Part shown: positions 1 to 64,000 of the stretch, piece after piece
Layout: every line of letters starts with the position of its first letter
How positions within the stretch are numbered: position 1 is the stretch's first letter
DNA from: Candidatus Micrarchaeota archaeon
GTDB lineage: Archaea > Micrarchaeota > Micrarchaeia > Micrarchaeales > CABMGC01
Reading direction: 5' to 3'
NCBI GenBank assembly: GCA_028867335.1
Contig: JAGWGN010000002.1
Coordinates: forward strand, 9,829 to 73,828
Length of the DNA stretch: 64,000 nt
The notes under the pieces: generated by a model
What the model was told of the DNA's origin: nothing
Databases searched by the model: none
What the model saw: only the letters and a program-made list of their open reading frames with translations
Translations under genes and position numbers: made by a program

Positions 1-699
1 GGTGATCACGTTTATCGAGTCCACGCCCTCAAGGTCCCCCCCGATCAGCCTGTGCAGATTGCCTATCGCATCAGAGTTGAAGTGCTTGTCTACTATCCTT
101 ATGTTCCCCTTTAGGTTGGAGAAGAGCTTTGAGCGCAGGTTCTGGATGTTGGTGTACGGCGTGTCCGGGTTTATTGTTATGTTTCTTGCCCCAACTCTTC
201 TTGCGCTTGCTATTCTCATGGTATATTCCAGATAGATGTCCGTTATCAGGCAGATCAGCATCCCGAAGAACCCCAGATAGATCATGATGCTGAGCGTCGA
301 GTGAATGAAGCTGGAGTAGATTATCGCAAAGAGTATTATGTACACCACGGTGACTGTGGTGTGCATCGAGAGGTACCTTCGGTTTCCGTCGTCATAGCGA
401 TTTGTCCTCAGGGTGTAGATCACCACTGAGAGAAGTGATAGCAGAAGCGCAAGTATCAGTGCCAGGTACGATTCAAGCACATACTGGTTGATGACGCTAA
501 GCTGGGTCGATAGGAGCTGGAGGTTTTGGGTGACGTTTGTGCTGTCCGCATTGCTCTGCAGTATCGCACCCGCCCCGACCCCGTACTGCGTTGAGAATAT
601 CTGTATGAAATACACTGATGTGAATATCAGCATAGCCGAACCTACAATCAGCAACAAAAGGGTCTCCCAATAGTTGTCCCGCTTGCTCTTCTCCTCCAT
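1..699 (-). CDS. hypothetical membrane protein, partial (C-terminal end runs off the left edge)
   Basis: Absent from the ORF track because it has no stop in the window. I checked all 233 in-frame triplets (positions 1-699) and found no minus-strand stop. ATG at 699-697 gives MEEKSKRDNYWETLLLLIVGSAMLIF..., with about 4 hydrophobic helices and then a soluble tail (NITINPDTPYTNIQNLRSKLF...). It replaces + ORFs 2..235 and 488..673. Confidence 0.5.
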   Translation of the reverse strand, partial: MEEKSKRDNYWETLLLLIVGSAMLIFTSVYFIQIFSTQYGVGAGAILQSNADSTNVTQNLQLLSTQLSVINQYVLESYLALILALLLSLLSVVIYTLRTNRYDDGNRRYLSMHTTVTVVYIILFAIIYSSFIHSTLSIMIYLGFFGMLICLITDIYLEYTMRIASARRVGARNITINPDTPYTNIQNLRSKLFSNLKGNIRIVDKHFNSDAIGNLHRLIGGDLEGVDSINVIT

Positions 700-744
700 G
701 ATTGGATTTGGTGTGCAAGTCTCTTAAATTTAGCACTATCAGAA

Positions 745-1707
745 TCAGAGACTTAGGTTCCTAAAGTCCGCGCTGGTGACGAGCGGATTTGCGTTGTATC
801 CTGCCTTGGAGAGGTTGCTCGCCATCATTTTCGCCTCTTTCCCGACGGCATAGACCATCTTTGGGCTTGTCGCCTGCAGATACTCCACACTCTGCCTAAA
901 GTCTGCATGGTCGCTTAGCGCAAACTGCACGTCTGTGCCGAACCTAAACGCCTTGGCCCATCCTGTCGCGACTGCAGTGAAAACGCGCTTATTGTATATT
1001 GAGGAGAGCTTTCTTCCCAGCTCCTGCAGCCTGCTGCTTTCGACTATCCCGACGAAATTATTCCTTACAAGCTGCTCGAAGTTTGACTCAGAATTATAAA
1101 CGGATTCGAACTTCAAGTCGATTCCGAATTTTTTATAGACTCCGTTGAGCCTTGATATCCCCTTGCTGACAACCGGGGTTATCCCTATCTGGTTGACGAC
1201 GCTTATGAGTTCCTGCGCCTTTCCAAGCGAGTAGGCTCCGAAGATCACTATGCCGTTCTCTATCTTTCTGTTGACGTAGTACTGGATCGTCTCGATCACC
1301 TCCTCCCTAGGATCAAACACCATGTTGGGGTCCGGATATGTCGAGTCGAGTATCGCCACATCCGCCTGATTTATCTGGATCTTGCTTGCGGTGGGCGATC
1401 TCTGCATCTGGTAATCCCCTGTGTAGACAACCGAGTACCCGAACTCAGGTGAGTCAATGTAGAGCTGCTTTGAGCCGAGAATGTGTCCAGAATCAAGCAG
1501 TTTTATGTTGGTGGGAATCTCCGCAAGCTTGAGCCCGACGCCCTTTCGCGTCTCGATCAGCTCCTTTGTCTCAACGCTTGCGAGTATCGAGGCGCCCTTC
1601 TTTGCGCGGTTCGTGTGGTCGCTGTGAGCGTGCGAGACAAAGCTCAGGTTGCTGACGGTATGCGCCAGGTCCAGGGAGATGTCGTAGTTGTCAATTCCTA
1701 TGGACAT
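745..1707 (-). CDS. metallo-beta-lactamase fold nuclease, beta-CASP-like (short form)
   Basis: 320 aa. HAHSDH (HxHxDH) lies near the N terminus, with GHILGS and YTGDY downstream. The C-terminal LSDHADFRQSVEYL block resembles beta-CASP motif B. Confidence 0.7.
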   Translation of the reverse strand: MSIGIDNYDISLDLAHTVSNLSFVSHAHSDHTNRAKKGASILASVETKELIETRKGVGLKLAEIPTNIKLLDSGHILGSKQLYIDSPEFGYSVVYTGDYQMQRSPTASKIQINQADVAILDSTYPDPNMVFDPREEVIETIQYYVNRKIENGIVIFGAYSLGKAQELISVVNQIGITPVVSKGISRLNGVYKKFGIDLKFESVYNSESNFEQLVRNNFVGIVESSRLQELGRKLSSIYNKRVFTAVATGWAKAFRFGTDVQFALSDHADFRQSVEYLQATSPKMVYAVGKEAKMMASNLSKAGYNANPLVTSADFRNLSL

Positions 1708-1736
1708 GGGGTCGCCTCTAGAACATCAGAATCAAA

Positions 1737-1746
1737 CTTTAAATAG
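1737..1746 (+). promoter_or_regulatory. TATA-like box (CTTTAAATAG) upstream of trxB in a divergent intergenic region
   Basis: AT-rich TTTAAATA-type element 42-51 nt upstream of the ATG at 1788. This matches the archaeal TATA consensus only by eye. Confidence 0.3.
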
Positions 1747-1787
1747 GTATTCAAACAAATTATGTATTGCAAATTCTTGATGGTTAA

Positions 1788-2732
1788 ATGGTGGAAAGTG
1801 TCGTGATTATAGGTTCTGGACCTGCCGGACTTTCGGCAGCGCTCTACACCGCAAGGGAGGGATTCAACCCCCTTCTGATAAAGGGAAGCGGAGCCGGGGG
1901 ACAGCTTCTTCTGACAACCGACATCGAGAACTATCCGGGATACGGCAAGATTGCCGGTCCTGAGCTCATCAGGCTCATGGAAGAGCAGGCAACAAGCTTC
2001 GGAACAAGGTTCCTCGAGGGTGATGTGACGAAGGTCGAGCTGGGTTCAAAGCCGATAAGACTTCACGTAAACGACACGGTAATCGAGACTCTCACACTAA
2101 TCGTATCAACCGGCGCATCATCAAAGTGGATCGGCCTGCCTTCAGAGAAGAACTTCACAGGAAGGGGAGTATCAAGCTGTGCAACCTGCGACGGCGCGTT
2201 CTTCAAGAACAAGGAGGTCATAGTAGTCGGCGGCGGCGACACCGCAATGGAGGACTCGCTATTTCTGACAAGGTTCGCAAGCAGCGTTACGATAGTCCAC
2301 AGGCGCGATGCCTTCAAGGCGAGCAAGATAATGCAACAAAGGGTGCTCTCAAATCCAAAGATAAAGGTCATCTGGGACACCGTTGTCGAGGAGATAACAG
2401 GGGATAGGAAGGTCACCGGAGTGAAAATAAAGAACGTCAAGAGCAATCAGATAACCGAGATGAAGATCGACGGGGTATTTGTAGCAATTGGCCACCAGCC
2501 AAACACCTCCTTGTTTGTCGGGCAGCTTGACCTAGACAAGGACGGCTACATCGCGGCCAAGGATGACGTGCTCACAAACATCGAGGGCGTATATGCTGCA
2601 GGAGACGTTGCTGACAGGTTCTACAAGCAGGCAGTCACCGCCGCGGCAAGCGGAGTGAAGGCGGCCCTAAGAGTGAGAGAGCATCTCTCGATGATGAAGT
2701 TCGAGGAGGAGCAGAGGGCTAAGCACCAATAA
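1788..2732 (+). CDS. trxB: thioredoxin-disulfide reductase
   Basis: 314 aa. FAD site IIGSGPAGLSAALY, redox-active CATCDG, second dinucleotide site VVGGGDTAMEDS, C-terminal GVYAAGDV. Confidence 0.9.
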   Translation: MVESVVIIGSGPAGLSAALYTAREGFNPLLIKGSGAGGQLLLTTDIENYPGYGKIAGPELIRLMEEQATSFGTRFLEGDVTKVELGSKPIRLHVNDTVIETLTLIVSTGASSKWIGLPSEKNFTGRGVSSCATCDGAFFKNKEVIVVGGGDTAMEDSLFLTRFASSVTIVHRRDAFKASKIMQQRVLSNPKIKVIWDTVVEEITGDRKVTGVKIKNVKSNQITEMKIDGVFVAIGHQPNTSLFVGQLDLDKDGYIAAKDDVLTNIEGVYAAGDVADRFYKQAVTAAASGVKAALRVREHLSMMKFEEEQRAKHQ

Positions 2733-3795
2733 ATTCCTTCATGCTTTTCTGCCCGCCCTGCTTTGAAAATCCGGAAACCCTAACTCCTATTTTTCTCACA
2801 GGTTCATTCTTCTCAGAGTATGAGTCAAATAGTTTCACCGCATTATCAACTATGTCGCCAAGTTCATCAGAGTAGTGGCCAAGGCTGCGGCTCTTTAGGT
2901 GCTCCGAGAAGTCATAGTACCTTATTTTTACCGTGACCGTCTTGAATGAAACCCTCTCTTTCTTGAGTTCCTCATAGACCTCCTTTGCGATCGAGTTGAT
3001 CTGCGCAATAATCTTCTCCCTGTCCGTTGTGTCGCTTTCGAATGTCCTCTCCCTCCCTATGGACTTTATCTCATAGTTCTCAACCAGCACATCCTCCCCC
3101 TGCCCCTTCGCGCTCCTGTAGAGCTCCGCCCCGAAAACCCCGAAGGTGCTGACCAGATTCACCGTGTTCGCCCTTGCCAGATCACCAATCGTCTTGTACC
3201 CCATAGATTCAAGTCGCTCCTTTGTCTTCTTCCCGACCCCGTAGAGCTTTCCCACCGGCATCGGCGCAAGGAATTTCTCCGCCTCCTCCTCAAGCACCAT
3301 CTTTATTCCGTCAGGCTTTCCGGCCTCGCACGCCATCTTTGCCATGAGCCTATTGGAGCTTATCCCGATTGAGCAGGGAAGCCCGGTCTCGTTTTTTATG
3401 AACCCCTTGATCTTCCTTGCATACTCGACCGCCTGCTCAAAGCCGTCTATCTTTCCGCTGACGTCAATGAAAGCCTCGTCTATGCTCACCTGCTCGAACT
3501 TTGTTGAGAAGGACTTTAGGATCTGCATCACCTGGTTCGACATCTTCTCGTAGTAAGGATAGTCGACGGGGAGGAATACTGCGTCTTTCTTTAGCCGATA
3601 TGCTGTTGAGATAGGCATCGCGCTGTGTATCCCGTATTTTCTTGCAAGGTAGTTGCAGGTGCTCACCACTCCCCGTGCAACGCCGCCCTTGGGATCAGCA
3701 CCGACCACAAGCGGCTTCTCCTTGTACTTTGGATGCCGCAGTTCCTCGCATGCGGCGAAGAAGTAGTCCATGTCAACTAGCATTATTATCTTCAT
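2719..3795 (-). CDS. dinB: Y-family DNA polymerase IV (DinB/Dbh/Dpo4 type)
   Basis: 358 aa. VDMDYFFAACEEL and SIDEAFIDVS catalytic motifs with a typical Y-family layout. Its 3' end overlaps the trxB 3' end convergently by 14 nt. Confidence 0.9.
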   Translation of the reverse strand: MKIIMLVDMDYFFAACEELRHPKYKEKPLVVGADPKGGVARGVVSTCNYLARKYGIHSAMPISTAYRLKKDAVFLPVDYPYYEKMSNQVMQILKSFSTKFEQVSIDEAFIDVSGKIDGFEQAVEYARKIKGFIKNETGLPCSIGISSNRLMAKMACEAGKPDGIKMVLEEEAEKFLAPMPVGKLYGVGKKTKERLESMGYKTIGDLARANTVNLVSTFGVFGAELYRSAKGQGEDVLVENYEIKSIGRERTFESDTTDREKIIAQINSIAKEVYEELKKERVSFKTVTVKIRYYDFSEHLKSRSLGHYSDELGDIVDNAVKLFDSYSEKNEPVRKIGVRVSGFSKQGGQKSMKEFIGA

Positions 3796-4376
3796 TTGCT
3801 TACTTCCTCAACCGATCCGCTGGGCGAAGTCTCCCTGAAGGTCTGAGCAGTTAAGGTATGGAATACAACGTCGCTTCTGTGCGAATCGTGGGGCTGCAAC
3901 CCCGCCCTCTTGCAGAGCTCCTCAAGAATCTCCTCTGTCTTCGCGCCCTTTTTTATCTCGCCGGGAAGCATGAACCCTCTCCTGAACCCATACTCGACCA
4001 TCACGCCCTTCTTTCCAATCTTCGCGTTTTTCTTGAGCTTCACAGGTTCCGAAAATACATTTACCTCGATAATTATGTGCTCAAGCTCGTGGTGGGAGAC
4101 TGGGACAAACCTCGCATCCTCAGAAGCCGCCGCAATCGCCGCATCGATAAGTACGAGATTTATCGGCTTCACTCCCTTAACAAAGCCCGCAGAGCCCCTG
4201 GGCTCGCCGAGAGGATAGTGCATTATGGAGACTGAGATGCCGTTGTGTCCGGTGAACCTGGACACCATCTTGTCTATTATCTTCCTGTCAAAGCGGGCGG
4301 ACTTTAGGTAGAGCTCGATTGCGTGCCTGGCTGCCTTCACAAGCACAGTTCCCTCGTCAAGAGAATAGGTAGTCAT
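3792..4376 (-). CDS. AMMECR1 domain protein
   Basis: 194 aa. RGSAGF (variant of the RGCIG motif) is followed by AAIAAASEDARFVPV and EHIIIEVNVFSEP, as in AMMECR1. There is a 4-nt start/stop overlap with dinB. Confidence 0.75.
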   Translation of the reverse strand: MTTYSLDEGTVLVKAARHAIELYLKSARFDRKIIDKMVSRFTGHNGISVSIMHYPLGEPRGSAGFVKGVKPINLVLIDAAIAAASEDARFVPVSHHELEHIIIEVNVFSEPVKLKKNAKIGKKGVMVEYGFRRGFMLPGEIKKGAKTEEILEELCKRAGLQPHDSHRSDVVFHTLTAQTFRETSPSGSVEEVSK

Positions 4377-4473
4377 CCAACCTCTAATACTTCGTAGGCA
4401 ATCTTTTTATTTGTGATAATCGGGCAAAAACGAAGACTTAGTTAAATATTTAAAGCAGGAAAAACGAACTGAT

Positions 4474-4782
4474 TTGATACATATGAAGATGGAACAACAG
4501 GTATTTCGAAACGAGAGAAAGATTACTCCGGAGGAGGTAAAGCAACTCTCTTCACTTAGTGTGCCAGAAGTCAGGAAGCTCATAGAGACTTCAAAGCACT
4601 CTGTTGATGATGCCATAAAGCTCAGAAAGTATGCCTCATTGCCTGTAGTTGCAAAGCATCTGGTTTTAGTCGAAGCACTCAGCAAAGTCAATGATTTCGA
4701 AATCCAAAATGCAATTATCTCCAACCCCTGTGTCGGAGAATTAAAGGCAAGGCTTTGGAGATCGCACAGAAAGACTGATTGA
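4474..4782 (+). CDS. hypothetical protein (helical)
   Basis: 102 aa with normal composition. The antisense ORF 4407..4724 is Ser/Cys/Phe-rich and looks like a shadow. A TATA-like GTTAAATATTTAAAG sits about 20-30 nt upstream. Confidence 0.4.
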   Translation: MIHMKMEQQVFRNERKITPEEVKQLSSLSVPEVRKLIETSKHSVDDAIKLRKYASLPVVAKHLVLVEALSKVNDFEIQNAIISNPCVGELKARLWRSHRKTD

Positions 4783-4862
4783 GCAATTGCAATATTTTAC
4801 ATCTTTACCTTGATGTAAACCTAATACTATTTCGGGATTCGATTTCCTATAAAAAGCAGAGA

Positions 4863-4937
4863 TGGGCCCGATGAGATTTGAACTCATGGCCTTTCGATTA
4901 TCAGTCGAACGCTCAAACCAGGCTAAGCTACGGGCCC
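4863..4937 (-). tRNA. tRNA-Ile (anticodon GAU)
   Basis: Reverse complement is GGGCCCGTAGCTTAGCCTGGTTTGAGCGTTCGACTGATAATCGAAAGGCCATGAGTTCAAATCTCATCGGGCCCA. It folds as a cloverleaf: acceptor GGGCCCG/CGGGCCC, D stem GCTT/GAGC, anticodon stem TTCGA/TCGAA with loop CTGATAA, T arm ATGAG-TTCAAAT-CTCAT, discriminator A. No encoded CCA. Confidence 0.85.
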
Positions 4938-4993
4938 ATTCATTATAGCTTTTTCTATCTATAATTATTAAAAGCATTCTATTTGTTGGTTCC

Positions 4994-5902
4994 GTGGACC
5001 TCACACTACTCTACTACATGGCGTTTGCCTTCGGGCTCGGGCTAGTGCACGGGATAACCCCTGATGAGCACACCTGGCCGATAACATTCAGCTACTCCAT
5101 AGGTGCATTCAACACCAAGGGGGGAGCCAAGGCGGGGATGTTCTTCTCGCTTGGCTTCACGGCACAGAGGGCGCTTTTGGGGGTACTAGCGTTCACCGCC
5201 CTTGCCTCATTCTTCGCGGGTATCTATACCAACTCTATAGTATTCATAATCGTAGGGCTTGTGATGAGCGCATCGGGATTCTACATTTTAAGGAAGAACT
5301 TCTATCCTCACTTCCATGCTCTTGAGAGGCTTGTCGACTCGTTTGTGCACATCTTCGTAAAGAGGAGTGAGGGCGCACACAGACACGAGGAGGGCCTAAC
5401 CGAGCACGACATCTTTGCCGAACGACCTCTCATCGAGCCTAGGAAGGTCCCGCTCAAGCTTGCCGCGCTCCACGGAGCGATTGCAGGGTTCGGCTTCGGG
5501 GCTATAGATCTTCTTGTTTACACCTCCATCGTCCCACATATGCCAAGCATCTACTATGCCTGGATACCTGGGGCACTTTTTGGGATCGGCACCCTAGTCA
5601 TGCAGGTTATAATCGGGGCGGTGCTTGGCAGCTGGCTGCAGAGAAGGCAGTACACAAAGAACGAGATAACATACCTCTCTAGAAAGACTTCGGGAAGGAC
5701 GCTGGGATACGGGGGATTTGTATTCGTGTTTGCAGGAATACTGATCTTCCTGCTGCCCCAGATATCAGGTCTTGGAATAGCTTCGAATCTTCCGTATGTG
5801 GATCAATTTGACCTGGGCACGCTGATCGTTGTGATAATACTAGTCATAACCTTCTTCTCGTACAGAAAAGCTGTGGAGGAGACAAAACGGTTAAGAAAGT
5901 AG
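4994..5902 (+). CDS. polytopic membrane protein, possible metal-ion transporter
   Basis: 302 aa with about 6-8 hydrophobic helices. A His/Asp motif in TM1 (HGITPDEH) is reminiscent of Ni/Co transporter signatures, and a His-rich loop (HFHALE..., HRHEEG) follows. The function is tentative. Confidence 0.5.
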   Translation: MDLTLLYYMAFAFGLGLVHGITPDEHTWPITFSYSIGAFNTKGGAKAGMFFSLGFTAQRALLGVLAFTALASFFAGIYTNSIVFIIVGLVMSASGFYILRKNFYPHFHALERLVDSFVHIFVKRSEGAHRHEEGLTEHDIFAERPLIEPRKVPLKLAALHGAIAGFGFGAIDLLVYTSIVPHMPSIYYAWIPGALFGIGTLVMQVIIGAVLGSWLQRRQYTKNEITYLSRKTSGRTLGYGGFVFVFAGILIFLLPQISGLGIASNLPYVDQFDLGTLIVVIILVITFFSYRKAVEETKRLRK

Positions 5903-6862
5903 CCTCTCCTTTAGTAATTTGAAGTCTTGCTCCATTAGCGCAGCGACTTTTTTGCTTGACCTAAGTGCCATTGCGGGATGGAATGTTATGAAGTAGCTTA
6001 CTCCGTCCTTTTTTATGCTCTTCCCGTGGTTTTGCGACACCTTGTCGAACCCAAGGAGGTTGTTTGTGGCAAAGTTTCCTACAAGAATCACGCTCTTGGG
6101 CTTTACTATAGCAATCTGCCTCATCAAGAACTGCTTGCACTCCGCTATTTCCCGATCTGTCGGTCCCCTGTTTTTTGGTGGGAAGAACTGCACACAGCTT
6201 GTTATGTAAATCTTCTCTCTGCTAAGTCCCGCAGTCTTAAACATCCTGTCAAGCACCTTCCCGCTTCTTCCGACAAATGGCTTTTTCAGAATATCCTCGT
6301 TCGCTCCAGGTGCCTGCCCTATGAGCATTATCTTTGCGTCCAGCGGCCCGTCTCCCGGGACAAAAGTCTTGCTCAAATCCCAATCCCTGTGTTTTGAGGG
6401 GAGAGATGCGTACTCCCTATTCAGCTCCTCCATTCTCTCAAGCCTCCCAACATATTCAAACATTCTTCTCAGGTGCCTTTCCAGGTCCTTGAAGGTGTTG
6501 AGCTCTAGGGCCCCGTCAAGATCGAGCCATTTGTATGCCTTGTGTTCATGGGATATCTTCACCTTTCCCCCTCCCATCTTTGCAAGGAACAATGTGACGA
6601 GTTTTGGGATTTTGCGTTTACCTTTGCGCACAAAATACCGTATCTCCTCCTTGAAGTGGGGGAGAAATTCTACCTTAAGCCCCGATTCCTCAAATATCTC
6701 GCGCTTTGCCGCCTCCTCTAAGCTCTCGCCCCTCTCAACGTGCCCTTTTGGGGTGTCAAGCCTTCCACTTTTCTGCAGCAAAAAGAGAATCTGCGGCCTT
6801 CCGTTATCGATTCTGTATATGCAAGCCCCTGCAGATTGTTCCAATGTCATAATATCACACAA
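5891..6862 (-). CDS. Nudix hydrolase / family-4 uracil-DNA glycosylase fusion protein
   Basis: 323 aa. The N-terminal Nudix box is GHVERGESLEEAAKREIFEESGL. The C-terminal half has GQAPGANEDILKKPFVGRSGKVL and FHPAMALR, typical of family-4 UDG. Confidence 0.75.
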   Translation of the reverse strand: MCDIMTLEQSAGACIYRIDNGRPQILFLLQKSGRLDTPKGHVERGESLEEAAKREIFEESGLKVEFLPHFKEEIRYFVRKGKRKIPKLVTLFLAKMGGGKVKISHEHKAYKWLDLDGALELNTFKDLERHLRRMFEYVGRLERMEELNREYASLPSKHRDWDLSKTFVPGDGPLDAKIMLIGQAPGANEDILKKPFVGRSGKVLDRMFKTAGLSREKIYITSCVQFFPPKNRGPTDREIAECKQFLMRQIAIVKPKSVILVGNFATNNLLGFDKVSQNHGKSIKKDGVSYFITFHPAMALRSSKKVAALMEQDFKLLKERLLS

Positions 6863-8363
6863 ACCTCTCGCTCAGGCAGTAGGCTCCGACAAGCTGGGCC
6901 ATATCCGCGTTTTGCACCGATGCCGGCACAGCCAGATTTGCCATGTAAGTATAAATTTGGTCATACGATCCCACGCAGCCTTGATCGATCTGCCCAAGCC
7001 CTCCAGGCATTACCACATACTCCGTTGTAAGAGCATAGTTTCCTGCAGAGAGAAGGAACGGAACCTGCCGTATCCCGACAAATAGCGGGCTCTGGTTCAT
7101 CTCTATTTTGTATATCGTTGTCGGGATTGCTTCAGAATCGACAAAGATGTACCTGTCAAGTACGGGGTTATTTGTCAGGCCAGCTGTTAGATTCTGGTTA
7201 GGTGGCGTGATCAGTATTACGATTGGGTTTGTGGCGTTGAAGCTTCTATTCGACAGTGCCAGAATCCCCAAATCCGCCGAGGAGGACCTGGGCGTAGAGA
7301 CATTCCATACTCCCGCATTTTCGAAGCTGCCTGTGAAAGCAAGAAGAGACGAAGAACTGAAGTTGTAGCTCTGGTTTGGGCTTAAGGAGGCGGCAGGCAG
7401 GATGTTTGCTGCGAGGTAATTCGAAGAGACCAGAAGATACGAGATCGCGAGGAGAATGACGAGCGCATATTGCGGCAAGAATTCAGCCTTGCCCCTTTTG
7501 GCATCTGTCTTTTTGATTTTAGGGAAGACAAGTCCGAATCTCTTTGCGACAAGCACCATTGCCACAACCGATATGTAAAACAGGAATATCCCCGCAAATC
7601 CGTGCACAAAGCTTGTCGTTGAGTTGGGGCCATAGAGCAGCCATACTGCTGCGATAGCGCTCATCCTAAAGAAGTTGAGCACAAGCAGCAGAAGAAATCC
7701 GGCAACTACCCAGCAAATTTTTCTGCGCACCTTCCCCTCAAGCAGATAAGCTATCGGGATCAAGAAAAGCACCATCGCGGCAAATACCGCTATTCCGGCG
7801 CATGCGGTTCCTATCCCTATCGCATAGCTTCCGGTGCTGATGGAGAAGGGAGGTAGGTAGGTTATGCCTGATGAGAAAATGTGTAGTATGCCATATACAA
7901 AGATCGTATTCGCCTGTGCAAACACGTTGTTTACCCCCATCAGGTAGACAAAAAGGATGGGGCACGCCAAGATCGGGTAAATTAGCACCGATTTGAAATT
8001 CGATAAGTTCTTCACCCCGAACAGGAGTATTGCAAACGATGCAATCGCAATTGGCAAGACGAGCATGTCAAGCCTGTATCCCAGGAAGTAATACGGCAAA
8101 AATAGCTGGAGCATCAGCACAAGCAGCATGAATAGGAAAAACACCGCCACCCCAGCGACTATGTCACTTCTCTCCACCCTCGGGACAATCCTCTTCTTGA
8201 ATACGAAGGCTGCCAGAAGCGGCAGCATCACAATCGGAACTATTATGTAGCTTGAAGGGTCCGCATTGTCGATGTTCGGGTTTGTTATTAGGAAGGGATT
8301 GATTAGCGCAACGACTATCGCAAGCACAAAGAAGTAGATCCCCAGCTTGTTCTTAGAAAACAT
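6855..8363 (-). CDS. archaeosortase/exosortase-family membrane protein with C-terminal extracytoplasmic domain
   Basis: 502 aa. The N-terminal ~280 aa are polytopic and carry, in order, Cys (GTACAGIAVF, C188), Asn-x-x-Arg (NFFRMS, R233) and His (FVHGFAG, H254). This is the order of the catalytic triad in exosortase/archaeosortase. A ~220-aa Ser/Asn-rich domain follows. Confidence 0.55.
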   Translation of the reverse strand: MFSKNKLGIYFFVLAIVVALINPFLITNPNIDNADPSSYIIVPIVMLPLLAAFVFKKRIVPRVERSDIVAGVAVFFLFMLLVLMLQLFLPYYFLGYRLDMLVLPIAIASFAILLFGVKNLSNFKSVLIYPILACPILFVYLMGVNNVFAQANTIFVYGILHIFSSGITYLPPFSISTGSYAIGIGTACAGIAVFAAMVLFLIPIAYLLEGKVRRKICWVVAGFLLLLVLNFFRMSAIAAVWLLYGPNSTTSFVHGFAGIFLFYISVVAMVLVAKRFGLVFPKIKKTDAKRGKAEFLPQYALVILLAISYLLVSSNYLAANILPAASLSPNQSYNFSSSSLLAFTGSFENAGVWNVSTPRSSSADLGILALSNRSFNATNPIVILITPPNQNLTAGLTNNPVLDRYIFVDSEAIPTTIYKIEMNQSPLFVGIRQVPFLLSAGNYALTTEYVVMPGGLGQIDQGCVGSYDQIYTYMANLAVPASVQNADMAQLVGAYCLSERFV

Positions 8364-8482
8364 TTAAACACAATCGCCCTCAGTCGAAATGGACTTCATC
8401 ACTTCTCAGCAGTTACTCTCGTCTTCATCGGACAGATAACAAAGGGGCTTTGATATATATAAATTTGTCTGTATATTTCATC

Positions 8483-8926
8483 ATGCCTGCGGCTAATTTT
8501 AAATACCTTCCAAACGTCGCTGACGTCGCATTTGTCGCACGCGGTAAAACCTTCAAGGAGGCGCTTGAGAGTTCGGGGGCTGCGATCCTCAACCTCATGT
8601 TCGACATGAAGGAGCTGAAGAAGGATAAGTCGAAGGTGAGGACCCTGCGGATAAGCGACAGCGCGCCAAACCGAAATGAGCTCACCTGGTTCATACTTCA
8701 AAAGATCGTCTCGAAAGTGGATGAGAAGGGGGTTCAGGCATTCCGATTCAAGGTCAACAGGATAACCGAGGCAAGAGGAAGGATAAAGGTGAATGGGTGC
8801 ATCTTCTATAAAAAATCAAGGACCTACCTTTCGCTTTTAGATGTCAAGGCGGTCACGCCTCACGAGCTCGAAGTGAAAGGCTCTGCGGGCAAGAAGTGGA
8901 GTATAAAAGCGATACTTGATGTCTAG
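8483..8926 (+). CDS. archease
   Basis: I prefer the ATG at 8483 (MPAANFKYLPNVADVAFVARGKTFKEALESSGAAILNLMFD...). The N-terminal D-[VI]-A-F..G.t.eea pattern and ~147-aa size are typical of archease. TATA-like ATATATATAAAT lies at about 8452-8463. Confidence 0.8.
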   Translation: MPAANFKYLPNVADVAFVARGKTFKEALESSGAAILNLMFDMKELKKDKSKVRTLRISDSAPNRNELTWFILQKIVSKVDEKGVQAFRFKVNRITEARGRIKVNGCIFYKKSRTYLSLLDVKAVTPHELEVKGSAGKKWSIKAILDV

Positions 8927-9504
8927 ATTCCCAGGAACTCGTTCATAGGAACCGCCCTGTTTAGAAGCAGCCTGTAGAACTGCGAATACTCCTTCACAAC
9001 CTTGTTGTCCTCTATTAGGATGCAGCCATCGAATCTTTTTGCACAGTTGCCCTCCCCGACCTCAAAGTTGTTGAAGATGATGTTGTCATAGTCGAATATC
9101 ATAAAGTCCTTCATGTCGAGCTTGGTGCGCTTCTTCATCGATTCATACACATTCCTGTCAAGGAAGAATATCTCCTCCCCCATTTTCTGCGATATCCTGT
9201 AGCTCTCTATCTCAAACCGAAGGTACTGCGTCAGCGGCAGCGTCACCACATGAATCCTTACGAACTTGACTCCCGATCCGGTGATCTTTTTTATGGTGTT
9301 GTACCATGTGCCATTGCTGTTGTAGAGACGATTGCCGCTTATTTCTTCGCCGTTGCTGACGAAATAGTTGAGCTCATGCCTCTCGTCATCGAACGCATCC
9401 GAGTAGGAGTCTAGGAGTTCGAGCTTGAACACCTGCGTCTTGGCTGAATTGAGCAATTCCTCCATCTTTCCCTCAAGTTCCTGTCCAAAAAGTTCTGTTT
9501 GCAT
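8923..9504 (-). CDS. hypothetical protein
   Basis: ORF 8923..9597. The likely start is the internal ATG (MQTELFGQELEGKMEELL...) at 9504. No motif recognised. Confidence 0.45.
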   Translation of the reverse strand: MQTELFGQELEGKMEELLNSAKTQVFKLELLDSYSDAFDDERHELNYFVSNGEEISGNRLYNSNGTWYNTIKKITGSGVKFVRIHVVTLPLTQYLRFEIESYRISQKMGEEIFFLDRNVYESMKKRTKLDMKDFMIFDYDNIIFNNFEVGEGNCAKRFDGCILIEDNKVVKEYSQFYRLLLNRAVPMNEFLGI

Positions 9505-9666
9505 CTCTTTACCCTTAATTAGAAAGCCAGGAGAGGGAGTTGCACCCCCCTTTTCCGCTCTGCAGGCGGACGCATAGCTGATCTGCCATCCTGGCAAGGA
9601 ATTTTTGTCCTTAGAGCTTTTCGCGGTTTAAGATATATAAATGTGTAATAGTAAGTATCTTCGAGA

Positions 9667-10821
9667 GTGATATCTATGCAAAAAGCATTCGAAACCCTGC
9701 CTTCTGAATTCATTTCCGCGACCAAAATTTGCGATTACAAGACCCCAATTTCAGGGGTTTTAGGGAAGATAAAGTCCCTTGGGGGAGTCGTGGTCTTCAA
9801 GGGAAAGGAGTACTACGGCATAGTTGACAGCCGAACCATTGCAAACATGGGCGTGCTCAAGATGGACGCCAAGTTCCCGATCGGCAAGTTCGCAAAGAAG
9901 GTGCCTCTGCTCGACCAGTCGACCTCGATCGAGAAGAGCATCCACTACTTCTTCAACTCGGCAACAAAGTCCCTTCCATATACCGAGGGGGGAAAGATCA
10001 AGGGAGTGATAAAACGAGAGATGCTGCTTCGAGCAATACTCTCTCTCCACATGGTCTCAAGCTACAAGGCGGGATACGCAATGTCCGCGCCGGTTGTGGC
10101 GATAGACAAGGAGTCCAGCGTCTCACAGGCAAAGTCCACCATGGAGAGCCGCAAGGTCAACAAGATAATCGTGGTTGACGGGGGGAAGATCTTCGGAATC
10201 CTCTCCTACAACGACATACTCTCTGAATTCACGGAGCTCAACGCCCGCCAGACAACCGAGAAGAAGACGAAGGCGTACCTCGACAAGATCGGCACCACAA
10301 GCGTCTCTGACATATGCAGCAGGCAGGTCTACAGGATCGACCACAGCAGGCCGATAGAGGAGGCTATAAAGAGCATGATCGAGCTCAAGATCTCATCGCT
10401 GCTTGTCACAAAGGCGGACAAGCCAGTAGGGATACTTACCGTCCGTGACGTCTTTGAGCTTGTCACGACAAACACAAGCGCGGTCGCGGAGAGGATATTC
10501 ATATCGGGCCTCAACTCTCGCACAAAGGAGTTCGAGGACGAGATAAAGGTGGAGCTAGAGAAGCTTGCCGACAAGGTGGACCGCTTCGGCAACTTGAAGA
10601 CCGACTACATCTCGCTGCACATAAAGAACCCGAAGGCAAAGAACTACGAGATGAAGGGCAGGCTCTCGCTTTCAAAGGGCGGCACGATCAGCGCCTCCTC
10701 ATCGGGCTTCTCGCTTGACGACACGCTGAGCAAGCTTGTCGACAACCTCTACAGGGAGGTCAAGGTTAAGAAGGAGATAATACTGGGAAGCAAGAAGGGG
10801 GACAGGGAAGAGTATGAATAA
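9667..10821 (+). CDS. four-CBS (two Bateman modules) protein with C-terminal HPF/RaiA (ribosomal S30Ae)-like domain
   Basis: 384 aa (GTG at 9667, or ATG at 9676). Four CBS-like segments are visible, e.g. KIIVVDGGKIFGILSYNDILSEF and SLLVTKADKPVGILTVRDVFELV. The last ~105 aa (ISGLNSRTKEFEDEIKVELEKLADKV...YEMKGRLSLSKGGTISASSSGFSLDDTLSKLVDNLYREVKVKK) follow the beta-alpha-beta-beta-beta-alpha pattern of hibernation factors. Confidence 0.6.
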   Translation: MISMQKAFETLPSEFISATKICDYKTPISGVLGKIKSLGGVVVFKGKEYYGIVDSRTIANMGVLKMDAKFPIGKFAKKVPLLDQSTSIEKSIHYFFNSATKSLPYTEGGKIKGVIKREMLLRAILSLHMVSSYKAGYAMSAPVVAIDKESSVSQAKSTMESRKVNKIIVVDGGKIFGILSYNDILSEFTELNARQTTEKKTKAYLDKIGTTSVSDICSRQVYRIDHSRPIEEAIKSMIELKISSLLVTKADKPVGILTVRDVFELVTTNTSAVAERIFISGLNSRTKEFEDEIKVELEKLADKVDRFGNLKTDYISLHIKNPKAKNYEMKGRLSLSKGGTISASSSGFSLDDTLSKLVDNLYREVKVKKEIILGSKKGDREEYE

Positions 10822-11287
10822 TCGCCGCCAAGTTAGGCTTCAGTCAAGCTTCGAGCTACTGATAACGCTCTCGTTCGGTCTTGCGATCCTTCTTCCGCTG
10901 GTAGTATTCGCATTCATACAGCTCGCCAACGCCAACTCCGCGGTCTCCGCGGTCGCGGCGCAGCAGGTCGCATCCAAGCTCGCCAGCGCAGCGGCGCTGG
11001 TTGGGAGCCAGGGCGCTCCGGCAAAGCAGATAGTCCAGATCGCAATGCCGACGGGGGTGCAGTACATCTACATCGGCACGCTGACAAACGGGATAGGGCA
11101 CTCGATAATATTCGCCATAAGGTCTCCGACAGGGCTCAGTTACATAACCGCATACACTCCGATAAACGTGAGCGGAAATCTTGGGGGGATCTCGTCAACA
11201 GGAACATACCTTGTCAACGTGTCCGCCCAGGCACAGTGCCCACTGCAGCTCGCACTGCCGTGCGTGTACATGAAACCTGCGGTGTAG
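10814..11287 (+). CDS. pilin-like protein (class III signal peptide-like N terminus)
   Basis: 157 aa. MNNRRQVRLQSSFELLITLSFGLAILLPLVVFAFI is a basic stretch, then Q-S, then a ~22-aa hydrophobic helix, as in archaeal type IV pilin precursors. First gene of the + strand surface operon. Confidence 0.6.
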   Translation: MNNRRQVRLQSSFELLITLSFGLAILLPLVVFAFIQLANANSAVSAVAAQQVASKLASAAALVGSQGAPAKQIVQIAMPTGVQYIYIGTLTNGIGHSIIFAIRSPTGLSYITAYTPINVSGNLGGISSTGTYLVNVSAQAQCPLQLALPCVYMKPAV

Positions 11288-11291
11288 CCAT

Positions 11292-14200
11292 ATGAAGTCA
11301 AAAGCGCAGATCGCAATCGAGTTCCTGATAGTCTTCGCCTTCATACTTCTCGTCTTCCTCTTCCTCTTCTCGCTCATAACTCAGCAGCGCGCCGTGATAC
11401 AGAACACCCAGACCTACTCACAGCTCCAGCTAATCGCGCAGAACCTAGCGCTACAGATAAGCCGGGCGGCAATCTCCGGAAACGGGTACAGCGCGCAGCT
11501 CCCGCTGCTCACATCTGTCGGCGTGACCCCATACAACGTCTCGATCACAAAGAGCGGCACAGTCATAGTGACCTCCACAACCGCCCAGCAGGCTGTCAGG
11601 ACGACGGCTTTCAGCAGCGTGCAGAAGCTCACGTCAAACCCTGCATATCTTGCCTCCGGAAGCACCACAGTCTACAACCTCCCGATCGCAAACGGCTCCG
11701 TATCAATACAGAACTCTTTCGGCACCATATGCATCGATTATCAGTGCCCGACCACATCGAACGTGAGCTCGTCCATCTCGCTCTCAAGCCAGGTCGTGCA
11801 CGCCGCGCTTTTCAGCGGAGTATACGACTACATCAATGCCTCCTCCACCACGGTGAACACGCTCTCGCAGTCCAGTATCACGATAAGCTTCTGGGTTGAT
11901 CCGGAGGCACTCGGGCACGGGACTGGCTTTAGGGGCTCGGACCAGCTCGTCTGCATCGGGGACAGGGTGTCGAGCATACAGCTGGGGTACCAAAGCGACG
12001 GGAAGATCAACGTGAACGGGTGGCAGGGCCCAAGCTCAACATCAACGAACTCACTTTCGCTAAACAGGTGGTACTACATTGCCTACACGCAAAACGCCGT
12101 CTCGAATTCGCTCTACATTAACGGCGCCCTGGAGAGCTCGCTGGGGGGATCGGCTGGAACAACAATGACCAGGAACGTCTCGATCGGGGGCAGCAACCAG
12201 AACAACGGCGGAAAGGCGTGCCAGCTTTCCTCAAACTCCCTTAATGGGGAGATGGCAAATGTCCAGCTCTACAACGCTGCGCTAACCCCGAACCAGATTC
12301 TCTCAGAATACAGCGCTGGCATCTCCGCAGCCCCACCAAACACCGCAAATGTGGTCGGATGGTGGCCGCTTAGCGGGGACGCAAACGACTATAGCGGAAG
12401 CGGGATGAGGGGAACAATCCATGGCCCGCTTCTCTTCACCTCAGTCGCCCAGCTCTCCGCCCTTGTGCGCAGTTCCTCTGGCCAGCCAGAGTCAAATGTC
12501 CTTGTCGGGTTCTCCACCACGCTAGGTAACTTTACCTGGGGATTGGGGTCCAAACAGTTTAAGGCAAACTACACCAACTCAAACGGGATTGCGACGGTCT
12601 TTCTAAACCAGCAGGGCAACAACGGGCAGGCGCTTGTGAGGGCCACGACTCTGAACGGGAACTTTTTGCCCCAGTCATCGCTTGTCGCCTGGTATCCGCT
12701 AAACCTCGGGCAGGGCAGCGTGGCTGGTGATGTGAGCGGGAACTCAAATAGCGGCAACTTCGCAAGCTCACAGAACTCGCTTCCGTTCTGGAGCCTGCCA
12801 AACTATGTTGCATCATTTGACGGGCACACAAGCTACATAACCGTTGCAAATTCCCCGACCCTAAACTTCAACACTCAGCTCACCTACTCCATATGGGTCA
12901 AGAGGAGCGGCCCAGGCCAGCAAAATCCGAGGGCAATCGTGCTCTCAAGATACGGGACATACATAGACCTCTGCTATAATTCCCAGCCCCTCTTCAGCCT
13001 TGCCCTACTCAGCGGATCAAAGCTTATCCAAGGTGGCAGCTGCATGCAGCCCGGCGTGTGGACAAACTACATCGCAACATACGACGGCACCAACGCACGC
13101 CTCTATCTAAACGGCGCGCAGGTCGCAAATGCAATCTCGCCTAGCACAATCCTCAACTCCGCAAATGCCCTAACAATCGGCGAGTACGACAACTCCCTCT
13201 TCAACCTAAACGGCTCGATCGCAAACGTGCAGGTTTACACCCAGGCACTAACCCAAAGCCAGGTCTCGCAGCTCTATCAGGAAGGTATCTCGGGAGCGCC
13301 AATAGCAAACACCGCAGTTGGCGGCTGGTGGCCGCTTGATGGGGATGCGATAGACTACGGCCCGAACGGAAACAACGGCGTCATATTTGGGAACCTCACA
13401 TTCACCCCGACAGCAAAGGCGATCCCGCCCCAGCAGATCTCAAACGGAAACACCAGCAAGGTTCTCGCGGCGTCATTTGGCGCATCAAATAGCTATGTAA
13501 GCTACTACCAGGGCCAGAACACCGTGCTCTCAACCGCATCTGTATTCGGGTGGATAAACACCTCGGCAAACAATGAGATGATACTCCAGATACAAAACGG
13601 CTCAAGTAGCAACCCCCTCATAGCGCTCGGCATAGGCGGGGCGCTGAGCCCTGCGGGAAACGCAAACCAGCTTGTCGCATACGTGAGGAACAGCCTTGGC
13701 GGCACTGGCGGGGGCACGATGCCTTTCAACTCAAACATCGTTGTGAACAATAATGCATGGCACCAGGTGGGCCTAACGCTAAGCGGAACCCAGGCGACGC
13801 TATATGTCGACGGGATACAGGGACCACAGACGACATTCTACGGCTCCTTCAATCTGGCAAACACCCCCGCAAACCAGATAATTCGGCTCGCCGGAATCGC
13901 CCCCGGCTCCGGAGCATCGCAGTACAACGGGCTGATCTCTGACGTGCAGGTGTACAGCACCAACCTCACAAGGTCTCAGGCGCAGCAGCTCTACCAGGAG
14001 GGGATAGAGGGTCCCCCGGTCCCTTCGGCAAACGTCTTTGCATGGTGGCCCCTTAGCGGAAACTCAAACGACTATGGGCTAAACGGCATAAACAGCACTC
14101 TGGCCTCGAATGTCGTCTACAAAAACGTTAGAAACTACGCTCCGATCCTAGCACAGAACTCAAACTACTCCGGAGTGAACTTCAACGGGCAGGGAAGCTA

Positions 14201-14708
14201 CATAAACTTCAACGGCATCCCGACCCTCTCATCAAGCGCAATCACAGTGGATGCATGGGTGAATGAGCCGGCCTCGCATCAGGGTGAGATAGTGCGCGCA
14301 TCCAACTCAGTGAGCAGCTCCATAGGGACGTCGCTTAGGGACCAGGGCAACGGGATGTACCAGTGGCATGTCGCGAGCGCTACGAACTCGATAGACCTCA
14401 TCGCTCCGATCCCCTCGTTTAGCTCCTGGCACTTCGTGGCGGGAACCTATGACGGGACCACCTCAAAAATCTACGTTGACGGCGCGGCCAGCAACTCAAT
14501 GACAACAGGCCTGCAGCTTCTCCCCACAAATAACCTGGGCATAGGGGCATGGTCATTCTCTTCCCCTCCCTCAAACTTCTTCAACGGCTCTATAGTAGAC
14601 GTTCAGATCTACAGCACTGCGCTGAGCGCAACGCAGATTCAGCAGCTATACAGCTCGCAGATCCCCCCTTCCGCTTCAACGACAGTTCCGCTGAGTTGGT
14701 ACCCATGA
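11292..14708 (+). CDS. giant pilin-like surface protein with four LamG/ConA-like lectin domains
   Basis: 1138 aa. N terminus MKSKAQIAIEFLIVFAFILLVFLF is pilin-like. Four units each end in G.IANVQ.Y..aL...Q...LY.EGI.G.P and are followed by WWPL.GD.NDYSG, which matches Laminin_G_3-type domain boundaries. Rich in N-x-S/T sequons. Confidence 0.8.
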   Translation: MKSKAQIAIEFLIVFAFILLVFLFLFSLITQQRAVIQNTQTYSQLQLIAQNLALQISRAAISGNGYSAQLPLLTSVGVTPYNVSITKSGTVIVTSTTAQQAVRTTAFSSVQKLTSNPAYLASGSTTVYNLPIANGSVSIQNSFGTICIDYQCPTTSNVSSSISLSSQVVHAALFSGVYDYINASSTTVNTLSQSSITISFWVDPEALGHGTGFRGSDQLVCIGDRVSSIQLGYQSDGKINVNGWQGPSSTSTNSLSLNRWYYIAYTQNAVSNSLYINGALESSLGGSAGTTMTRNVSIGGSNQNNGGKACQLSSNSLNGEMANVQLYNAALTPNQILSEYSAGISAAPPNTANVVGWWPLSGDANDYSGSGMRGTIHGPLLFTSVAQLSALVRSSSGQPESNVLVGFSTTLGNFTWGLGSKQFKANYTNSNGIATVFLNQQGNNGQALVRATTLNGNFLPQSSLVAWYPLNLGQGSVAGDVSGNSNSGNFASSQNSLPFWSLPNYVASFDGHTSYITVANSPTLNFNTQLTYSIWVKRSGPGQQNPRAIVLSRYGTYIDLCYNSQPLFSLALLSGSKLIQGGSCMQPGVWTNYIATYDGTNARLYLNGAQVANAISPSTILNSANALTIGEYDNSLFNLNGSIANVQVYTQALTQSQVSQLYQEGISGAPIANTAVGGWWPLDGDAIDYGPNGNNGVIFGNLTFTPTAKAIPPQQISNGNTSKVLAASFGASNSYVSYYQGQNTVLSTASVFGWINTSANNEMILQIQNGSSSNPLIALGIGGALSPAGNANQLVAYVRNSLGGTGGGTMPFNSNIVVNNNAWHQVGLTLSGTQATLYVDGIQGPQTTFYGSFNLANTPANQIIRLAGIAPGSGASQYNGLISDVQVYSTNLTRSQAQQLYQEGIEGPPVPSANVFAWWPLSGNSNDYGLNGINSTLASNVVYKNVRNYAPILAQNSNYSGVNFNGQGSYINFNGIPTLSSSAITVDAWVNEPASHQGEIVRASNSVSSSIGTSLRDQGNGMYQWHVASATNSIDLIAPIPSFSSWHFVAGTYDGTTSKIYVDGAASNSMTTGLQLLPTNNLGIGAWSFSSPPSNFFNGSIVDVQIYSTALSATQIQQLYSSQIPPSASTTVPLSWYP

Positions 14709-15250
14709 AACTACAATTCCTCTCATTCGATGCGATCTTTGCGATAGTCATCTTCACATTCGCGGTCTCGCTCTTAGCATTCATCTGGTACACTGTGAAC
14801 TCACAGCTCTCCATAGGTTCGGGCAACTCGGTGCAGAGCATGCAGCTGCAGCTTGAGGGCGTCTCGGAGAAGATACTGGGCTCCGGATACCCGCAGAACT
14901 GGTACTCCAACGTGGACACAAGCAACACGCTTACATGGGCGAACATCAGCGTCGGCCTGGGCAACGGGGTCAGCGGCGCGATCTCGATCTCCAAGCTTGC
15001 GACATTCGCCTCGATGGCTAACGGCAACTACCTCTACACAAAGCCTCTTCTTGGCGTCGGTTATGACTACTACATAGTGATCAGCACCGCAAACTACCAC
15101 ATGACAATCGGCAAGAAGCCAGCCGCGCAGATAGGCAGCGCCCTCAACGGAGTCACGCTGCAGAGCACAAGCAAGTCTGTGACGATAAACGGGCAGCCGG
15201 GCAACATGCAAATCTTTATATGGACAAACTCTTCATTTGGGATTGGTTAA
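14705..15250 (+). CDS. small pilin-like protein
   Basis: I prefer the start at 14705 (ATGA overlap with the upstream stop): MKLQFLSFDAIFAIVIFTFAVSLLAFIWY..., 181 aa. The portion of track ORF 14549..15250 upstream of this ATG lies inside the previous gene. Confidence 0.55.
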   Translation: MKLQFLSFDAIFAIVIFTFAVSLLAFIWYTVNSQLSIGSGNSVQSMQLQLEGVSEKILGSGYPQNWYSNVDTSNTLTWANISVGLGNGVSGAISISKLATFASMANGNYLYTKPLLGVGYDYYIVISTANYHMTIGKKPAAQIGSALNGVTLQSTSKSVTINGQPGNMQIFIWTNSSFGIG

Positions 15251-15251
15251 A

Positions 15252-17414
15252 ATGCGACTCGTTATATTCACACTAGACTCCATTTTCGCCCTCATAATAG
15301 CAGCGGCAGGAATCTCTCTGCTCGCATATTTCTTCTACACCCCGCAGACCACGACTGTTCTCTCATACTCCTCAGCGGCCTCGATATTACAGGAGCTCCT
15401 GTCCGCAAACTCAAGCTCCGTCTCCTCTTCCAATTTCCTCTTTAGCAGCATAGCATTCCAGTCAAATGCGAGCGGGGAGACCTGGGATTCCTTCATGCGC
15501 GACTCTATGCACAATGCAGGCAATCCTCACGGCCCACTTTCCCCCTTGGTATCATTCATCTATAGGCCAGCGGCCGGCACTCCCTCAATGGCGGTTGCGG
15601 ATTACGGGAAGATATTTTTCTATTCCGGAAACACAATCTACTCACTTGACGCAGCAAGCGGCGCTCTTTTCTGGAGCAAGAACATTGGACAGACTCCTCC
15701 AAGCCAGCCTGTCATTGCATCAGGGCTTTTGATCTACTCAAACACAATAAATCTTACCGCCATAAATCCGACCACAAATGCGATAGTCTGGAGTGCGCCA
15801 AATACACTTGTTGCGCCTTCAATGACCTCAAATCTCCTCTCCTACGGCAACAAGCTTTACTACGGGACGGGGACTAGCCTTGCCGCTGTCTATGCTGCAA
15901 ACGGAACCCAGTCATGGACGTACAACCTTGGCACTGCGGTGAATGGAATAGTGATGGACGCTGGATCGCTTGCCGCATCATACGCCAGCTCGATCGCCCT
16001 GCTAAACGATTTCGGCACCAGCGGAAACGTGATATGGAGCAAGCCAATCGGGTCCGGAGTTACAGTGATGGCATCGAGTCCTTTCAACAGCCTACTCTCC
16101 TTCTTCAGCGGCTCGACGGCAAACGCGATGTATGTGGACAACTCCCTCGCCGCAGGATTCCCTTACGCAGTGGTTGGTGGATCAGCATATTCCACAATCT
16201 ACAACGGCACAATAATCTACCAATCCTCAAACGCGATCACTGCAGTATCGACAAACGGGCTCTCGTTGTGGACCTACACTGCCCCTGTCGCATACGGGAC
16301 TGCGACTCCGAATAGCTATCCTGTCATCACCTCAAAGATGATCTACTCCACATGGTCGAATGGGTACCTTGTCGCGCTAAATTATCCTAGCGGAACCTTC
16401 GCGTGGGCGACAAACGTTCCATATGGCTCTCCGCTTACAATTTCGGGAGCCGCTTACGGAAGGCTTTATCTTACCGCGGGTTCTAATGTGATTGCCTACG
16501 GATCGTGCAACAGCGGCACGGGCGGATCACTTCTGCTTATTGCCGCAACTATGTACGCAAACAATCAGGGGAGCTGCGCAGACGCCCTGGTGAACAGCGT
16601 CTACCCTATGACAAACTACTCTATTTTTCTAAACAACACCTTCGCCCCGTCGCTCAGCCTCACCAGCTTCGACGGATCCACCAGCCACATCGAGAATCCC
16701 ACAAAAGCCCCGCTAAACGGGCTCCAGACCTTCACGATCAGCGCATGGATATACCCTACAAACACGGTGAGCGGGCCGTACATCTACAGCGAGGGCTCGC
16801 CTTCGCTTTCAATGGACTTTGGCATAACATCGGGCAACGCGCTCACGATCTCCACAACAAATTCCGGCACCCCGCAAACTTTCACGAGCTCACTTAGCGT
16901 ACCCCTCAACAAATGGTCATTCGTCACTGGCGAGCTTTCGATCGGAGGCACCGCCGGGACATTCATCCTCTCCCTAAACGGTCAGCTGCAGAGCGGCGCA
17001 GGGCAGCCCGAGTCCAGCGCTGGCGCGATATTTAGCGGAATAGGATACAGTGTCGGCAACTCGATAGGCCAGGCGGGCAGCTTCTTTGCGGGAAACATTG
17101 CTAATGTGCAGATATACAATGCAACCCTGACCCAATCCCAGATACTGCAGATATACCAGCGCGGGCTTCAGGGCAGCCCGCTTTCTGGCGTCGGGATACA
17201 GGCATGGTACCCTCTTGCCGGCGACTCGAATGACTACAGCGGCCTGGACAACACCGCCTACCCATTCGGCGTCTCCTATCTCCCATCAAACTACCTCCCT
17301 TCCGGATACACCAACTCCTATCAGATCAGCACTGCGGGCATAACACTCCCGATTCAGAATTACACTACTGGCCTCTCGAGGCTATACAAGGTTAGCGTGG
17401 TATCATGGCGTTGA
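15252..17414 (+). CDS. pilin-like N terminus + PQQ/BamB-like beta-propeller + LamG domain protein
   Basis: 720 aa from the ATG at 15252 (MRLVIFTLDSIFALIIAAAGISLLAYFFY). About 7 repeats of the ...G.iY......l.Al[DN]...G...W... type are present (e.g. IFFYSGNTIYSLDAASGALFWSKNIG, LTAINPTTNAIVWSAP, LVALNYPSGTFAWATNV). The C-terminal LamG unit ends GNIANVQIYNATLTQSQILQIYQRGLQGSP..AWYPLAGDSNDYSG. Confidence 0.7.
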   Translation: MRLVIFTLDSIFALIIAAAGISLLAYFFYTPQTTTVLSYSSAASILQELLSANSSSVSSSNFLFSSIAFQSNASGETWDSFMRDSMHNAGNPHGPLSPLVSFIYRPAAGTPSMAVADYGKIFFYSGNTIYSLDAASGALFWSKNIGQTPPSQPVIASGLLIYSNTINLTAINPTTNAIVWSAPNTLVAPSMTSNLLSYGNKLYYGTGTSLAAVYAANGTQSWTYNLGTAVNGIVMDAGSLAASYASSIALLNDFGTSGNVIWSKPIGSGVTVMASSPFNSLLSFFSGSTANAMYVDNSLAAGFPYAVVGGSAYSTIYNGTIIYQSSNAITAVSTNGLSLWTYTAPVAYGTATPNSYPVITSKMIYSTWSNGYLVALNYPSGTFAWATNVPYGSPLTISGAAYGRLYLTAGSNVIAYGSCNSGTGGSLLLIAATMYANNQGSCADALVNSVYPMTNYSIFLNNTFAPSLSLTSFDGSTSHIENPTKAPLNGLQTFTISAWIYPTNTVSGPYIYSEGSPSLSMDFGITSGNALTISTTNSGTPQTFTSSLSVPLNKWSFVTGELSIGGTAGTFILSLNGQLQSGAGQPESSAGAIFSGIGYSVGNSIGQAGSFFAGNIANVQIYNATLTQSQILQIYQRGLQGSPLSGVGIQAWYPLAGDSNDYSGLDNTAYPFGVSYLPSNYLPSGYTNSYQISTAGITLPIQNYTTGLSRLYKVSVVSWR

Positions 17415-20152
17415 AAAACGGAAATAACGGCAGGAAGGGCCTTTTCATGACGATCCTGGTCCTGATTCTCTTCTTTTTGATACTAGGCGAGCTCTTCTCA
17501 TTTGCGCTCCTCACCATGAGCTACAACAACGTAGACCAGTCATCCGCCCTGGGAGCAAGCTCGCTAAACTACGGCAAGTCGCTCTCGGCCAGCGCGAGCC
17601 TCTTCGCCAATGCGAGCCTAAGCCGCGCGATATACACCCTCGCAAACTACGAGCTCAATGCGACGATGAGGCAGGATAACTTCATAACCAACACAAGCCA
17701 GTACCTTACATATCTGATTGTTAACGGCACGCTTCCTGGCGTCTCCGCAAACAGCATACCGGCAAACTATCTGCTCAAGAACATGGGCAATTTGACGCTT
17801 GCGAAATACAACTCCTCCCTCGCACTGCTTTTAGGCAGCAGTGCCGTCTCGATAAAGGTAAACCAGACCAAGCCTCTGATCTTCCAGGCAAGCCCCTACT
17901 CCCTCTCCGTAAGCTACCTTGAGTACGTCGCCCTCAACTCGACTGGCGGTCGCTTTGTTTACCCAATAGGCGTGAACGCCACGATCTCACTAAACGGCAC
18001 TCCGGACCTCCTCTACTACCAGCAGGGAGTAGCCAGGAACATAAGGTTTGCATCCCTCTCAAACCTCACCTCTGTCTTTCCGGCAAACGTTGCAGCGACG
18101 CAGAATCTGCCCCTGAACGCAACAGCAGGCAACTACCTCGCGAGCATCTACGGCCCGATTTATAACGTACCGAGCGGGGTGACCTGTGCAAACCTTGAAA
18201 GCAGTCTCCCAGCGTCATTCACCTTCTCCCCAAACAACCAGATGCTGATCATCGCGACCCCCAATGCGATCGGGATAACAAACGGGGGCTCTGGACCGAA
18301 CTGCGCGCAAAAGTACGGTGGCCTGATAACATATGCGATAAACAGCGTGGCAAACCCGCCTGCAATGCCCTGGATCTCCTATCCCACAACATCTAACTAC
18401 CTAAGCAATCTCAGAAACGGGCAGCAGGTGCTGCTGCTTGGAAACACCCTCTCGGTTTACAACATACAGAACCTGATAAAAGCAGCATCGAGCGGCTACT
18501 ATTTTGCATCTCCATTTACGCCCTCTTACTTGGACAGGGCACAGGGATCTCTGACAAGGCAGAATCCAAGTGGAATATTCTCATTTGCAAACTACAATCT
18601 GCAGGCGGCCACCTTCAACGGGCCAAACGCATACTCGTATGTGAGCACAGCGAGCAACGCGCTTCTTATGCCAAACAGCATAACGATAAGCCTCTGGGTC
18701 TACAGCCCGAACGTGATGAACACAAAGGACATAATAGAAAAGGGGATAGGGGCCGGGGGCTACCAGTATTTCGTCAGGACCAAGGGGACAGGAACTCCCT
18801 CATTAAACAACTTGGAGCTCGCCTTTGCAAACACCGCCCGCAACTATGACCTTCTTCCCGCATCATCGTCGCTCACCCTCAATTCGCTTGGATGGCATCA
18901 CATACTCCTCTCAGTGAACGACATCTCGCAGATAGGGTACGCATACATGGACGGCGCGCTGAAAGCAACGAACACCCCGTCCTCCGTCGCGTTCGCGCAA
19001 AACTCCAACGCCCTGATGATTGGCGGATCCCCATGGGATGTAGGATTCAACGGATCAATTGCAAATGTCCAGATCTACAACGTCTCTATCAACTCGCAGC
19101 AGGCCGCCCAGCTCTATCAGGAAGGGATATCCGGCGCGCCGCTAAACAACAACGCTCTCGTCGGATGGTGGCCTCTCAACGGAAACCCGGGCGACTACAG
19201 CGGGTACAACTACAACAGCGTTCCGTCAAACACAATCTTCCAGGTGCCAAAGAACTATACGCGCGACAGCATCTTTGGCTACGCCGTCCCCACTGCCACC
19301 TCTGCAATCCCCGGGCTTCTTGGATGCAAGACCCCCTCCCAGTGCTCAAGCTCAAGCGCGGCCCTCGTCTATGCTGGCTATCTCCCCCTTGAGCTGCAGC
19401 AGAACTCGCAGCAGGTTCTCGGACTCAACGGGGTCGTAGGATATCTAAACATCGGTTCAACACTAAGCAACACAGTTGCAGGCGGCTACAACACCGCAAC
19501 ATTCTGGATGCTCTGGAAGGGGATGAATGCGCAGGGCGAGATGCCGATCGAGTTTTCAGGGACCGGATTAGACCTCTACTTCCAGACCGCTAGCTGCTTT
19601 GGCTTCAACACCCACAGTAGCGATATCTGGGGGATAAACCCTACAAACACGCTCAACAAGTGGGTCTTTGTAGCGGCGACCTTCTACAACGGCTACACCT
19701 CAAACGGCCTTCTCTACATCAACGGCGCAAACCAGATCCTCTCGCAGTGCGCTGGCACCCAGCACAGCATACTCGCATCATCGAACGTGAGGATAGGCGG
19801 GGGCTACTCATTCAACGGCTCGATCGCAAACTTCCAGCTCTACAATCAGAGCCTGAGCGCAAACCAGATAGGCCAGCTGTATCGCGAGGGGATAGCCGGA
19901 ACCCCGATTCTCAGTGCAAATCTCGTCGGCTGGTGGCCGCTGAACGGAAACTCAAACGACTACAGCGGCTTTAGCAACAACGCTGTTCCTGCGGGCAATG
20001 TGATCTATACCTCTTTTGCAAGCACGAGCTACAACACGTACAACGCCGTTACGGGCTCATTCACCCTGGGCTCGTACAATGCGCCTGGCGTATCCACGAT
20101 AGTCAGCACGGGGAACGAGTGGCAGTCGATAGGGCTTCCAAGAGCTGGATAA
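17405..20152 (+). CDS. membrane-anchored surface protein with two LamG domains
   Basis: 915 aa. N-terminal anchor GLFMTILVLILFFLILGELFSFALL. Two LamG termini: NGSIANVQIYNVSINSQQAAQLYQEGISGAP..GWWPLNGNPGDYSG and NGSIANFQLYNQSLSANQIGQLYREGIAGTP..GWWPLNGNSNDYSG. Confidence 0.7.
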   Translation: MALKNGNNGRKGLFMTILVLILFFLILGELFSFALLTMSYNNVDQSSALGASSLNYGKSLSASASLFANASLSRAIYTLANYELNATMRQDNFITNTSQYLTYLIVNGTLPGVSANSIPANYLLKNMGNLTLAKYNSSLALLLGSSAVSIKVNQTKPLIFQASPYSLSVSYLEYVALNSTGGRFVYPIGVNATISLNGTPDLLYYQQGVARNIRFASLSNLTSVFPANVAATQNLPLNATAGNYLASIYGPIYNVPSGVTCANLESSLPASFTFSPNNQMLIIATPNAIGITNGGSGPNCAQKYGGLITYAINSVANPPAMPWISYPTTSNYLSNLRNGQQVLLLGNTLSVYNIQNLIKAASSGYYFASPFTPSYLDRAQGSLTRQNPSGIFSFANYNLQAATFNGPNAYSYVSTASNALLMPNSITISLWVYSPNVMNTKDIIEKGIGAGGYQYFVRTKGTGTPSLNNLELAFANTARNYDLLPASSSLTLNSLGWHHILLSVNDISQIGYAYMDGALKATNTPSSVAFAQNSNALMIGGSPWDVGFNGSIANVQIYNVSINSQQAAQLYQEGISGAPLNNNALVGWWPLNGNPGDYSGYNYNSVPSNTIFQVPKNYTRDSIFGYAVPTATSAIPGLLGCKTPSQCSSSSAALVYAGYLPLELQQNSQQVLGLNGVVGYLNIGSTLSNTVAGGYNTATFWMLWKGMNAQGEMPIEFSGTGLDLYFQTASCFGFNTHSSDIWGINPTNTLNKWVFVAATFYNGYTSNGLLYINGANQILSQCAGTQHSILASSNVRIGGGYSFNGSIANFQLYNQSLSANQIGQLYREGIAGTPILSANLVGWWPLNGNSNDYSGFSNNAVPAGNVIYTSFASTSYNTYNAVTGSFTLGSYNAPGVSTIVSTGNEWQSIGLPRAG

Positions 20153-20170
20153 AAATTGTTTTCCCCTTTT

Positions 20171-21160
20171 CTATACTCCGCTTATCGAGCTGAAGATTCC
20201 GCCTATTGCCGCGCCTACCACAAAGTAGATCCCTAGCGCAATTATCAGGAAGACGGGTAGATACCTTATCCCCCTGATCACGGTCCCGTTTGCTATCGCC
20301 GAGACGATGAATGCGCCGAATCCGGAGATCATGACTATCGCGATCAACGCAAAGTTGTGGTATGCGCCCACGGTTATCTGCGGTGCGGACGGCCTGAGGA
20401 ACGAGATTCCAGCGGTTGGCAATCCTCCCGGGTTCTGCGCAAGTATCCCCACCCACACCTGGTTTGTGACCGTGATCATCTGGGTTGTGAGCGCATAGAG
20501 CACCGGCGCTCCGACAAGCGCTGCAAATGCGATGAAGATAGTGTACATGAAGAGCTGTCCGGATATCTCCTTTTGGACTATCTGCTGGTTTCTAAGGTCC
20601 TTTGCCACCTGGTTGAGCAGATCGGTCATCCCGCCTCCGTACTGTAGCGCCTCGATTATCATCCTGATTGTGTGCTTTAGCTCAAGGGAGCGGTACCTCT
20701 TGGCGAGAAGAAGCAGCGAGTTCTGCAGAGTCTCCCCTGCGTAGAGGTTCTTTGTTATCAGCTTTATGTCCTCGCTGAAGAACTTGAACTCAGGCCTTGC
20801 GGCAAAGATCATCGCCTTGTCCAGCGAGATCCCGCTCCTAACGTTCGCAGCGGTTATCTGCAGGTAGTCCGGGAGGATCGACTCGGTGAAGTTCTTCCTC
20901 TGCTCAATCTTGAACTCAAGGTAGAGATAGATTCCTATCTCGTAGAGTATGGCCACGACTCCGCCCAGCAGCCCTCCGATTCCCACGTTGTAGCCCAGCG
21001 CAACCGTGAGGAAGGAGGCGATGAAGATGAAGAGCGCAATCCCGCCGACCACAGCCACCCTGACGAAGCTGTCGACAGTGGTCCTCACTCCGGCGAGGTC
21101 AAGCTCCTCGGATATGAAGACCGCGATGTTTCTTGATATTAGCTTCTCAAATGACACCAT
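20171..21160 (-). CDS. type IV filament platform protein, single T2SS-F domain (FlaJ/PilC/TadC-like half)
   Basis: 329 aa. N-terminal TM pair, a helical cytoplasmic block (LQITAANVRSGISLDKAMIFAARP...LQNSLLLLAKRY) and C-terminal TM helices. This is half the size of a typical archaeal FlaJ/PilC. Confidence 0.65.
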   Translation of the reverse strand: MVSFEKLISRNIAVFISEELDLAGVRTTVDSFVRVAVVGGIALFIFIASFLTVALGYNVGIGGLLGGVVAILYEIGIYLYLEFKIEQRKNFTESILPDYLQITAANVRSGISLDKAMIFAARPEFKFFSEDIKLITKNLYAGETLQNSLLLLAKRYRSLELKHTIRMIIEALQYGGGMTDLLNQVAKDLRNQQIVQKEISGQLFMYTIFIAFAALVGAPVLYALTTQMITVTNQVWVGILAQNPGGLPTAGISFLRPSAPQITVGAYHNFALIAIVMISGFGAFIVSAIANGTVIRGIRYLPVFLIIALGIYFVVGAAIGGIFSSISGV

Positions 21161-21164
21161 AACA

Positions 21165-22214
21165 TCACATCGCGTAAACCGGCCTCGAGCCCCTCATAAT
21201 GTTCAGGAAGACTATCTGCAGGAAGAATATGAACACCAGCGCCGCAATCAGCGTAGTCTGGTCCACAGTGAAGATGTTTATGAAGGTGGTGAGTATCGCG
21301 GCAATCGCGATTCCCATGCTCGGGAAGATGACTCCGAAGAGCATGTAAAACATCGCGAGTGCGTTAAGCCTCTGCCCGTACCTTCTCAGCTCGATGACCC
21401 TCTCCTGCGCAACCTCGTCAAGCACGCTCTGCAGCGCTGCGACGATGTCTGCGCCAGACTTTATGCTCACGCTCGCCTGCAGCATCATCCTCTTGAACGT
21501 CTTGGAGGTGCTCTTGTTGCTCACCTCATCTATCGCCTGCTCTATCGGAAGGCCGAGCTGCACCTGTTCGACCACCTTCGCGAACTCCCTGCTCGCCGCC
21601 CCGTATCCGGTGCTGACCGCAGTCATGGCGTTGAAGAGCGGCATTCCCGATCGCATCCCGATGACTATATCTCGCATTGCAAAGAGTATGTCGCGCTCCA
21701 CCTCGGTCCCGACGTTCTTGCTGCGGTCTATCGGGTACTGTATGAACTTGTTGAAGAGGGCGTAGAATATGGCGACCCCGAGTATTATCCCGAATATCGG
21801 CGAGAGCCCGACCTCGTAGATCGCAACTGAGGTGACCAGGGCGACCATTATCGCCGTAGCGGCAGCGTACTTGAACATCCTCTTGACGAAGTCGTATGGC
21901 GTTGAGCGTATGCCCTGCTCCCTTAGCGAGATCTCAAGGTCCTTGTGCATCGCAGCGGTCTTCGCTATGAAGATCTGGAAGTTGCTGTACTTCTTTCCTG
22001 GGGCCGCTGCCTGCTGCGCAGCTGGCTTTTGCGGAGGCTGCGGTGCGCTCATCTTCTGCATCTCCTTGGAAAAGCTCTGGGGGGTGTAGATGGGCCTTGA
22101 CTTTATCTTGAAAAATAGGAACTTCCTCGGTTTTGTGAACGAGAGCGGCGTCTTGGCAGGCTCAGCGCCCTTGGGCGCTGGCTGGTCGCTACCCTTCTTT
22201 TTAAAGAGCATCAA
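21165..22214 (-). CDS. type IV filament platform protein, single T2SS-F domain (FlaJ/PilC/TadB-like half)
   Basis: 349 aa. Pro/Ala/Gln-rich N-terminal tail, then the same TM / helical block / TM arrangement (FAMRDIVIGMRSGMPLFNAMTAV...ALQSVLDEVAQERVIELRRYGQRLN). Lies 4 nt upstream of its paralog. Confidence 0.65.
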   Translation of the reverse strand: MMLFKKKGSDQPAPKGAEPAKTPLSFTKPRKFLFFKIKSRPIYTPQSFSKEMQKMSAPQPPQKPAAQQAAAPGKKYSNFQIFIAKTAAMHKDLEISLREQGIRSTPYDFVKRMFKYAAATAIMVALVTSVAIYEVGLSPIFGIILGVAIFYALFNKFIQYPIDRSKNVGTEVERDILFAMRDIVIGMRSGMPLFNAMTAVSTGYGAASREFAKVVEQVQLGLPIEQAIDEVSNKSTSKTFKRMMLQASVSIKSGADIVAALQSVLDEVAQERVIELRRYGQRLNALAMFYMLFGVIFPSMGIAIAAILTTFINIFTVDQTTLIAALVFIFFLQIVFLNIMRGSRPVYAM

Positions 22215-22230
22215 AACTCACAAATAAGCA

Positions 22231-22884
22231 TTAGTTATTCGTGTTTAAAAGCCTATTCCCAATATCCGAGAGAAGTTTGTCTCTCGCCGCAATCAGGGGC
22301 TGCTGCGACTCGTCCTGCGGCTTCCCGCGCTGCCTTGAGGCATTAACCCCCGCAATCTCAAGCCGCACTATTTTCAGCTGCTCCGCATCGAGCGCGTTCT
22401 GGTCAAGCGCATCAAGTATCCCCTCAAGCTCGTGCATCTGGTCCTGGAGGGAGAGGCTTGGCAGCACAAGCTTTTTTGTCTGGATCTTCGAGACCCTACT
22501 CTCCACCATCTGCTCGAATCCCTTGCTCACATTGCCCAGCATCTTGCCGACGTCCTTTGCTGCGTCGAGCATCTCTTTGTCTAGCACCCCGATCCTCTTT
22601 TGGATATCCGCCTCGCCGATCCTCTGTCTTATCTGGCTCGCTTTCTCGGCCACGTTGACGTTCGGTACTATCTGCACCTTCTGCGCAGCGGCCTGCTGCT
22701 CTGCAGTGACAAGCATCTCTATCCCGCCTATCTTTTTGCATGCGGTGTCGTAGTCGTATCCCAAGATCTTCACCTGGTCCGCCAGCGCCTGGTTCGCATC
22801 CACGACAAGCACCTTCTGCTCGCTGCCCTGCTCTATCGCTTCAAGCGCCTGCGCAACAGTGGTGTAATCCGTATCCATTATCAT
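22231..22884 (-). CDS. hypothetical coiled-coil protein of the pilus motor operon
   Basis: 217 aa, acidic and helical. 4-nt overlap with the ATPase gene upstream. Confidence 0.5.
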   Translation of the reverse strand: MIMDTDYTTVAQALEAIEQGSEQKVLVVDANQALADQVKILGYDYDTACKKIGGIEMLVTAEQQAAAQKVQIVPNVNVAEKASQIRQRIGEADIQKRIGVLDKEMLDAAKDVGKMLGNVSKGFEQMVESRVSKIQTKKLVLPSLSLQDQMHELEGILDALDQNALDAEQLKIVRLEIAGVNASRQRGKPQDESQQPLIAARDKLLSDIGNRLLNTNN

Positions 22885-24404
22885 TCGCCCTCCTTGCCCC
22901 TGAAGAGGTCCTGCGAGTACGGCGAGTTCTTCGCCACTATCTCAAGCACCCTCGCCTTGTCCTTGTAGTAGTTTGCAACTATCCATCCGACGCTGTCCAC
23001 GTCAAAGAGGTTGTTTGCCACCATCCAGTTCAGCACCGAGCTCTTCTCCTTGATGTCGACTGCGATCTCCCCCTTGCTGTATCCGCCGTAGAGCATCATT
23101 ATCTCGGCGAGCCTTGAGAGGTCGCTTATCTGCACAAACGAGTCGCTTCTAAGGTTCCACCTGTATATGACGTTCGCGTCCCCGGTCTTTAGCATCTCCC
23201 CGAACTCGAGCACCCTTCTGATCCCGAGCCTCCTGTGCCTAAAGAGCGTGACCACGCAGCCGATCGCGTTGAGCAGGAGCTTTGGTATGTTTATCGGAGG
23301 GTTTGACATCCTGATTATAGTGTCCTGCGCGCTGTCTGCGTGCACTGTCCCGTAGACCGCGTGTCCGGTGTGGATCGCCTCAAAGAGCGTCTCCGCATCC
23401 TTCTCGGTTCGAATTTCCCCGATGAGCATGATGTCAGGCCTCTGCCTGAGCGCGTTTATCATAAGATTGTAGAGCGTGATCTCCCCCTTCCCCTCGGGGT
23501 TCGGCTGCCTTGTGGACATTGGCACCCAGTGCAAGAACGATGGAAGCGTGAGCTCCCTGTCGCTTTCCACCGATATCACCCTGTGGTTCTCCGGTATGAA
23601 GACCGAGAGCGCGTTGAGGAAACTCGTCTTTCCGCTTGCGGTCCCGCCCGAGATGAGTATGCTGATCTCGTTCTCAACGCACATCCAGAGTATCGCGGCA
23701 ATCTCTGCCGAGATCGTCTTGTTTGCCATGAGCGCCGGCATCGTCCACGGGTTCTTGGCGAACTTCCTGATTGTGATCGTGTTCCCCTTCTGCGAGATCG
23801 GATAAAGCGTCGCGTTGACTCTCGATCCGTCCGGCAGCTCCGCGTCCATCATCGGCGAGAGGTTTGAGATCTGCCTGCCCACCCTTCTCCCTATCTGCTC
23901 CGCGTCGTCGTAGATCATGTTCTCTTCGTGTATCTTGATGTTGGTCTTGCACCAGCCGAACTTCTTGTGGAAGACCCACATGGGCTCCTTGGAGTTGTTC
24001 ACGACGATCTCCTCCAGGTTGTCGTCGGCAAGCGGAAGCTCAAGGTCCCCTAGGCCGAGCATGATGTTTATGACGTACGCTATCAGTATCTTCTTTACCT
24101 CGGGAGTCGTGCTCGGCAGGTACTTGTCTATCATCAGGTTTGCCGAGGCGATGTATTTCTGGTTAAGCTCGTCTAGATACTCCCTGTCCTCGATCCTTGT
24201 CGGGTCGATCGGGACAAGGGAGAGAAGCTCGCTTCTAAGCGAGACAAGAAGTATTTTCGTTGCCTCCCCCAGGCCAGGAACCGTGACCTCGTACATCGGC
24301 ACGAACTCATTTGGCATCTCCGATATTTTGACGTTGGCCTTGAGCCCGTGCGCGTCAAGCTGGTATTCCTCGTAGGTGTTGGCGTTCCCCTCCTCCATCA
24401 TCAC
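22881..24404 (-). CDS. type II/IV secretion-family ATPase (FlaI/PilB/GspE-type)
   Basis: 507 aa. Walker A SGGTASGKTSFLNAL, then LIGEIRTEKDAETLFEAIHTGHAVYGTVHADS (Walker B / His box region of T2SS-E ATPases). Confidence 0.85.
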   Translation of the reverse strand: MMMEEGNANTYEEYQLDAHGLKANVKISEMPNEFVPMYEVTVPGLGEATKILLVSLRSELLSLVPIDPTRIEDREYLDELNQKYIASANLMIDKYLPSTTPEVKKILIAYVINIMLGLGDLELPLADDNLEEIVVNNSKEPMWVFHKKFGWCKTNIKIHEENMIYDDAEQIGRRVGRQISNLSPMMDAELPDGSRVNATLYPISQKGNTITIRKFAKNPWTMPALMANKTISAEIAAILWMCVENEISILISGGTASGKTSFLNALSVFIPENHRVISVESDRELTLPSFLHWVPMSTRQPNPEGKGEITLYNLMINALRQRPDIMLIGEIRTEKDAETLFEAIHTGHAVYGTVHADSAQDTIIRMSNPPINIPKLLLNAIGCVVTLFRHRRLGIRRVLEFGEMLKTGDANVIYRWNLRSDSFVQISDLSRLAEIMMLYGGYSKGEIAVDIKEKSSVLNWMVANNLFDVDSVGWIVANYYKDKARVLEIVAKNSPYSQDLFRGKEGE

Positions 24405-25630
24405 ACTCCTTTGCCCTCCTCTTCCTCCCCAGCGCCGCTCAATCTGTCAAGGTCCTGCTTGCTCGTCTTCATCTTTGCGTCCAGCCCCTTCGTCCTTCCG
24501 CCGAGTTTGGACACCTTCTTCTCGATCTCGCCGACCTGCACGACCTTCTCGACGTCTGAGCCCTTCAGCATATCGACGCTCTTAAGCTCCCCCTTTAGCA
24601 GGTTCGCCTCCTTAAGTATCGACTCGTGCTCCTTTTTTATCTCGGCAAGCCGTGTGTTTAGGGCTCCGAGCTGCTCGTTTAGGTTCGCTATCTCGCCGAA
24701 ATCCTTCTTCAGCAAAGCCACCTTGTCTGTTATCGACTTCACCTTTCCCTCAGCTAGGGGATAGAGCCTGTCTATTCCCTGCTTCACGTTTGAAATGTTG
24801 TTCTCGATCGCGGTCTTGTCCCTTTCCGCGTCATGCTTAAGCCTTGCGCTCTCCCTCTTTGCGTACTTCTCGAGCTTCTCGTTCTCGCCGAGCTGGTTCG
24901 CCTGCCTCTGCACGGCCTCCTCCAGGGACTTCATCTCCGAGTAGATCCCGTCGTGCATCTGCCGCAGCTGCGCGCGCTTGTCCACTATCATCCTCTCGAA
25001 CTCCTGGTCCAGCCCCCTTACCGATTCCTCATATCTCTTCATCTTCTCCTTGATGTCGCTGACCACCCCCTTCACGTCCGATTGGCCTGTGCTGAAGTTC
25101 TGTATCTTCCCTGCCATCTCCTCAAGGGCGCGCATCTCAGTTTCAAGAGTGGAGGATATCTTGTCCACCCTGTCCTTCTCCATCTTTATGCTTCCGTAGT
25201 GCTTCTCGACCTCATGCCCTATCCTCTCGAGCTCGTCCAAATCCTTTTTCACCTGTCCCGAGTTCTTCTTGAACGAGACGTCTGCAGATGCGGCAATCTT
25301 GCTGAGGTTGGATATCCTCCTGTCAAACTCCTGCAGCACGTTCATCTGCGCTACAAGCTCGGTCTCTACGGACTGCTTCTTTAGGTCCAGGGAGTTTTTG
25401 TAAGTGGCGACATCCACGTTAGTGACAGAGAGAGGCGCGACGAACATCTTCCCTATCTTGTAGGTTATCTTGACGATGTTTGCCTTCTCAAGCACGCTTG
25501 CCCAGTCCTCAACCACCTTTTCGCTTACCTTGAGCTCCTCGGCAAGCTTGCTTTCCTCCATCTCGCCGTGCTTGTTTAGGTAGTCGACAAGCGCATCGAT
25601 GCCAGTTGTTGTTAAGCCCTCCGCCGCCAT
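24401..25630 (-). CDS. winged-helix-like N-terminal domain + long coiled-coil protein
   Basis: 409 aa. First gene of the - strand motor operon. N terminus is GIDALVDYLNKHGEMEESKLAEELKVSEKVVEDWASVLEKANIVKITYK, followed by ~300 aa of heptad-like Glu/Lys-rich sequence. Confidence 0.55.
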   Translation of the reverse strand: MAAEGLTTTGIDALVDYLNKHGEMEESKLAEELKVSEKVVEDWASVLEKANIVKITYKIGKMFVAPLSVTNVDVATYKNSLDLKKQSVETELVAQMNVLQEFDRRISNLSKIAASADVSFKKNSGQVKKDLDELERIGHEVEKHYGSIKMEKDRVDKISSTLETEMRALEEMAGKIQNFSTGQSDVKGVVSDIKEKMKRYEESVRGLDQEFERMIVDKRAQLRQMHDGIYSEMKSLEEAVQRQANQLGENEKLEKYAKRESARLKHDAERDKTAIENNISNVKQGIDRLYPLAEGKVKSITDKVALLKKDFGEIANLNEQLGALNTRLAEIKKEHESILKEANLLKGELKSVDMLKGSDVEKVVQVGEIEKKVSKLGGRTKGLDAKMKTSKQDLDRLSGAGEEEEGKGV

Positions 25631-25651
25631 TTTATCACATACCCTACGCTT

Positions 25652-26395
25652 TTACCCTTTAAATATCTTACTTGGCACTTTTGCCATAAACATCGCTATC
25701 TCATTGCCCACAGCGACCTCGGGCAGTATCAGGCTGCTTATCCCTGCCCTTGTCATCCTGCCGACGTCCTCCTGCCTCTTTATCCTTGCTATTATCCTGA
25801 TCGATGGGTTGAGCTTCTTTGCCTCGATTGCAATCAGCGTGTTCATCATGTCGTCCTCGCCTAGCAGCGTGAGGTGCGATGCCCTCTTTATACCCGCCCT
25901 CTCAAGGGTCTGCTGCTGCGTCGCGTCCGCGTTGATCGCGAGCATCCCCTCGTCCAGCAGCTTGCGCGTCGCGCGCAAATTCGGCTCTATGACGATAAAC
26001 TCCTTTCCGGCGCCCTTGAGCTGCTTTGCAACCTCCAGCGCTATGCCCTCCATGGGCACTATCACAACGTGCCGCGACAGCCTCGCGATCTTTCCCTGCA
26101 CGAACTTCTCGCGCAGGTTTATCCCCCCAAGAAGCTGGTAGAAGACTGTGGTGAGCACTATCGTTATGATCAGCCTTCCCTGGATGTCTAGAGTGGAGGC
26201 GATGAGCAGCAGCGGATTTGTTGGGTCAATCAGGCCGTTGTTTGGCGGGAAGTCCGCCCCTATGATGTTCATGAAGCTCCAAAATACCGAGATGAATGGG
26301 CTCTGCCCTGCGGCAAGCGCAGCAACAACAGAAAATGCGAATATCACAAGAAGTATCAGAACAAGGAACTTCTGTATCGCTCGAAACTCAACCAT
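25652..26395 (-). CDS. membrane protein with RCK/TrkA-N domain (channel-like, degenerate pore)
   Basis: I prefer the start at 26395 (MVEFRAIQKFLVLILLVIFAF...), 2 nt after the upstream stop. Two TM helices flank FWSFMNIIGADFPPNNG. The Rossmann-like segment is VVIVPMEGIALEVAKQLKGAGKEFIVIE. Confidence 0.6.
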   Translation of the reverse strand: MVEFRAIQKFLVLILLVIFAFSVVAALAAGQSPFISVFWSFMNIIGADFPPNNGLIDPTNPLLLIASTLDIQGRLIITIVLTTVFYQLLGGINLREKFVQGKIARLSRHVVIVPMEGIALEVAKQLKGAGKEFIVIEPNLRATRKLLDEGMLAINADATQQQTLERAGIKRASHLTLLGEDDMMNTLIAIEAKKLNPSIRIIARIKRQEDVGRMTRAGISSLILPEVAVGNEIAMFMAKVPSKIFKG

Positions 26396-26397
26396 CT

Positions 26398-27168
26398 CTA
26401 CAACCCCGCAACCTTCAACAGCCTCTCGCCGATCTCTATACCTGATAGATACTCGGGAAGCACGCACATGTCCACCCCGACCCTATACATCTTGCTACGT
26501 ATCTCGTCGTTTGAGACCCTGCACATTATCCTGATCTTCTCATTTAGCCTCTTGGCCGTTATCGCCCCGACCAGGTTGTCTATGTCGCTGCTGGCGGTGA
26601 AGACTATCTCGCGCGCATTTGCTATGGACACCTGGCTTAGCACCTCGCTTTCTGTGAACTTGCCAGTTATCGCGACTATCCCCTGCCTGTTTAGCATCTC
26701 CTCGGTTGCCTTGTCGTGGTCGATCACCGCAACCTTGACCCCCTTCTTCTTGAGCCTTGCGACCAATCCCGCAGCCACGTCGTTGTAGCCGCACACGATG
26801 ACGTGCCCCTTCATCCTAGAGCCCCTGAAGCGGTTTATTATCTCCTCAAAGTCCGCGTATCGGATAATGTTTAGCACTGCCGCAATCACGAAGCTGATCA
26901 CAAGCATGTTGCTCAGGTTGTCTAAGATGACGACCCCAACTATCGCGGAAAACTTTCCCGGATCAGAGTTGAATGCTAGCTCGGCGAGGTCAAATGAGGC
27001 AGCGGTGTCCGGCGCCGCAAAGAACGTCTCGATTGTGTAGTAGGCGTCAAGGTAGATGTCGTGCGTCACGCTCCAGAGCACCGTGATCGAAATCGCCATC
27101 ACGACCGCTCCGATGAGCACCGCTGAGACGAGAACATTTCCTGTTTCATCCTGGGGTGCGGTCGCCAT
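26398..27168 (-). CDS. membrane protein with RCK/TrkA-N domain (channel-like, degenerate pore)
   Basis: 256 aa. Layout is TM, then AYYTIETFFAAPDTAASFD, then TM, then HVIVCGYNDVAAGLVARLKKKGVKVAVIDHD. Confidence 0.6.
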   Translation of the reverse strand: MATAPQDETGNVLVSAVLIGAVVMAISITVLWSVTHDIYLDAYYTIETFFAAPDTAASFDLAELAFNSDPGKFSAIVGVVILDNLSNMLVISFVIAAVLNIIRYADFEEIINRFRGSRMKGHVIVCGYNDVAAGLVARLKKKGVKVAVIDHDKATEEMLNRQGIVAITGKFTESEVLSQVSIANAREIVFTASSDIDNLVGAITAKRLNEKIRIMCRVSNDEIRSKMYRVGVDMCVLPEYLSGIEIGERLLKVAGL

Positions 27169-27172
27169 TCTC

Positions 27173-27601
27173 TCACCCGATGTCCTTCATTATCTCATCG
27201 AAGAGCTCCTTGCTCGCCGAGACGTTCGGGGTCGCGATGAAGCTGGCTCCGGCCCCCTCGAGCTTGCTCTTTAGAAACTCGTTGTTTGCCCTGGTCGCAA
27301 TAGCAATTTTCGGGTTTAGGCTCTTTGCGGTTATGACTGTGAAGAGGTTCTTGGCGTCGTCATCCATCACAATCGCAATGGCGCGCGCGCTTGAGACTCC
27401 CGCATCCTTAAGTATCTTCGATGAGGTCGCGTCGCCAACAAGGAACTCCACACCGCGCTCCTCGAGCACCTCCACCTTTTTCGCGTCCTTTTCTATCACG
27501 ATACACCGTATCTTGTTTTGCTCTAGTATCTCGACGACCCGCTCCCCGACTATTCCGTATCCGCAGACGATTATGTGGTCCTTGAGTTGTTCGCGAGCCA
27601 T
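27173..27601 (-). CDS. soluble TrkA-N/RCK domain protein
   Basis: 142 aa. HIIVCGYGIVGERVVEILEQNKIRCIVIEKD is a GxGxxG-type NAD/RCK fold. Confidence 0.75.
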   Translation of the reverse strand: MAREQLKDHIIVCGYGIVGERVVEILEQNKIRCIVIEKDAKKVEVLEERGVEFLVGDATSSKILKDAGVSSARAIAIVMDDDAKNLFTVITAKSLNPKIAIATRANNEFLKSKLEGAGASFIATPNVSASKELFDEIMKDIG

Positions 27602-27691
27602 CGATCCACCATTCCAATATCAATAATGTGTAATAATCTTTAAACCTGTTCTCTGACAGATGGGCGCGGCTAGAGGCTAGAAAATACATTA

Positions 27692-27783
27692 TAGCTCCAG
27701 CCAGATTCGAACTGGCGTCACCGCCTCCAGAGGGCGATATCCTTTTGTGGCTACTTGCGTAGCGACCACTAGACGATGGAGCT
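27692..27783 (-). tRNA. tRNA-Gln (anticodon CUG) with a ~20-nt intron in the D-loop
   Basis: Reverse complement is AGCTCCATCGTCTAGTGGTCGCTACGCAAGTAGCCACAAAAGGATATCGCCCTCTGGAGGCGGTGACGCCAGTTCGAATCTGGCTGGAGCTA (92 nt). Acceptor AGCTCCA/TGGAGCT with A1-U72; anticodon stem TCGCC/GGCGG with loop CTCTGGA; T arm GCCAG-TTCGAAT-CTGGC. A normal D arm (GTCT-AGTGGTCA-GGAT) forms only if about 20 nt (GCTACGCAAGTAGCCACAAA, roughly 27744-27763) are removed. Confidence 0.6.
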
Positions 27784-27866
27784 ATAACAAAATAGATTTC
27801 TCAAGAGATTTTAATAAAGCTTCGCCCGCCGCCCAGAAACTCTTATAATTATTGGGGGCAAAGGAA

Positions 27867-28604
27867 ATGTGTATGGCGGATTTTTTGAGGCTAAACACCC
27901 TCTACTCACAGGAGATAAAGGACCTTGTGCTAGCGGATGTCGTGCTTACGCTCGCATTTACCTTCGTACTGAGCGGCGGCAGCGCGGCCCTCTCGAGGAA
28001 TCTCTCTACCTTTTTGTACATTCTGCCGATCTCGTTCATTGCGGTCTCGCTAACATTCGTGCTTCATGAGCTGATGCACAAGTTTGTGGCCCAAAAATAC
28101 GGCGCGATTGCCGCATTCAAAAGTTCGCTCAACGGCTTGGTCATAACGATCATTTCCGGATTTATCGGCTTTTTGATAGGAATTCCCGGAGCAACAGTGA
28201 TCTACGCGCACAACTTCACAAAAAGGCAGGAAGGGATAGTATCCCTTGCGGGCCCTCTTACAAACTTTGCGATATTCGCCATTTTCTTTTCGATCGGCTA
28301 CGCACTTTATCCAAATTTCTCGCAGGTTTTCGGGATAAATCTTTCCAACAGTTATCTCCAAAACATCCTCACGTTCGTACCTTTCATCAGCATCTTCCTA
28401 GCATTCTTCAACATGCTTCCAATATACCCATTTGACGGTAGCAAGGTACTGAGGTGGAACAAATTAGTCTACGTGGGTACAGTGGCTGCAATTCTAATAA
28501 TCTTTTTGGTTTTGTATCCAGGAGTAATCTCCATTCTACAGCTTCTGTTCCTGCTTGTGCTTGCCCTAGGGATGTCACTCATTTCTAGGAGCATAATGTT
28601 TTAA
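27867..28604 (+). CDS. site-2 protease family (M50) membrane metalloprotease
   Basis: HELMHKF (HExxH) sits in a TM segment, and FNMLPIYPFDGSKVL is the NxxPxxxxDG motif. The protein is polytopic. The start could be 27852 (TTG), 27867 or 27873. Confidence 0.8.
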   Translation: MCMADFLRLNTLYSQEIKDLVLADVVLTLAFTFVLSGGSAALSRNLSTFLYILPISFIAVSLTFVLHELMHKFVAQKYGAIAAFKSSLNGLVITIISGFIGFLIGIPGATVIYAHNFTKRQEGIVSLAGPLTNFAIFAIFFSIGYALYPNFSQVFGINLSNSYLQNILTFVPFISIFLAFFNMLPIYPFDGSKVLRWNKLVYVGTVAAILIIFLVLYPGVISILQLLFLLVLALGMSLISRSIMF

Positions 28605-29437
28605 TGGCAATTAAAATGAAGAGCATATTTTCCAATAAAAACAACAAATTCATTATTGGCGCACTCCATTTCCTGCCGCTTCCGGGTTTCGTTGGGCATC
28701 CAGGTCTTGAAAAGGTGCTTGAAGTTGCTCTTGCCGACCTCAAAGCATTCGAAGTGGGAGGGGTGGATGCTGTGATAATAGAAAACAACTATGACCAGCC
28801 GCATAACATAAACGTAGGCGAGGAAACGGTCAATGCCATGTCATTTCTGGGAAGGGAGATAAAGAAGAAGACAAAGCTGCCGATCGGCGTAAGTGTGCTC
28901 TGGAACGATTATGCTGCCGCTTTGTCAATCGCAAAGGAGATTGGGGGCACATTTGTTCGGGTTCCGGTCTTTGTTGATAGCGTAATTACCGATTTTGGAG
29001 AGATAATTGCCGACCCGGAGAAGGTAATAGACTGCAGGGACCAGCTTGAGGCAAACAGCGTAATGATAATGGCAGACGTGCAGGTCAAGCATGCAACAAT
29101 GATCAATTCAAAGAGTGTCTCAAATTCAGTGAAGCTGGCAAACGATCATGGTGCCGATGCAATCATAATAACCGGATCGAAGACCGGCGAGCCACCGAAG
29201 ATAGGGGATTTGGAGATTGCGAAGAAGGCATCCAAGGTTCCTGTAATAATAGGGAGCGGATTGGACTCCTCAAATGCCTCTACCCTGTTAAAGTCAGCAG
29301 ACGGTGCGATAGTGAGCACCTCCCTAAAGGAGGGCTCAATATCGCAAGAAGAGAGGAACGCCAAGCCATATTCACTTAGAATCGATGTGAAAAAGGTCAA
29401 GGAACTGATGAAAGTGGCAAAATCGCTCCCAAATTAG
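28604..29437 (+). CDS. BtpA/SgcQ-family TIM-barrel protein
   Basis: 277 aa. IIGALHFLPLPGFVGHPG...GGVDAVIIENNYDQPH is typical of the BtpA family. TAATG overlap with the upstream gene. Confidence 0.7.
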   Translation: MAIKMKSIFSNKNNKFIIGALHFLPLPGFVGHPGLEKVLEVALADLKAFEVGGVDAVIIENNYDQPHNINVGEETVNAMSFLGREIKKKTKLPIGVSVLWNDYAAALSIAKEIGGTFVRVPVFVDSVITDFGEIIADPEKVIDCRDQLEANSVMIMADVQVKHATMINSKSVSNSVKLANDHGADAIIITGSKTGEPPKIGDLEIAKKASKVPVIIGSGLDSSNASTLLKSADGAIVSTSLKEGSISQEERNAKPYSLRIDVKKVKELMKVAKSLPN

Positions 29438-29472
29438 CCCCTTCCCCCACAATCCTCTCGATGGAGGAATAG

Positions 29473-29483
29473 CTTTATATTTA
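29473..29483 (+). promoter_or_regulatory. TATA-like box (CTTTATATTTA) upstream of cdc48
   Basis: Lies 30-40 nt upstream of the ATG at 29513. Recognised by eye only. Confidence 0.3.
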
Positions 29484-29512
29484 AGCAAACCATATTTAAT
29501 GGGGGTTAGGAT

Positions 29513-31669
29513 ATGCCAAACGGTGTAGAATTAACAGTCGCAGACGCGCTAGTAACTGACTCGGGCAGAGGCATCGCCAGAATCGATTCCAAGTCGAGAA
29601 AGCAGCTAGATGTTGTGTCGGGCGACATAATCGAGATTAAAGGCAGGATAAAGTCCACTGCTGCGATTGTCTGGCAGGCCCACCCAAGCGATGAGGGCCT
29701 TGGTTTCATAAGAATCGACGGTTATCTAAGGCAGAATGTGGGAGTCGGAATAGGGGACAAGATCCACGTAAGCAAGGCAGAGGTGAAGGACGCTGAGAAA
29801 GTAGTCATAGCGCCCCCTCCAGGACAGAGGCCTCCTCTTTCACCTGACTTTGCGGAGTATGCAAAAAGAAAGTGGGAGAACAAGCCGATTGTCAAGGGAG
29901 ACGTCATCCCAATCCCAATGTTCGGATTAGTATTCAACTTCCTTGTTGTGACTGTTGCACCGCACGGGATCGCAAGGATTACAAAGAACACAAACTTTGT
30001 CGTCAAGGAGGAGCCGGTTTCAGAGTCAATAGTCAGAATAGGCGAGGCCCACTACGAGGACATCGGTGGGCTCAAGGTAGAGATGCAGAAGATCAGGGAG
30101 ATGGTCGAGTTGCCAATAAGGTACCCTGAGCTATTCGAGAGGCTCGGAATAGAGCCGCCAAAAGGGGTGCTGCTATACGGCGCTCCAGGAACGGGAAAGA
30201 CGCTGCTTGCAAAGGCGGTGGCAAACGAGAGCGACGCAAACTTCATCTCGATCTCCGGGCCTGAGCTCGTCAGCAAGTTCGTAGGGGAGAGCGAGGAGAA
30301 GCTAAGGGAGATATTCAAGGAGGCAAACGAGAAGGCACCTACAATAATATTCATGGACGAGATCGATGCGATCGCGCCAAAGAGGGAGGAGGCCACAAAC
30401 GAGGTCGAGAGGAGGATGGTCTCGCAGCTGCTCACCCTTATGGATGGGATGGCATCAAGGGGGCAGGTAATTGTCCTCGCAGCGACAAACAGGCCCGATG
30501 CAATCGACCCAGCCCTCAGAAGGCCGGGGAGGTTCGACAGGGAGATTGAGATTGGGGTTCCAAGCCGGAATGCAAGAAAGGAGATACTTCAGATCCACAC
30601 AAGGAACATGCCTCTTGCAAAGGATGTCAATTTGGATGAGCTTGCAAACGTCACACACGGATACACCGGAGCGGACATAAGCGCATTCGTGAGGGAGGCG
30701 GCAATGGCCACGCTCAAGGCTATACTTCCAAAGATAATAGAAAAGCAATCGATTCCAAGCGAGCTGCTCAGTTCGCTTACCGTTACGAAGGACAACTTCA
30801 TGGATGCCCTAAAGAATGTGCAGCCAAGCGCGCTTAGGGAGGTATTTGTCGAGAGACCGAATGTGCATTGGGGCGACGTTGGCGGACTCGAGGGAGTTAA
30901 GCAGGAGCTCAAGGAGCTAATAGAAACTCCGCTCAAGAATCCTGAGCTGTTCATCAAGATGGGGATAAGGCCGATCCGGGGAGTCCTTCTTGTAGGACCG
31001 CCTGGAACCGGAAAGACGCTGCTTGCAAAGGCGGTTGCGACAGAGAGGGAGTCCAACTTCATCTCTATAAAGGGGCCGGAGGTGCTCAGCAAGTTCGTTG
31101 GAGAGAGCGAGAAGACGGTAAGGGAGATATTCAGGAAGGCGAGGCTCGCATCGCCATGCATAATATTCATCGATGAGATTGACGCAATCGCGCACCCAAG
31201 GGGGCACAGCGAGTTCGATTCGCGCGTGAGCGAGAGGGTTGTTGACACGCTGCTCACTGAGATGGACGGGCTCTCAGAGCTCAAGAACGTTGTCGTGCTC
31301 GCGGCGACAAACAGGCCTGACGCAATTGATCCAGCAATACTTAGGCCCGGGAGGTTCGACAAGATAATCGAGATCCCTATGCCGGACCCTGAGACAAGGC
31401 TCCACATACTAAAGGTCCACACAAAGAAGATGCCGCTTGACAAGAACGTCGACCTTGCGGAGCTTGCAAACTCCACCGATAACTACACCGGAGCGGAGAT
31501 AGAGAACATATGCAGAGAGGCGGGAATGAACGCGATTAGAAACGGAAGGGAGATAGTGAAGATGGAGGACTTCCGCAAGTCCCTTATAGAAGTGAGGCCC
31601 GCAATATCAAAGGAGGTCGCGGAGCGCATCAGGCGCTTCAAGGACGAGCCAAGCTCGATGTATAGATGA
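29513..31669 (+). CDS. cdc48: CDC48/VAT-type AAA+ ATPase
   Basis: 718 aa. N domain [25 protein letters not shown]. Two AAA modules with Walker [18 protein letters not shown] and [17 protein letters not shown] and Walker [10 protein letters not shown] / IIFIDEIDA. Confidence 0.95.
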
Positions 31670-32070
31670 TTAGTGATTTAATGAAAATAGTTTATTCGGA
31701 CAAGAAAACTGGAAAGACAGGACAGGTAGAAGTTGTGAAGGAGAGAGAGGCGATTCTCATGGGCAAGAAGATCGGAGAGACGATCGACGGCTTCCCTGCA
31801 GGGCTCGAGGGCTTTGAGCTGCAGATAACGGGCCTGAGCGACAAGTCCGGAACCCCTTCGAGAAAGGAGGTCGACGGGACAAGGAAGGCAAGGCTGCTGC
31901 TAAGCGGCGGCGCAGGACTCAGATACGACAAGCACGGCTTTAGGGCGAGAAGGCTAATCCGCGGAAACATGATCAGCGCAGACACGATCCAGGTCAACAC
32001 GGTGATCGTGAAGATGGGATCAAAGCCTCTTGAGGAGCTCTTCAAGCCAAAGGAGAAGAAAACAGAGTGA
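31666..32070 (+). CDS. rps6e: 30S ribosomal protein S6e
   Basis: 134 aa (or 129 aa from MKIVYSD at 31681). The KIVYSDKKTGKTGQVEV...GFELQITGLSDKSGTPSRKEVDG...RGNMIS pattern is that of S6e. Confidence 0.85.
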   Translation: MISDLMKIVYSDKKTGKTGQVEVVKEREAILMGKKIGETIDGFPAGLEGFELQITGLSDKSGTPSRKEVDGTRKARLLLSGGAGLRYDKHGFRARRLIRGNMISADTIQVNTVIVKMGSKPLEELFKPKEKKTE

Positions 32071-32077
32071 ATACTAA

Positions 32078-33304
32078 ATGCGAGATTTGAAGCAGAGTGA
32101 GTTTAACATAGGGACCCTGGGACACGTGGACCACGGGAAGACCACTCTCACAAAGGCTATAACGGGGGTTTGGACCGACAGGCACAGCGAGTCCCTCAAG
32201 CGAAGCATGACGATAAAGCTCGGATACGCCGATGCGATAATAAAGAAGTGCGAGGGATGCGGAGAGGACGGGCCCGGGATGTACACTGTCGGCGAATCCT
32301 GCATGGACTGCGAGAACAAGCCTGAGCCTTTTAGGAGAATCTCGCTCCTTGACTCGCCAGGGCACGAGACGCTGATGGCAACCGCAATAGCGGGATCGAG
32401 CATAATCGATGCGGTGATGCTTGTCATCTCCTCAACCGAGCCTTGCCCGATGCCGCAGACAAGGGAACATCTGATGCTTATCTCAACATTGGGAATAAAG
32501 AAGATAATTGTAGTCCAGACAAAGGTGGACATTGTCGGAAGGGAGAAGGCAAAGGCCCACTACGAGCAGATCAAAAAATTCGTGAGCGGAACGGTGGCGG
32601 AGAGCGCCCCGATAGTTCCTGTCATGGCGAACAAGAACGTAAATGTGGACGCCGTTTTGCAGCAGATTGCGGCAATCGAGCCACCAAAGCACGATCTGTC
32701 CTCAGACCCTCTCATGTACATAGCAAGGTCCTTCGACGTCAACAAGCCGGGAACCCCGATAAAGGATCTGGTCGGGGGAGTCGCGGGCGGATCAATAGTC
32801 AGGGGCAAGTTCAAGATTGGCGATGAGATTGAGATAAGCCCTGGGATCAATGCCGCAAGGGACAAGGCAAAGAAGGAGTCGTACGAGCCGATAATCACAA
32901 CTATCGAGAGTCTCTCCTCAGGAACGGATCAGCTGCAGGAGGCGCTTCCGGGAGGACTGATCGCGTTCGGCACAACAATCGATCCGGCATTCACAAAGAC
33001 GGACAGCCTTGTGGGCAACCTTGTGGGACACGCAGGAAAGCTTCCGCAGCCGGTGAACTCGCTGACGCTAAAGTACAACATGCTAAAGAGGGAGGACATA
33101 CCAAAGCAGGCATTCAAGAACGGGGAGCCTGTGATCCTCGGAATCGGAACAGCAACAACTGTTGGCTACGTAAAGGTCGCAAAGAAGAGCACGCTTGAGA
33201 TCGACCTCAAGAGGCCTGTGTGCGCGGACCCGAAGACGAAGATCTCAATTTTAAGGAACTTCGCGCAGAGATGGAGGCTCTCAGGATTCGGGACTATTGC
33301 CTAA
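32078..33304 (+). CDS. eif2g: translation initiation factor 2 subunit gamma
   Basis: 408 aa. GHVDHGKTTL, DSPGHETL, QTKVD, and a Cys-rich insertion CEGCGEDGPGMYTVGESCMDC typical of aIF2-gamma. Confidence 0.95.
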   Translation: MRDLKQSEFNIGTLGHVDHGKTTLTKAITGVWTDRHSESLKRSMTIKLGYADAIIKKCEGCGEDGPGMYTVGESCMDCENKPEPFRRISLLDSPGHETLMATAIAGSSIIDAVMLVISSTEPCPMPQTREHLMLISTLGIKKIIVVQTKVDIVGREKAKAHYEQIKKFVSGTVAESAPIVPVMANKNVNVDAVLQQIAAIEPPKHDLSSDPLMYIARSFDVNKPGTPIKDLVGGVAGGSIVRGKFKIGDEIEISPGINAARDKAKKESYEPIITTIESLSSGTDQLQEALPGGLIAFGTTIDPAFTKTDSLVGNLVGHAGKLPQPVNSLTLKYNMLKREDIPKQAFKNGEPVILGIGTATTVGYVKVAKKSTLEIDLKRPVCADPKTKISILRNFAQRWRLSGFGTIA

Positions 33305-34059
33305 CTGCCAAACTTTTTGTTTCTTTCCTTTAATTGTTCCAATGTTGATTTTAATTCAGACAGGGCTCCATCAATCTGTTCAACTTTTTTATCCACTTCC
33401 GCAAAAAGCTCACGAGTAACCGAAGCTCTATTTTCTTTTACATGAAATACCGTTTTTTCTCTGACTATTGCCACTTCCGTATCCGCCACAATTTTTGTCA
33501 CCTTAAAAGTAAGCCTTCCGCCAAAATACGGGATCACTATATTGTCCCCCTTTGTTATTGGGACTGTATCCAAACAATCCGCTATATATCTCTCATCAAT
33601 CGGTGGAATCCACACGGAATTTTCAACAAATACTGCAATAGCGTCATCTGTTTTTATCTTACGCAACGTCACCTCCTTTTCAAGATCAACTTTTGCATTA
33701 TTTCTTAAAATTGAATCAATCCTAATCATATTTTTGCCCTCATCGCTCGGATAAAGTGAAAGAATTTTGGCGGCTGTAACCCTTTTACCTTTTATCTCAA
33801 CAATATCTCCCAATGATAGGCCAAGTAAATCCATTGTATCATAATCTATTCTTGCAACCCCCTTTCCAACGTCTCTGCCATGTGCTTCTTTTACCCTATT
33901 TATTTCTGAGGGCTTTGTGAATGGGTATTTTGTCACCTGTTCTTTCTGAGATTCAACCTTATTTCTCCTCACTACTTTTGTTAAATCTTCTACTTTAGAG
34001 CTATCACTGTTTTCCTCCTTTTTTCTCCTGGGTTCCTTTTTCAATGTCATGATTGCCAC
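33301..34059 (-). CDS. stand-alone CDC48 N-terminal domain protein (no ATPase module)
   Basis: 252 aa. GVARIDYDTMDLLGLSLGDIVEIKGKRVTAAKILSLYPSDEGKNMIRIDSILRNNAKV parallels the cdc48 N domain ([59 protein letters not shown]). Basic N-terminal tail, coiled-coil C terminus, AT-rich coding sequence. Confidence 0.65.
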   Translation of the reverse strand: MAIMTLKKEPRRKKEENSDSSKVEDLTKVVRRNKVESQKEQVTKYPFTKPSEINRVKEAHGRDVGKGVARIDYDTMDLLGLSLGDIVEIKGKRVTAAKILSLYPSDEGKNMIRIDSILRNNAKVDLEKEVTLRKIKTDDAIAVFVENSVWIPPIDERYIADCLDTVPITKGDNIVIPYFGGRLTFKVTKIVADTEVAIVREKTVFHVKENRASVTRELFAEVDKKVEQIDGALSELKSTLEQLKERNKKFGS

Positions 34060-34130
34060 TATATACGAATTTAAAGCGGCGTTTTAAATAGCTGCCTAGA
34101 TATTCGTTTCGAATGAATAAAATCCAAGAA

Positions 34131-35105
34131 TTAGAGAAGCCTAGAGGATTCCTTTCCGATTTTTTCCATAAGCTTTATTCTTCCAGCTTCAGAACCGAGT
34201 GGATACTTCTTCAGATCAAGCTCAAAACCCGAGGCGTGGGGATGCCCTCCGCCGCCGAGCGCAGCTGCAAGTCCGGAGATATTGCTCTTGAGGCTTCTAA
34301 TGCTGCCCTTGCCCTGCTTTGGGTCTATCACAATGCCGACATCCCTTCCCGACTGCTTAATCACCATGCCGCACGCCTGCGTTGACTGAACGCCTGTTGC
34401 AAATCCTATCGCCACCTTCCTTCCGACGAGGTGCAGATTCTTTAGCATCTTACTTATGCGATCAGTGTTCAGCTTCTCAAACTTTCTTTCCTCATCCTTT
34501 ATCTTTTTGTCCACAAATTTCCTGCTTGCAATCACATCTGCAATGTGCCTAAGCTTTCCCTGCATGCCTGCCGACGACTTTGCCTTTGTGATCGATGTTA
34601 TGCTAAGCGCATATGCCTTTACGAGTTCGTAGTGCTTCTTTGTGTCCGGCTTTAGGTTGAAGTCAGAGAAGTGTACCACCTTGCAGAATTCGTTAACAAA
34701 AGGCGTATTAAGCTGAAGCTCCTGTTTCGTTATCTCCGTTGCGCAGTACTTTTCGTTCTCCCCGACAATTGCGGCATCGCATATCCCTGCCACGTTCTTC
34801 ATCGCATATGCACTCCACGGGTGATGATCAAACCAGAACACCTTCCCTCCCTTTGCCTTGATCTCCTTGATTATCTTTATCCAAACTGGTACGGTAGGTT
34901 CGTTGACGCTAAGGTCAGTCACGAAAAGGACGAATCCCTTTCCATAGAACTTCCTGAATTTGCTCTCCGCGTATAGTATATCCTCCTTTGCGTATCCGGA
35001 GAAGAACAGTCTGCTGCTTGGCAGGTTGTACTTGATCTTAAGCAGTGAGGCTGCCCCAACCCCGTCTATGTCTGCGCAGTGTGAGAGCACGGCTATGTTC
35101 TGCAT
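34131..35105 (-). CDS. DHH/DHHA1 family phosphoesterase (NrnA/RecJ-like)
   Basis: 324 aa. HCADIDGVGA (motif I/II), FWFDHHPW (DHH) and GGGHPHASGF (DHHA1 GGGH). Confidence 0.8.
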   Translation of the reverse strand: MQNIAVLSHCADIDGVGAASLLKIKYNLPSSRLFFSGYAKEDILYAESKFRKFYGKGFVLFVTDLSVNEPTVPVWIKIIKEIKAKGGKVFWFDHHPWSAYAMKNVAGICDAAIVGENEKYCATEITKQELQLNTPFVNEFCKVVHFSDFNLKPDTKKHYELVKAYALSITSITKAKSSAGMQGKLRHIADVIASRKFVDKKIKDEERKFEKLNTDRISKMLKNLHLVGRKVAIGFATGVQSTQACGMVIKQSGRDVGIVIDPKQGKGSIRSLKSNISGLAAALGGGGHPHASGFELDLKKYPLGSEAGRIKLMEKIGKESSRLL

Positions 35106-35158
35106 CCAATCTTACTTACCTCTCAGCATAGGAATAAATAGATTACATGGGACCTCTC

Positions 35159-35935
35159 TTATTTTCGTACCGCCCTAATCAGTATGCTTTGATGCAGTTT
35201 GTCAGACTCACCGAACTGGAAAAATTTCTTTATGCTTTTCTTGACGTTCGGTCCATAATCGGTATTATTGATTGTGCTATCCGCAGCAGAAGGTGAGGTA
35301 TTGATATGTAGCGGCACTATCTCCCCATAATTTAGGATGCTCTTTCCGTATTTCCTTGCGATAAAACCTCCCTTTCCAAGGATGATCAGGTTCTTGACTG
35401 AGGGGTGTTTCATTATGTTGCCAACGAATCTTGCGTCATAGGGTATAGGCCAAGCCGCAACAACTGTCTGAGGATCGAATTTTTCAAGCGCCTTCTTGTA
35501 GCTCATCCTTTTAACGTACCTCTCATCCCCCTTGATTTTCACCCCGGAGTCCGTGGCCGTAATCTCTATCCCTCCCCTTTTTACCCAGTAAGAGATCTTC
35601 CCCATTCCGGCGCATATTTCCACGTTCCTGCGGGTATCTAGCAGGTTTAGCAGCTGCGTCAGGTCATTTGCCAAATGATTGTGAACCACCTGGAAGTATC
35701 CCTTCCTCATGAGCAGTTCCCCGTAAACCCCTCCCCCAAACTTCCTGTCTACCTCCCTCATGAGTTTTACGCATTCATTGCGCTCTGGCAGACTATGTAT
35801 CTGGGTTATCTCTCTGTAAATCAAAAAAAGCTCAGGGTATTTTTTCCTCAGGCTATTCTCGATCTGGCTGAGAAGCGCTTCCCTGGTCTCTTTCTCAAAC
35901 TCTTTGAGCAGTTTTGCCCTGCTGACCGGTTTCAT
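35159..35935 (-). CDS. hypothetical protein, possible class I SAM-dependent methyltransferase
   Basis: 258 aa. VEICAGMGKISYWVKRGGIEITATD resembles methyltransferase motif I plus the acidic post-I residue. This is weak. Confidence 0.4.
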   Translation of the reverse strand: MKPVSRAKLLKEFEKETREALLSQIENSLRKKYPELFLIYREITQIHSLPERNECVKLMREVDRKFGGGVYGELLMRKGYFQVVHNHLANDLTQLLNLLDTRRNVEICAGMGKISYWVKRGGIEITATDSGVKIKGDERYVKRMSYKKALEKFDPQTVVAAWPIPYDARFVGNIMKHPSVKNLIILGKGGFIARKYGKSILNYGEIVPLHINTSPSAADSTINNTDYGPNVKKSIKKFFQFGESDKLHQSILIRAVRK

Positions 35936-36032
35936 AACTGAGCTCTTATTTTGCCATATTTAAGTATTTCTCAGTCTTTGTCTTTGTCCGCGGCTTGGCT
36001 GAGGGTGTAGATACCTCCAGAAATAGTATAAA

Positions 36033-36057
36033 GGCCTGCCTTGGGGGAAGGCAGGCC
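36033..36057 (-). terminator. 10-bp GC-rich hairpin followed by a T-rich run, downstream of the wHTH gene
   Basis: GGCCTGCCTT-GGGGG-AAGGCAGGCC is seen directly. On the - strand it is followed by TTTATACTATTT. It lies 15 nt after the stop of 36072..36581 and before the next - strand gene. Confidence 0.4.
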
Positions 36058-36071
36058 CATCTGGTTCTCAC

Positions 36072-36581
36072 TCACTGTGGAGGTGAAATAATGAGTGTGT
36101 TGGTCGTCTTGCCAGCATCATATTTGAAGTAAACCTTGTGGCCAAGCTGTATCCTGTCCAGAAGGCCGGCCCTGTGCAGCCTATTTAGCCTTGCACATGC
36201 CGCGTTTCGTCCCTTGTAGTTCATCTGTCCCTTTATGTCATCCGCGCAGACCATTCCCTTCGCCTGTGCGATTTCAAGTATCTTAGAATCAAGATTTGAT
36301 AGCGGTATCTCCCTGTTTGTTCCCATAGGGACCTCCATGCCCCTGTCGACCTCCTCCATTGAGGTGAGCTCCTCCTCGAGCCTCTTGAGCCTGTCGAATA
36401 TCCCTCTGAGCACCTTGTCTCTCTTTGCGTTCTCGTCAAGCATGTACTTTACAAGCGCTGAGACGCCGCTGTTCCCCTCGACCTCCTCGACTGCATTTCC
36501 GGCCTTCGATAGCTTCTCCACGACCTTCTTTAGGTCCTGGATTTCCTGTTCCATTTTGCTATTTTTGGCCATTTTTACCAT
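36072..36581 (-). CDS. coiled-coil + C-terminal winged-helix DNA-binding protein (putative regulator)
   Basis: 169 aa. C terminus ILEIAQAKGMVCADDIKGQMNYKGRNAACARLNRLHRAGLLDRIQLGHKVYFKY is MarR/TrmB-like wHTH. Confidence 0.55.
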   Translation of the reverse strand: MVKMAKNSKMEQEIQDLKKVVEKLSKAGNAVEEVEGNSGVSALVKYMLDENAKRDKVLRGIFDRLKRLEEELTSMEEVDRGMEVPMGTNREIPLSNLDSKILEIAQAKGMVCADDIKGQMNYKGRNAACARLNRLHRAGLLDRIQLGHKVYFKYDAGKTTNTLIISPPQ

Positions 36582-36612
36582 CTTTTGGATTTCGACGACA
36601 ATCCGTCGAAGT

Positions 36613-36744
36613 TCGTGATTCCAACATCCCCTCTTCGTGAAAGAATCACGATGGAATCACATAATTGAATGGTTGTAAACATTAAGATATTTAAAGCTTG
36701 CGCCATTTGGGTAACTTCCCATCAAAGAATCAGTTGGGAATCAC
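36613..36744. promoter_or_regulatory. cluster of GGAATCAC(G) motifs in a 240-bp divergent intergenic region
   Basis: CGTGATTCC at 36614-36622 (inverted), GAATCACG at 36643-36650, GGAATCAC at 36653-36660, GGAATCACG at 36737-36745. TATA-like AGATATTTAAAG and AAGATATATAGG also occur in the same region. Confidence 0.4.
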
Positions 36745-36821
36745 GCGCTACACATAACCCCCAAGTGCGATTGTTCCACGTAAAGATATATAGGTATCTG
36801 AGGTGAAAGGTAGAAAATAGA

Positions 36822-37328
36822 GTGATTAGTGTGCAGCAGGTCTTAATTCCAGTCAAGAGGGCAAAACTCCTATCGGACAAGAAGCTACTTGAGTCGATAG
36901 AGAAGAGGCTTGGCTGCAAGATCCACATAGAGGAGGACAACCAGGTTGTGATCGAGGGCGAGGCGTACGAGGAGTACAACGCCAAGAACATCATCTCCGC
37001 CTTCGGCAGGGGATTCGACATCAACCAGGCGTACTCCCTTCTCTCGGAGGAGTACTTTTTCACCCCCATCAACCTCAAGGAGCTCTTTCGCAACAAGGAC
37101 CAGCTCATGAGGATAAAGGGCAGGATAATCGGGGAGAACGGCAAGACAAAGGAGTACATAGAGTCGGTCAGCGGGGCGAAGATGTGTATCTACGAGAGCA
37201 CTGTGAGCCTGATCGGCACAATAGACCAGATAAAGATAGCAAACGTTGCGATAAATATACTCCTGGAGGGGGGAACGCATAAAAAGGCATACAGAGTAAT
37301 GGAGAAAGCAAGGCGTGAGCTTAGGTAG
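36822..37328 (+). CDS. KH-domain RNA-binding protein (archaeal Dim2/Pno1-like)
   Basis: 168 aa. Two KH-like units, the second with the GxxG loop RIIGENGKTKEYIE. GTG start. Confidence 0.7.
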   Translation: MISVQQVLIPVKRAKLLSDKKLLESIEKRLGCKIHIEEDNQVVIEGEAYEEYNAKNIISAFGRGFDINQAYSLLSEEYFFTPINLKELFRNKDQLMRIKGRIIGENGKTKEYIESVSGAKMCIYESTVSLIGTIDQIKIANVAINILLEGGTHKKAYRVMEKARRELR

Positions 37329-37336
37329 GCGATCAT

Positions 37337-38971
37337 ATGGCGGAGAAGAAAGGGGCTGAAGAGATATTCAAGGAGTTCAAGGAGCACTCGATATCCGAGT
37401 TCTTTCGAAAGAACAGGCAGATGCTCGGATATGCAGGAAAGGTAAGATCATTAACCACAGTCATTCACGAGTATGTTACAAACACCCTTGACGCCTGCGA
37501 GGAGGCTGGAATTCTCCCAGAGGTCAGCGTCAAGATAAAGTCGACCGGCGAGGAGAGGTATCTTGTAATCATCAAGGACAACGGGCCCGGAATCCCAAAG
37601 AAGATAGTGGGAAAGGCGCTTGCAAACGTGCTATCCGGAACAAAGTTCCACAGATACATGCAGCAGCGAGGCCAACAGGGAATCGGGGCAGCAGGGTGCA
37701 CGCTGTTCTCCCAAATCACTACGGGAAAGCATATACACGTAAAATCGGGAACGGGAAAGGAGGCTTATGAGTGCGACCTTGGAATCAGCATCAAGGACAA
37801 CAAGCCCGTGATTGAGAACCTAGTCGAGCTAGGAAAGGATTCTGTCAAGGGGGTCGTGATTGAGGCAGAGTTCGGAGGGGTTAAGTACGAGAACGGCGAC
37901 CACGGCGTATATGAGTACCTAAAGAGGACCGCGCTTGTGAATCCGCACATCAGCATAAAGCTAATCGACCCTGATGGGAAGGATTTCGTGTTCCCAAGGT
38001 CTGTGAATGAGATGCCAAAGAGGCCAAAGCAGATACAGCCTCACCCGTTGGGGATCGAGTCAAGCGACCTCCTCGACTTTGCGCACATAACCGAGTCCCA
38101 GAAGCTCTCCTCATTTCTTGTCGAGGCATTTGCAAGGGTGACACCAAACAAGGTTAACGAGCTCAGGGAGCTGCTGCCAAAGATGGATTTTGCAAAGAGC
38201 CCGAGGGAGCTCACATGGGACGAGGCGCAGGAGCTTGTCAACGCATTCAAGAAGATAAAGTGGATCGCCCCGGACATGGACTCCCTCTCCACAATAGGGG
38301 AGAAGCAGATAGAGGCGGCGATAAAGAACATACTAAACCCTGAGTTCCAGGCGGTGGTCGAGAGAAAGCCGAAGGTCTTCAGGGGCGGGATACCCTTTGT
38401 TGTCGAGATAGGGATTGCATATGGGGGGAACGCCGGTAAGGTAACGGACAGCGGGCCGAGCGGAAACATACTAAGATTCGCAAACAAGGTTCCGCTGCTC
38501 TTTGACGGAGGGACATGCGCAATAACTGAATCGGTGCGCGGGCTGCAGTGGAAGAGATACAACATTGACGACTTCGAGAAGTCGCCGATCAGCATACTAG
38601 TCAGCGTCTCATCCGTATACATACCCTACGCGGGCGTCGGAAAGCAGTCGGTCGCCCAGGAGGAGGAGATAATCGAGGAGGTCAGGCTCGCGGTCATGGA
38701 TGCGCTGAGGATACTGCAAAGATACCTAAGCGGGGTTCGAAACAGGACCACTGCCGAGACAAAGTACAAGACGATAATGCGATACGTGAGCCAGCTTTCA
38801 GCGGACCTTGGCGAGCTCACCGGAATGAAGAGCGATGCGATAGAGGCGTCCCTCAAGTCACTAATCGATGGCAAGTACAAGAAGCTCTTTGAGGACGAAA
38901 AGGCAGCCGCCCAGGCTGAGGAGGAGGCCGCCGCTGCCGAAGAAAAGACGGCAAAGGAGGAAGAGGAATAG
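37337..38971 (+). CDS. top6B: DNA topoisomerase VI subunit B
   Basis: 544 aa. Bergerat ATPase motifs VIHEYVTNTLDACEE, IKDNGPGIP and GQQGIGAAG, a transducer-length C terminus and an acidic tail. Confidence 0.95.
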   Translation: MAEKKGAEEIFKEFKEHSISEFFRKNRQMLGYAGKVRSLTTVIHEYVTNTLDACEEAGILPEVSVKIKSTGEERYLVIIKDNGPGIPKKIVGKALANVLSGTKFHRYMQQRGQQGIGAAGCTLFSQITTGKHIHVKSGTGKEAYECDLGISIKDNKPVIENLVELGKDSVKGVVIEAEFGGVKYENGDHGVYEYLKRTALVNPHISIKLIDPDGKDFVFPRSVNEMPKRPKQIQPHPLGIESSDLLDFAHITESQKLSSFLVEAFARVTPNKVNELRELLPKMDFAKSPRELTWDEAQELVNAFKKIKWIAPDMDSLSTIGEKQIEAAIKNILNPEFQAVVERKPKVFRGGIPFVVEIGIAYGGNAGKVTDSGPSGNILRFANKVPLLFDGGTCAITESVRGLQWKRYNIDDFEKSPISILVSVSSVYIPYAGVGKQSVAQEEEIIEEVRLAVMDALRILQRYLSGVRNRTTAETKYKTIMRYVSQLSADLGELTGMKSDAIEASLKSLIDGKYKKLFEDEKAAAQAEEEAAAAEEKTAKEEEE

Positions 38972-38978
38972 CCCTAAT

Positions 38979-41366
38979 TCAGAAGACAATCTGGTCCAAA
39001 TTGTTTGCGTCAACAAGCCTAATGTATCCGTAGGAGATGCCGATCTTTAGCATCTCAGCCTGGTTTCCGTACGATTTGTAGAGCTTCTCGGTGAATCCAA
39101 GCATCTTCTCCTCATCGGCGAACACGATGTAGGTCTTGAAGTTCGGCGCGACCTCTATGTTTCGCATTGTGCCTAGGCTTGAATAGATGACTATGTGCGT
39201 CTGCGCCCCGCTCTTGCTGAGTGTTATGTCTGCGGCCTCGCTTGCACCCACGTCGGTGAAAAGAAGCGCGTGCCCGACGCAGTAGTCCCTGATCCTTCTG
39301 AAGACGGAGAGATACTCTATATCGTATCCCGAGTCGCTCATCCACTTCTTCGGTGCATAGTATCCTCCGGATGAGACGATGTCCCCGTCAACAATCAGCC
39401 TGCTCATTATCAGGGCGGCATTCTGCATCGTTATCGAGACAGGTATGTTGTTGTAGCGGATGTTGTTGCTCACCCCACTCTTTATCTCCTCAAGGGTGAG
39501 CGGCATGTACTTCCAGTGGTAGAGGAAGTTGACCTTGTCGAATACGTTTAGTATCTCGCCGCGGTTGATCTTGACGTTCACCTTCTTCGCCTGCTGGAAC
39601 TCAGGGACGTCTATATAGTACTCGTCGCGGTTTGGCGGCTTGATGATCAGATTCAGTATCAGCACCGCAAGGCCGACAATCACGAACTCGATGTATATTG
39701 TGGGGATGTTGAGGACCTGCTGGGTGTTTGCGGCTACGTAGCTGTACTTGGTGTTGAAGATGTGCAGGTTGAAGGTCTCCGGTCCGTATCCGATAACTGT
39801 TCCCTTCGGCAGTGAATACGTTATAACCCCTCCGCTTAGCACACCGTTGTATGTGTAGGCGCCGTTTAGGTCCATGGAGTAGGTTGCGTTCGATATAGGG
39901 AAGTTATTGCTCTGGGCAAGGAAGCTGAACGTCCCGTTCGCAAATCCTAGGCTTATCGGGGTGAGCGTCACGCTTGTCACGTTCACTATCGCGCTTGAGT
40001 AGTACTTGTTGAAGAAGTTGCGAAGAACCGCTATGTATGTGCCGCTGGGGATCTGGAAAGAGTAGTACTTTATTATGTCGATGTTTGATGTGGTGTTGAA
40101 GAAAGGTATCGGTATTGCGGCTACAAAGCTGAGGTTCTTGTCGTATAGGTCGATGTGCGGAATCACCAGTTGCGGCGTCGTGGAGTTGACGTTTATCGAC
40201 ACCCCTATCGGCACGCTCTGCGACTGGCCTACGTAAGTGGGCAGCGAGAGGGTGCCGTTTGAGGCATATACGAGGTTTACCGGAATCTGCCTTTCGAGGA
40301 AGTCTGCCGAGTTTCCGACCACTGCGGTCAGAACAGCGTACGAGGCGTTAATTCTCCTCCCTACTCCTCCGGTGTTGTTTATGCTGCTTGCGAATGCTGG
40401 CACCCCTATGGTCGCGCTTTCGCCAGGAATGGTCGTTATGTAGGAGCCGCTTGCTATGTCGTCCATCCAAAAGTGCAGGCTTATCGCCCTTGCTATGTCT
40501 TTTGCGACGTTCGTGCTGTTGCCCCATCCGGATTTTTGCGTATTTGAAAACGAAACCACAGATCCGTTCGCCGTGCTAAGATACGAGGCGGAATACTGAT
40601 AGCCCCCAAGCCTGAAGCCAAATGTCGTGTTCTTGAAATCGAAATAGTTGTTCGTGAGGTTTGTGTTCCTAAACGGTCCGGAATCAAGCCCGATCCGCGC
40701 AATTGCCGTCAAAGTGGCGTTTGACGAGGAGAAGATGACCCCTCCCGGGCCCGAGCTTCTGCTGAAGTTGTCCCCAATATAGAGTATGGTGTCGCTGTTG
40801 TTTATTAAAGTTAGAAGGTTCTCCGATCCGGAAAGCTGGAAGCCGGACTGCGGCAGCATGTATACCGGGAGGAGCCCCGAAGGAACGATTATGGTGGAGC
40901 CGGCAGGCACCGAGGAGAGCTGGCTTGGGTTTATGTAGAAGAGCCTGTTTGTCGCTCCGATCACCCCGTATTTCCTTAGGTAAATGCTGACGTTGGAGAA
41001 AACCGCCAAGTCGCTGTAGCAGTGGTAGCAGTAGTTTGTGGTATTTAGGTAATAGATGTTTGGCAAGGGGTTCTTGGTATAAACGTCAAGGAACAGCTCT
41101 ATTTCGCTGAGGTTTGCCGAGGTGTATCTTGCGACAGCGTAAGGCACAAGCAGCTGCGCGTTGCTGTATGTGGCCACTCCGCTTGACACAAGTGAGACGT
41201 TGAAACTGATCGGGCCGGATACCTGGACCGGGGCCTTGGGTATCGCAGCAAAGGCGCTCTGGGTGTAGATTATTATCCCCGCGACAAGAAGCACTATGGC
41301 GATTATCGGCACCGCTATTATCGCGATCCCCATTTTTTTAGAATTCTCCGCCATCCAACCAGCCAC
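38979..41366 (-). CDS. bitopic surface protein: N-terminal anchor, ~520-aa sequon-rich ectodomain, second TM, ~215-aa cytoplasmic domain
   Basis: 795 aa (GTG at 41366, or ATG at 41354). TM1 is IAIIAVPIIAIVLLVAGIIIY and TM2 is IYIEFVIVGLAVLILNLII. There are many N-x-S/T sites. Last gene of the long - strand operon. Confidence 0.6.
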   Translation of the reverse strand: MAGWMAENSKKMGIAIIAVPIIAIVLLVAGIIIYTQSAFAAIPKAPVQVSGPISFNVSLVSSGVATYSNAQLLVPYAVARYTSANLSEIELFLDVYTKNPLPNIYYLNTTNYCYHCYSDLAVFSNVSIYLRKYGVIGATNRLFYINPSQLSSVPAGSTIIVPSGLLPVYMLPQSGFQLSGSENLLTLINNSDTILYIGDNFSRSSGPGGVIFSSSNATLTAIARIGLDSGPFRNTNLTNNYFDFKNTTFGFRLGGYQYSASYLSTANGSVVSFSNTQKSGWGNSTNVAKDIARAISLHFWMDDIASGSYITTIPGESATIGVPAFASSINNTGGVGRRINASYAVLTAVVGNSADFLERQIPVNLVYASNGTLSLPTYVGQSQSVPIGVSINVNSTTPQLVIPHIDLYDKNLSFVAAIPIPFFNTTSNIDIIKYYSFQIPSGTYIAVLRNFFNKYYSSAIVNVTSVTLTPISLGFANGTFSFLAQSNNFPISNATYSMDLNGAYTYNGVLSGGVITYSLPKGTVIGYGPETFNLHIFNTKYSYVAANTQQVLNIPTIYIEFVIVGLAVLILNLIIKPPNRDEYYIDVPEFQQAKKVNVKINRGEILNVFDKVNFLYHWKYMPLTLEEIKSGVSNNIRYNNIPVSITMQNAALIMSRLIVDGDIVSSGGYYAPKKWMSDSGYDIEYLSVFRRIRDYCVGHALLFTDVGASEAADITLSKSGAQTHIVIYSSLGTMRNIEVAPNFKTYIVFADEEKMLGFTEKLYKSYGNQAEMLKIGISYGYIRLVDANNLDQIVF

Positions 41367-41521
41367 TATACCTCGTCAACCTTCTTCTTCTTGAGTATGT
41401 ATTTGTCGACGAACTTTTCCATGAAGTCGCTTGCGGCATTGCTGCTCTGGTTGACTCTCTTGATCACGTTGTAGACCCTCACGTAGCGGAACTTCTTGTT
41501 TACCGTAGCGAGATATTTCAA
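41366..41521 (-). CDS. possible small basic protein (51 aa, TTG start)
   Basis: My own translation: (M)KYLATVNKKFRYVRVYNVIKRVNQSSNAASDFMEKFVDKYILKKKKVDEV*. It fills the otherwise empty 160-nt gap in the operon. It is below the ORF-track length cut-off and uses a non-ATG start. Confidence 0.25.
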   Translation of the reverse strand: MKYLATVNKKFRYVRVYNVIKRVNQSSNAASDFMEKFVDKYILKKKKVDEV

Positions 41522-41528
41522 GTGACCA

Positions 41529-42251
41529 CTAACTCTTCAGCTCGACGTATCCGAGCGAGACCATCTTGTCGAGTATCTGCTCGATCCTCGGCGCAGCGAT
41601 CTTGTAGTTCGCCGCAAACTCGGTTATGTCGATCGAGTTGTTGTGGGTGACTATCCAGTCCTGCACCATCGCCATCAGCGCCTCGTCGGAGTATGTCTGC
41701 AGCGCCTTGAGCTGCGCGCGCAGCTGCTTGTCCTCCTCGTCAAGCTGCGTCGTCTGTATCGTGAGGTTGCGGTTTGCCGAGGAGAGCTCTAAATTCAGCC
41801 TCCTTATCTCCCTGTACTCGGATAGAAGCGAATCGTACTTGTTGAATAGGGTGCTGTAGCTCTGGGAGAGGCTGTTTAGCACGTCATCGACAGAGGAGTC
41901 TATGTACTGGAAGAACTTCACGCTGTCGATCTGGTATGAGTCGTTGATCATAGAGAGGATGGAGGCGAGGTTCTTGATGACATACAGCCTCCTCACCTTC
42001 TCGCTGGTGTCAGGGGCTATGGAGTAGATCACGTGTATGCCGTCGCTCTTGATGTTTATCAGGTAGAATAGGAACGGTTTCTTCTTGATGTTTCTGCTCT
42101 CGACCTTCGCGATGCTAAGCTCCTCGCCGTTTAGCTTTACTGAGAAGAAGGGGATTGCAGAGAGCTTATCCTTTGCCTGCTCGAGCGTGCCGGTGAGCTT
42201 GCCTGGGAAATCTATCTCCTCAACTCTTGGCACAATCTCCTCATCAGGCAA
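41529..42251 (-). CDS. hypothetical protein with coiled-coil and C-terminal wHTH-like domain
   Basis: 240 aa. C terminus ITEFAANYKIAAPRIEQILDKMVSLGYVELKS. The central part has leucine heptads. Confidence 0.5.
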   Translation of the reverse strand: MPDEEIVPRVEEIDFPGKLTGTLEQAKDKLSAIPFFSVKLNGEELSIAKVESRNIKKKPFLFYLINIKSDGIHVIYSIAPDTSEKVRRLYVIKNLASILSMINDSYQIDSVKFFQYIDSSVDDVLNSLSQSYSTLFNKYDSLLSEYREIRRLNLELSSANRNLTIQTTQLDEEDKQLRAQLKALQTYSDEALMAMVQDWIVTHNNSIDITEFAANYKIAAPRIEQILDKMVSLGYVELKS

Positions 42252-42302
42252 TGGATCACTCTCTAGATATAGCGTATACTACCTATTAAATATATTTATT
42301 GC

Positions 42303-42776
42303 TTACTTCGGCTGCTTTGCGGCGATTTTCGGGGTGTAGTTTAGCAGCGAAAGCAGGTAGAGGAAGACAACAAGCGCTATCGAGACCGCAATCGAGGTTA
42401 CGCTCGGCGAGAGTATTATCCCAAGGAGCGCAAATACGATCCCTATGCCCACATACACCGCCTGCCTCGACTCGTAGGCCTTGCGGCTCTGCTCGTATCC
42501 GAGCCTCTCGACGCTGTTCTGCGAGTGCCTTCCCGCGTCCTCCAGTATGACCACGCCCTCACCCTCAAACTTTGGGTTTACCGCGGCGTCCTTTGTCGCG
42601 TGCATATGCCTTGGGTAGCACTCCTTGCACCAAATCAGCCTGTTGTTCATGACTTTCAGGTGCAGCTTCTCCTTCACAAAGCGTATTGCGCGTATGACAT
42701 AGTCGACCTCAACCTCAAGGCCGTTCCTCTCGTTTCCGCAGCACACGCATACGCTCTTTTTTGCCATAACCATCAC
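42303..42776 (-). CDS. zinc-ribbon (CxxC...CxxC) protein with two C-terminal TM helices
   Basis: 157 aa. CVCCGNE...WCKECYP at the N terminus, then VYVGIGIVFALLGIIL and IAVSIALVVFLYLLSLL. Confidence 0.5.
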   Translation of the reverse strand: MMVMAKKSVCVCCGNERNGLEVEVDYVIRAIRFVKEKLHLKVMNNRLIWCKECYPRHMHATKDAAVNPKFEGEGVVILEDAGRHSQNSVERLGYEQSRKAYESRQAVYVGIGIVFALLGIILSPSVTSIAVSIALVVFLYLLSLLNYTPKIAAKQPK

Positions 42777-43072
42777 TCTATGCTAAGCACGACGATCTTG
42801 CCGAAAGTCTCGTTTATCTTCTCCTCGTCAAGAGCGTTGAATATCTCCGTTATGCTGATATCATCAATCCCCATCCTTCGAAACACGTTTGTTATGTCCC
42901 CCTGTTTTAGCCCCACCTTCTGGAGCATCCCGGCAAACGAGACCGCGTTTACGTGCCTGTGGAGCCTGTTGAGGTTCGCCTCAAGCTCATCCACGCTCTT
43001 GTCGTTCACCTTGAGCATCGCCAGCATCTTCTTTAGCTCAAGCCTGTTCACTACAAATGTGGATCCCGCCAA
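42773..43072 (-). CDS. small helical protein paralogous to the C-terminal tail of the VirB4-like ATPase
   Basis: 99 aa. RHVNAVSFAGMLQKVGLKQGDITNVFRRMGIDDISITEIF aligns with the ATPase tail RQLDVRGFVEILNEFKVDKQNIILLMRSIGLQDMIITRVF. Confidence 0.5.
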   Translation of the reverse strand: MAGSTFVVNRLELKKMLAMLKVNDKSVDELEANLNRLHRHVNAVSFAGMLQKVGLKQGDITNVFRRMGIDDISITEIFNALDEEKINETFGKIVVLSIE

Positions 43073-43076
43073 ACAA

Positions 43077-44585
43077 TCACGTCGCTATATAGGTGAACAC
43101 TCTGGTTATTATCATGTCCTGCAGCCCGATGCTTCGCATCAGGAGTATGATGTTCTGCTTGTCCACCTTGAACTCGTTGAGTATCTCAACAAACCCCCTA
43201 ACATCCAGCTGCCTGTTGTGCTCGTCAAGCCTCCTGAATATGCTCTCTATGACCTCGATGCCTATGTTGCTCTCGATAAGCTTGCTTCGCAAATCGATCT
43301 TCTCGAAGTAGTACTCCTTCTGGATCTCAGCGTTCTCAAGCTCGTCCTGGTTTAGTATGTCCCCTGTCGAGATCGTGTAGACGTCAAGCGGAATCTCCCC
43401 CACCACCTTGTCGATCACGAATATCTCCGGGAACTGCACAGATGTCTGGAAGGACATGTCCACTGCCGCCTGCCCGACCCCGAACTTGCTTATCTCCTTC
43501 CTTATGAAGTCGGAGAAGTTGAGCGAGCCCTGCAGATAGTTCATGAACTTCTCGAACTTTATCCTGAGCATGATTGTCGTGCCGACGTTGGAGAAGATCG
43601 CCTCGTTGATGTCGGTCGGGTTCTGCGATGCAACGATCAGCCCGAACTGGTACTTTCTTCCCTCTCTGACTATCATCACCGCGTCGCTTCTCTCGTCGCT
43701 TGCCACTTTCCACGCCTCGTCCAGCACTATTATTGCGCGAAGCCCCTTTGATGCGCTCCATCCCTCGCTTCTCATCTTCTCCTTCAGCGACTGGAGGATG
43801 AAGAGCGCGGCAAGCGCCCTGAAGCTCTCGTCAGGAAGACCGGAGATGTCCAGGTCGACAAGCCCGGAGGACACCAATTTTCCAAGGTCGAGAGTGCTCT
43901 TCCTTGCGAAGTAGTCCTCTCCCTCCCTTGCGAACTGCCTTAGCCTGTAGATTGCGTTCTCAAGCTCTGCCGGATACTCGTAGGTTCCGTCCTGCAGCTT
44001 TTCCTCAAGAATCGAGATAACTCCCTTTAGCGTCGGCGCATCCTTCTTCGGGTCAGGGATTGCAGCTAGGCTAAATCCTGCGTTGACATAGGTCTGCTCG
44101 ATCGCCTCCATCGTGAGCCTCTTCTGCTCCGGGTACTGCGAGATGTCGGTGAGGATCTCAAAGGAGCTGATTATCTGCTTTGCTCGGTCCAGCGGCTTCA
44201 TCCCGGAGAGGTCCATGATGTTTAGGTAGTCCCCCTTTGCAAGAGAGATGACCGTCCCCCCGCTCTGCTTTACCCAGGCGCGGTATTCCCCAGCCCAGTC
44301 GATTATGATCGCGTTCGTGTTCCAGACGTAGCTTGCGCGGATCAAGAATGTCTTCACAAAGAAGCTCTTACCTGCTCCCGTGATTCCCACGACCGCAAGG
44401 TGCGGGTTCGTGAGGTTCTGGAAGCTCCAGGAGAAGGGTGCATTGAAAACCTTGGTTATACCCACGAAGATCGAGTTCGTAGGGTCGTTGAGTAGGTACT
44501 CATGGGGCGGCTCAGGCGGCCTGCTGAGGAAGACTCGCTTTGCGAGCTCGTTGCTCATCAGGTTTTGCGCCCTTACCAATGTCAT
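43077..44585 (-). CDS. VirB4/TrbE/CedB-like conjugation-type ATPase (ATPase domain only)
   Basis: 502 aa. Walker A VVGITGAGKSFFVKTF, Walker B AIIVLDEAWKVAS (DEAW as in VirB4/TraC-type ATPases) and GLIVASQNPTDI. There is no TM segment and no N-terminal VirB4 domain in this ORF. Confidence 0.75.
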   Translation of the reverse strand: MTLVRAQNLMSNELAKRVFLSRPPEPPHEYLLNDPTNSIFVGITKVFNAPFSWSFQNLTNPHLAVVGITGAGKSFFVKTFLIRASYVWNTNAIIIDWAGEYRAWVKQSGGTVISLAKGDYLNIMDLSGMKPLDRAKQIISSFEILTDISQYPEQKRLTMEAIEQTYVNAGFSLAAIPDPKKDAPTLKGVISILEEKLQDGTYEYPAELENAIYRLRQFAREGEDYFARKSTLDLGKLVSSGLVDLDISGLPDESFRALAALFILQSLKEKMRSEGWSASKGLRAIIVLDEAWKVASDERSDAVMIVREGRKYQFGLIVASQNPTDINEAIFSNVGTTIMLRIKFEKFMNYLQGSLNFSDFIRKEISKFGVGQAAVDMSFQTSVQFPEIFVIDKVVGEIPLDVYTISTGDILNQDELENAEIQKEYYFEKIDLRSKLIESNIGIEVIESIFRRLDEHNRQLDVRGFVEILNEFKVDKQNIILLMRSIGLQDMIITRVFTYIAT

Positions 44586-44617
44586 AATATCATCTTCTAT
44601 TACAGGTTAAAAATACC

Positions 44618-45445
44618 TCACTTTTGCACATTGAACAGCCCCTCAAGCTCCGACGTGCTTGTCGGTATGAAGTATCCGAATCTGAAGAGTATGTTAAGCT
44701 CCCTTCCGACAACCCTTGTTATGCTCAGGTCCATCGAGTTGAACACTGTCTGGAGCTGGTTGATCTGGTTTGTGAGCGCATCCGCAGCCGCCTTCTCGCT
44801 GACTCCCACCGCGATGCTCTCGATATACATCACGCTGCCCACCGGCCTCTCACCTGATGAGAGCCTCTCTATCCTTGACTGGATCACGTTTATCCTCCTC
44901 TGGAAGTCGTCGATCGTTAGCTGGTTCGGGCTCGCAGCCTGCATCTCCTTTGAGAGCTGGAACTCGAGGAAGCCCCTCTTCCCCTCAAGGTCCTCTCGGT
45001 ACGCCTGTATCTCGTTTGCGTAGGTTATCAGGTGGAACTTGAATGGGAACTTCACGTTCATCACTATCCTCTCCCACTTCTCCGGCCCGGATGCGAGCTT
45101 CTGTTCCTCGCTAACATCGACCCGCTCCGCCGCGAAGACGTAGTTGTAGACGTTTGCGGTCAGATATCCAGTCGCGTAGTAGAGCCCGTTTACGTTCTTT
45201 ATTATGCAGTTCTGGTTCTTTGGTATCATGTAGTTCTTTGCCGGCACGGTCTTTATCCCCAGCACTATCGTGACTATCGGGAAGAGTATGAAGTCTGCAT
45301 AGTTTATTATCGCGATTATTATCAGCGTGACTATCGAGAGCACTATCGCGACAATCGAGAGTGGCCCGTAGTTTGCCGAGAAGAATATTGCGATGAGTGC
45401 GACTATCCCAGTGAATCCCAGATAGATTATAGTTTCCTCGTCCAT
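44618..45445 (-). CDS. membrane-anchored protein, paralog A (VirB3/VirB4-N-like candidate)
   Basis: 275 aa. 2-3 N-terminal TM helices, then a ~190-aa soluble domain (IIKNVNGLYYATGYLTANVY...FKFHLITYANEIQAYREDLEGKR...). Same architecture as the adjacent 276-aa protein, with 1 nt between the two genes. Confidence 0.55.
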   Translation of the reverse strand: MDEETIIYLGFTGIVALIAIFFSANYGPLSIVAIVLSIVTLIIIAIINYADFILFPIVTIVLGIKTVPAKNYMIPKNQNCIIKNVNGLYYATGYLTANVYNYVFAAERVDVSEEQKLASGPEKWERIVMNVKFPFKFHLITYANEIQAYREDLEGKRGFLEFQLSKEMQAASPNQLTIDDFQRRINVIQSRIERLSSGERPVGSVMYIESIAVGVSEKAAADALTNQINQLQTVFNSMDLSITRVVGRELNILFRFGYFIPTSTSELEGLFNVQK

Positions 45446-45446
45446 G

Positions 45447-46277
45447 TTACAGCCCCTCAGAGACAGTCTTCTGCCTTATTTCCTCGCTGACAGTCGAGAA
45501 CGGTATCGTGTAGTCAGCCTGCGTGACAAGCAGTATCTCCTCCCCGCTCATCATAGACGTGGTGATTCCGAGCGTTGCGCCGATTCCTGATGATAGCTCA
45601 TCCGCCTGCTGGGTCGCAAGGGCCGTCGCCTCCTCTTCCGTGCTCCCCATCGCGGTCACCGTGACGTAGTTTAGCAGCGCATGCGACTGGATCCTCCCGA
45701 TGCTCTCAAGCAGATTGTGCCACATCGTGACCTCCCCCTTCTCCCTCTCGACTACGCTCGGATTCGCCTCCTTCTCGCTCATCGATTTTTGGTATCGCTC
45801 CTCGACCTCGTTGAGCCTGTCGCGTATCTTGTTTATGTACTCGTCCTTGTTGATGAGGTACATCTGTGTGGTTATCTTGTACGGCGTCTTGCTGATGCTG
45901 ACGATCCTGCTAAAGAGCCTAGCAAAGTCAATCTTCTCCTCCTCGTTCATCTCGGTGGCGGACTTGTAGATCGGTATCTTCACAAAGGCGGTCGCGTAGA
46001 CATCGCTTCCCTCCCTTGTTATTATCGCATTGCCTGACGGGGCGATGTAGAAGGGCTCCTCGTTGCTTAAAACTATCGTCTTGTCCTTCATCCTGTAGAG
46101 AGGTATGAAGAGGTAGCTGTAGAACCTAGTCGACATGGCGAGTATGTCTATGAAGAGGGCTATTGCAAGGAAGATTATCTTTACGTAGCTCGGAATCTGC
46201 AGCGTCGAGGTCACGATCATTATCACTAATGAGATTCCAACGAACGCTACAAAGAGCAGTGACTTGAGGCTAGGCAA
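45447..46277 (-). CDS. membrane-anchored protein, paralog B (VirB3/VirB4-N-like candidate)
   Basis: 276 aa. 2-3 N-terminal TM helices, then a soluble domain (IITREGSDVYATAFVKIPIY...YKITTQMYLINKDEYINKIRDRL...). Confidence 0.55.
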   Translation of the reverse strand: MPSLKSLLFVAFVGISLVIMIVTSTLQIPSYVKIIFLAIALFIDILAMSTRFYSYLFIPLYRMKDKTIVLSNEEPFYIAPSGNAIITREGSDVYATAFVKIPIYKSATEMNEEEKIDFARLFSRIVSISKTPYKITTQMYLINKDEYINKIRDRLNEVEERYQKSMSEKEANPSVVEREKGEVTMWHNLLESIGRIQSHALLNYVTVTAMGSTEEEATALATQQADELSSGIGATLGITTSMMSGEEILLVTQADYTIPFSTVSEEIRQKTVSEGL

Positions 46278-46331
46278 TCAGATCCCTACGATACATATCC
46301 TGCAAAAATCTATAAATAACAACAGCACCCC

Positions 46332-47471
46332 TCAGAGCTTTCCTATGAATGTTCCGGAGCTGTGCGCGAATCCGCCGATGAAGTCGGAGATTGTTATCAC
46401 CGCAAAGTACGTTATCGCCATTATGAGCGCAGGGTAGAAGAGTATCGAGAGCCAGTACGCGCCCATTGAGCTTTGGATGTCGTGTAGGGTGCCCACAAGC
46501 GGGCTGGACGCCGAGATCGCATTTTGCTCTGCACCGGTTCCGGATCCGAACTGGCTAAGCTGCTGCGTTGCCTGGGCCAGCGAGGTGGCGACACCACCTT
46601 GCGTGAAGTAGAACGCGACCGCAAAGAGCAGCGGCATTATGAAGAAGAACCCTATGGCTATCGCCATGAACATCCCTCCGAGCGAGCGCGTAGGTATGAA
46701 GGCCCTGAGTATTACTCCTGGCAACAGGAAAACCGGGATGGCGGCGTACATCGCAAATATGAGTATGTAATACTCGACATTTAGCACCAGCAGGCCCTCC
46801 ATCAGCAGGTACGCAACAATCTGCGCAGGAAGCAAAAAGAACAGATCGATCGCCCCCTTGAACGCCTGAACTATGTAGCTTGTCACGAATTTCGTTATGC
46901 CCGAGGCGGCAAAGGTCCCGAACTGCCCTGTGTCGGGCACGGCACCTTGAGGCCCAAGACTCACCCCAAGAGTGTAGCTTGAGTAATACGCGTCAACGCT
47001 GTAGATGTTAAATAGCCCAGTTATCAGCGTTGTGGTTTGCGTTATGGTGCCGGTTATGTAGGTTAGCGAGGTCACATACGGGTTTTGTGGCCCGGTGAAG
47101 AGGGACGGGAGCACCCCGATCATCACCGCTGCAATGAACATGAAGAGTATAACTATCAGGGCCGTAGCGGTGGCCTCGTATATCTCACCTACCCCGAAGT
47201 CCCTCAGCCTCTGGTTTCTCAGGGCAACTCCTATTGCGAAAAGTATTGCGGCTATTGAAAATGCGACGGTCATGACCGCAAACCCAACGGGCAGCCACTG
47301 CTGCCAGGCGTTGTAGACCGCCTGGTTCACGCTGCTGCAGTACCATGGCGCAAGGTTTTGTATGTCTAGCTGGTTTGTGGCGCACGGCCCCCCTGCGCTC
47401 TGCGCATTTGCAAGCGACATGGCAAATACCACTAAAAGCGCGACAGCGACAATTGACTGGGCCATTTTCAT
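46332..47471 (-). CDS. polytopic membrane protein, tandem paralog 1 of 6 (VirB6/TrbL/CedA-like candidate)
   Basis: 379 aa. Sec-type signal peptide ...AMSLANA/QSA. Family motif PGVILRAFIPTRSLGGMFMAIAIGFFFIMP. Confidence 0.7.
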   Translation of the reverse strand: MKMAQSIVAVALLVVFAMSLANAQSAGGPCATNQLDIQNLAPWYCSSVNQAVYNAWQQWLPVGFAVMTVAFSIAAILFAIGVALRNQRLRDFGVGEIYEATATALIVILFMFIAAVMIGVLPSLFTGPQNPYVTSLTYITGTITQTTTLITGLFNIYSVDAYYSSYTLGVSLGPQGAVPDTGQFGTFAASGITKFVTSYIVQAFKGAIDLFFLLPAQIVAYLLMEGLLVLNVEYYILIFAMYAAIPVFLLPGVILRAFIPTRSLGGMFMAIAIGFFFIMPLLFAVAFYFTQGGVATSLAQATQQLSQFGSGTGAEQNAISASSPLVGTLHDIQSSMGAYWLSILFYPALIMAITYFAVITISDFIGGFAHSSGTFIGKL

Positions 47472-47480
47472 GTTTTCACC

Positions 47481-48533
47481 TTATGCGACGCTCGTGAGCA
47501 GCGAGAGGAAGTCCATCCTCTCTCCCACCGCCTGCGAGAAGTCAATTATGAATGTGTTAACTATCGTGAAGGTTATAAGAGGCAGTACAAGCGTTCCTGC
47601 CAGTGCAATTCCAAGCCATTCAAATACGGAGTTAACAATTGCGAGGACCGGACCTGTTGGGTCGCTTAGAAGGGCGACCGCATTTATCGCGTTGATCGCC
47701 GGCTGAACGGCAAGCACGCTGAGCACCTGCACCAAAAATCCGTAGGTTATCGAGACCATTATTGGGAATATGAGCCCGATTCCAAGCGCAAAGGCTATCA
47801 TCGCCCCTCCAAAGCTCCTGGTTATCCCGAAGATCCTCGCCACAAGCCCTAGCGGCAGCAGTATCGCGAAGATGAGCATAGCGGCGTCAAGCAGCAGAAG
47901 CTGCACCTGGGAGAGTATTATCAGCGAACCTATTGCAAGAGTCGACCCCTCAAGGAACTCGGCTATGGGAAGCGAGTCTAGAGTAAGCCCCAGGCTCAGA
48001 CCGAAGTTTGATATCGCCGGATTGAAGGAGTACTTTAGCTGGAAGCTCGGGGTGGATGAGAATAATATGGTCGCCCCGCCGATCACGTTGTTTAGGTAGT
48101 AGACAATGTTGCTGTTGAAATTGAATAAGTCGCACTCGGAGAGCCCGTAGATATCCGTAACCTGCGTGCAGTCGCTGTGCACCCCCCAGACTGCGGGAAT
48201 CCCTGCGGCCACACTGCCCGCCCCGGGAACCAGGTTTAGGTTTGTGAACAGGGGGATTGGGTTTATCGTGTAGACCATCAGCGCGAATCCGCTGAAAATT
48301 ATGACAAGCAGAAATGAGAAGAGCGTCTCGTACATCTTCAGCCTCGCCCACGTCCTCATCTCGCTTCTTCCCATAATCGGCGAGAGGCCGTAGATCAGGC
48401 TGGCGATAAGCATTATGACAAGGACCCCCAGGGACGCGAACGGGAACCATCCTGTGATCGGCGAGCAGAGCAGCCCGCCCACTCCGCTAGAGCAGCTTGC
48501 AGCAAACATGAGTATAGGGTCTAGCATGATCAT
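47481..48533 (-). CDS. polytopic membrane protein, tandem paralog 2 of 6
   Basis: 350 aa. Family motif LGLVARIFGITRSFGGAMIAFALGIGLIFP. ATGA overlap with paralog 3. Confidence 0.7.
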   Translation of the reverse strand: MIMLDPILMFAASCSSGVGGLLCSPITGWFPFASLGVLVIMLIASLIYGLSPIMGRSEMRTWARLKMYETLFSFLLVIIFSGFALMVYTINPIPLFTNLNLVPGAGSVAAGIPAVWGVHSDCTQVTDIYGLSECDLFNFNSNIVYYLNNVIGGATILFSSTPSFQLKYSFNPAISNFGLSLGLTLDSLPIAEFLEGSTLAIGSLIILSQVQLLLLDAAMLIFAILLPLGLVARIFGITRSFGGAMIAFALGIGLIFPIMVSITYGFLVQVLSVLAVQPAINAINAVALLSDPTGPVLAIVNSVFEWLGIALAGTLVLPLITFTIVNTFIIDFSQAVGERMDFLSLLTSVA

Positions 48534-49723
48534 ACCACCTTCTTTAGCATGTCTCTTGCCTGCAGCGAAGGGGCGCCGAGCAGGTCGGCGAATCCCTCAA
48601 GCAGGCTATAGGATATGACAAACGAAATTATTATACCGAATATCTGGAACGTCGCGTTTATTATCGAGAAGATGTAGAAGTCAAAGATGTCCACGAACTC
48701 GCTTTGCACCGCAGCCTGCGCCACCTCTCCTGCAAGGGTCTGCAGCTGCGTGAAAGGGTCCTGCGCAGTTGCCGCAGAGCCAATCGAGGAGGAGCCAAGT
48801 ATGTACTGCCCGCTGCAGTCCGCCTGCTCTAGGCAGTGGTAGTTCACCGTTGTGAATGGGTAGATGAGCGCAGGGAAGAAGATGTAGAATCCTATGAAGA
48901 GCGCAATCAGAGTGCCACCCGCCGCGCGAGTCCACGGGAACGAGCGCATCAGCACCCCTGCAAAGAGCAGGAGCGGGAAGAGGTAGTACACTATCACCAT
49001 GAAGAAGACAACCCCTATCTCTATCCCCACGACGCCCGAGACGAGAGGGCTCAAGAATCCCACCAGCAGCAGATAAGGCGTTATCCCAGCAAGCGGGGCT
49101 ATGGATATTCCCATTCCGTTTGGCATCAGGTTTATCACAAACCCTGAGGCAATGCTGTATCCGTATGAAATCCCGTTCAGCCCACTCAGCCCAGCTAGGT
49201 GGCTGACCGCATCGCTCATGTATGTCTGGCACACCGAGCTGTATATCCCCTGAATGTCCTGGTAGCCCGCGGTCGGGTTTGCCCCAAGCGCCACAAGCGG
49301 CGCGGACCCGGCCGCGCCTGCCGAGGCTATCACGGCATTGCCAAGGTTGGAGATGAACACCATGCCCCCGCTGAGCACCGCGGCGCCCCCGAAGAGCACA
49401 ACGATCATAATTATGTTAAGTACGCTCTCAAGGTACTCTGTCTTGACAAACACCAAGATCCTGGGTATCCCAAAGCCGTACCCCACGGCATACATTATCG
49501 CAAGCGCAGCAAACACCATCGCAACTATCAGGAGCGCGACCTGCAGCACAAAGCCGTAGCTGTCAAAGTTTGGCCCAAGCCATGGGAACGAGCCTGCTAT
49601 CCCCCCCTGCCCGAAGAAGTAGCTGCACGTGTTCGCGAAGTTGATGATCGATTGCGCGTGTGCAGTGCCTGTGAGTGCCATGAGGAGCGCAAACGCGGCC
49701 AGTACGAAATTTTTGACAATCAT
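48530..49723 (-). CDS. polytopic membrane protein, tandem paralog 3 of 6
   Basis: 397 aa. Signal peptide ...LTGTAHA/QSI. Family motif FAGVLMRSFPWTRAAGGTLIALFIGFYIFFP. Confidence 0.7.
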   Translation of the reverse strand: MIVKNFVLAAFALLMALTGTAHAQSIINFANTCSYFFGQGGIAGSFPWLGPNFDSYGFVLQVALLIVAMVFAALAIMYAVGYGFGIPRILVFVKTEYLESVLNIIMIVVLFGGAAVLSGGMVFISNLGNAVIASAGAAGSAPLVALGANPTAGYQDIQGIYSSVCQTYMSDAVSHLAGLSGLNGISYGYSIASGFVINLMPNGMGISIAPLAGITPYLLLVGFLSPLVSGVVGIEIGVVFFMVIVYYLFPLLLFAGVLMRSFPWTRAAGGTLIALFIGFYIFFPALIYPFTTVNYHCLEQADCSGQYILGSSSIGSAATAQDPFTQLQTLAGEVAQAAVQSEFVDIFDFYIFSIINATFQIFGIIISFVISYSLLEGFADLLGAPSLQARDMLKKVV

Positions 49724-51778
49724 CTAAACCAGCTTTCCAAGCCCTGCTATGTCTGTGTCCCCGCCAAAGAGGAACGAGACGTTCTTCATCGCCGAGAGTA
49801 TTATCAGTATGTTGAGGAAGGGTATGACAAATCCCGCCACGGACATCAGCCCGTAGACGTCCATGAACTCCATCGAGGTAGCGACTGCGGCCGATGGTAC
49901 GCACGGGGTGCTGAGTATGCCCGTCAGCTGCGGAACCTGCGAAACGAATCCGCCAAATGTGAACGCCGCCCCGAAGCCGAGCGAGATCGCCATGAGTACC
50001 GAGTCCTTTGCCTCCTCTGCCGGAAGGTTGCCTGCAAGCGGCCAGCATCCGTTGTAGTTCGCTATGGCCGAGATGCTCGGGAAGACATAAAAGTTTGGGG
50101 TCAGCGAGTTGTATATTATGTCCCTGCAGTCTGGGCTAACGTTGGGATCGCAAGGACTCTTCTCAGGCCCCCATGCTCCCCCGGTAGCGAAGGCGAGATT
50201 TATCTGTATGTTGTCAGAGCTCGATGTCTGCGTGTCGGTTGTTATCGGATTTAGCCCAACCGCAACCGCCTGCGATACCGAGTTCATGTTCCCCTTGTCG
50301 TCAGTTACCGTCAGCTTTATCGTCGGATTTGAAGCGCTAGCATATGTGTGGCTTAGTCCCTGCGGCCATCCTGTCGAGGTCTTCCCGTCCCCCCAGTCCC
50401 ATGCTATCGTTGTCTTGGGGTTCCCGGTGTTTTGGTTGTCAACGCTTCCCTGTGGCGTGACGATCAGACCAGTAGTCGGAAGGCCGTGAAGGTATATCCC
50501 AGGAAGCTGCTGCTCGTTTCCGACCTGCGTCACCTGTACCGTTGCCACACCGTACTGGTCAACATTCACCTCAAAGCTCACAGGCAGCAGTGCGCCCTTG
50601 GCAGACTGCGCAGTCTGGGAGATGGCCGCCCCCGGAATTACATCCAGATTCGCGCTCGCGCTTCCCGACTGCCCGTTGCTCTGCACGTCAAGAGTTATGG
50701 TTTGTGGGCCAGGAAGGAATGTGTGGGTTGCCGACATCCCGCTGCTAGTGGCGCTGTTGTCGTTCCAGTTCCACGTTGCCTGCGGCGGGATAGGGGCCCC
50801 GACAAGCTGGCTTGTGGTCACCCCGCTGCCCAGCATGTTGTATTCGATTATCATCACCAGCGGCAGTATTATCACAATCACCAGGGTTATCCCCATCAGG
50901 AGCCCTCCCGCGCTCCTCGTGAAGGAGATCGCCCTGAGGATTATGCCTGCGGCAAGAAGGAAAGGCCACACCACGAGCAGTATGAACATTATGACCAGCT
51001 GAGTTAGGAACATGTACATTATGAATATCCCCTGGGTCTCAAGCGGCTTTGTCATGAATGTTATCAGAGAGTATCCAGCGAAAGGCTGTGAGGCCAAGTC
51101 TATCGATAGCAGCCTAGGCACCAGCGGGTCTGCGCAGGCGGACGGCAGGCAGAGCCCCGGATCGGACTTTAGGGTGGAGAGGAATCCGATCATTCCCTCG
51201 TAGACGTAGAGCCCGTTTAGGTTCGCAGCCGCCTGATTTGTGAGGTTTGCAATCATCACGTAGCTTGAGGCAAGTCCGTAGTTCACATACGAGCTCGCGC
51301 TCCCTCCGGAGTTCTGCGAGTTCTCCACCAGCGCGCACACAAAGCTGGTCGGGTCCCCCTGCAGAAGGCTGACCTGGGAATTCTGCAAATCGCCGCACAT
51401 GTTCGTGACGTGGCTGCCGAAGTCTCCTGTTGATGTGCCCACAAGGCTTGAGTTCGAGACAAAGCTTCCGAAGAGAATGAGGACGCTTATTATCAGCACA
51501 ACGTATATCGCAGTCCCTATCGATTGGCCAAGCTCTGTTATTCCCCTCGAGCTTATCTGCCCGTCGTTTAGCAGCTTGCCGATGATGTACAGGAAGAACC
51601 CTATCGCGATCGAGATGAATATCGCGATGGAGACTATCGGGAGCCATGAGCTGAGCGATCCGAGCGGATTGGTCACCTGGGTCGGGAAGTTGATCACCTG
51701 GGCCGAGGCGGAGCCAAAGAGGATGGCGAGCGCTAGCAAAGCGAGCGAAAACGTGATTGCAGTTTTGTTGTGCGCCAT
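49724..51778 (-). CDS. polytopic membrane protein, tandem paralog 4 of 6, with two PKD-like domains inserted in an external loop
   Basis: Track ORF 49724..51808. I prefer the ATG at 51778 (MAHNKTAITFSLALLALAILFGSASA/QV), 4 nt after the upstream stop. Family motif AAGIILRAISFTRSAGGLLMGITLVIVIILP. The insert carries ATWNWNDNS...HTFLPGPQTITLDV and TIAWDWGDGKTSTGWPQGLSHTYASASNPTIKLTVTDDKGN. Confidence 0.7.
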   Translation of the reverse strand: MAHNKTAITFSLALLALAILFGSASAQVINFPTQVTNPLGSLSSWLPIVSIAIFISIAIGFFLYIIGKLLNDGQISSRGITELGQSIGTAIYVVLIISVLILFGSFVSNSSLVGTSTGDFGSHVTNMCGDLQNSQVSLLQGDPTSFVCALVENSQNSGGSASSYVNYGLASSYVMIANLTNQAAANLNGLYVYEGMIGFLSTLKSDPGLCLPSACADPLVPRLLSIDLASQPFAGYSLITFMTKPLETQGIFIMYMFLTQLVIMFILLVVWPFLLAAGIILRAISFTRSAGGLLMGITLVIVIILPLVMIIEYNMLGSGVTTSQLVGAPIPPQATWNWNDNSATSSGMSATHTFLPGPQTITLDVQSNGQSGSASANLDVIPGAAISQTAQSAKGALLPVSFEVNVDQYGVATVQVTQVGNEQQLPGIYLHGLPTTGLIVTPQGSVDNQNTGNPKTTIAWDWGDGKTSTGWPQGLSHTYASASNPTIKLTVTDDKGNMNSVSQAVAVGLNPITTDTQTSSSDNIQINLAFATGGAWGPEKSPCDPNVSPDCRDIIYNSLTPNFYVFPSISAIANYNGCWPLAGNLPAEEAKDSVLMAISLGFGAAFTFGGFVSQVPQLTGILSTPCVPSAAVATSMEFMDVYGLMSVAGFVIPFLNILIILSAMKNVSFLFGGDTDIAGLGKLV

Positions 51779-51782
51779 AAAC

Positions 51783-52967
51783 TCAGCTAAAGAGGCTCTC
51801 CGACCCAAGGAAGTTTAGCGCCGCGCTGATTCCCTTGGCAAGCCCTGCCGCCAGCCCTATCGTTATTGCAAGGTCAAGCGCTATGAGCACAGTCGTCTGG
51901 AAAATGTACCCTGCCACCTGCATCCCGACGTTTGTTACTATCGCAGGGGCCGCGAAGATGGCTGTGAGCGGATCCGAGGACTTGAGGAATGTGCTAAAGA
52001 ACTCCCCTACAGCGCTGCCGTAAAAGTTTGTGGGCAGCTGGACCCCGCCGAATCCGAAGTCCGGCTGCGGGGCCGATCCAAAGAGCGAGGACTGAGTGAG
52101 CCCAGGAACATTGTAGCTTCCAGAGTACTGCGGGTAGGGGTTTGCGCAGCTTGCCTGCGAGGGGGTGCAGTACATCCAGTTTATTATCTGTGCATCCATA
52201 ACAAAAGTCATCGGGAAGATGAAATAGAAAGCTAGTGCTATGGCGAGGAACTCGTTTGCGGCCTGCCTGAGCCTAGGCCCGGTGAAGGAGAGGCTTCGCA
52301 TTATGAGCGCTACGGGAAGCACCACAGTCAGCGCTGCTGCCTGTATGAGCGGAAGGGCGAGGAACTGCAAAAAGAGCATCGAGAAGCTTAGGACAACAAG
52401 CGGTATGAAGACATCCGTTAGAACAGTTGCGTAGTTCTTGTATATCGAGCTGAAGTCAGGTGCGCCCACGCTTGCTGCGAATATCTTGGAGTTTTTCAGC
52501 CCGGGTATCAGGGGGTTGAGCGGCAGGTCTGGCAGCGCCTCCGAGAGCCCTGTGAGCACTCCGGAATAGATCGTGAACGCTATGCTTGTGGAGTAGATGC
52601 TGTTCATCAGCCCTATCCCGTTGACAAAGAGGAGCCCTCCCACGTAATGCTGCGCAAAGGAGAACGAGTCCTGGCTGGGCTGGGTGAGTTGCAGGCTGAC
52701 ATTGCAGGCCGTTGTGGCTATCCCCATTATGATGACGATTATCAGCATGCTGATTATCGCCTGCCCAAGCTCAAATCGCACAAATCCCCTGATCCTCTCC
52801 CTCTCCCTTCCCCCTGCAAAGTTTGCGATAAGATACACAAGGCCCGCTATCGTCAGGCTGAGCAGTATGACAAGAGCGCTTATCCCGATCCAGTCGTTGC
52901 TGTTTATCCCCCCAAAAGTGCAGCTGCTTGAAACAGCGGAGGATGCTTGGAATAGTAGGTTTTGCAT
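51783..52967 (-). CDS. polytopic membrane protein, tandem paralog 5 of 6 (most divergent)
   Basis: 394 aa. Degenerate motif VALIMRSLSFTGPRLRQAANEFLAIALAFYFIFP. No obvious cleavable signal peptide. Confidence 0.65.
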   Translation of the reverse strand: MQNLLFQASSAVSSSCTFGGINSNDWIGISALVILLSLTIAGLVYLIANFAGGRERERIRGFVRFELGQAIISMLIIVIIMGIATTACNVSLQLTQPSQDSFSFAQHYVGGLLFVNGIGLMNSIYSTSIAFTIYSGVLTGLSEALPDLPLNPLIPGLKNSKIFAASVGAPDFSSIYKNYATVLTDVFIPLVVLSFSMLFLQFLALPLIQAAALTVVLPVALIMRSLSFTGPRLRQAANEFLAIALAFYFIFPMTFVMDAQIINWMYCTPSQASCANPYPQYSGSYNVPGLTQSSLFGSAPQPDFGFGGVQLPTNFYGSAVGEFFSTFLKSSDPLTAIFAAPAIVTNVGMQVAGYIFQTTVLIALDLAITIGLAAGLAKGISAALNFLGSESLFS

Positions 52968-52971
52968 AATA

Positions 52972-54183
52972 TCACTTTATCTTGAGCTTCCCGAACTCTA
53001 TGTTTATCGTTCCCCCAAGCGACTTTGCTATGCTGTCTATTATAGGGAAGGCGATCGCAAGGTCAAGGATCAAGAGCAAAAACTGAACGACCGCAGGCAT
53101 GGTGAATCTAAAAACCCCGTTCAGGCCCGGATATATCGAGCTTATGCTTGCGAGCGCGTCTGCCGCTCCCTGCCCCTGCGGCAGATAAGAAGTCGCCGAA
53201 GAGATCCACCACGGCGCAGTGGCCGATGCGCCTGCCGTTCCGGGCACTGCTATGTACGTGTTCACTATGTTGCTTATCGGCTGGTTCACTATCAGTATTA
53301 TCGATGGAAAGACTATGGTTATCCCAATCCCTATCCCTATCAGGGTCCCCCCAATCCCCCTTACGAACGGCATCGCCCTGAAGATTATCCCCATAGGTAT
53401 CATGAATGCGAGTCCGATGAATACGAGCATCGGCATGAGGTAATACTCCATCCCTATCACTGTGTAAACTGGTAGGATTATCATGCTTATCGCGTCGTTT
53501 ATCAGTGACTCGTAGCCTCCCGCATCAGGGGCTCCAGCCAGCATCGGGTTTTTGTAGATTGAGAATCCTGTCCCCAAGGTGAATGTTGGGATTGCCTGAA
53601 GGATCGTGGCCCCCAGCGGAATGGGTATGTAGTATCCCACCTGCAGGTTGCTGATTGCTCCGAGTCCCAGGCTGATCCCAAGCAGGTACCCTATGTAGTT
53701 TGCGCCTCCAAGCATCACGCTGCCCCCTGAAGGGTTTGGTTGCACAGTGCCGCAGAAAGCGAGTTGCAAATAGCTCTGAGTGGCAGTGGTCAGCGCGGAG
53801 AGCGATGCGCCCAGCGAGCTGCCTGCAGGCACGTTCACAGAAGACCCGGCAAGGCCCACTGCCACGCTTCCAAGCAGGACCATTATTGAGTATATCCCTG
53901 CGATGAGCATCGCCGACTTTGCAACCTCCCAGTACTCCTTCTTCACCCAGTTGGAGAGCTGCGTTCCGGGAACCAGCTTTCCGACTATGTATCCTATAGC
54001 GATTATGTCAAAGGAGATGCTCAAGGCGATGAGCGCAATCCCTATCAAGGGAATCTGGTTTATCGTTATGCCCACCGGTGCGGTATTTGTGCAGATGTTC
54101 TGGGCGTTTGAGACCCCGAAGAGGAAAAGGAAGAGCAGCAGTGGCGCCATTACCCTAGAAAGTCGCCCTCCCATCAAAACCAA
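52972..54183 (-). CDS. polytopic membrane protein, tandem paralog 6 of 6
   Basis: 403 aa. Signal peptide ...LFGVSNA/QNI. Family motif PMGIIFRAMPFVRGIGGTLIGIGIGITIVFP. Confidence 0.7.
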   Translation of the reverse strand: MVLMGGRLSRVMAPLLLFLFLFGVSNAQNICTNTAPVGITINQIPLIGIALIALSISFDIIAIGYIVGKLVPGTQLSNWVKKEYWEVAKSAMLIAGIYSIMVLLGSVAVGLAGSSVNVPAGSSLGASLSALTTATQSYLQLAFCGTVQPNPSGGSVMLGGANYIGYLLGISLGLGAISNLQVGYYIPIPLGATILQAIPTFTLGTGFSIYKNPMLAGAPDAGGYESLINDAISMIILPVYTVIGMEYYLMPMLVFIGLAFMIPMGIIFRAMPFVRGIGGTLIGIGIGITIVFPSIILIVNQPISNIVNTYIAVPGTAGASATAPWWISSATSYLPQGQGAADALASISSIYPGLNGVFRFTMPAVVQFLLLILDLAIAFPIIDSIAKSLGGTINIEFGKLKIK

Positions 54184-54217
54184 TAAGCTATTACAGCGAT
54201 TCTTTTTATTCCTTTCA

Positions 54218-54991
54218 TCAGGCGTTCTTGATGATAGAGAAGCGCTTCATGTACGCCTCCGCCTGGAAGATTACAAAATAAGGAAGTATGATCAGCGAGC
54301 TGATCAGCAGCACTATGTAGCGGCTTGCCTGCGTGCCGCTTATCCCTATTGCAAGGAAGTCCACGACCGAGAGCGTGACAAGCAGGAGGAAGATCCCGAA
54401 TAGGAAGTACTGCGGCTCGCGCACAACAAGCTTTGCGCTGTCCTTTATCGCGCGTATCATGTGCTTGTTGTCGATCACCATCGCCGCTGGCGCATAGAAT
54501 ATCAGCATGAATCCGATGAACCCGAAGATCGCCGTCAATATCCCTGAGATCCCGAGATAGTATCCTATCACATTGACTATTATCAGCAGGAACTGGAAGG
54601 CAAGCAGAAGCACAAAAACCTTGGCGGTGTATTTCTCTATGCCCTTGAGCACCCCCCTGCCCGTCTTCACGTGCGTCCTTGTTGACTTGACTATCAGGCT
54701 GATTGCGACAAGGGCGAAGCTGAGGAACAAGAGAGAGACGAAGATTGGTATTACGATTGCGACAAGGCTGATTATGTTTAGGTTGATGAATATGCTTGCG
54801 CTCCTAAGGAATATCCCCCCGGAGGTTATGTAGGTGGGGAGCGGCGCGAGCACAGGTATCAGAAAGGAGATCAAAAATGGGATGGAGAAGAGAGCTATGA
54901 ACTTGAGGTTCTCGCTGTACGTCTCAAAGGAGTCCTCGATTATGCCTGCCATGAATACCAATACGCATTGGAGTGCAATAAATAAAAACAC
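54218..54991 (-). CDS. polytopic membrane protein (about 6 TM), unknown function
   Basis: 257 aa, almost entirely hydrophobic helices. 3 nt from the upstream gene. Confidence 0.6.
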   Translation of the reverse strand: MFLFIALQCVLVFMAGIIEDSFETYSENLKFIALFSIPFLISFLIPVLAPLPTYITSGGIFLRSASIFINLNIISLVAIVIPIFVSLLFLSFALVAISLIVKSTRTHVKTGRGVLKGIEKYTAKVFVLLLAFQFLLIIVNVIGYYLGISGILTAIFGFIGFMLIFYAPAAMVIDNKHMIRAIKDSAKLVVREPQYFLFGIFLLLVTLSVVDFLAIGISGTQASRYIVLLISSLIILPYFVIFQAEAYMKRFSIIKNA

Positions 54992-54994
54992 ATC

Positions 54995-56920
54995 TCATTT
55001 TCCGCTGCTCATCCCCAGTATGCTCTGGTTGAAGACGCCATCCGAAACATAGAGGTGCTCGCCGTTGTAAATGTTTGCCCTAACCCCATACACCGGGTTG
55101 CCTGATGAGGGCCTTATGTACATCACCAGACTATACGAAGAGGCATTGCCTGGCAGCGCTATTTTGTTTACGTTCACCATGCACCTATAATCCTCCCCGC
55201 CACACTGCACGCTGTCATTTATCAGCGCATAGTTTAGTATGCCTGCAAAGCCTATGTTGTACTTTGAGATGACCCCCGCGAAGACGTACACGGAATCGTT
55301 TGATAGGTTCGCGTAATGGATGGTTGCCGTGTATACCGTTTTGTTCAGGGCGCTGTCAAAATGAATGCTTGCGTTGCTCACGCTCAGATTGAAATTATTT
55401 TGGTAGGCGAGGTGCGAACCGCAAATCAGATAAATAGGGACTGCCACAACCACGGCCACGATGCACAGAACCGCATTCCTGTTTTCGCCCATCCATCTTC
55501 TTATCTGGCCCTTTCCGCCTTTTTGTGCGATGAAAAGGCTGACTATCGCAAATCCTGTGAAGAACGTGTAGTATATAGGTATCGAGTGGGACAAAAAGAG
55601 GAAGGGCACCATTGCAAAGATTCCGACAAGCCTCTTCTGGTTTAGGTAAGCGAAGAGCATCGCAAAAAGTGCCATCGCTGCGAGAAACACTATGGAGAAT
55701 GTGCCCAAAAGCATGTGGTAGTTTGTCGCAATCAGGTACCCTATCGGTGAGGACGACTCAGGAAGAAGCAGCTGGTTTACCGGGCCAAAAAGGTTGCCAA
55801 AAAAGGCGCTCGGGTTCAAAAGTATGAAGTAAAGGTTGAGTGCGATAAAGACTCCCAGCGATCCGATTAGGTTCTGCGCGCCTTTTCTAATCCCGGAGTT
55901 GCTTGCCGAGTATATTATCAGGAGTATCACTGGGAACCAAAGCTGCTCCTGTATGGATAGGCATAGCCCCAAGAAGAGCCATGAATATCTGCTCTCAAGT
56001 TTTGCGTATGCTACCAGGAGCAGGGCGAACATCAGGAATATGGTTATGGAGGAGAGGTACGCCATCGCGATTGTCAAGAAGAGTATTATGCCGTAGACCG
56101 GCTTCTCTATGTATCTTTTCTCGACCAAAAGCGCTGTCGCAAAGAAGGCAAGCAGCAGGAAAATCATCCCCTGCGCCTCTATGTCTATGTTTACAAGGTT
56201 CTGCAAAGTCGGGGTTGAAATCAGATAGAACGGCATAAATGAGAGCAAAAAGAGGGACGGATAGTTTAGTGTACCGATTATGTGGTTCGTAGTGGTTATG
56301 CTGGGCGAGTTTATCGCGCCGCTTGTCGAGTTGTAGAAGATCTGGGATGAAACGGACATCCCGTAGGGGTTCATCCCGGCAAGCAGGTATTTCGTGCTTG
56401 CGAACTGTATGAATATCTCATCGTCTATTTTGTAGTGGTGGTAGACCAGCCCGGAGAAGAAGTAGAGGATCATCACCACAACAAACATCCCAAAGAGCAT
56501 CGCTGACAGCTTTCGGTAGCCCTGCCGATAAAGGTAGAGCCCGAAGAACGTCAGGAAGATAAGCGGCAAGAAGAGCACGAAGTTTATCGCCACGTACTGG
56601 TACGCCGAGACAAGGTAAGCTGTCATCGTCGTCCTCGCGCCAGTCTCAACGAGAAGCAGGATCAGGAAGTTGATAACCAAAAAGGCAAACGTGCCATTTA
56701 ATGCCAGCTTCCCAGGTTCTGAAACTTTCCTTTTTCCCTCCGATATCAAGAATAGCGTTGAATAAGCTACGAAAAGAATCGCATCGGCAAGCGTTGCAAG
56801 CTGAACATAGAAAGAGATTAGCCCGAAGACGGCAAGAGCTGTAGCGAAGCTGATGAAAACAAACGAGGCTATGAAGAAAAAAAGCCTGTACCTGCCCTTA
56901 TCGGACTTTATAATCTCCAT
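54995..56920 (-). CDS. large polytopic membrane protein (12 or more TM) with C-terminal ectodomain; possible GT-C-type glycosyltransferase
   Basis: 641 aa. An early-loop acidic motif followed by HHYKIDDEIFIQFASTKYLLAGMNPYG resembles the D/E loop plus G..pY of GT-C (DUF2029/GT87/PMT-like) enzymes. The C-terminal ~170 aa are sequon-rich. The function is tentative. Confidence 0.55.
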   Translation of the reverse strand: MEIIKSDKGRYRLFFFIASFVFISFATALAVFGLISFYVQLATLADAILFVAYSTLFLISEGKRKVSEPGKLALNGTFAFLVINFLILLLVETGARTTMTAYLVSAYQYVAINFVLFLPLIFLTFFGLYLYRQGYRKLSAMLFGMFVVVMILYFFSGLVYHHYKIDDEIFIQFASTKYLLAGMNPYGMSVSSQIFYNSTSGAINSPSITTTNHIIGTLNYPSLFLLSFMPFYLISTPTLQNLVNIDIEAQGMIFLLLAFFATALLVEKRYIEKPVYGIILFLTIAMAYLSSITIFLMFALLLVAYAKLESRYSWLFLGLCLSIQEQLWFPVILLIIYSASNSGIRKGAQNLIGSLGVFIALNLYFILLNPSAFFGNLFGPVNQLLLPESSSPIGYLIATNYHMLLGTFSIVFLAAMALFAMLFAYLNQKRLVGIFAMVPFLFLSHSIPIYYTFFTGFAIVSLFIAQKGGKGQIRRWMGENRNAVLCIVAVVVAVPIYLICGSHLAYQNNFNLSVSNASIHFDSALNKTVYTATIHYANLSNDSVYVFAGVISKYNIGFAGILNYALINDSVQCGGEDYRCMVNVNKIALPGNASSYSLVMYIRPSSGNPVYGVRANIYNGEHLYVSDGVFNQSILGMSSGK

Positions 56921-56957
56921 AAAGAAAAATAAAAAACAGACTGAACCCTACAGGACT

Positions 56958-57371
56958 TCAGCACGCAAGTGAAGAGAGTCCCGATCCGAAGTTCAGTATT
57001 GTTGATATTATGAATGGCGCAAGTATCACGAGTATCACTCCGATGACCCCACCGAGAATCATACCCATTGCCCATCCCTGCATGCTTGCCTTTACCTGTC
57101 CTGCCGCAGGCATGAAGTGTCCGACTGCGTACAGCACTCCTCCCACGAGGAACATGACAAGAGCGATCACTCCGATGACAGTCCTCACTCCGCCGACTAT
57201 GCCGCAGAGCTGTGAGGTTAGAACATCAATTGTTGAGCCGTTGGTTCCTGAAACCGTAGTTCCAGAAGAAGATCCTCCTCCAGAAACGCTAGTTGCAGCA
57301 TTTACAATGCTAAACATGCTACCTAGAAGTATTGTAAGCATCCAAAGAAGTCTAATGTTTGAACTCTTCAC
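56958..57371 (-). CDS. VirB2/TrbC/CedA1/TedC-like pilin candidate
   Basis: 137 aa with a GTG start. Sec signal peptide MKSSNIRLLWMLTILLGSMFSIVNA/ATS. Next comes a Ser/Gly/Thr-rich segment, then two hydrophobic helices (VRTVIGVIALVMFLVGGVLYAVG and WAMGMILGGVIGVILVILAPFIISTIL) joined by the short loop HFMPAAGQVKASMQG. First gene of the operon. Confidence 0.6.
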   Translation of the reverse strand: MKSSNIRLLWMLTILLGSMFSIVNAATSVSGGGSSSGTTVSGTNGSTIDVLTSQLCGIVGGVRTVIGVIALVMFLVGGVLYAVGHFMPAAGQVKASMQGWAMGMILGGVIGVILVILAPFIISTILNFGSGLSSLAC

Positions 57372-57401
57372 CAGTACACCTTGATTTTTGATTTAACTGA
57401 G

Positions 57402-57414
57402 CATATTTAAATAG
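57402..57414 (-). promoter_or_regulatory. TATA-like box (CTATTTAAATATG on the - strand) upstream of the pilin-candidate gene
   Basis: Lies 31-43 nt upstream of the GTG at 57371. Recognised by eye only. Confidence 0.35.
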
Positions 57415-57481
57415 CTTTCTGTAAGTTTGTTTCTCTCTATAGACTTTACAACAAACTGAAATCCAGGTTTTTACCGAGAGC

Positions 57482-57512
57482 ATAACTATTGAAAAAACAA
57501 AACAATAGTTAT
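57482..57512. promoter_or_regulatory. perfect 10-bp inverted repeat abutting the TATA box of the PKD gene
   Basis: ATAACTATTG-(11 nt, AAAAAACAAAA)-CAATAGTTAT is read directly. It is immediately followed by CTATATATATC (57513-57523), 21-31 nt upstream of the ATG at 57544. Confidence 0.5.
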
Positions 57513-57543
57513 CTATATATATCTCTTAACCCCAAATTAAATT

Positions 57544-59706
57544 ATGAATGCGACTGGGATAGCTAGCATTTTTGGGTTAGGAATAACCATTTTCATGCTT
57601 AGTTTTTTCGGTTCCGCATATTTTTTCTCACCTTCTCAACATGGCCTTAACACGCTTTCTACCCCATCGCAACAGATACAAATGAGCCTTTCCCAATCAG
57701 TTAGTGGGGGAGGATTAACCGTAACACTAAGTGGAACCATAACGGACCCCAACCAAGGCGCTCAGATAAGCTATGGTTCTGTATCGGTAAATTGGGGAGA
57801 CGGGTCCTCAACACAAGGGTTGTATCCGGTCCATACTTACTCTCATTCGGGTTCCTATACAATAACAACAACTGTGCGGGATAGTTTAGGCAACACTGCC
57901 ACAAATACAAAAAATGTGAATCTTGCCGGAGGGAGCGGCGGCACAACTATTTCTACCTCATTTCCTGGAATAACCGATGCTTCTACAGGTTTCACTTCGC
58001 CTACCCTTAATTTCAACCCACAAGTAGGTGGTAACGGTATGTTCGTAACTGTTAGCGGAACTATAGTGGACCCAAACAAGGGTGCAAGCATAAGATCTGT
58101 GACATGGGACTGGGGCGATGGCTCTCCAGACACCACTGGCTTTTCGCCACAGCATAGCTATACCATTCCTGGGCAGTACAGTATTTCAGGAACGGTAGTT
58201 GATACTTTTGGAGAGGCCTCAAGCCAGATTGAATCAGTCAGCGTCTCACAAGGTTCTGGTGCAACCATTCAGATCATTACCACAAACAATCAGGGCCAGA
58301 ATAATCTGCCAATTTCAATTTCAGTGACTGCAACAACAAGCGGTATGACAGTAACACCACGCGGCACCATAAACGACCCAAATCCTGCAGCCGCTACAAT
58401 ATCTGTAACCTGGGACTGGGGTGACAACAGTGCGCAATCTAACGGCTGGCCTTCAGGCCTCAGTCATACCTATTCTCAGTCAGGAACTTACATAATAACT
58501 ATTACTGCAACTGATGACCTAGGGCTTCGCAACTCTCAATCCATAACAACTACGGTTGGTGGAGGCTCCTCAACATCTTCTGGTTCATCTGGCGGAATAC
58601 AGATACAGTTCAATTTGATTAAAAATGGCGGACTCAAAGTGACCCCACAGGGGTCTGCAACAGATACTGCGCAAGGCTCAGTGTTTAGTTCCGTAATCTG
58701 GGACTGGGGAGACGGAACTCCGGACACTCACGGCTGGCCTTCAGGCCTAAGTCATACCTACGCGCAAGGCGGAACATACACTGTAACATTTTCTGTTTCA
58801 GACAACTTCGGTCAGAGCGCCTCTGCAACACAGACAGTTTCGCTTCAGTCCGCCCTCTCACAAATCGGGTTCAATGTCAACTACCAGGCAAGTGGCCTTA
58901 CAGTTACCCCTTCTGGTAGCATAAACGATCCAAACGATGCCGCGAAGACTCTTTCGGTTAGCTGGGACTGGGGCGATGGAAGTTCGCCATCAGGTGGCTG
59001 GCCTTCAGGCCTCAGCCACACTTATGCATCTGCGGGGCAGTACGCAGTTACAATAACAGCGACAGATGACATAGGCCAGAGTAACACGAACGTCCAGCTC
59101 GTTACGGTTTCAGGAACAAGCGGGGGCACGACTTCCGGAGGCGTTTCAGGCAAACCCATTTCAATAAGCGTAAGCTATCCAAAGAGTGGGTTAAAGGTCA
59201 CTCCATCGGGTTCAATAAATGATCCAAACGATGCCGCGACATCAATTACGACAAACTGGGACTGGGGAGACGGCACAGCTCCTTCAACGGGCTGGCCTTC
59301 AGGCCTCAGCCACACATACTCGCAGCAGGGTACATACATCATAACATTGACTGCCACAGACAACATAGGGACAACCAACACTCAGAAAACGTCAGTCTCT
59401 GTTAGCCCTTCAGCCACCACGACAATCCAGCAATCCTCGATAGTGTCGGGCCAGCCTATCGCGATAAACGTCAACTATCAGAAAAGCGGGGAGACGGTAA
59501 TTCCCCAGGGGAGCATAAACGACCCTAACACCCTTGCCACCTCTCTGAATGTTCTCTGGAGCTGGGGCGACGGAACAACATCGGGTGCATGGCCTTCAGG
59601 CCTCAGCCACACCTACATAACTCCTGGATCATACACAATCACAGTCACAGCAAGGGACAATCTCGGGCTTACAAACACTGCAAGCCAGACGGTAAATGTG
59701 CAATAG
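57544..59706 (+). CDS. membrane-anchored or secreted protein with seven PKD domains
   Basis: 720 aa. N-terminal hydrophobic segment IASIFGLGITIFMLSFFGSAYFF. Seven units carry W(D/S)WGDG....GWPSGLSHTY...G.Y.IT.TA.D..G. Confidence 0.85.
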   Translation: MNATGIASIFGLGITIFMLSFFGSAYFFSPSQHGLNTLSTPSQQIQMSLSQSVSGGGLTVTLSGTITDPNQGAQISYGSVSVNWGDGSSTQGLYPVHTYSHSGSYTITTTVRDSLGNTATNTKNVNLAGGSGGTTISTSFPGITDASTGFTSPTLNFNPQVGGNGMFVTVSGTIVDPNKGASIRSVTWDWGDGSPDTTGFSPQHSYTIPGQYSISGTVVDTFGEASSQIESVSVSQGSGATIQIITTNNQGQNNLPISISVTATTSGMTVTPRGTINDPNPAAATISVTWDWGDNSAQSNGWPSGLSHTYSQSGTYIITITATDDLGLRNSQSITTTVGGGSSTSSGSSGGIQIQFNLIKNGGLKVTPQGSATDTAQGSVFSSVIWDWGDGTPDTHGWPSGLSHTYAQGGTYTVTFSVSDNFGQSASATQTVSLQSALSQIGFNVNYQASGLTVTPSGSINDPNDAAKTLSVSWDWGDGSSPSGGWPSGLSHTYASAGQYAVTITATDDIGQSNTNVQLVTVSGTSGGTTSGGVSGKPISISVSYPKSGLKVTPSGSINDPNDAATSITTNWDWGDGTAPSTGWPSGLSHTYSQQGTYIITLTATDNIGTTNTQKTSVSVSPSATTTIQQSSIVSGQPIAINVNYQKSGETVIPQGSINDPNTLATSLNVLWSWGDGTTSGAWPSGLSHTYITPGSYTITVTARDNLGLTNTASQTVNVQ

Positions 59707-60056
59707 AAACGCAGATACAAGCATCTTTTTATAACCTTAAAAGAGATTCCTTGACATATGGCCTGGCAGAATATATTAGTTAAAAATTTGCTACTTATTT
59801 TCATCGGATGTGCACTGATTAGCGCATCCCTCTCAGCATCCGCAACGCTTTCCGGATACACCGTAACATCAAACAATTCGATTCACTCGACGATGGACCC
59901 TTTCATAATAAATGTCAGCTACGCTGTTAGCTCTCTTAAAGTCACCCCGCTAGGAGTGGTTGTAGATCCAAACAATGATGCAAGAACAATATTTACAACC
60001 TGGAGCTGGGGCGACGGTTCGGTCACAACTGGCTGGCCTTCAGGCCTCAGCCACAC
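58444..60056 (+). repeat. six in-frame copies of a near-identical ~26-nt unit (GGCTGGCCTTCAGGCCTCAGCCACAC) encoding GWPSGLSH
   Basis: Copies start near 58444, 58732, 58996, 59290, 59590 (first bases differ) and 60031. Flanking codons are much less conserved at the nucleotide level. Confidence 0.8.
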
Positions 60057-60717
60057 ATACCTCCATGCAGGGAACTATACAATAAGGCTTACTGCAATTG
60101 ATGACATCGGGAACGTGAATACTCAGATAAGCCACATCTTTGTAAGCGGGGTAACCTCAAATCCATTCAGCATAAAACTCAAATTTGATAGGTCCGGCTC
60201 AAAAATAATACCTAATGGGACCATAAAAGACCAGGCGCGCAACGCCTCATCCATCTATCTTCTCTGGAGCTGGGGCGACGGAACTGTGGACTCTGGATGG
60301 ACAAAAAATCTAAACCACACCTACCCTGCGCCAGGCAATTACTCTGTTTCAATAGTGATGAGTGATAATGCCGGGAACAAAAACACCTACCAAAAATCTG
60401 TACTTATAAACAGTAACTTCCCAAAGCCGCCAAAGTTTGTTCCCCAGATAAGAACACTTAAGATTGGAGAGAATCTCACCAACGGTTACATAACTGTGAA
60501 GTTGGAGAACCTCATTTTCTCTGATAAAAATGGGAGCACAAAGGCGCAACTTGTGGTGTACAACAATGGCGTCTACACCAACCAGATTGTTGTAAAACCC
60601 CTTACAACCGTGAAAGTTAACTCTGGCGGAACAATCCTCTACATCTATGTCGGGCAGACTATCTTCGGACTATATAACGACAGGACTGCAGAAGTTGAAG
60701 TTGAGTACGCGCAATGA
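59758..60717 (+). CDS. secreted protein with two PKD domains and a C-terminal beta-rich domain
   Basis: 319 aa. Signal-like N terminus LLLIFIGCALISASLSASA. PKD units TTWSWGDGSVTTGWPSGLSHTYLHAGNYTIRLTAIDDIGN and LLWSWGDGTVDSGWTKNLNHTYPAPGNYSVSIVMSDNAGN. Confidence 0.8.
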   Translation: MAWQNILVKNLLLIFIGCALISASLSASATLSGYTVTSNNSIHSTMDPFIINVSYAVSSLKVTPLGVVVDPNNDARTIFTTWSWGDGSVTTGWPSGLSHTYLHAGNYTIRLTAIDDIGNVNTQISHIFVSGVTSNPFSIKLKFDRSGSKIIPNGTIKDQARNASSIYLLWSWGDGTVDSGWTKNLNHTYPAPGNYSVSIVMSDNAGNKNTYQKSVLINSNFPKPPKFVPQIRTLKIGENLTNGYITVKLENLIFSDKNGSTKAQLVVYNNGVYTNQIVVKPLTTVKVNSGGTILYIYVGQTIFGLYNDRTAEVEVEYAQ

Positions 60718-61626
60718 CTATCCAAGAGTGGCAAGTATTCCGTCCACAATCCCCTTAACCCCGACTCCTCCTGTGGCGCGAACAGCAATCCTGTGGCTGA
60801 GCACCGGCTTTGCAAGGAACTTTATGTCGTCCCTTGTGACCTCGGTCCTTCCCTCGATTAGCGCCTTTGCCTTTCCGCACATCATCAGCGCAATGTCGGC
60901 CCTCGGGCTTGCGCCCATCACAACGTGGATGTCGGTTCGCGTGGCATTGACTATCCCGGTGATGTAGTTTGCTACGTCATCTGGCATCTTGATTAGCTTT
61001 GCCTGCTGCTGGTACTCGATTATGTCCTGCGTGCTGATTATCTTGCTCACTATGCTCTTCTCCTCCCGTTCCTTGATTCGAAGCATCTCCTTCTCCTCCT
61101 CCTCGCTCGGGTAGTCGACATCGATCTTCATTATGAACCTGTCCGCAAGCACCTTTGGCAGCGGCTCGGTCCCCTCTATTCGCAGCGGGTTCTGGGTTGC
61201 AAAGGCTGTGAATGGCCTCGGAAGCTGCATGTCAACCCCTCCCGCGGTTACCTGCCGCTCCTCAAGTGTCTCAAGAAGCGCGCTCATCGTCTTTGGAGGG
61301 GACCTGTTGAGCTCGTCGATAAGCAGGATGTTTGTGAATATCGGTCCCTTCTTGAAGGCGGGCGAGTTGTTGTCGTCAAGGTAGGCGTAGCCGACTATGT
61401 CCTTGGGCTCTAGGTCCGGGGTCCCCTGGATCCTCTTGAAGTCCGCCTGTATGGTTGATGCAAGCGCCTTTGTCATGGTCGTCTTTGCGACTCCCGGCAC
61501 TCCCTCAAGCAGAGCGTGCCCGTTTGCAACGATTGCGATAAAGAGCAGCTCGATCGTGTCGGTCTTTCCGGATATGTGCTTTTTCATCTCGGCAAGCGTC
61601 CTTGAATAGGCCTCTTTTGCGTCCAA
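60718..61626 (-). CDS. moxR: MoxR-family AAA+ ATPase
   Basis: 302 aa. LLEGVPGVAKTTMTKALA (Walker A), LLIDELNRSPPKTMSALLE (Walker B region) and the typical MoxR length. Confidence 0.85.
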   Translation of the reverse strand: MDAKEAYSRTLAEMKKHISGKTDTIELLFIAIVANGHALLEGVPGVAKTTMTKALASTIQADFKRIQGTPDLEPKDIVGYAYLDDNNSPAFKKGPIFTNILLIDELNRSPPKTMSALLETLEERQVTAGGVDMQLPRPFTAFATQNPLRIEGTEPLPKVLADRFIMKIDVDYPSEEEEKEMLRIKEREEKSIVSKIISTQDIIEYQQQAKLIKMPDDVANYITGIVNATRTDIHVVMGASPRADIALMMCGKAKALIEGRTEVTRDDIKFLAKPVLSHRIAVRATGGVGVKGIVDGILATLG

Positions 61627-61698
61627 ATTAGCACCGATAATAGTTAGTAGGGAAAGGTTTAATAATTAACTTTGCCCTATTATCCTTAAGGTGTATTA

Positions 61699-62034
61699 AT
61701 GATAGGAAAAGATCACATTTCAGGCAATCCAGTAACGGTAGCGGAGTCACTTGACATACTAGAGGAGCGAAAGAAGGCTGGGGAGCTGGGATACGAGCAG
61801 CAGATAGCATACGACCACGCAAAGAAGTTCGCCTCCATGGATCTGGACAAGGCAAAGAAGTTCGCAGCCGACCTTGAGGACGTGGGGATAAGCAAGAAGG
61901 CGATAATCAAGGTCATCGATGTCATGCCGGCCAACGAGGTCCAGCTAAAGAACGTACTGCTAATTGAGAAAAAGACGTTCGAGGCCGATGTCATTAAGAA
62001 GGTACTTGAGGTCGTGGCCAAGTACAAGAAGTAA
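61699..62034 (+). CDS. rpoF: DNA-directed RNA polymerase subunit Rpo4 (RpoF)
   Basis: 111 aa. ...PVTVAESLDILEERKKAGELGYEQQIAYDHAKKF... is the typical Rpo4/F helical pattern. It is followed by DUF655, as in many archaea. Confidence 0.75.
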   Translation: MIGKDHISGNPVTVAESLDILEERKKAGELGYEQQIAYDHAKKFASMDLDKAKKFAADLEDVGISKKAIIKVIDVMPANEVQLKNVLLIEKKTFEADVIKKVLEVVAKYKK

Positions 62035-62061
62035 CAGTTTTGCATATTTTGGGCGCTGTCC

Positions 62062-62637
62062 ATGGAATTCGAGAGAAAAGAGGAATTGGAGGAACACGCT
62101 GTTGTTCTAGACTATCTCCCTACTGGCAAGTCCGGCGCCGCAAAGTCGGAGCCGACAGCGATACTTCTTGGCGAGAATAAGTTCACGCTCCTTGAGGCGG
62201 TCCCAAAGCTTGGGGCAATCCTGAAGGTGGGAGAAAGAGTATACATAGGAAAGGCGGAGCGGGACAAGATTGCACTGATAAAACTCAGGCTAAACTACAG
62301 CGAGCTGACCGAGGGCGCGAGAAACGAGCTGCCGAAGGCGGTCTCGCAGATCGTCAAGGGCAACGAGCCAAAGTTCGTAGACGTCTTCAACAGGGCAGGC
62401 CCGATCAACATAAGGGAGCACTCACTCGAGCTGCTTCCCGGTGTCGGAAAAAAGCACCTTCAGGGAATAATAAAGGCGAGGGAGGAGAAGCCGTTTGAGA
62501 GCTTCGCAGACATCTCGGCAAGGGTATCGCTACTTCAGGATCCTGTCAAACTTCTAACAGACAGGATAATCGTAGAGCTAAAGGGAGAGAGCAGGTTCTA
62601 TCTGCTCACAAGGCCTTACGGAAAGCCGCACTTTTAA
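62062..62637 (+). CDS. DUF655-family protein (OB fold + helix-hairpin-helix)
   Basis: 191 aa. HAVVLDYLPTGKS...FTLLEAVPK...LELLPGVGKKHLQGIIKAREEKPFESFADI. Confidence 0.75.
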   Translation: MEFERKEELEEHAVVLDYLPTGKSGAAKSEPTAILLGENKFTLLEAVPKLGAILKVGERVYIGKAERDKIALIKLRLNYSELTEGARNELPKAVSQIVKGNEPKFVDVFNRAGPINIREHSLELLPGVGKKHLQGIIKAREEKPFESFADISARVSLLQDPVKLLTDRIIVELKGESRFYLLTRPYGKPHF

Positions 62638-62704
62638 GAATCTATCCTAAAAATTTTAGAAAATTTTCAGACATTTTAAAAGTCTATTTTTAGTCAATCT
62701 ATTC

Positions 62705-62944
62705 ATGCATGAGATAGTCATAAGTCAACATGCTCGAGAACGAATGGCAAGATATAAGGTCACTGAAGAACTAGTGAAAATAACTCTAGAAAGCCCAGAG
62801 ATCACACTTGAAGGCCACAGCGGCAGGAATATCTATCAACGTAGGCTTAATGGGCATCTGTTGCGGGTAATTACCGAGGATTCCAAAGGAATAAAAATTG
62901 TTATAACGATATACAAAGCGAAAAGGGAAAGATATGAGATATAA
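62705..62944 (+). CDS. DUF4258-like small protein (putative toxin)
   Basis: 79 aa. MHEIVISQHARERMARYKVTEELVKITLESPE... has the H..R..R pattern of DUF4258. AT-rich. Confidence 0.55.
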   Translation: MHEIVISQHARERMARYKVTEELVKITLESPEITLEGHSGRNIYQRRLNGHLLRVITEDSKGIKIVITIYKAKRERYEI

Positions 62945-63137
62945 GTACGATCCCAAGACCGACATTCTGCTAATGATCATAAAAAACGGCATGCCTGATT
63001 TTGGAAAGCGAAGCGGAAATATAATAACACACTACAATAAACGTGGCATTCCGATAGAAATTGAGATACTTGACGCAAGCAAGACAATAATGAAGACGCT
63101 ACTCAAAGGGCGAAAATTAGTTTCCAAAGAGAGATAG
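62934..63137 (+). CDS. DUF2283-like small protein (putative antitoxin)
   Basis: 67 aa. MRYKYDPKTDILLMIIKNG...GIPIEIEILDASK. Overlaps the upstream gene by 11 nt. Confidence 0.55.
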   Translation: MRYKYDPKTDILLMIIKNGMPDFGKRSGNIITHYNKRGIPIEIEILDASKTIMKTLLKGRKLVSKER

Positions 63138-63140
63138 GAA

Positions 63141-63434
63141 TTACTTCTTTGGCTTCTCAAGGTGTCTTTGAGGGACGATTATCTTTCTGACCGTAGACTT
63201 TGAGACAGGGATCCTGACGATGTATGCGGTTCCTCTTTTCTCTATGATCTTGCCGATCTTTCCCCTGTACCTTGGGTGAGGGATGTCTGGGAAGCTTCCC
63301 TTAGGGACAATTGCAACCATGTCCCCTACCTTGAAGTTCTTGATCAGCGTGGTGAGTCCAAGCTTGCCCGGCTGGTGATGCCTTGCCAGGTGCCTTGTCC
63401 TTCCCATGAATAATCCGTGCGATCTTGGTGCCAT
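63141..63434 (-). CDS. rpl21e: 50S ribosomal protein L21e
   Basis: 97 aa. HGLFMGRTRHLARHHQPGKLGLTTLIKNFKVGDMVAIV...HPRYRGKIGKIIEKRGTAYIVRI. Confidence 0.9.
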   Translation of the reverse strand: MAPRSHGLFMGRTRHLARHHQPGKLGLTTLIKNFKVGDMVAIVPKGSFPDIPHPRYRGKIGKIIEKRGTAYIVRIPVSKSTVRKIIVPQRHLEKPKK

Positions 63435-63515
63435 ATGCTCACGTTGTATAATTACAATACTTTATAAACCTCAAATATATATAAATAGCTATCCTGAGTA
63501 TATAAGCGTGATTAA

Positions 63516-63845
63516 ATGGCAAAAAGTGGCAAGCAGATCCCTCGTCCGGTCTTCAGGGTTGAGAACATAGTAGCAAGCTCGGATCTTGGTATAGACCTCG
63601 ACCTCTACGGGATAGCACGGGCTTCCACAGACATCGACTACGAGCCTGAGCAGTTCCCTGGCGCAATCTGCAAGATAAAGGAGCCAAAGACTGCACTTCT
63701 GCTGTTCAAGAACGGAAAGATCATCTGCACGGGAGCAAAGACAGAGGCGGACATAAGGAAGGCGATAGACCAGATAATCAAGATTGTAAAGGGCCACACG
63801 ATAACATACAAGGAGGAGAAGCCGCCGAAGCTGCCAAAGAAGTGA
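63516..63845 (+). CDS. tbp: single-repeat TATA-box-binding protein homolog (half-size TBP)
   Basis: 109 aa. RVENIVASSDLGIDLDLYGIA....DYEPEQFPGAICKIKEPKTALLLFKNGKIICTGAKTEADIRKAIDQIIKIV matches one TBP repeat end to end. A Lys/Pro-rich tail and a TGA stop follow. No second repeat is encoded downstream. Confidence 0.75.
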   Translation: MAKSGKQIPRPVFRVENIVASSDLGIDLDLYGIARASTDIDYEPEQFPGAICKIKEPKTALLLFKNGKIICTGAKTEADIRKAIDQIIKIVKGHTITYKEEKPPKLPKK

Positions 63846-64000
63846 TCACTTTTTTCTCAGTCTGCTCGTGCTGATTTTGTAAATAACATATATCGCAACC
63901 GCAAACACCGCGACTGCGCTTATCACAATGCTCACGCTGTTTGAGGCAAGCCCATAGTAACCAAAGAGCATCAGAACCACGTCCCATATAAGCGCCCCGG
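63846..64000 (-). CDS. C-terminal end of a membrane protein (partial; N terminus beyond the right edge)
   Basis: My own translation in a frame different from track ORF 63778..63987: ...GALIWDVVLMLFGYYGLASNSVSIVISAVAVFAVAIYVIYKISTSRLRKK*. It is a hydrophobic helix with a basic tail. I checked 51 in-frame triplets for stops. Confidence 0.4.
   Translation of the reverse strand, partial: GALIWDVVLMLFGYYGLASNSVSIVISAVAVFAVAIYVIYKISTSRLRKK

Follow-up and report, generated by a model that had tools for sequence, protein, structure and literature searches.

A probable System 1-type pilus locus in a Micrarchaeote with LamG modules on its pilin-like proteins

Related pilus systems

In archaeal clade 1 pilus loci, a pair of TadC genes is accompanied by five or more minor pilins and by large adhesin-like proteins (Makarova et al. 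2016, PMC4858521), and System 1, exemplified by the Epd pilus of Methanococcus maripaludis, has been reported in DPANN (bioRxiv 10.64898/2026.04.22.720090). In 'Ca. Mancarchaeum acidiphilum' Mia14, the locus MIA14_0170-0177 was classed with Methanococcal-type pili, some of the expanded LamG genes were linked to pilus loci, the archaellum was absent and one FlaK-like peptidase was encoded elsewhere in the genome (Golyshina et al. 2017, PMC5498576); that paper neither calls the LamG proteins pilins nor describes their N termini. Among bacteria, a tip complex of Streptococcus sanguinis includes PilC, a modular minor pilin that bears a lectin (PMC9934059), PilB of the same species bears a VWA adhesin module (PMC9934059, PMC8179133), and PF13385 (Laminin_G_3) ranks among the most frequent modules of bacterial modular pilins (PMC8179133).

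A sequence-only reading of a 64-kb stretch of DNA (hereafter the window) had suggested a type IV filament locus with LamG domains and a propeller on pilin-like proteins. Domains, N-terminal register, a matching gene cassette and synteny all support this suggestion, and we propose, with a probability of roughly 0.6, a System 1 (Epd/Tad-like) archaeal pilus in which five proteins, g1–g5, would be minor, probably tip-located modular pilins displaying lectin modules for adhesion. The source organism is a Micrarchaeote (DPANN).

Gene content of the locus

Between 10814 and 25630, the window holds two tightly packed convergent operons, whose layout and ORF coordinates agree with the earlier description. 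The features are as follows (a slash marks the predicted cleavage site; LamG HMM, a model made from the window's LamG domain).

9667..10821, + strand: CBS-domain protein, 384 aa (Pfam CBS, 3.1e-26)
10814-11287, + strand: g1 (P1), small pilin-like protein, 157 aa; N terminus MNNRRQVRL/QSSFELLITLSF, Glu at +5
11292-14708, + strand: g2, P2-type pilin module (~170 aa) and four LamG domains, 1138 aa; N terminus MKSKA/QIAIEFLIVFAF, Glu at +5 (Laminin_G_3, E 9.9e-75, four stretches, Pfam)
11805..12320, + strand: g2 LamG domain 1, aa 172-343 (LamG HMM, E 3.3e-28; Pfam)
12807..13286, + strand: g2 LamG domain 2, aa 506-665 (LamG HMM, 8.7e-59; best Pfam stretch 510-659)
13470..14003, + strand: g2 LamG domain 3, aa 727-904 (LamG HMM, 2.6e-21)
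14178..14654, + strand: g2 LamG domain 4, aa 963-1121 (LamG HMM, 9e-35)
14705-15250, + strand: g3 (P3), small pilin-like protein, 181 aa from ATG; N terminus MKL/QFLSFDAIFAIVIF, Asp at +6
15252-17414, + strand: g4 (P4), large pilin-like adhesin candidate, 720 aa; N terminus MRL/VIFTLDSIFALIIA, Asp at +6, then beta-propeller and one LamG domain
15579..16259, + strand: g4 beta-propeller, PQQ_2 / Beta-prop_ACSF4 region (Pfam; BamB-type matches reach further)
16662..17165, + strand: g4 LamG domain (Pfam; LamG HMM, 7.8e-24)
17405-20152, + strand: g5, P5-type module (~400 aa) and two LamG domains, 915 aa; N terminus MALKNGNNGRKG/LFMTILVLILFF, no acidic residue near it (Laminin_G_3, 9.4e-30, two stretches, Pfam)
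18608..19126, + strand: g5 LamG domain 1, aa 402-574 (LamG HMM, 1.6e-26)
19424..19891, + strand: g5 LamG domain 2, aa 674-829 (LamG HMM, 4.7e-27)
20171-21160, − strand: m1, TadC/FlaJ-type platform protein, 329 aa, one T2SSF domain (Pfam, 5.9e-16)
21165-22214, − strand: m2, second TadC/FlaJ-type platform protein, 349 aa, one T2SSF domain (Pfam, 1.2e-14; locus comparison)
22231-22884, − strand: m3, charged cytoplasmic protein, 217 aa, between ATPase and platform genes (homologues by position)
22881-24404, − strand: m4, assembly/secretion ATPase of the GspE/FlaI/CpaF superfamily (Pfam T2SSE, 1e-33)
24401-25630, − strand: m5, coiled-coil protein, 409 aa, first gene of the machinery operon (SMC, Rad50 and SpiroCoCo coiled-coil matches only)

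Pfam confirmed the seven LamG domains and one propeller seen earlier on three large proteins (four, one and two Laminin_G_3 stretches in g2, g4 and g5; in g4, 9.5e-21 for this family and 1.4e-14 for PQQ_2), and g1 matched nothing in Pfam or NCBIfam. The composition of g1–g5 is extracellular-type, with 5-6.6% charged residues (5.1% in g1) against 20-36% in cytoplasmic neighbours, an S/T/N/Q share of 28-38% and 1.1-1.9 N-glycosylation sequons per 100 aa. The start of g3 overlaps the g2 stop (ATGA); a longer g3 ORF from 14549 was rejected because it overlaps g2 and orthologue starts disagree with it. The CBS-domain gene, whose stop overlaps the g1 start by 8 nt, is possibly co-transcribed with the g1 operon, and lies directly 5′ of g1 in the related locus L084 but not in L085.

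On the − strand, the earlier assignment of an ATPase, two platform proteins and two coiled-coil proteins holds for m4, m1, m2 and m5; m3 gave no significant family in Pfam and NCBIfam scans, and its homologues (26-58% identity, same position) occur in Micrarchaeales loci only. The structures closest to m4 are archaeal GspE, FlaI and CpaF (PDB searches: 2oap 5.1e-63, FlaI 1.5e-52, CpaF 2.7e-48), and proteins homologous to it at 65-89% identity carry the name Micrarchaeota CpaF/T2SS ATPase. The database version of m4 is 505 aa long, which probably places the true start two codons further downstream. A winged-helix domain at the N terminus of m5 is possible (HTH_DeoR, 19.9 bits, sub-threshold at a cut-off of 21). 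No archaellin or FlaF/G/H family was matched, and the earlier view that the locus is not an archaellum holds.

The locus shares with clade 1 / System 1 one ATPase, two separate TadC-type genes, at least five minor pilin-like genes and large adhesin-like proteins, a likeness of gene content that extends to the major pilin, whose gene usually lies elsewhere; Gln at +1 in g1–g3 also recalls the EppA-dependent pilins of those systems. It differs in that its large proteins carry Laminin_G_3 and a PQQ-type propeller instead of DUF2341, which matched none of the locus proteins in the Pfam scan, in that no EppA and no FleN/MinD gene is present at the locus, and in that a coiled-coil protein precedes the ATPase, as m5 homologues do in most DPANN loci. 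MIA14_0170-0177 holds counterparts of m4, m2, m1 and g3 and has unnamed genes in the places of m3, g5, g4 and g2; gene order and annotation suggest that the two loci are orthologous.

N-terminal signals and conservation of the cassette

The basic segment and hydrophobic helix of about 20 aa noted earlier on the five + strand products were confirmed: a leader of 3-12 residues that includes K/R precedes a stretch of about 20 hydrophobic ones. One predicted cleavage register is kept in all five (K/R at −2, G/A/L at −1, then Q/I/V/L and the helix), and acidic residues follow a family pattern, with Glu at +5 in P1/P2 (g1, g2), Asp at +6 in P3/P4 (g3, g4) and none in P5 (g5), which is kept from Woesearchaeota to the window proteins. 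The L084 orthologue of g1 (72% identity) has the same RL/QSSFE site, and 26 g3 homologues share invariant Q4, F5, S7, D9, F12, A13 and F17 at a mean column identity of only 56%. The AlphaFold2 model of g3 (pLDDT 80.7) shows a 57-residue N-terminal helix (2-58) and then a four-stranded alpha/beta head; Foldseek gave no significant match to solved pilins, and its best match was ribosomal protein S3 (E 6e-3, TM about 0.3).

Among curated class III models, Pfam Class_IIIsignal scored g2 alone and below threshold (E 0.22, 12 bits versus a cut-off of 23.7), and NCBIfam gave nothing for the N termini of g1–g5; a FlaFind-type pattern, as the earlier reading had advised, matched g2 (KAQIAI) and none of the other four. 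Characterised archaeal prepilin peptidases favour G/A/S at −1, and the predicted −1 residue in g1, g3 and g4 of the present genome is Leu, which makes cleavage at these sites uncertain. The reported absence of a prepilin peptidase from the window was borne out by an empty GxGD regex search and by the lack of a Pfam A24 match in the multi-pass membrane ORFs scanned; one such ORF outside that scan (27852-28604) has Peptidase_M50 orthologues. No convincing major pilin was found within the 64-kb window.

Profile–profile comparison matched g1–g5 one to one, in the same order, to a pilin-like cassette, P1–P5, that Woese-, Iain- and Nanoarchaeota have next to the same machinery. The hhalign probabilities were 97.6% for g1 against Woesearchaeotal P1, 96.4% for g2(1-175), 99.1% for g3, 82% for the N-terminal ~130 aa of g4 and 92.8% for g5(1-400) against their respective families, and at most 13% for cross pairs, except one helix-only match. 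HMMs of the P1–P5 families found the complete ordered set in loci left out of their training (L072, L076), and a g3 profile search reached 767 cluster representatives at E<=1e-3. The ATPases of the Woese-, Iain- and Nanoarchaeotal cassette loci are only 42-46% identical and the flanks differ; Woese- and Nanoarchaeotal cassette loci also carry separate small pilin genes nearby, of the 'K[G/A]QAAMEF[I/L]MTYGWAILVV' type. A VWA domain was present in 7 of 10 large proteins scanned from other DPANN, most of them P4. VWA is the adhesin module of PilY1, and in the window the P4 slot holds the propeller and LamG; S. sanguinis pilins offer comparable modules.

Co-conservation of the LamG genes with the ATPase and platform genes, named earlier as a check, was seen in 13 of 14 Micrarchaeales-type loci reaching far enough, a recurrence showing that the arrangement is not a chance grouping. 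In L085 the LamG genes stay beside the machinery despite different flanking genes, and m1 is kept beside the ATPase in all 80 related loci reaching far enough. In L083 (ATPase 64.5% identical) only g3 adjoins the machinery, with no LamG gene within 10 kb, and about 50 further Micrarchaeota loci, with ATPases some 51% identical, lack an adjacent cassette. Divergence is much faster in the LamG proteins than in the machinery: identity to L003 is 89% for the ATPase, 51% for g4, 48% for g5 and 40% for g2. In L084, the g5 gene is divided into two, the P5 module (399 aa) and the LamG part (478 aa), with the break exactly at their junction.

Proposed architecture and alternatives

The proteins g1–g5 are best read as minor, tip-type subunits, with the major pilin gene absent from the locus. 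The proposed design comprises one ATPase, two half-size TadC-type platform proteins, cytoplasmic accessory proteins and five minor pilin-like subunits, P1–P5. A class III-type N-terminal signal would insert each subunit into the membrane, and a prepilin peptidase encoded elsewhere would probably cut after K/R followed by G/A/L. The ATPase and platform could then join g1–g5 by way of their N-terminal helices, and the resulting small complex would prime and cap a filament of a major pilin encoded elsewhere. LamG modules would have been grafted in this Micrarchaeal clade onto P2 (four), P4 (one, plus the beta-propeller) and P5 (two), so that the filament tip, or a short pseudopilus, would display a propeller and seven lectin domains. 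These modules would probably bind glycans or glycoproteins of a host archaeon or a surface, for attachment and host recognition. For the earlier idea of an adhesion or host-recognition device, adhesion thus stands as the likely function, with host contact and a glycan ligand as conjecture; in a tiny symbiotic archaeon, lectin-bearing pilins probably serve sticking to the host cell. Large cargo on pilin N termini, previously thought uncommon, has ample precedent: the bacterial catalogue of modular pilins exceeds 1,200 (PMC8179133), LamG-bearing ones being common in bacteria, the Sulfolobus sugar-binding proteins are another case, and the LamG link to the Mia14 locus has been known since 2017 (PMC5498576).

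The bacterial parallel is S. sanguinis PilC (ConA-like lectin) and PilB (VWA), which act with PilA in a tip complex of several modular subunits, combine a class III signal and Glu5 pilin module with a grafted PF13385-type lectin or VWA, and mediate adhesion to glycans and proteins (PMC9934059, PMC8179133). They differ in being bacterial, with Gly at −1, N-methylation and a single lectin module on each pilin, compared with as many as four in the window, and their pilin modules have no detectable sequence relation to those described here; their processing and tip location are demonstrated, and for the window proteins both are predicted. PilY1 with the FimU-PilVWX / GspHIJK sets offers a functional analogy only to a priming complex: a conserved set of four or five minor subunits whose gene order is fixed, one of them (GspK/PilX; here P5/g5) without the N-terminal acidic residue, and a large adhesin with VWA and/or beta-propeller. 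PilY1 itself is no pilin; P4/g4, by contrast, bears a pilin-like N terminus of its own. A LamG-like domain also occurs in an archaeal fimbrial subunit, TafC of haloarchaeal Tat-fimbriae (PMC11821415), and the LamG domains of the window match the TafC model at 1.5e-27 (96.7 bits, far under the cut-off of 410); Tafi subunits use the Tat pathway for export, and the twin-arginine signal is absent from the window proteins.

Less probable, though to be taken seriously, is that g1–g5 are processed and assembled by the ATPase and platform into a short surface stub, with no long filament, that anchors lectin and propeller modules in or above the envelope. This would suit five different subunits, every one of minor-pilin type, and the lack of a major pilin gene in locus and window, an absence that says little because archaeal major pilins are usually stand-alone genes elsewhere (PMC4858521). 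The precedent is the Sulfolobus bindosome (BasABC/BasEF), whose large ligand-binding proteins have pilin-type N termini and require a type IV assembly ATPase and platform; for Sulfolobales, class III signal peptides on large binding proteins are an established fact, and a wide distribution has been proposed (bioRxiv 10.64898/2026.04.22.720090). Bindosome cargo genes, however, lie beside ABC transporters, not machinery; the ORF list and Pfam show no ABC transporter genes in our locus, and the BasE model scored 129.8 bits against a cut-off of 1000. The small pilin genes near the same cassette in Woese- and Nanoarchaeotal loci, and thin pilus-like filaments on the cultured Micrarchaeon ARM-1 (bioRxiv 10.1101/2024.05.20.594898), also argue for a filament.

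It is unlikely that g1–g5 are ordinary surface proteins, inserted by Sec with an uncleaved N-terminal membrane anchor, independent of the ATPase and platform and adjacent to them through inherited synteny. The failure of class III models and the FlaFind-type pattern for four of five proteins, Leu at −1 in three, the missing peptidase in the window and the lack of a structural match to pilins for g3 would all fit, as would the fact that much of the surrounding region (TrkA, M50, CDC48) is likewise syntenic in close relatives. Plain anchors nevertheless give no reason for the invariant Q+1, S, D/E and F-A positions, leave the family-specific acidic pattern across phyla unexplained, and do not account for the recurrence of all five families, in unchanged order, next to this machinery in three other DPANN phyla, where ATPases and flanks have diverged, or for LamG genes and machinery together in the different genomic context of L085.

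Capture or cutting of glycans by the ConA-like/LamG modules for polysaccharide uptake, rather than host adhesion, is very improbable: weak matches to sialidase and trans-sialidase accessory domains, the bindosome precedent and a ConA-like superfamily that spans glucanases as well as lectins speak for it, but only the non-catalytic Laminin_G_3, Laminin_G and Pentaxin families score in Pfam, with no glycoside hydrolase family, the locus lacks transporter genes, and the P4 slot in other DPANN is occupied by a VWA adhesion domain.

Gene layout and assembly machinery

The locus at 10814–25630 consists, as the sequence-only reading had described, of two convergent operons; 18 nt separate them. The products of the five plus-strand genes (g1–g5), which are tightly packed or overlapping, all have the basic leader and hydrophobic helix for which they were singled out, and the minus strand carries the machinery genes m1–m5.

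Genes of the locus and the adjoining CBS-domain gene (E-values from Pfam; ↓, predicted processing site)
9667–10821, plus strand: CBS-domain gene; its stop overlaps the g1 start
10814–11287, plus strand: g1, 157 aa; site RL↓QSSFE
11292–14708, plus strand: g2, 1138 aa; four Laminin_G_3 domains (9.9e-75); site KA↓QIAIE
14705–15250, plus strand: g3, 181 aa; ATGA overlap with g2; site KL↓QFLSFD
15252–17414, plus strand: g4, 720 aa; PQQ_2 (1.4e-14) and one Laminin_G_3 domain (9.5e-21); site RL↓VIFTLD
17405–20152, plus strand: g5, 915 aa; two Laminin_G_3 domains (9.4e-30); site KG↓LFMTI
20171–25630, minus strand: m5 (coiled coil), m4 (ATPase), m3 (217 aa), m2 and m1 (platform), with 4-nt overlaps

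Pfam confirmed the claim of three 720–1138-aa proteins with one to four LamG domains each, seven in all plus a propeller, and an HMM made from the window's own LamG domain also recovered all seven. Six of the seven domains are followed by a common junction, roughly '...QLYQEGIxGxP...WWPLxGxxxDYSG', and the last LamG domain of g2 has only a truncated form of it ('...VPLSWYP') at the protein end. A longer g3 ORF from 14549 and a TTG start for g4 at 15237 were rejected, and the ATG codons at 14705 and 15252 were taken because orthologues begin there. The g1–g5 products contain 5–6.6% charged residues (20–36% in cytoplasmic neighbours), 28–38% S/T/N/Q and 1.1–1.9 N-glycosylation sequons per 100 aa, which is the composition expected for exposed surface proteins; the organism is probably an acidophile.

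On the minus strand, m4 is a GspE/VirB11-superfamily assembly ATPase (Pfam T2SSE, 1e-33; PDB matches 2oap, 5.1e-63, FlaI, 1.5e-52, and CpaF, 2.7e-48), and m1 and m2 are TadC/FlaJ/PilC-family platform proteins with one T2SSF domain each (Pfam 5.9e-16 and 1.2e-14); all three families proposed for the HMM searches, Laminin_G_3, T2SSE and T2SSF, were matched. The ATPase and the two platform proteins proposed for this strand are thus present, but of the two coiled-coil proteins proposed with them only m5 is verified, since m3 matched no family; the m5 matches were of coiled-coil type only (SMC, Rad50, SpiroCoCo), with a sub-threshold HTH. Close homologues of the ATPase (65–89% identity) come from Micrarchaeota/Micrarchaeales MAGs. 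Source records name such homologues 'CpaF family protein', and the counterpart in 'Ca. Mancarchaeum acidiphilum' Mia14 was entered as CpaF family (PMC5498576); the best PDB and NCBIfam matches are A. fulgidus GspE and FlaI, not CpaF.

The locus resembles the System 1 / clade 1 (Epd-like) archaeal pilus in that the ATPase adjoins two separate platform genes, an arrangement kept in all related loci, and in its approximately five minor pilin-like genes (g1–g5) and large adhesin-like proteins. Clade 1 loci have two TadC genes, at least five minor pilins and two large adhesin-like proteins (Makarova et al. 2016, PMC4858521), and a 2026 preprint placed System 1 in methanogens and DPANN and described in the Epd cluster a protein that combines a class III signal and a sugar-binding domain (bioRxiv 10.64898/2026.04.22.720090). 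Unlike System 1 loci, the window locus has no dedicated EppA peptidase or FleN/MinD ATPase, neither of which was found between 9667 and 27601.

Other memberships were rejected on model scores and missing components. No archaellin (FlaA/B), FlaF, FlaG, FlaH, FlaC/D/E or FlaX family was matched in the locus, FlaC_arch reached only an E-value of 0.2 within the m5 coiled coil, and the NCBIfam FlaI model scored 243.9 bits against a cut-off of 550, in agreement with the earlier view that the locus is not an archaellum; Tat-fimbriae and T2SS were set aside on the same grounds. Bindosome (Bas) membership failed at the BasE and BasF equivalogs (BasE model, 129.8 bits against a cut-off of 1000) and for missing components. 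A short bindosome-like surface stub would employ the same biochemistry as a pilus and form no filament, and we regard it as unlikely, although it is the strongest of the alternatives.

As anticipated, family scans found no A24 prepilin peptidase in the 64-kb window, and a regular expression for the A24 GxGD motif matched neither the window nor any ORF of 82 related loci (L001–L082). The Mia14 genome, which has a counterpart locus, encodes one FlaK-like peptidase (PMC5498576). The major pilin motif of the Woese type (MEF/Y..TYG), searched as a DNA pattern, was likewise without a match in the window, where a small-ORF scan yielded as the sole other pilin-like candidate a 51-aa membrane ORF (56958–57113, minus strand) in which a single hydrophobic helix follows a basic leader (MPAAGQVKA↓SMQGWAMGMILGG...) and which matched no family.

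The overlap between the CBS-gene stop and the g1 start recurs in one related locus (L084), and the CBS-domain protein may have a regulatory role and share a transcript with the pilin operon. Three successive TrkA_N-domain genes (25652–27601, minus strand) immediately precede the machinery operon, 21 nt from m5, and are kept at that position in L001–L006.

Pilin-like N termini and the DPANN five-gene cassette

Each of the g1–g5 products begins with a leader of 3–12 residues that has K/R at position −2, followed by one residue and the hydrophobic helix, and this [K/R]-[G/A/L]↓x register is unchanged in every orthologue. Among 26 g3 homologues (mean column identity 56%), Q4, F5, S7, D9, F12, A13 and F17 are invariant. 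In g1–g5 and their counterparts in other DPANN phyla (P1–P5), an acidic residue occurs as Glu at +5 in P1 and P2 and as Asp at +6 in P3 and P4, and is absent from P5, a pattern that holds from Woesearchaeota to the window. Such conservation would be expected in the alpha-1 helices of pilins rather than in plain membrane anchors.

General signal models gave a more divided answer to the proposed check for class III signal peptides: the FlaFind-type pattern was fitted by g2 and not by g1, g3, g4 or g5, Pfam Class_IIIsignal reached 12 bits against a cut-off of 23.7 in g2 alone, and NCBIfam had no match for any pilin-like protein. Characterised archaeal prepilin peptidases prefer G/A/S at −1, and Leu, the predicted −1 residue of g1, g3 and g4, is unusual among substrates of prepilin peptidases. 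That g1–g5 are ordinary anchored surface proteins is improbable in our estimate.

In the 12 genomes readable for both genes, the −1 residue co-varies perfectly between g3 and g4, with Leu/Leu in four and Ala/Gly in both in eight (the window, L001, L003 and L007 are among the genomes); g1, which is readable in two genomes, has Leu at this position in each. The g3/g4 co-variation, which is confounded by phylogeny, hints at a common processing step. An AlphaFold2 model of g3 (pLDDT 80.7) consists of a helix at residues 2–58 (57 residues) and a four-stranded alpha/beta head, and the head modelled alone gave a pLDDT of 82.8 and a pTM of 0.76; a Foldseek search with the g3 model matched no solved pilin (best E-value 6e-3).

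Loci of Woese-, Iain- and Nanoarchaeota, the ATPases of which are 42–46% identical to that of the window, have, next to the ATPase gene and a pair of platform genes, five pilin-like genes whose order is that of g1–g5. Profile–profile comparison paired these with g1–g5 one to one, all cross pairs scoring at most 13% except for one helix-only match.

The five-gene cassette of other DPANN phyla and its pairing with the window genes
P1: ~140 aa; K/R-G/A-Q-x-S/A-x-E; pairs with g1, 97.6%
P2: ~130 aa; pairs with g2, 96.4%
P3: 170–390 aa; Q..S.D; pairs with g3, 99.1%
P4: 620–1365 aa; ..FT[L/I]D; pairs with g4, 82%
P5: ~330 aa; no acidic residue; pairs with g5, 92.8%

By hhalign, residues 1–175 of g2 correspond to stand-alone P2 proteins of ~130 aa and residues 1–400 of g5 to P5 proteins of ~330 aa. 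P-family HMMs matched in 24 of 82 loci and recovered complete ordered cassettes in L072 and L076, neither of which was used for training. A profile search of the g3/P3 family gave 767 cluster representatives at E ≤ 1e-3, the sampled names being Micrarchaeota and Pacearchaeota and including ARM1_0845 of the cultured Micrarchaeon ARM-1. By this correspondence, the large window proteins are standard P2, P4 and P5 subunits that have gained lectin or propeller modules. The label 'pilins' in the sequence-only reading is supported, in the sense of pilin-like, by the register and the cassette match, and we read the proteins as minor subunits rather than major pilins. A VWA domain was present in 7 of the 10 large proteins, most of them P4, scanned from other DPANN lineages. 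The homologue search with the N-terminal 175 aa of g2 returned a single partial match and is no measure of LamG frequency in the P2 family.

Other Micrarchaeota loci (L019, L026, L027 and others; ATPase ~51% identical) have a longer coiled-coil gene of 560–600 aa before the ATPase. In L011, L026 and L027, the platform genes are followed not by the five-gene cassette but by one small pilin, of the 'KKGQA[V/M]MEYL[I/M]TYGLAL' type.

Lectin modules and a possible role in host contact

An ATPase scan of GTDB species genomes gave 80 loci. LamG genes lie convergent to m1 in all 11 that have at least 65% ATPase identity and extend far enough, and two loci reached through g3 homologues (L084 and L085) also carry LamG genes beside the machinery, so that the LamG genes are co-conserved with the ATPase and platform genes, with one exception: in L083 (10001–16789; ATPase 64.5% identical), g3 stands alone beside the ATPase/TadC operon, with no LamG gene, g4 or g5 within 10 kb. 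No LamG domain lies within 10 kb in any of the ~69 loci whose ATPase is at most 54% identical. LamG decoration is thus specific to one Micrarchaeal clade, where its link with the machinery is strong but not universal. In L084 (12724–15376), the g5 orthologue is divided, precisely where the modules join, between a P5 module of 399 aa and a LamG protein of 478 aa; the division may be genuine or may reflect a frameshift in the assembly. In L085, HSP70/GrpE takes the place of the CBS gene at the far end, and g4 has no propeller. The LamG proteins have evolved far more quickly than the machinery: identities to L003 are 89% for the ATPase, 72% for g3, 51% for g4, 48% for g5 and 40% for g2.

Of the models considered, a System 1 (Epd/Tad-like) pilus with adhesive lectin and propeller display has the best support. 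The analysis shows the components, the sequence motifs, the synteny, the architecture of the modules and a composition of surface type; the steps from processing to ligand and host contact are inferred. An A24 peptidase encoded elsewhere would cleave the leaders of g1–g5; the five minor pilin-like subunits would then assemble into a priming or tip complex that shows the lectin and propeller modules for adhesion, with a glycan as the putative ligand and a host cell surface as the most plausible target. The earlier pilus and adhesion interpretation is supported but corrected on three points, namely the minor rather than major kind of subunit, the frequency of such cargo and the single verified coiled-coil protein. 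A glycan-scavenging role for the same modules seems very improbable.

A broader reading, which we consider possible but somewhat short of even odds, joins these observations. P1–P5 would form a DPANN-wide, fixed-order tip or priming complex, the archaeal counterpart, by functional likeness only, of bacterial GspHIJK or FimU-PilVWX + PilY1. Its adhesin slots would be re-equipped in each lineage, and may hold VWA in Woese-, Iain- and Nanoarchaeota and propeller plus LamG, with extra P2 and P5 LamG arrays, in Micrarchaeales; the module set would determine which host can be attached to. If the tip-complex reading is true, the one sub-clade in which g3 and g4 shifted jointly to Leu at −1 would have a processing peptidase of changed specificity.

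The basic facts had been published before, namely a Micrarchaeota pilus locus, its link with LamG genes and bacterial pilins that bear lectins. Golyshina et al. (2017) described in Mia14 a CpaF ATPase (MIA14_0170), TadC proteins (0172 and 0173) and a secreted pilus component (0176), grouped the locus with Methanococcal-type pili and linked some expanded LamG genes to pilus loci (PMC5498576). Large cargo on pilin-like N termini, which had been called uncommon, is well documented in bacteria: more than 1,200 modular pilins have been catalogued, with PF13385 among the commonest modules and archaea outside the census (Raynaud et al. 2021, PMC8179133), and g2 and g5 are alike in having a pilin module followed by grafted Laminin_G_3 domains. 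In S. sanguinis, the minor pilin PilC bears a lectin module and belongs to a tip complex (Shahin et al. 2023, PMC9934059). Thin pilus-like filaments were observed in ARM-1 (bioRxiv 10.1101/2024.05.20.594898), and published work on ARM-1 mentions neither pili genes nor LamG. We found no statement in the literature that LamG proteins themselves bear pilin-type N termini, that they match P2, P4 and P5 of a DPANN-wide cassette or that VWA and propeller/LamG alternate in the P4 slot. What is gained is a more precise annotation and hypotheses that can be tested, rather than a system of a new kind.

Micrarchaeota and other DPANN depend on physical contact with host cells. If the model is right, the seven lectin domains and the propeller on pilin-like stalks would be concrete host-recognition candidates with cultured orthologues, in Mia14 for the whole locus (by gene order and annotation) and in ARM-1 for at least the g3-family ARM1_0845. 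The 'modular pilin' idea, so far catalogued for bacteria only, would extend to archaea, and a conserved five-subunit cassette would have had its adhesin modules exchanged between lineages.

Other features of the window

A minus-strand region at 43077–54183 encodes a HerA/VirB4-like ATPase (DUF87, 7.4e-15; AAA_10; TraG P-loop) followed by approximately eight membrane proteins; one has a PKD domain, and in several, which are paralogues, a transmembrane segment precedes a common 'R-[S/A/G]-x-G-G' motif. From these matches, the region may encode a conjugation- or DNA-transfer-like apparatus; such elements were speculated for Mia14 (Golyshina 2017, PMC5498576). Further surface-protein machinery in the window comprises an exosortase/archaeosortase-family membrane protein (6855–8363, minus strand, 5.1e-14) and two secreted proteins with seven and two PKD domains (57544–60717, plus strand). 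A mechanical ORF with a TTG start (8923–9597, minus strand) overlaps tRNA-Cys at 9525–9595, and its true start therefore lies further downstream. A third tRNA called by Rfam at 27692–27752 (minus strand), absent from the ARAGORN output, scored 30 bits against a gathering score of 29.

Follow-up and report, generated by a model that had tools for sequence, protein, structure and literature searches.

The locus described here raises the question of what a set of genes resembling conjugation machinery does on the chromosome of an archaeon, and whether it resides there permanently or arrived on a mobile element. It lies in the window (the whole stretch of 64,000 nt of Candidatus Micrarchaeota DNA that was analyzed), where 17 co-directional, tightly packed genes, g1 to g17, run along the minus strand at 38979–57371. 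An initial annotation had described a 17-gene minus-strand operon with tiny or negative spacers, and the ORF coordinates agree: there are 4-nt overlaps between g7 and g8 (48530–48533) and between g13 and g14 (42773–42776), a 1-nt overlap between g16 and g17, abutting genes g6 and g7, and gaps of 1 nt (45446), 3 nt (54992–54994) and 4 nt (43073–43076 and 52968–52971). Upstream of g1 is a divergent intergenic region of 172 bp that holds a TATA-box-like TTTAAATA (57404–57411, minus strand) 33–40 nt upstream of the g1 start codon; together with a GGTG located 6–9 nt upstream of this codon, it reads as a putative operon promoter and ribosome-binding site. The 100%-identical database proteins are labeled Candidatus Micrarchaeota and carry KGH65_015xx tags. 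The reading favored here, with a probability of about 0.72, is that the locus is a chromosomally fixed, vertically inherited T4SS (conjugation) derivative of the Ced/Ted-like kind that belongs to the Micrarchaeota core genome.

The first gene, g1 (137 aa; 56958–57371, minus strand, as are all genes below), encodes a predicted VirB2/TrbC-type pilin, in which a cleavable signal peptide is followed by a Ser/Thr/Gly-rich mature N-terminus and two hydrophobic helices connected by a conserved loop (G-G-x-L-Y-A-x-x-H-x-x-P). The earlier proposal of a pilin is borne out for the family, although the copy in the window is itself sub-threshold for Pfam T4SS_pilin (1.5e-4, 22.2 bits; gathering cutoff, 26.6 bits). 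Among 33 g1 orthologues, 12 match T4SS_pilin (best 9.8e-6) and 11 match TrbC/VirB2 (best 7.5e-8), whereas the family profile gave no pilin match among PDB sequences; at the family level, these matches support the assignment to VirB2/TrbC-like pilins. Two cysteines, Cys56 and the C-terminal Cys137, are conserved as a pair: both are present in 47 orthologues, neither in 3, and a single one in none. The gene g3 (257 aa; 54218–54991) adjoins the pilin gene in the related loci L073, L075 and L076, also where the operon is rearranged, and is a candidate factor for pilin maturation or assembly. It had been described as a 6-TM protein; it is polytopic, but about 7–8 hydrophobic segments were counted, and its best NCBIfam match is weak (0.0028).

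The motor of the locus is more difficult to place. The 502-aa product of g12 (43077–44585) contains the Walker A motif GITGAGKS and the Walker B motif LDEAW, both as first reported, and a helical tail of ~100 aa. It matches Pfam DUF87, AAA_10 and P-loop_TraG, and its top NCBIfam models are VirB4-like CD1110 (5.9e-18) and CedB (4.9e-17), followed by CedD. However, HerA models score almost equally (3.5e-16), and the best PDB sequence matches are HerA proteins (2.8e-11), so that g12 taken alone is indistinguishable by sequence from HerA. With only 61.8 bits against a CedB model cutoff of 700, g12 is therefore no CedB orthologue. The distinction comes from its closest relatives outside the Micrarchaeota clade, which are fused proteins of 689–913 aa. 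Three of these (885–892 aa) were scanned against the models, and CedB was the best model for all three, covering both the N-terminal domain (NTD) and the ATPase: P0401 matches CedB at 6.9e-42 vs 5.9e-17 for HerA, 25 orders of magnitude apart, and P0413 and P0444 match CedB at 1.5e-36 and 1.1e-26, respectively. By our reading of the sequences, the ends of the fused relatives look wHTH- and nuclease-like. Moreover, the Walker A motif of g12 is preceded by only 55 residues, too few for a HerA HAS-barrel, and a NurA partner is absent. These comparisons support g12 as a VirB4/CedB-type ATPase, as first proposed, consisting of the C-terminal (motor) domain only. The neighboring g13 (99 aa; 42773–43072) encodes a helical protein that is probably a paralogue of the C-terminal tail of g12, given a local alignment score of 64 against 30.2 ± 5.9 (maximum 56) for shuffled sequences.

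The missing N-terminal part of the motor appears to be encoded next door. The genes g10 (276 aa; 45447–46277) and g11 (275 aa; 44618–45445) are adjacent to g12, with spacers of 1 nt and 32 nt, and their products align with each other from end to end (E about 1e-7), in keeping with the two paralogous TM-plus-soluble-domain proteins of the initial annotation; g10 combines N-terminal TM helices with an alpha/beta domain. For an AF2 model of g11 (pLDDT 83.5), the top three Foldseek matches are chains of 747–808 residues in the R388 T4SS entries 8rtb and 8rtd (probability 0.99, E 0.013, 190 columns); among the subunits, TrwK/VirB4 alone has a length that fits these chains, and the part of TrwK that is aligned is not given by Foldseek. 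The g10 profile matches the fused CedB-like ATPases collinearly and in their N-terminal ~250 residues only (P0413, 2.1e-6; P0444, 1.4e-5; P0407, 2.4e-5), with matches spanning 2e-6 to 4e-3 and decoys starting at E 0.25, and BLASTP also links g10 with these proteins. Neither g10 nor g11 matched the NCBIfam VirB4, CedB or CedD models, for which one of 74 members reached 0.028. The fold match and the sequence match to the fused relatives support g10 and g11 as detached N-terminal domains of VirB4/CedB, and the locus therefore appears to have a split-VirB4 architecture. This split is a new finding and was absent from the first reading of the sequence.

Between the pilin and the motor genes lie six polytopic paralogues: g4 (403 aa; 52972–54183), g5 (394 aa; 51783–52967), g6 (694 aa; 49724–51808), g7 (397 aa; 48530–49723), g8 (350 aa; 47481–48533) and g9 (379 aa; 46332–47471), the last being the best conserved of the six. 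The claim of six-fold paralogy holds, as the proteins match one another in BLASTP (E 4e-9 to 1e-3) and share the motif R-x4-(T)R-x2-GG. The paralogy is also ancient. A genome with a 69%-identical ATPase has 1:1 orthologues of all six, arranged as in the window, and g4 has a 1:1 orthologue at the same position in L073. The reported PKD decoration is real in g6, where Pfam PKD_4 matches residues 448–513 of an extracellular insert (3.2e-13), but orthologue lengths, mostly 490–560 aa vs 694 aa in the window, make the insert lineage-specific. The proposal that these proteins form a VirB6-type channel found no link at the sequence level: 74 g9 orthologues gave no Pfam match (VirB6, TrbL, CedA and TedA included) and no PDB-sequence match, and hhalign gave a probability of 2.5% for a relationship between the pilin and the g9 N-terminus. 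An AF2 model of g9 (pLDDT 85.8) shows very long helices packed in a bundle, with nothing significant in the PDB by Foldseek. Among full-length natural membrane proteins, the best match listed is TrwI/VirB6 (7o3v; ranks 5, 6 and 42), at a non-significant E of 0.43–1.7. Thus, g4–g9 are candidate VirB6/CedA-like channel subunits, an assignment that is not established.

The remaining genes seem to encode accessory components, and profile and model searches gave no assignable function for g2, g3 or g13–g17. The ~13-TM membrane protein g2 (641 aa; 54995–56920) has an invariant D167-E168 and a C-terminal extracellular domain with 10 sequons; it is found in many, not all, related loci, being missing beside the operon in L073 and L074, and its orthologue profile matched neither Pfam nor PDB sequences. 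Downstream of the motor, g14 (157 aa; 42303–42776) has a zinc ribbon (CxxC...CxxC) on the cytoplasmic side and a TM hairpin at its C-terminus, and almost every related locus keeps it, even the divergent L065. An N-terminal domain, a coiled coil and a C-terminal winged-helix-like domain make up g15 (240 aa; 41529–42251), which is 30–87% identical between loci; it has weak Pfam coiled-coil and HTH matches, and its profile matches coiled coils in the PDB and, weakly, a winged helix at 0.36. The small basic protein g16 (51 aa; 41366–41521) is 42–76% identical in 20 loci. Finally, g17 (795 aa; 38979–41366), present in 61 loci, had been called bitopic but has two TM segments (8–43 and 550–579), an extracellular part of ~500 residues that holds 20 N-x-S/T sequons, and a conserved cytoplasmic C-terminal domain of ~215 aa; a profile of 29 orthologues had no match in the PDB.

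Plasmids and ICEs are the usual carriers of T4SS-like genes, and the operon could in principle be an integrated conjugative element or a recently domesticated remnant of mobile DNA. Indeed, 480 plasmids carry distant matches to the ATPase, 246 of which are conjugative, but every plasmid match is below 30% identity. The locus occurs in 72 species-level Micrarchaeota genomes with g12 identities of 55–91%, and the gene order is collinear in 68 of the 72; the clustering is far beyond chance. Genes g5–g9 are present in 40 of 44 loci, TopoVI-B is found downstream in 51 of 54, and TopoVI-B together with a KH protein flanks the locus in nearly all of the 72 genomes. In the window, the operon is flanked by the archaeal core genes TopoVI-B, CDC48 and aIF2-gamma, and its GC content (0.45–0.56) falls inside the range of the window, in line with the initial annotation. 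Pfam scans of the operon and of 30 further large ORFs in the window matched no integrase, relaxase or T4CP, and the operon borders carry no tRNA. Intein-bearing alleles, as would be expected of old housekeeping genes, were also seen. The locus is not mobile but resident and vertically inherited, as first suspected; this is strongly supported, and the alternative of an integrated conjugative element or its recently domesticated remnant is effectively refuted.

A resident locus could still be something other than a T4SS derivative. A lineage-specific envelope complex driven by a HerA/FtsK-superfamily ATPase (for S-layer anchoring, surface-structure assembly or membrane remodeling), with convergent or spurious similarity to pilins and the VirB4 NTD, would fit the near-equal HerA scores of g12, its HerA matches in the PDB and the lack of a detectable family for g2, g3, g4–g9 and g17; a figure legend in the literature also presents the anchoring of the Micrarchaeota S-layer as unexplained. 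This is improbable, since two independent T4SS-clan pilin families are matched by about one-third of the pilin orthologues (to 7.5e-8), the bridging fused ATPases match CedB on NTD and ATPase at roughly 1e-27 to 1e-42, far above HerA, g12 lacks both HAS-barrel space and a NurA partner, and the g11 fold matches VirB4 before anything else in the PDB. The known Micrarchaeota S-layer protein (Pfam PF05123) is matched by no operon protein. Less easily set aside, though still rather unlikely, is the same T4SS-derived machine without DNA transfer, acting in the episymbiotic relationship with the host as an adhesion or contact pilus or as a conduit for proteins or other macromolecules (lipid, metabolite), by analogy with the role suspected for the essential Patescibacteria T4SS. 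HerA, Rad50 and ParA neighbors are absent in or near the locus, as are a relaxase and a T4CP, and the gene set is core to an obligately host-dependent lineage, with ATPases 72–98% identical among the 120 clusters listed. The PKD inserts and the giant, glycosylated proteins at the surface point to surface recognition, the T4SS of Patescibacteria is essential on the host regardless of DNA uptake (PMC12857230), and cryo-ET of Micrarchaeote ARM-1 revealed tube connections and, on the symbiont side, a docking barrel of unknown composition (PMC11329633). Conversely, the nearest characterized homologues (CedB, Ced/Ted) transport DNA, the operon retains zinc-ribbon and wHTH-like proteins, the fused ATPase relatives appear to end in wHTH- and nuclease-like regions, and no effector candidates were found.

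As a resident T4SS derivative, the locus would work as follows. The g1 pilin, which bears a signal peptide, would enter the membrane and be processed, its subunits probably being linked end-to-end through a Cys56–Cys137 disulfide, and would polymerize on a membrane platform of g4–g9, the candidate VirB6/CedA equivalents in a hetero-oligomeric channel, to give a conjugative-type pilus. Energy would come from the VirB4/CedB-family ATPase divided over three genes, with membrane-anchored g10 and g11 docking the ATPase-only g12 onto the channel; this would mimic the bacterial VirB3–VirB4 'hexamer of dimers' and, in Sulfolobales, the CedB/CedD pair. Cytoplasmic and surface accessory parts would come from the conserved downstream module: helical g13, g14 with its zinc ribbon and TM segments, g15 with its coiled coil and wHTH, g16, and g17 as a giant glycosylated 2-TM protein. 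Judging from the homologues, the most likely job is contact-dependent transfer of macromolecules across the envelope; the favored form of it, at somewhat less than an even chance, is the import of DNA on the Ced/Ted pattern, with a host or a sister cell as the source. The locus may thus be a route of macromolecule exchange between Micrarchaeota, which are tiny symbiotic DPANN archaea, and other cells.

No description of the Micrarchaeota locus was found in the literature searched, and its closest counterparts are Ced and Ted, which are domesticated T4SS (PMC9905601). Like Ced of Sulfolobales (CedA, CedA1, CedA2, CedB, CedD and CedE), it is a chromosomal, relaxase-less archaeal T4SS derivative with a two-helix VirB2-like pilin, polytopic membrane proteins in paralogous copies (CedA/CedE in Ced) and an ATPase of the VirB4 family in which paralogues share the N-terminal-domain function (CedB/CedD in Ced) (PMC9905601; PMC11868833); taken together, the CedB and CedD NTDs resemble the VirB4 NTD (PMC11868833), and CedB is the best model for the closest fused relatives of g12. 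Unlike Ced, which belongs to Thermoproteota, the DPANN locus encodes the N-terminal domains as separate genes without an ATPase domain and g12 without an NTD or TM, has six polytopic paralogues rather than one or two, carries the extra conserved module g13–g17, and has a pilin whose signal peptide is cleavable; CedA1, by contrast, is reportedly not processed. Ted of Thermoproteales (TedA, TedB and TedC), compared by its published description, shares a pilin N-terminal signal sequence, which in Ted is removed by signal peptidase I, and a chromosomal locus with a VirB6-like membrane protein and a VirB4-like ATPase (PMC9905601). However, TedB is an unsplit VirB4, and Ted has no six-fold expansion. 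The HerA, ParA/MinD and Rad50 genes common beside Ted loci (PMC9905601) do not accompany the Micrarchaeota locus.

Among bacterial systems, the T4SS of Patescibacteria (CPR) is also found in ultrasmall, host-dependent cells, where it is encoded on the chromosome, occurs almost throughout the lineage, mostly lacks a relaxase, has VirB2-like pilins of the Pfam T4SS_pilin type and, in the single strain that was tested, is essential for epibiotic growth (PMC12102498; PMC12857230). It differs in its bacterial, MPF-FATA descent, its unsplit VirB4 and its VirB1, VirB3, VirB6, VirB8 and VirD4 homologues; VirB1, VirB8 and VirD4 were undetected in the Micrarchaeota locus, whose ATPase is nearer to CedB. 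With R388 Trw and Agrobacterium VirB, the locus shares a VirB2-type pilin, a VirB4 motor whose N-terminal domain is membrane-associated (by the g11 Foldseek match to TrwK-length chains) and possibly, on a weak match, a VirB6-like helical membrane subunit. Unlike them, it is chromosomal and vertically inherited, divides VirB4 over three genes and lacks the outer-membrane core (VirB7, VirB9 and VirB10), with VirB5, VirB8, VirB11, VirD4 and relaxase undetected. The rvh (Rickettsiales vir homologue) T4SS is a chromosomal system of obligate symbionts with duplicated components, several VirB6 paralogues among them (PMC2653234; PMC7648143), and offers a precedent, by analogy only, for an expanded set of channel subunits in a lineage that depends on hosts. 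It is unlike the Micrarchaeota locus in being diderm bacterial, in having recognizable VirB6 (TrbL) domains and in secreting protein effectors.

The initial annotation had described a 17-gene block resembling conjugation machinery, and ORF calling recovers exactly the same 17 genes (g1–g17), all on the minus strand within 38979–57371 and read from g1 at the 57371 end to g17 at the 38979 end. The finding is real and its interpretation largely right. The junctions are as tight as had been claimed, with 4-nt overlaps at 48530–48533 and 42773–42776 and gaps of 1–4 nt at 45446, 43073–43076, 52968–52971 and 54992–54994; by ORF coordinates, g6 and g7 abut, g16 and g17 share one base, and the widest internal spacers of the operon are 30–55 nt. 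Ahead of the GTG start of g1, in a divergent intergenic region of 172 bp, a TATA-like element (TTTAAATA, 57404–57411) lies 33–40 nt upstream and a GGTG lies shortly ahead of it, an arrangement that would be compatible with a single archaeal promoter for the whole block.

The motor ATPase of the operon is g12 (502 aa; 43077–44585), which has only ~55 residues before its Walker A motif and therefore lacks any N-terminal domain (NTD). Its Pfam matches are DUF87, AAA_10 and P-loop_TraG, and its NCBIfam matches are VirB4-like CD1110 (5.9e-18), CedB (4.9e-17), CedD (7.2e-17), VirB4_plasma (2.8e-16) and HerA (3.5e-16). Among PDB sequences, the matches favour HerA, and the VirB4 C-terminal domain 4ag5 is matched at 1.5e-7 over the whole domain. 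By its own sequence, g12 is thus ambiguous between VirB4/CedB and HerA, and because the single-sequence scores are ambiguous (1e-16 to 1e-18), its placement was resolved only via intermediate relatives. A HMMER search of 1.84 billion cluster representatives returned 1972 relatives of g12, and the closest of those with a different architecture are 689–913 aa long, with the g12 match beginning near residue 220–310. Three relatives of ~890 aa were scanned and found to carry two TM helices, an NTD, the ATPase domain and a C-terminal region of wHTH- and nuclease-like appearance; CedB is the best model for all three, over both NTD and ATPase. For the relative P0401, CedB scores 6.9e-42 (profile positions 75–587 of 590) against 5.9e-17 for HerA, for P0413 1.5e-36 against 1.7e-19, and for P0444 1.1e-26 against 2.1e-7. 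CedB also ranks top for the more distant unfused relatives P0366 and P0416. A helicase of the HerA–NurA type, the reading toward which the PDB sequences lean, is disfavoured: only ~55 residues stand ahead of Walker A, and no operon protein has a Pfam match to a HAS-barrel or to NurA. The VirB4/CedB-type ATPase proposed in the initial annotation is borne out by its nearest outside relatives, and at the level of sequence the family assignment is firm, with placement in the VirB4/TraC/CedB branch of the FtsK/HerA-superfamily P-loop ATPases made by score ranking. The C-terminal ~75 residues of g12 (within 43077–43375) resemble g13 (42773–43072), with a local score of 64 versus 30 ± 6 for shuffled sequences (maximum 56), which suggests a duplicated helical domain.

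Just upstream of g12, g10 and g11 (~275 aa) had been described as a paralogous pair, and they align over their full length in all-against-all BLASTP (E about 1e-7). In both, TM helices at the N-terminus precede an alpha/beta domain (pLDDT of the g11 AF2 model, 83.5). When the AF2 model of g11 was compared with the PDB using Foldseek, the top three matches (probability 0.99, E 0.013, 190 aligned columns) were chains of 747–808 residues from the R388 T4SS entries 8rtb and 8rtd; these are read as TrwK/VirB4 because only TrwK/VirB4 among the listed subunits reaches that length, and the fold search thus matched VirB4, not VirB8. A g10 profile built from 67 orthologues and searched against 150 representatives and 300 decoys gave matches confined to the N-terminal ~250 residues of fused CedB-like proteins and collinear with them (P0413, 2.1e-6, positions 4–253 versus 3–248; P0444, 1.4e-5; P0407, 2.4e-5; P0401, 4e-3), the first decoy appearing at 0.25; BLASTP gave the same picture. 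Searched against NCBIfam, the 74 members of the g10/g11 family gave no VirB4 or CedB match. The fold match of g11, the profile match of g10 and the lack of an NTD in g12 therefore point to a split VirB4, and support the view that the VirB4/CedB NTD has been detached and duplicated as g10 and g11, anchored in the membrane by a VirB3-like segment, and that the C-terminal motor is g12. The VirB4 NTD is membrane-associated, and a VirB3-like TM segment is often fused to it. A detached, duplicated NTD working with a bare ATPase would be a new way of building VirB4, and it bears on the evolution of the VirB4 'hexamers of dimers' and of the CedB/CedD pair.

The pilin candidate g1 has a signal peptide, a mature N-terminus rich in Ser, Thr and Gly, and two hydrophobic helices with a conserved GGxLYAxxHxxP loop between them. 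Taken alone, the copy in the window matches the Pfam family T4SS_pilin at 1.5e-4 and 22.2 bits, under the gathering cutoff of 26.6. From 64 related metagenome loci (L077–L140), 33 diverse orthologues were aligned and each was scanned individually: T4SS_pilin was matched by 12 of the 33 (best 9.8e-6) and TrbC/VirB2 by 11 (best 7.5e-8), and no unrelated family was as frequent or as strong in this Pfam scan. Pilin profiles searched against PDB sequences found no match. The orthologue matches therefore assign g1 firmly, as judged from these family profiles, to the VirB2/TrbC-type pilins, so that the pilin claim holds at the family level with the window copy sub-threshold. Tandem pilin duplicates are present in several genomes (L073, L080, L134). 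Cysteines were counted in the window g1 and 57 orthologues from L077–L140; in the 50 scorable unique orthologues, 47 carry both cysteines, 3 carry neither and none carries a single one. The first cysteine opens helix 1, and the second, in most orthologues, is the C-terminal residue or lies within a few residues of it; the pair suggests an end-to-end disulfide or another terminal modification. In functional terms, such a disulfide would recall the head-to-tail cyclisation of TrbC/VirB2 pilins.

The six polytopic proteins g4–g9 are paralogues, as had been claimed, with all-against-all BLASTP E values of 4e-9 to 1e-3 and a common R-x4-(T)R-x2-GG motif. The locus L073, which lies on a complete chromosome and has an ATPase 69% identical to g12, carries a 1:1 orthologue for each of g4–g9 in the same order (1e-29 to 1e-89 between orthologues, 1e-4 to 1e-7 across paralogues), so that the expansion to six copies is ancient. 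AF2 models g9 (pLDDT 85.8) as bundled helices of great length, the longest reaching 72 residues, and Foldseek found nothing significant for this model in the PDB; its matches to TrwI/VirB6 of R388 (7o3v) stand at ranks 5, 6 and 42 with non-significant E values of 0.43–1.7, probabilities of 0.41–0.66 and TM scores of 0.30–0.37, amid designed helical repeats and TTYH channels. No link to VirB6 or TrbL came from Pfam scans of 74 g9 orthologues or from their profile searched against PDB sequences. In hhalign, the pilin profile pairs with the N-terminal part of g9, which holds a Cys and a hairpin, with a probability of just 2.5%; the same pilin-to-channel pattern of N-terminal alignment has been reported for CedA1/CedA and VirB2/VirB6 (PMC9905601). 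In the initial annotation these proteins had been called VirB6-type: their paralogy and polytopic nature stand, whereas VirB6 identity is not established by the Pfam, PDB-profile, Foldseek and hhalign results, all of which are non-significant. From their position, topology and weak fold resemblance, g4–g9 may nevertheless act as channel proteins equivalent to VirB6/CedA.

Among the remaining genes, g3 (about 7–8 TM helices) adjoins the pilin even in L076, a related locus where the pilin module sits downstream of the ATPase, and many loci have g2 (about 13 TM helices and an extracellular domain), which is missing beside the operon in L073 and L074. Conserved throughout are g14 (Zn ribbon and TM helix), g15 (coiled coil and wH-like domain) and g17 (two TM helices, 20 sequons and a cytoplasmic domain). 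Profiles of g2, g15 and g17 gave no family or PDB structure match, with just coiled-coil noise for g15 and g17. A GT-C glycosyltransferase was considered for g2, which has an invariant DE motif, but neither Pfam nor the PDB supports it; likewise, g17 was rejected as an S-layer protein, as the known Micrarchaeota S-layer protein carries PF05123 and g17 has no Pfam match. Some related operons contain extra genes that are absent from the window (L075 16269–17156, L074 2417–3523, L075 11223–12305 and L076 1997–3673); one lies between g14 and g15 and encodes a Laminin_G_3 protein whose signal peptide is of the archaeal class III (type IV pilin-like) kind, and another encodes a member of a membrane-protein family starting M-x-L-x-(A/S)-(V/L)-G-A-(I/V)-(D/N)-A-L-x-P-V-L.

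A search with the ATPase against one genome per GTDB species gave 72 loci, with ATPase identities of 55–91%. Almost all are labelled Micrarchaeota/Micrarchaeia/Micrarchaeales/Micrarchaeaceae, and a few carry other labels (e.g., Marsarchaeota, Acidiferrales). By tblastn with all operon proteins, gene order is kept in 68 of the 72, the four exceptions being cross-matches of g4 to paralogues, and g5–g9 were found in 40 of the 44 loci with sufficient upstream sequence. Downstream of the operon in the window, the gene for TopoVI-B (37337–38971) is convergent with g17 at a distance of 7 nt, and it occupies the downstream position in 51 of 54 loci; the upstream flank is variable, with ThrRS in L073 and ribosomal protein genes in L074 and L076. 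An integrative conjugative element, which a cluster of conjugation-like genes might suggest, is ruled out by this synteny together with an ordinary base composition (operon GC 0.45–0.56, inside the range of the window), no tRNA at the operon borders, and no Pfam match to an integrase, a relaxase, VirD4/TraG or VirB11 in the 17 operon proteins and 30 other large ORFs of the window. Plasmid matches to the ATPase are all distant (<30% identity). The system is thus resident, as had been proposed, and firmly part of the core genome. The flanks also encode a KH protein, CDC48, aIF2-gamma, DNA polymerase IV and UDG, which are archaeal housekeeping genes, and g9 and g11 are each 100% identical to a hypothetical protein (KGH65_01555 and KGH65_01545) deposited on a 90-kb contig of a Candidatus Micrarchaeota MAG; this places the window in DPANN chromosomal DNA.

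Two Micrarchaeota orthologues of the ATPase are interrupted by inteins that carry inserts resembling homing endonucleases: in P0362 (1026 aa) the intein sits just ahead of the Walker B DEAW, and in P0363 (1196 aa) it directly follows the P-loop GSGKS. Inteins at such sites are typical of old, highly conserved genes, a further point against mobility. On the complete 776,853-bp Micrarchaeota chromosome of L073, gene calling splits the ATPase (12846–14366) into three ORFs (244, 180 and 86 aa), which could reflect assembly frameshift errors or a pseudogene. In L065 (7364–15504; ATPase 57% identical), the most divergent of the loci studied closely, the operon comprises just a single NTD protein, the ATPase, g13, g14, g15 and a homologue of g17, with no recognisable pilin or six-paralogue module upstream. 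Since L065 keeps the cytoplasmic module alone, this module may be the older or more stable core of the system.

The operon system is homologous to the T4SS-derived DNA-import systems Ced (Sulfolobales) and Ted (Thermoproteales), with a putatively similar mode of working, and is an orthologue of neither. For instance, g12 scores 61.8 bits (E 4.9e-17) against the CedB equivalog NF041017, whose cutoff is 700, and is thus a homologue and not an orthologue. Ced is further characterised by the membrane components CedA, CedA1 and CedA2, by induction upon DNA damage and by demonstrated import of DNA. Unlike Ced and Ted, the operon has a split VirB4 with a duplicated NTD, a six-paralogue membrane module and a g13–g17 module, and belongs to a DPANN lineage; unlike in CedB/CedD, its NTDs are separate genes without ATPase domains. 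Ted has a TedC-type pilin with a cleaved signal peptide, TedA, an unsplit TedB, and HerA, ParA and Rad50 neighbours; in the operon, g1 carries a signal peptide, the ATPase is apparently split, and these neighbours are absent. No Pfam or NCBIfam match to VirB8-like (NTF2 fold) or VirB1-like (hydrolase) subunits was obtained for the operon proteins; VirB3 and VirB8 are also reported absent from archaeal Ced systems (PMC11868833). When a coupling protein (VirD4/TraG) and a relaxase are taken as defining a conjugative DNA-export system, Ced, Ted and most Patescibacteria systems have neither, and Pfam finds neither in the operon or in the 30 other large ORFs scanned. In its biology, the operon most resembles the Patescibacteria T4SS, which is chromosomal, largely relaxase-less and equipped with pilins, and which the one strain tested needs for epibiotic growth (PMC12102498, PMC12857230). 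No description of the Micrarchaeota operon was found by full-text literature searches or in the papers on Micrarchaeota comparative genomics (PMC12892359), on the A_DKE culture and on ARM-1 cryo-ET.

DPANN archaea, like CPR bacteria, are ultrasmall host-dependent cells, and a central question about them is how material moves between symbiont and host. For the operon system, we infer both pilus formation and the substrate. Tentatively, and with a probability of roughly 0.3, the operon may be to DPANN what the essential T4SS is to Patescibacteria: a symbiont-side uptake machine, perhaps the ARM-1 barrel, and a third domestication. Such a machine would take up DNA, nucleotides or other macromolecules from Thermoplasmatales or Sulfolobales hosts. 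Cryo-ET of the Micrarchaeote ARM-1 has shown tubes and a 21-nm 'barrel' docking platform in the envelope (PMC11329633), and one might speculate that the operon is the molecular identity of this barrel. With its split VirB4, two NTD paralogues and six-paralogue channel, the operon would represent a third, independent archaeal domestication of conjugation machinery, and would extend the known range of such domesticated machinery beyond Thermoproteota. Its 17 genes, collinear across species-level genomes, make it a concrete lineage-wide candidate that is amenable to existing Micrarchaeota co-cultures (A_DKE, Mia14, ARM-1).

Other surface-related genes occur in the window. Divergent from the operon, 57544–60717 on the plus strand encodes two surface proteins with PKD repeats, one of 720 aa (7 repeats) and one of 319 aa; this pair is not conserved as a neighbour elsewhere, the upstream flank being different in L073–L076. 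Separate from the T4SS-like operon, an archaeal type IV pilus-like locus at 11292–25630 encodes a T2SSE ATPase (22881–24404), two T2SSF/PilC-like proteins (20171–22214) and three giant Laminin_G_3 surface proteins (11292–14708, 15237–17414 and 17405–20152), and is probably a distinct system for adhesion. On the minus strand, an exosortase/archaeosortase-like protein (Exosortase_EpsH, 5e-14) is encoded at 6855–8363, a third tRNA-like match (Rfam, 30 bits, without an ARAGORN call) lies at 27692–27752, and a stand-alone CDC48 N-domain protein at 33301–34059 adjoins aIF2-gamma.
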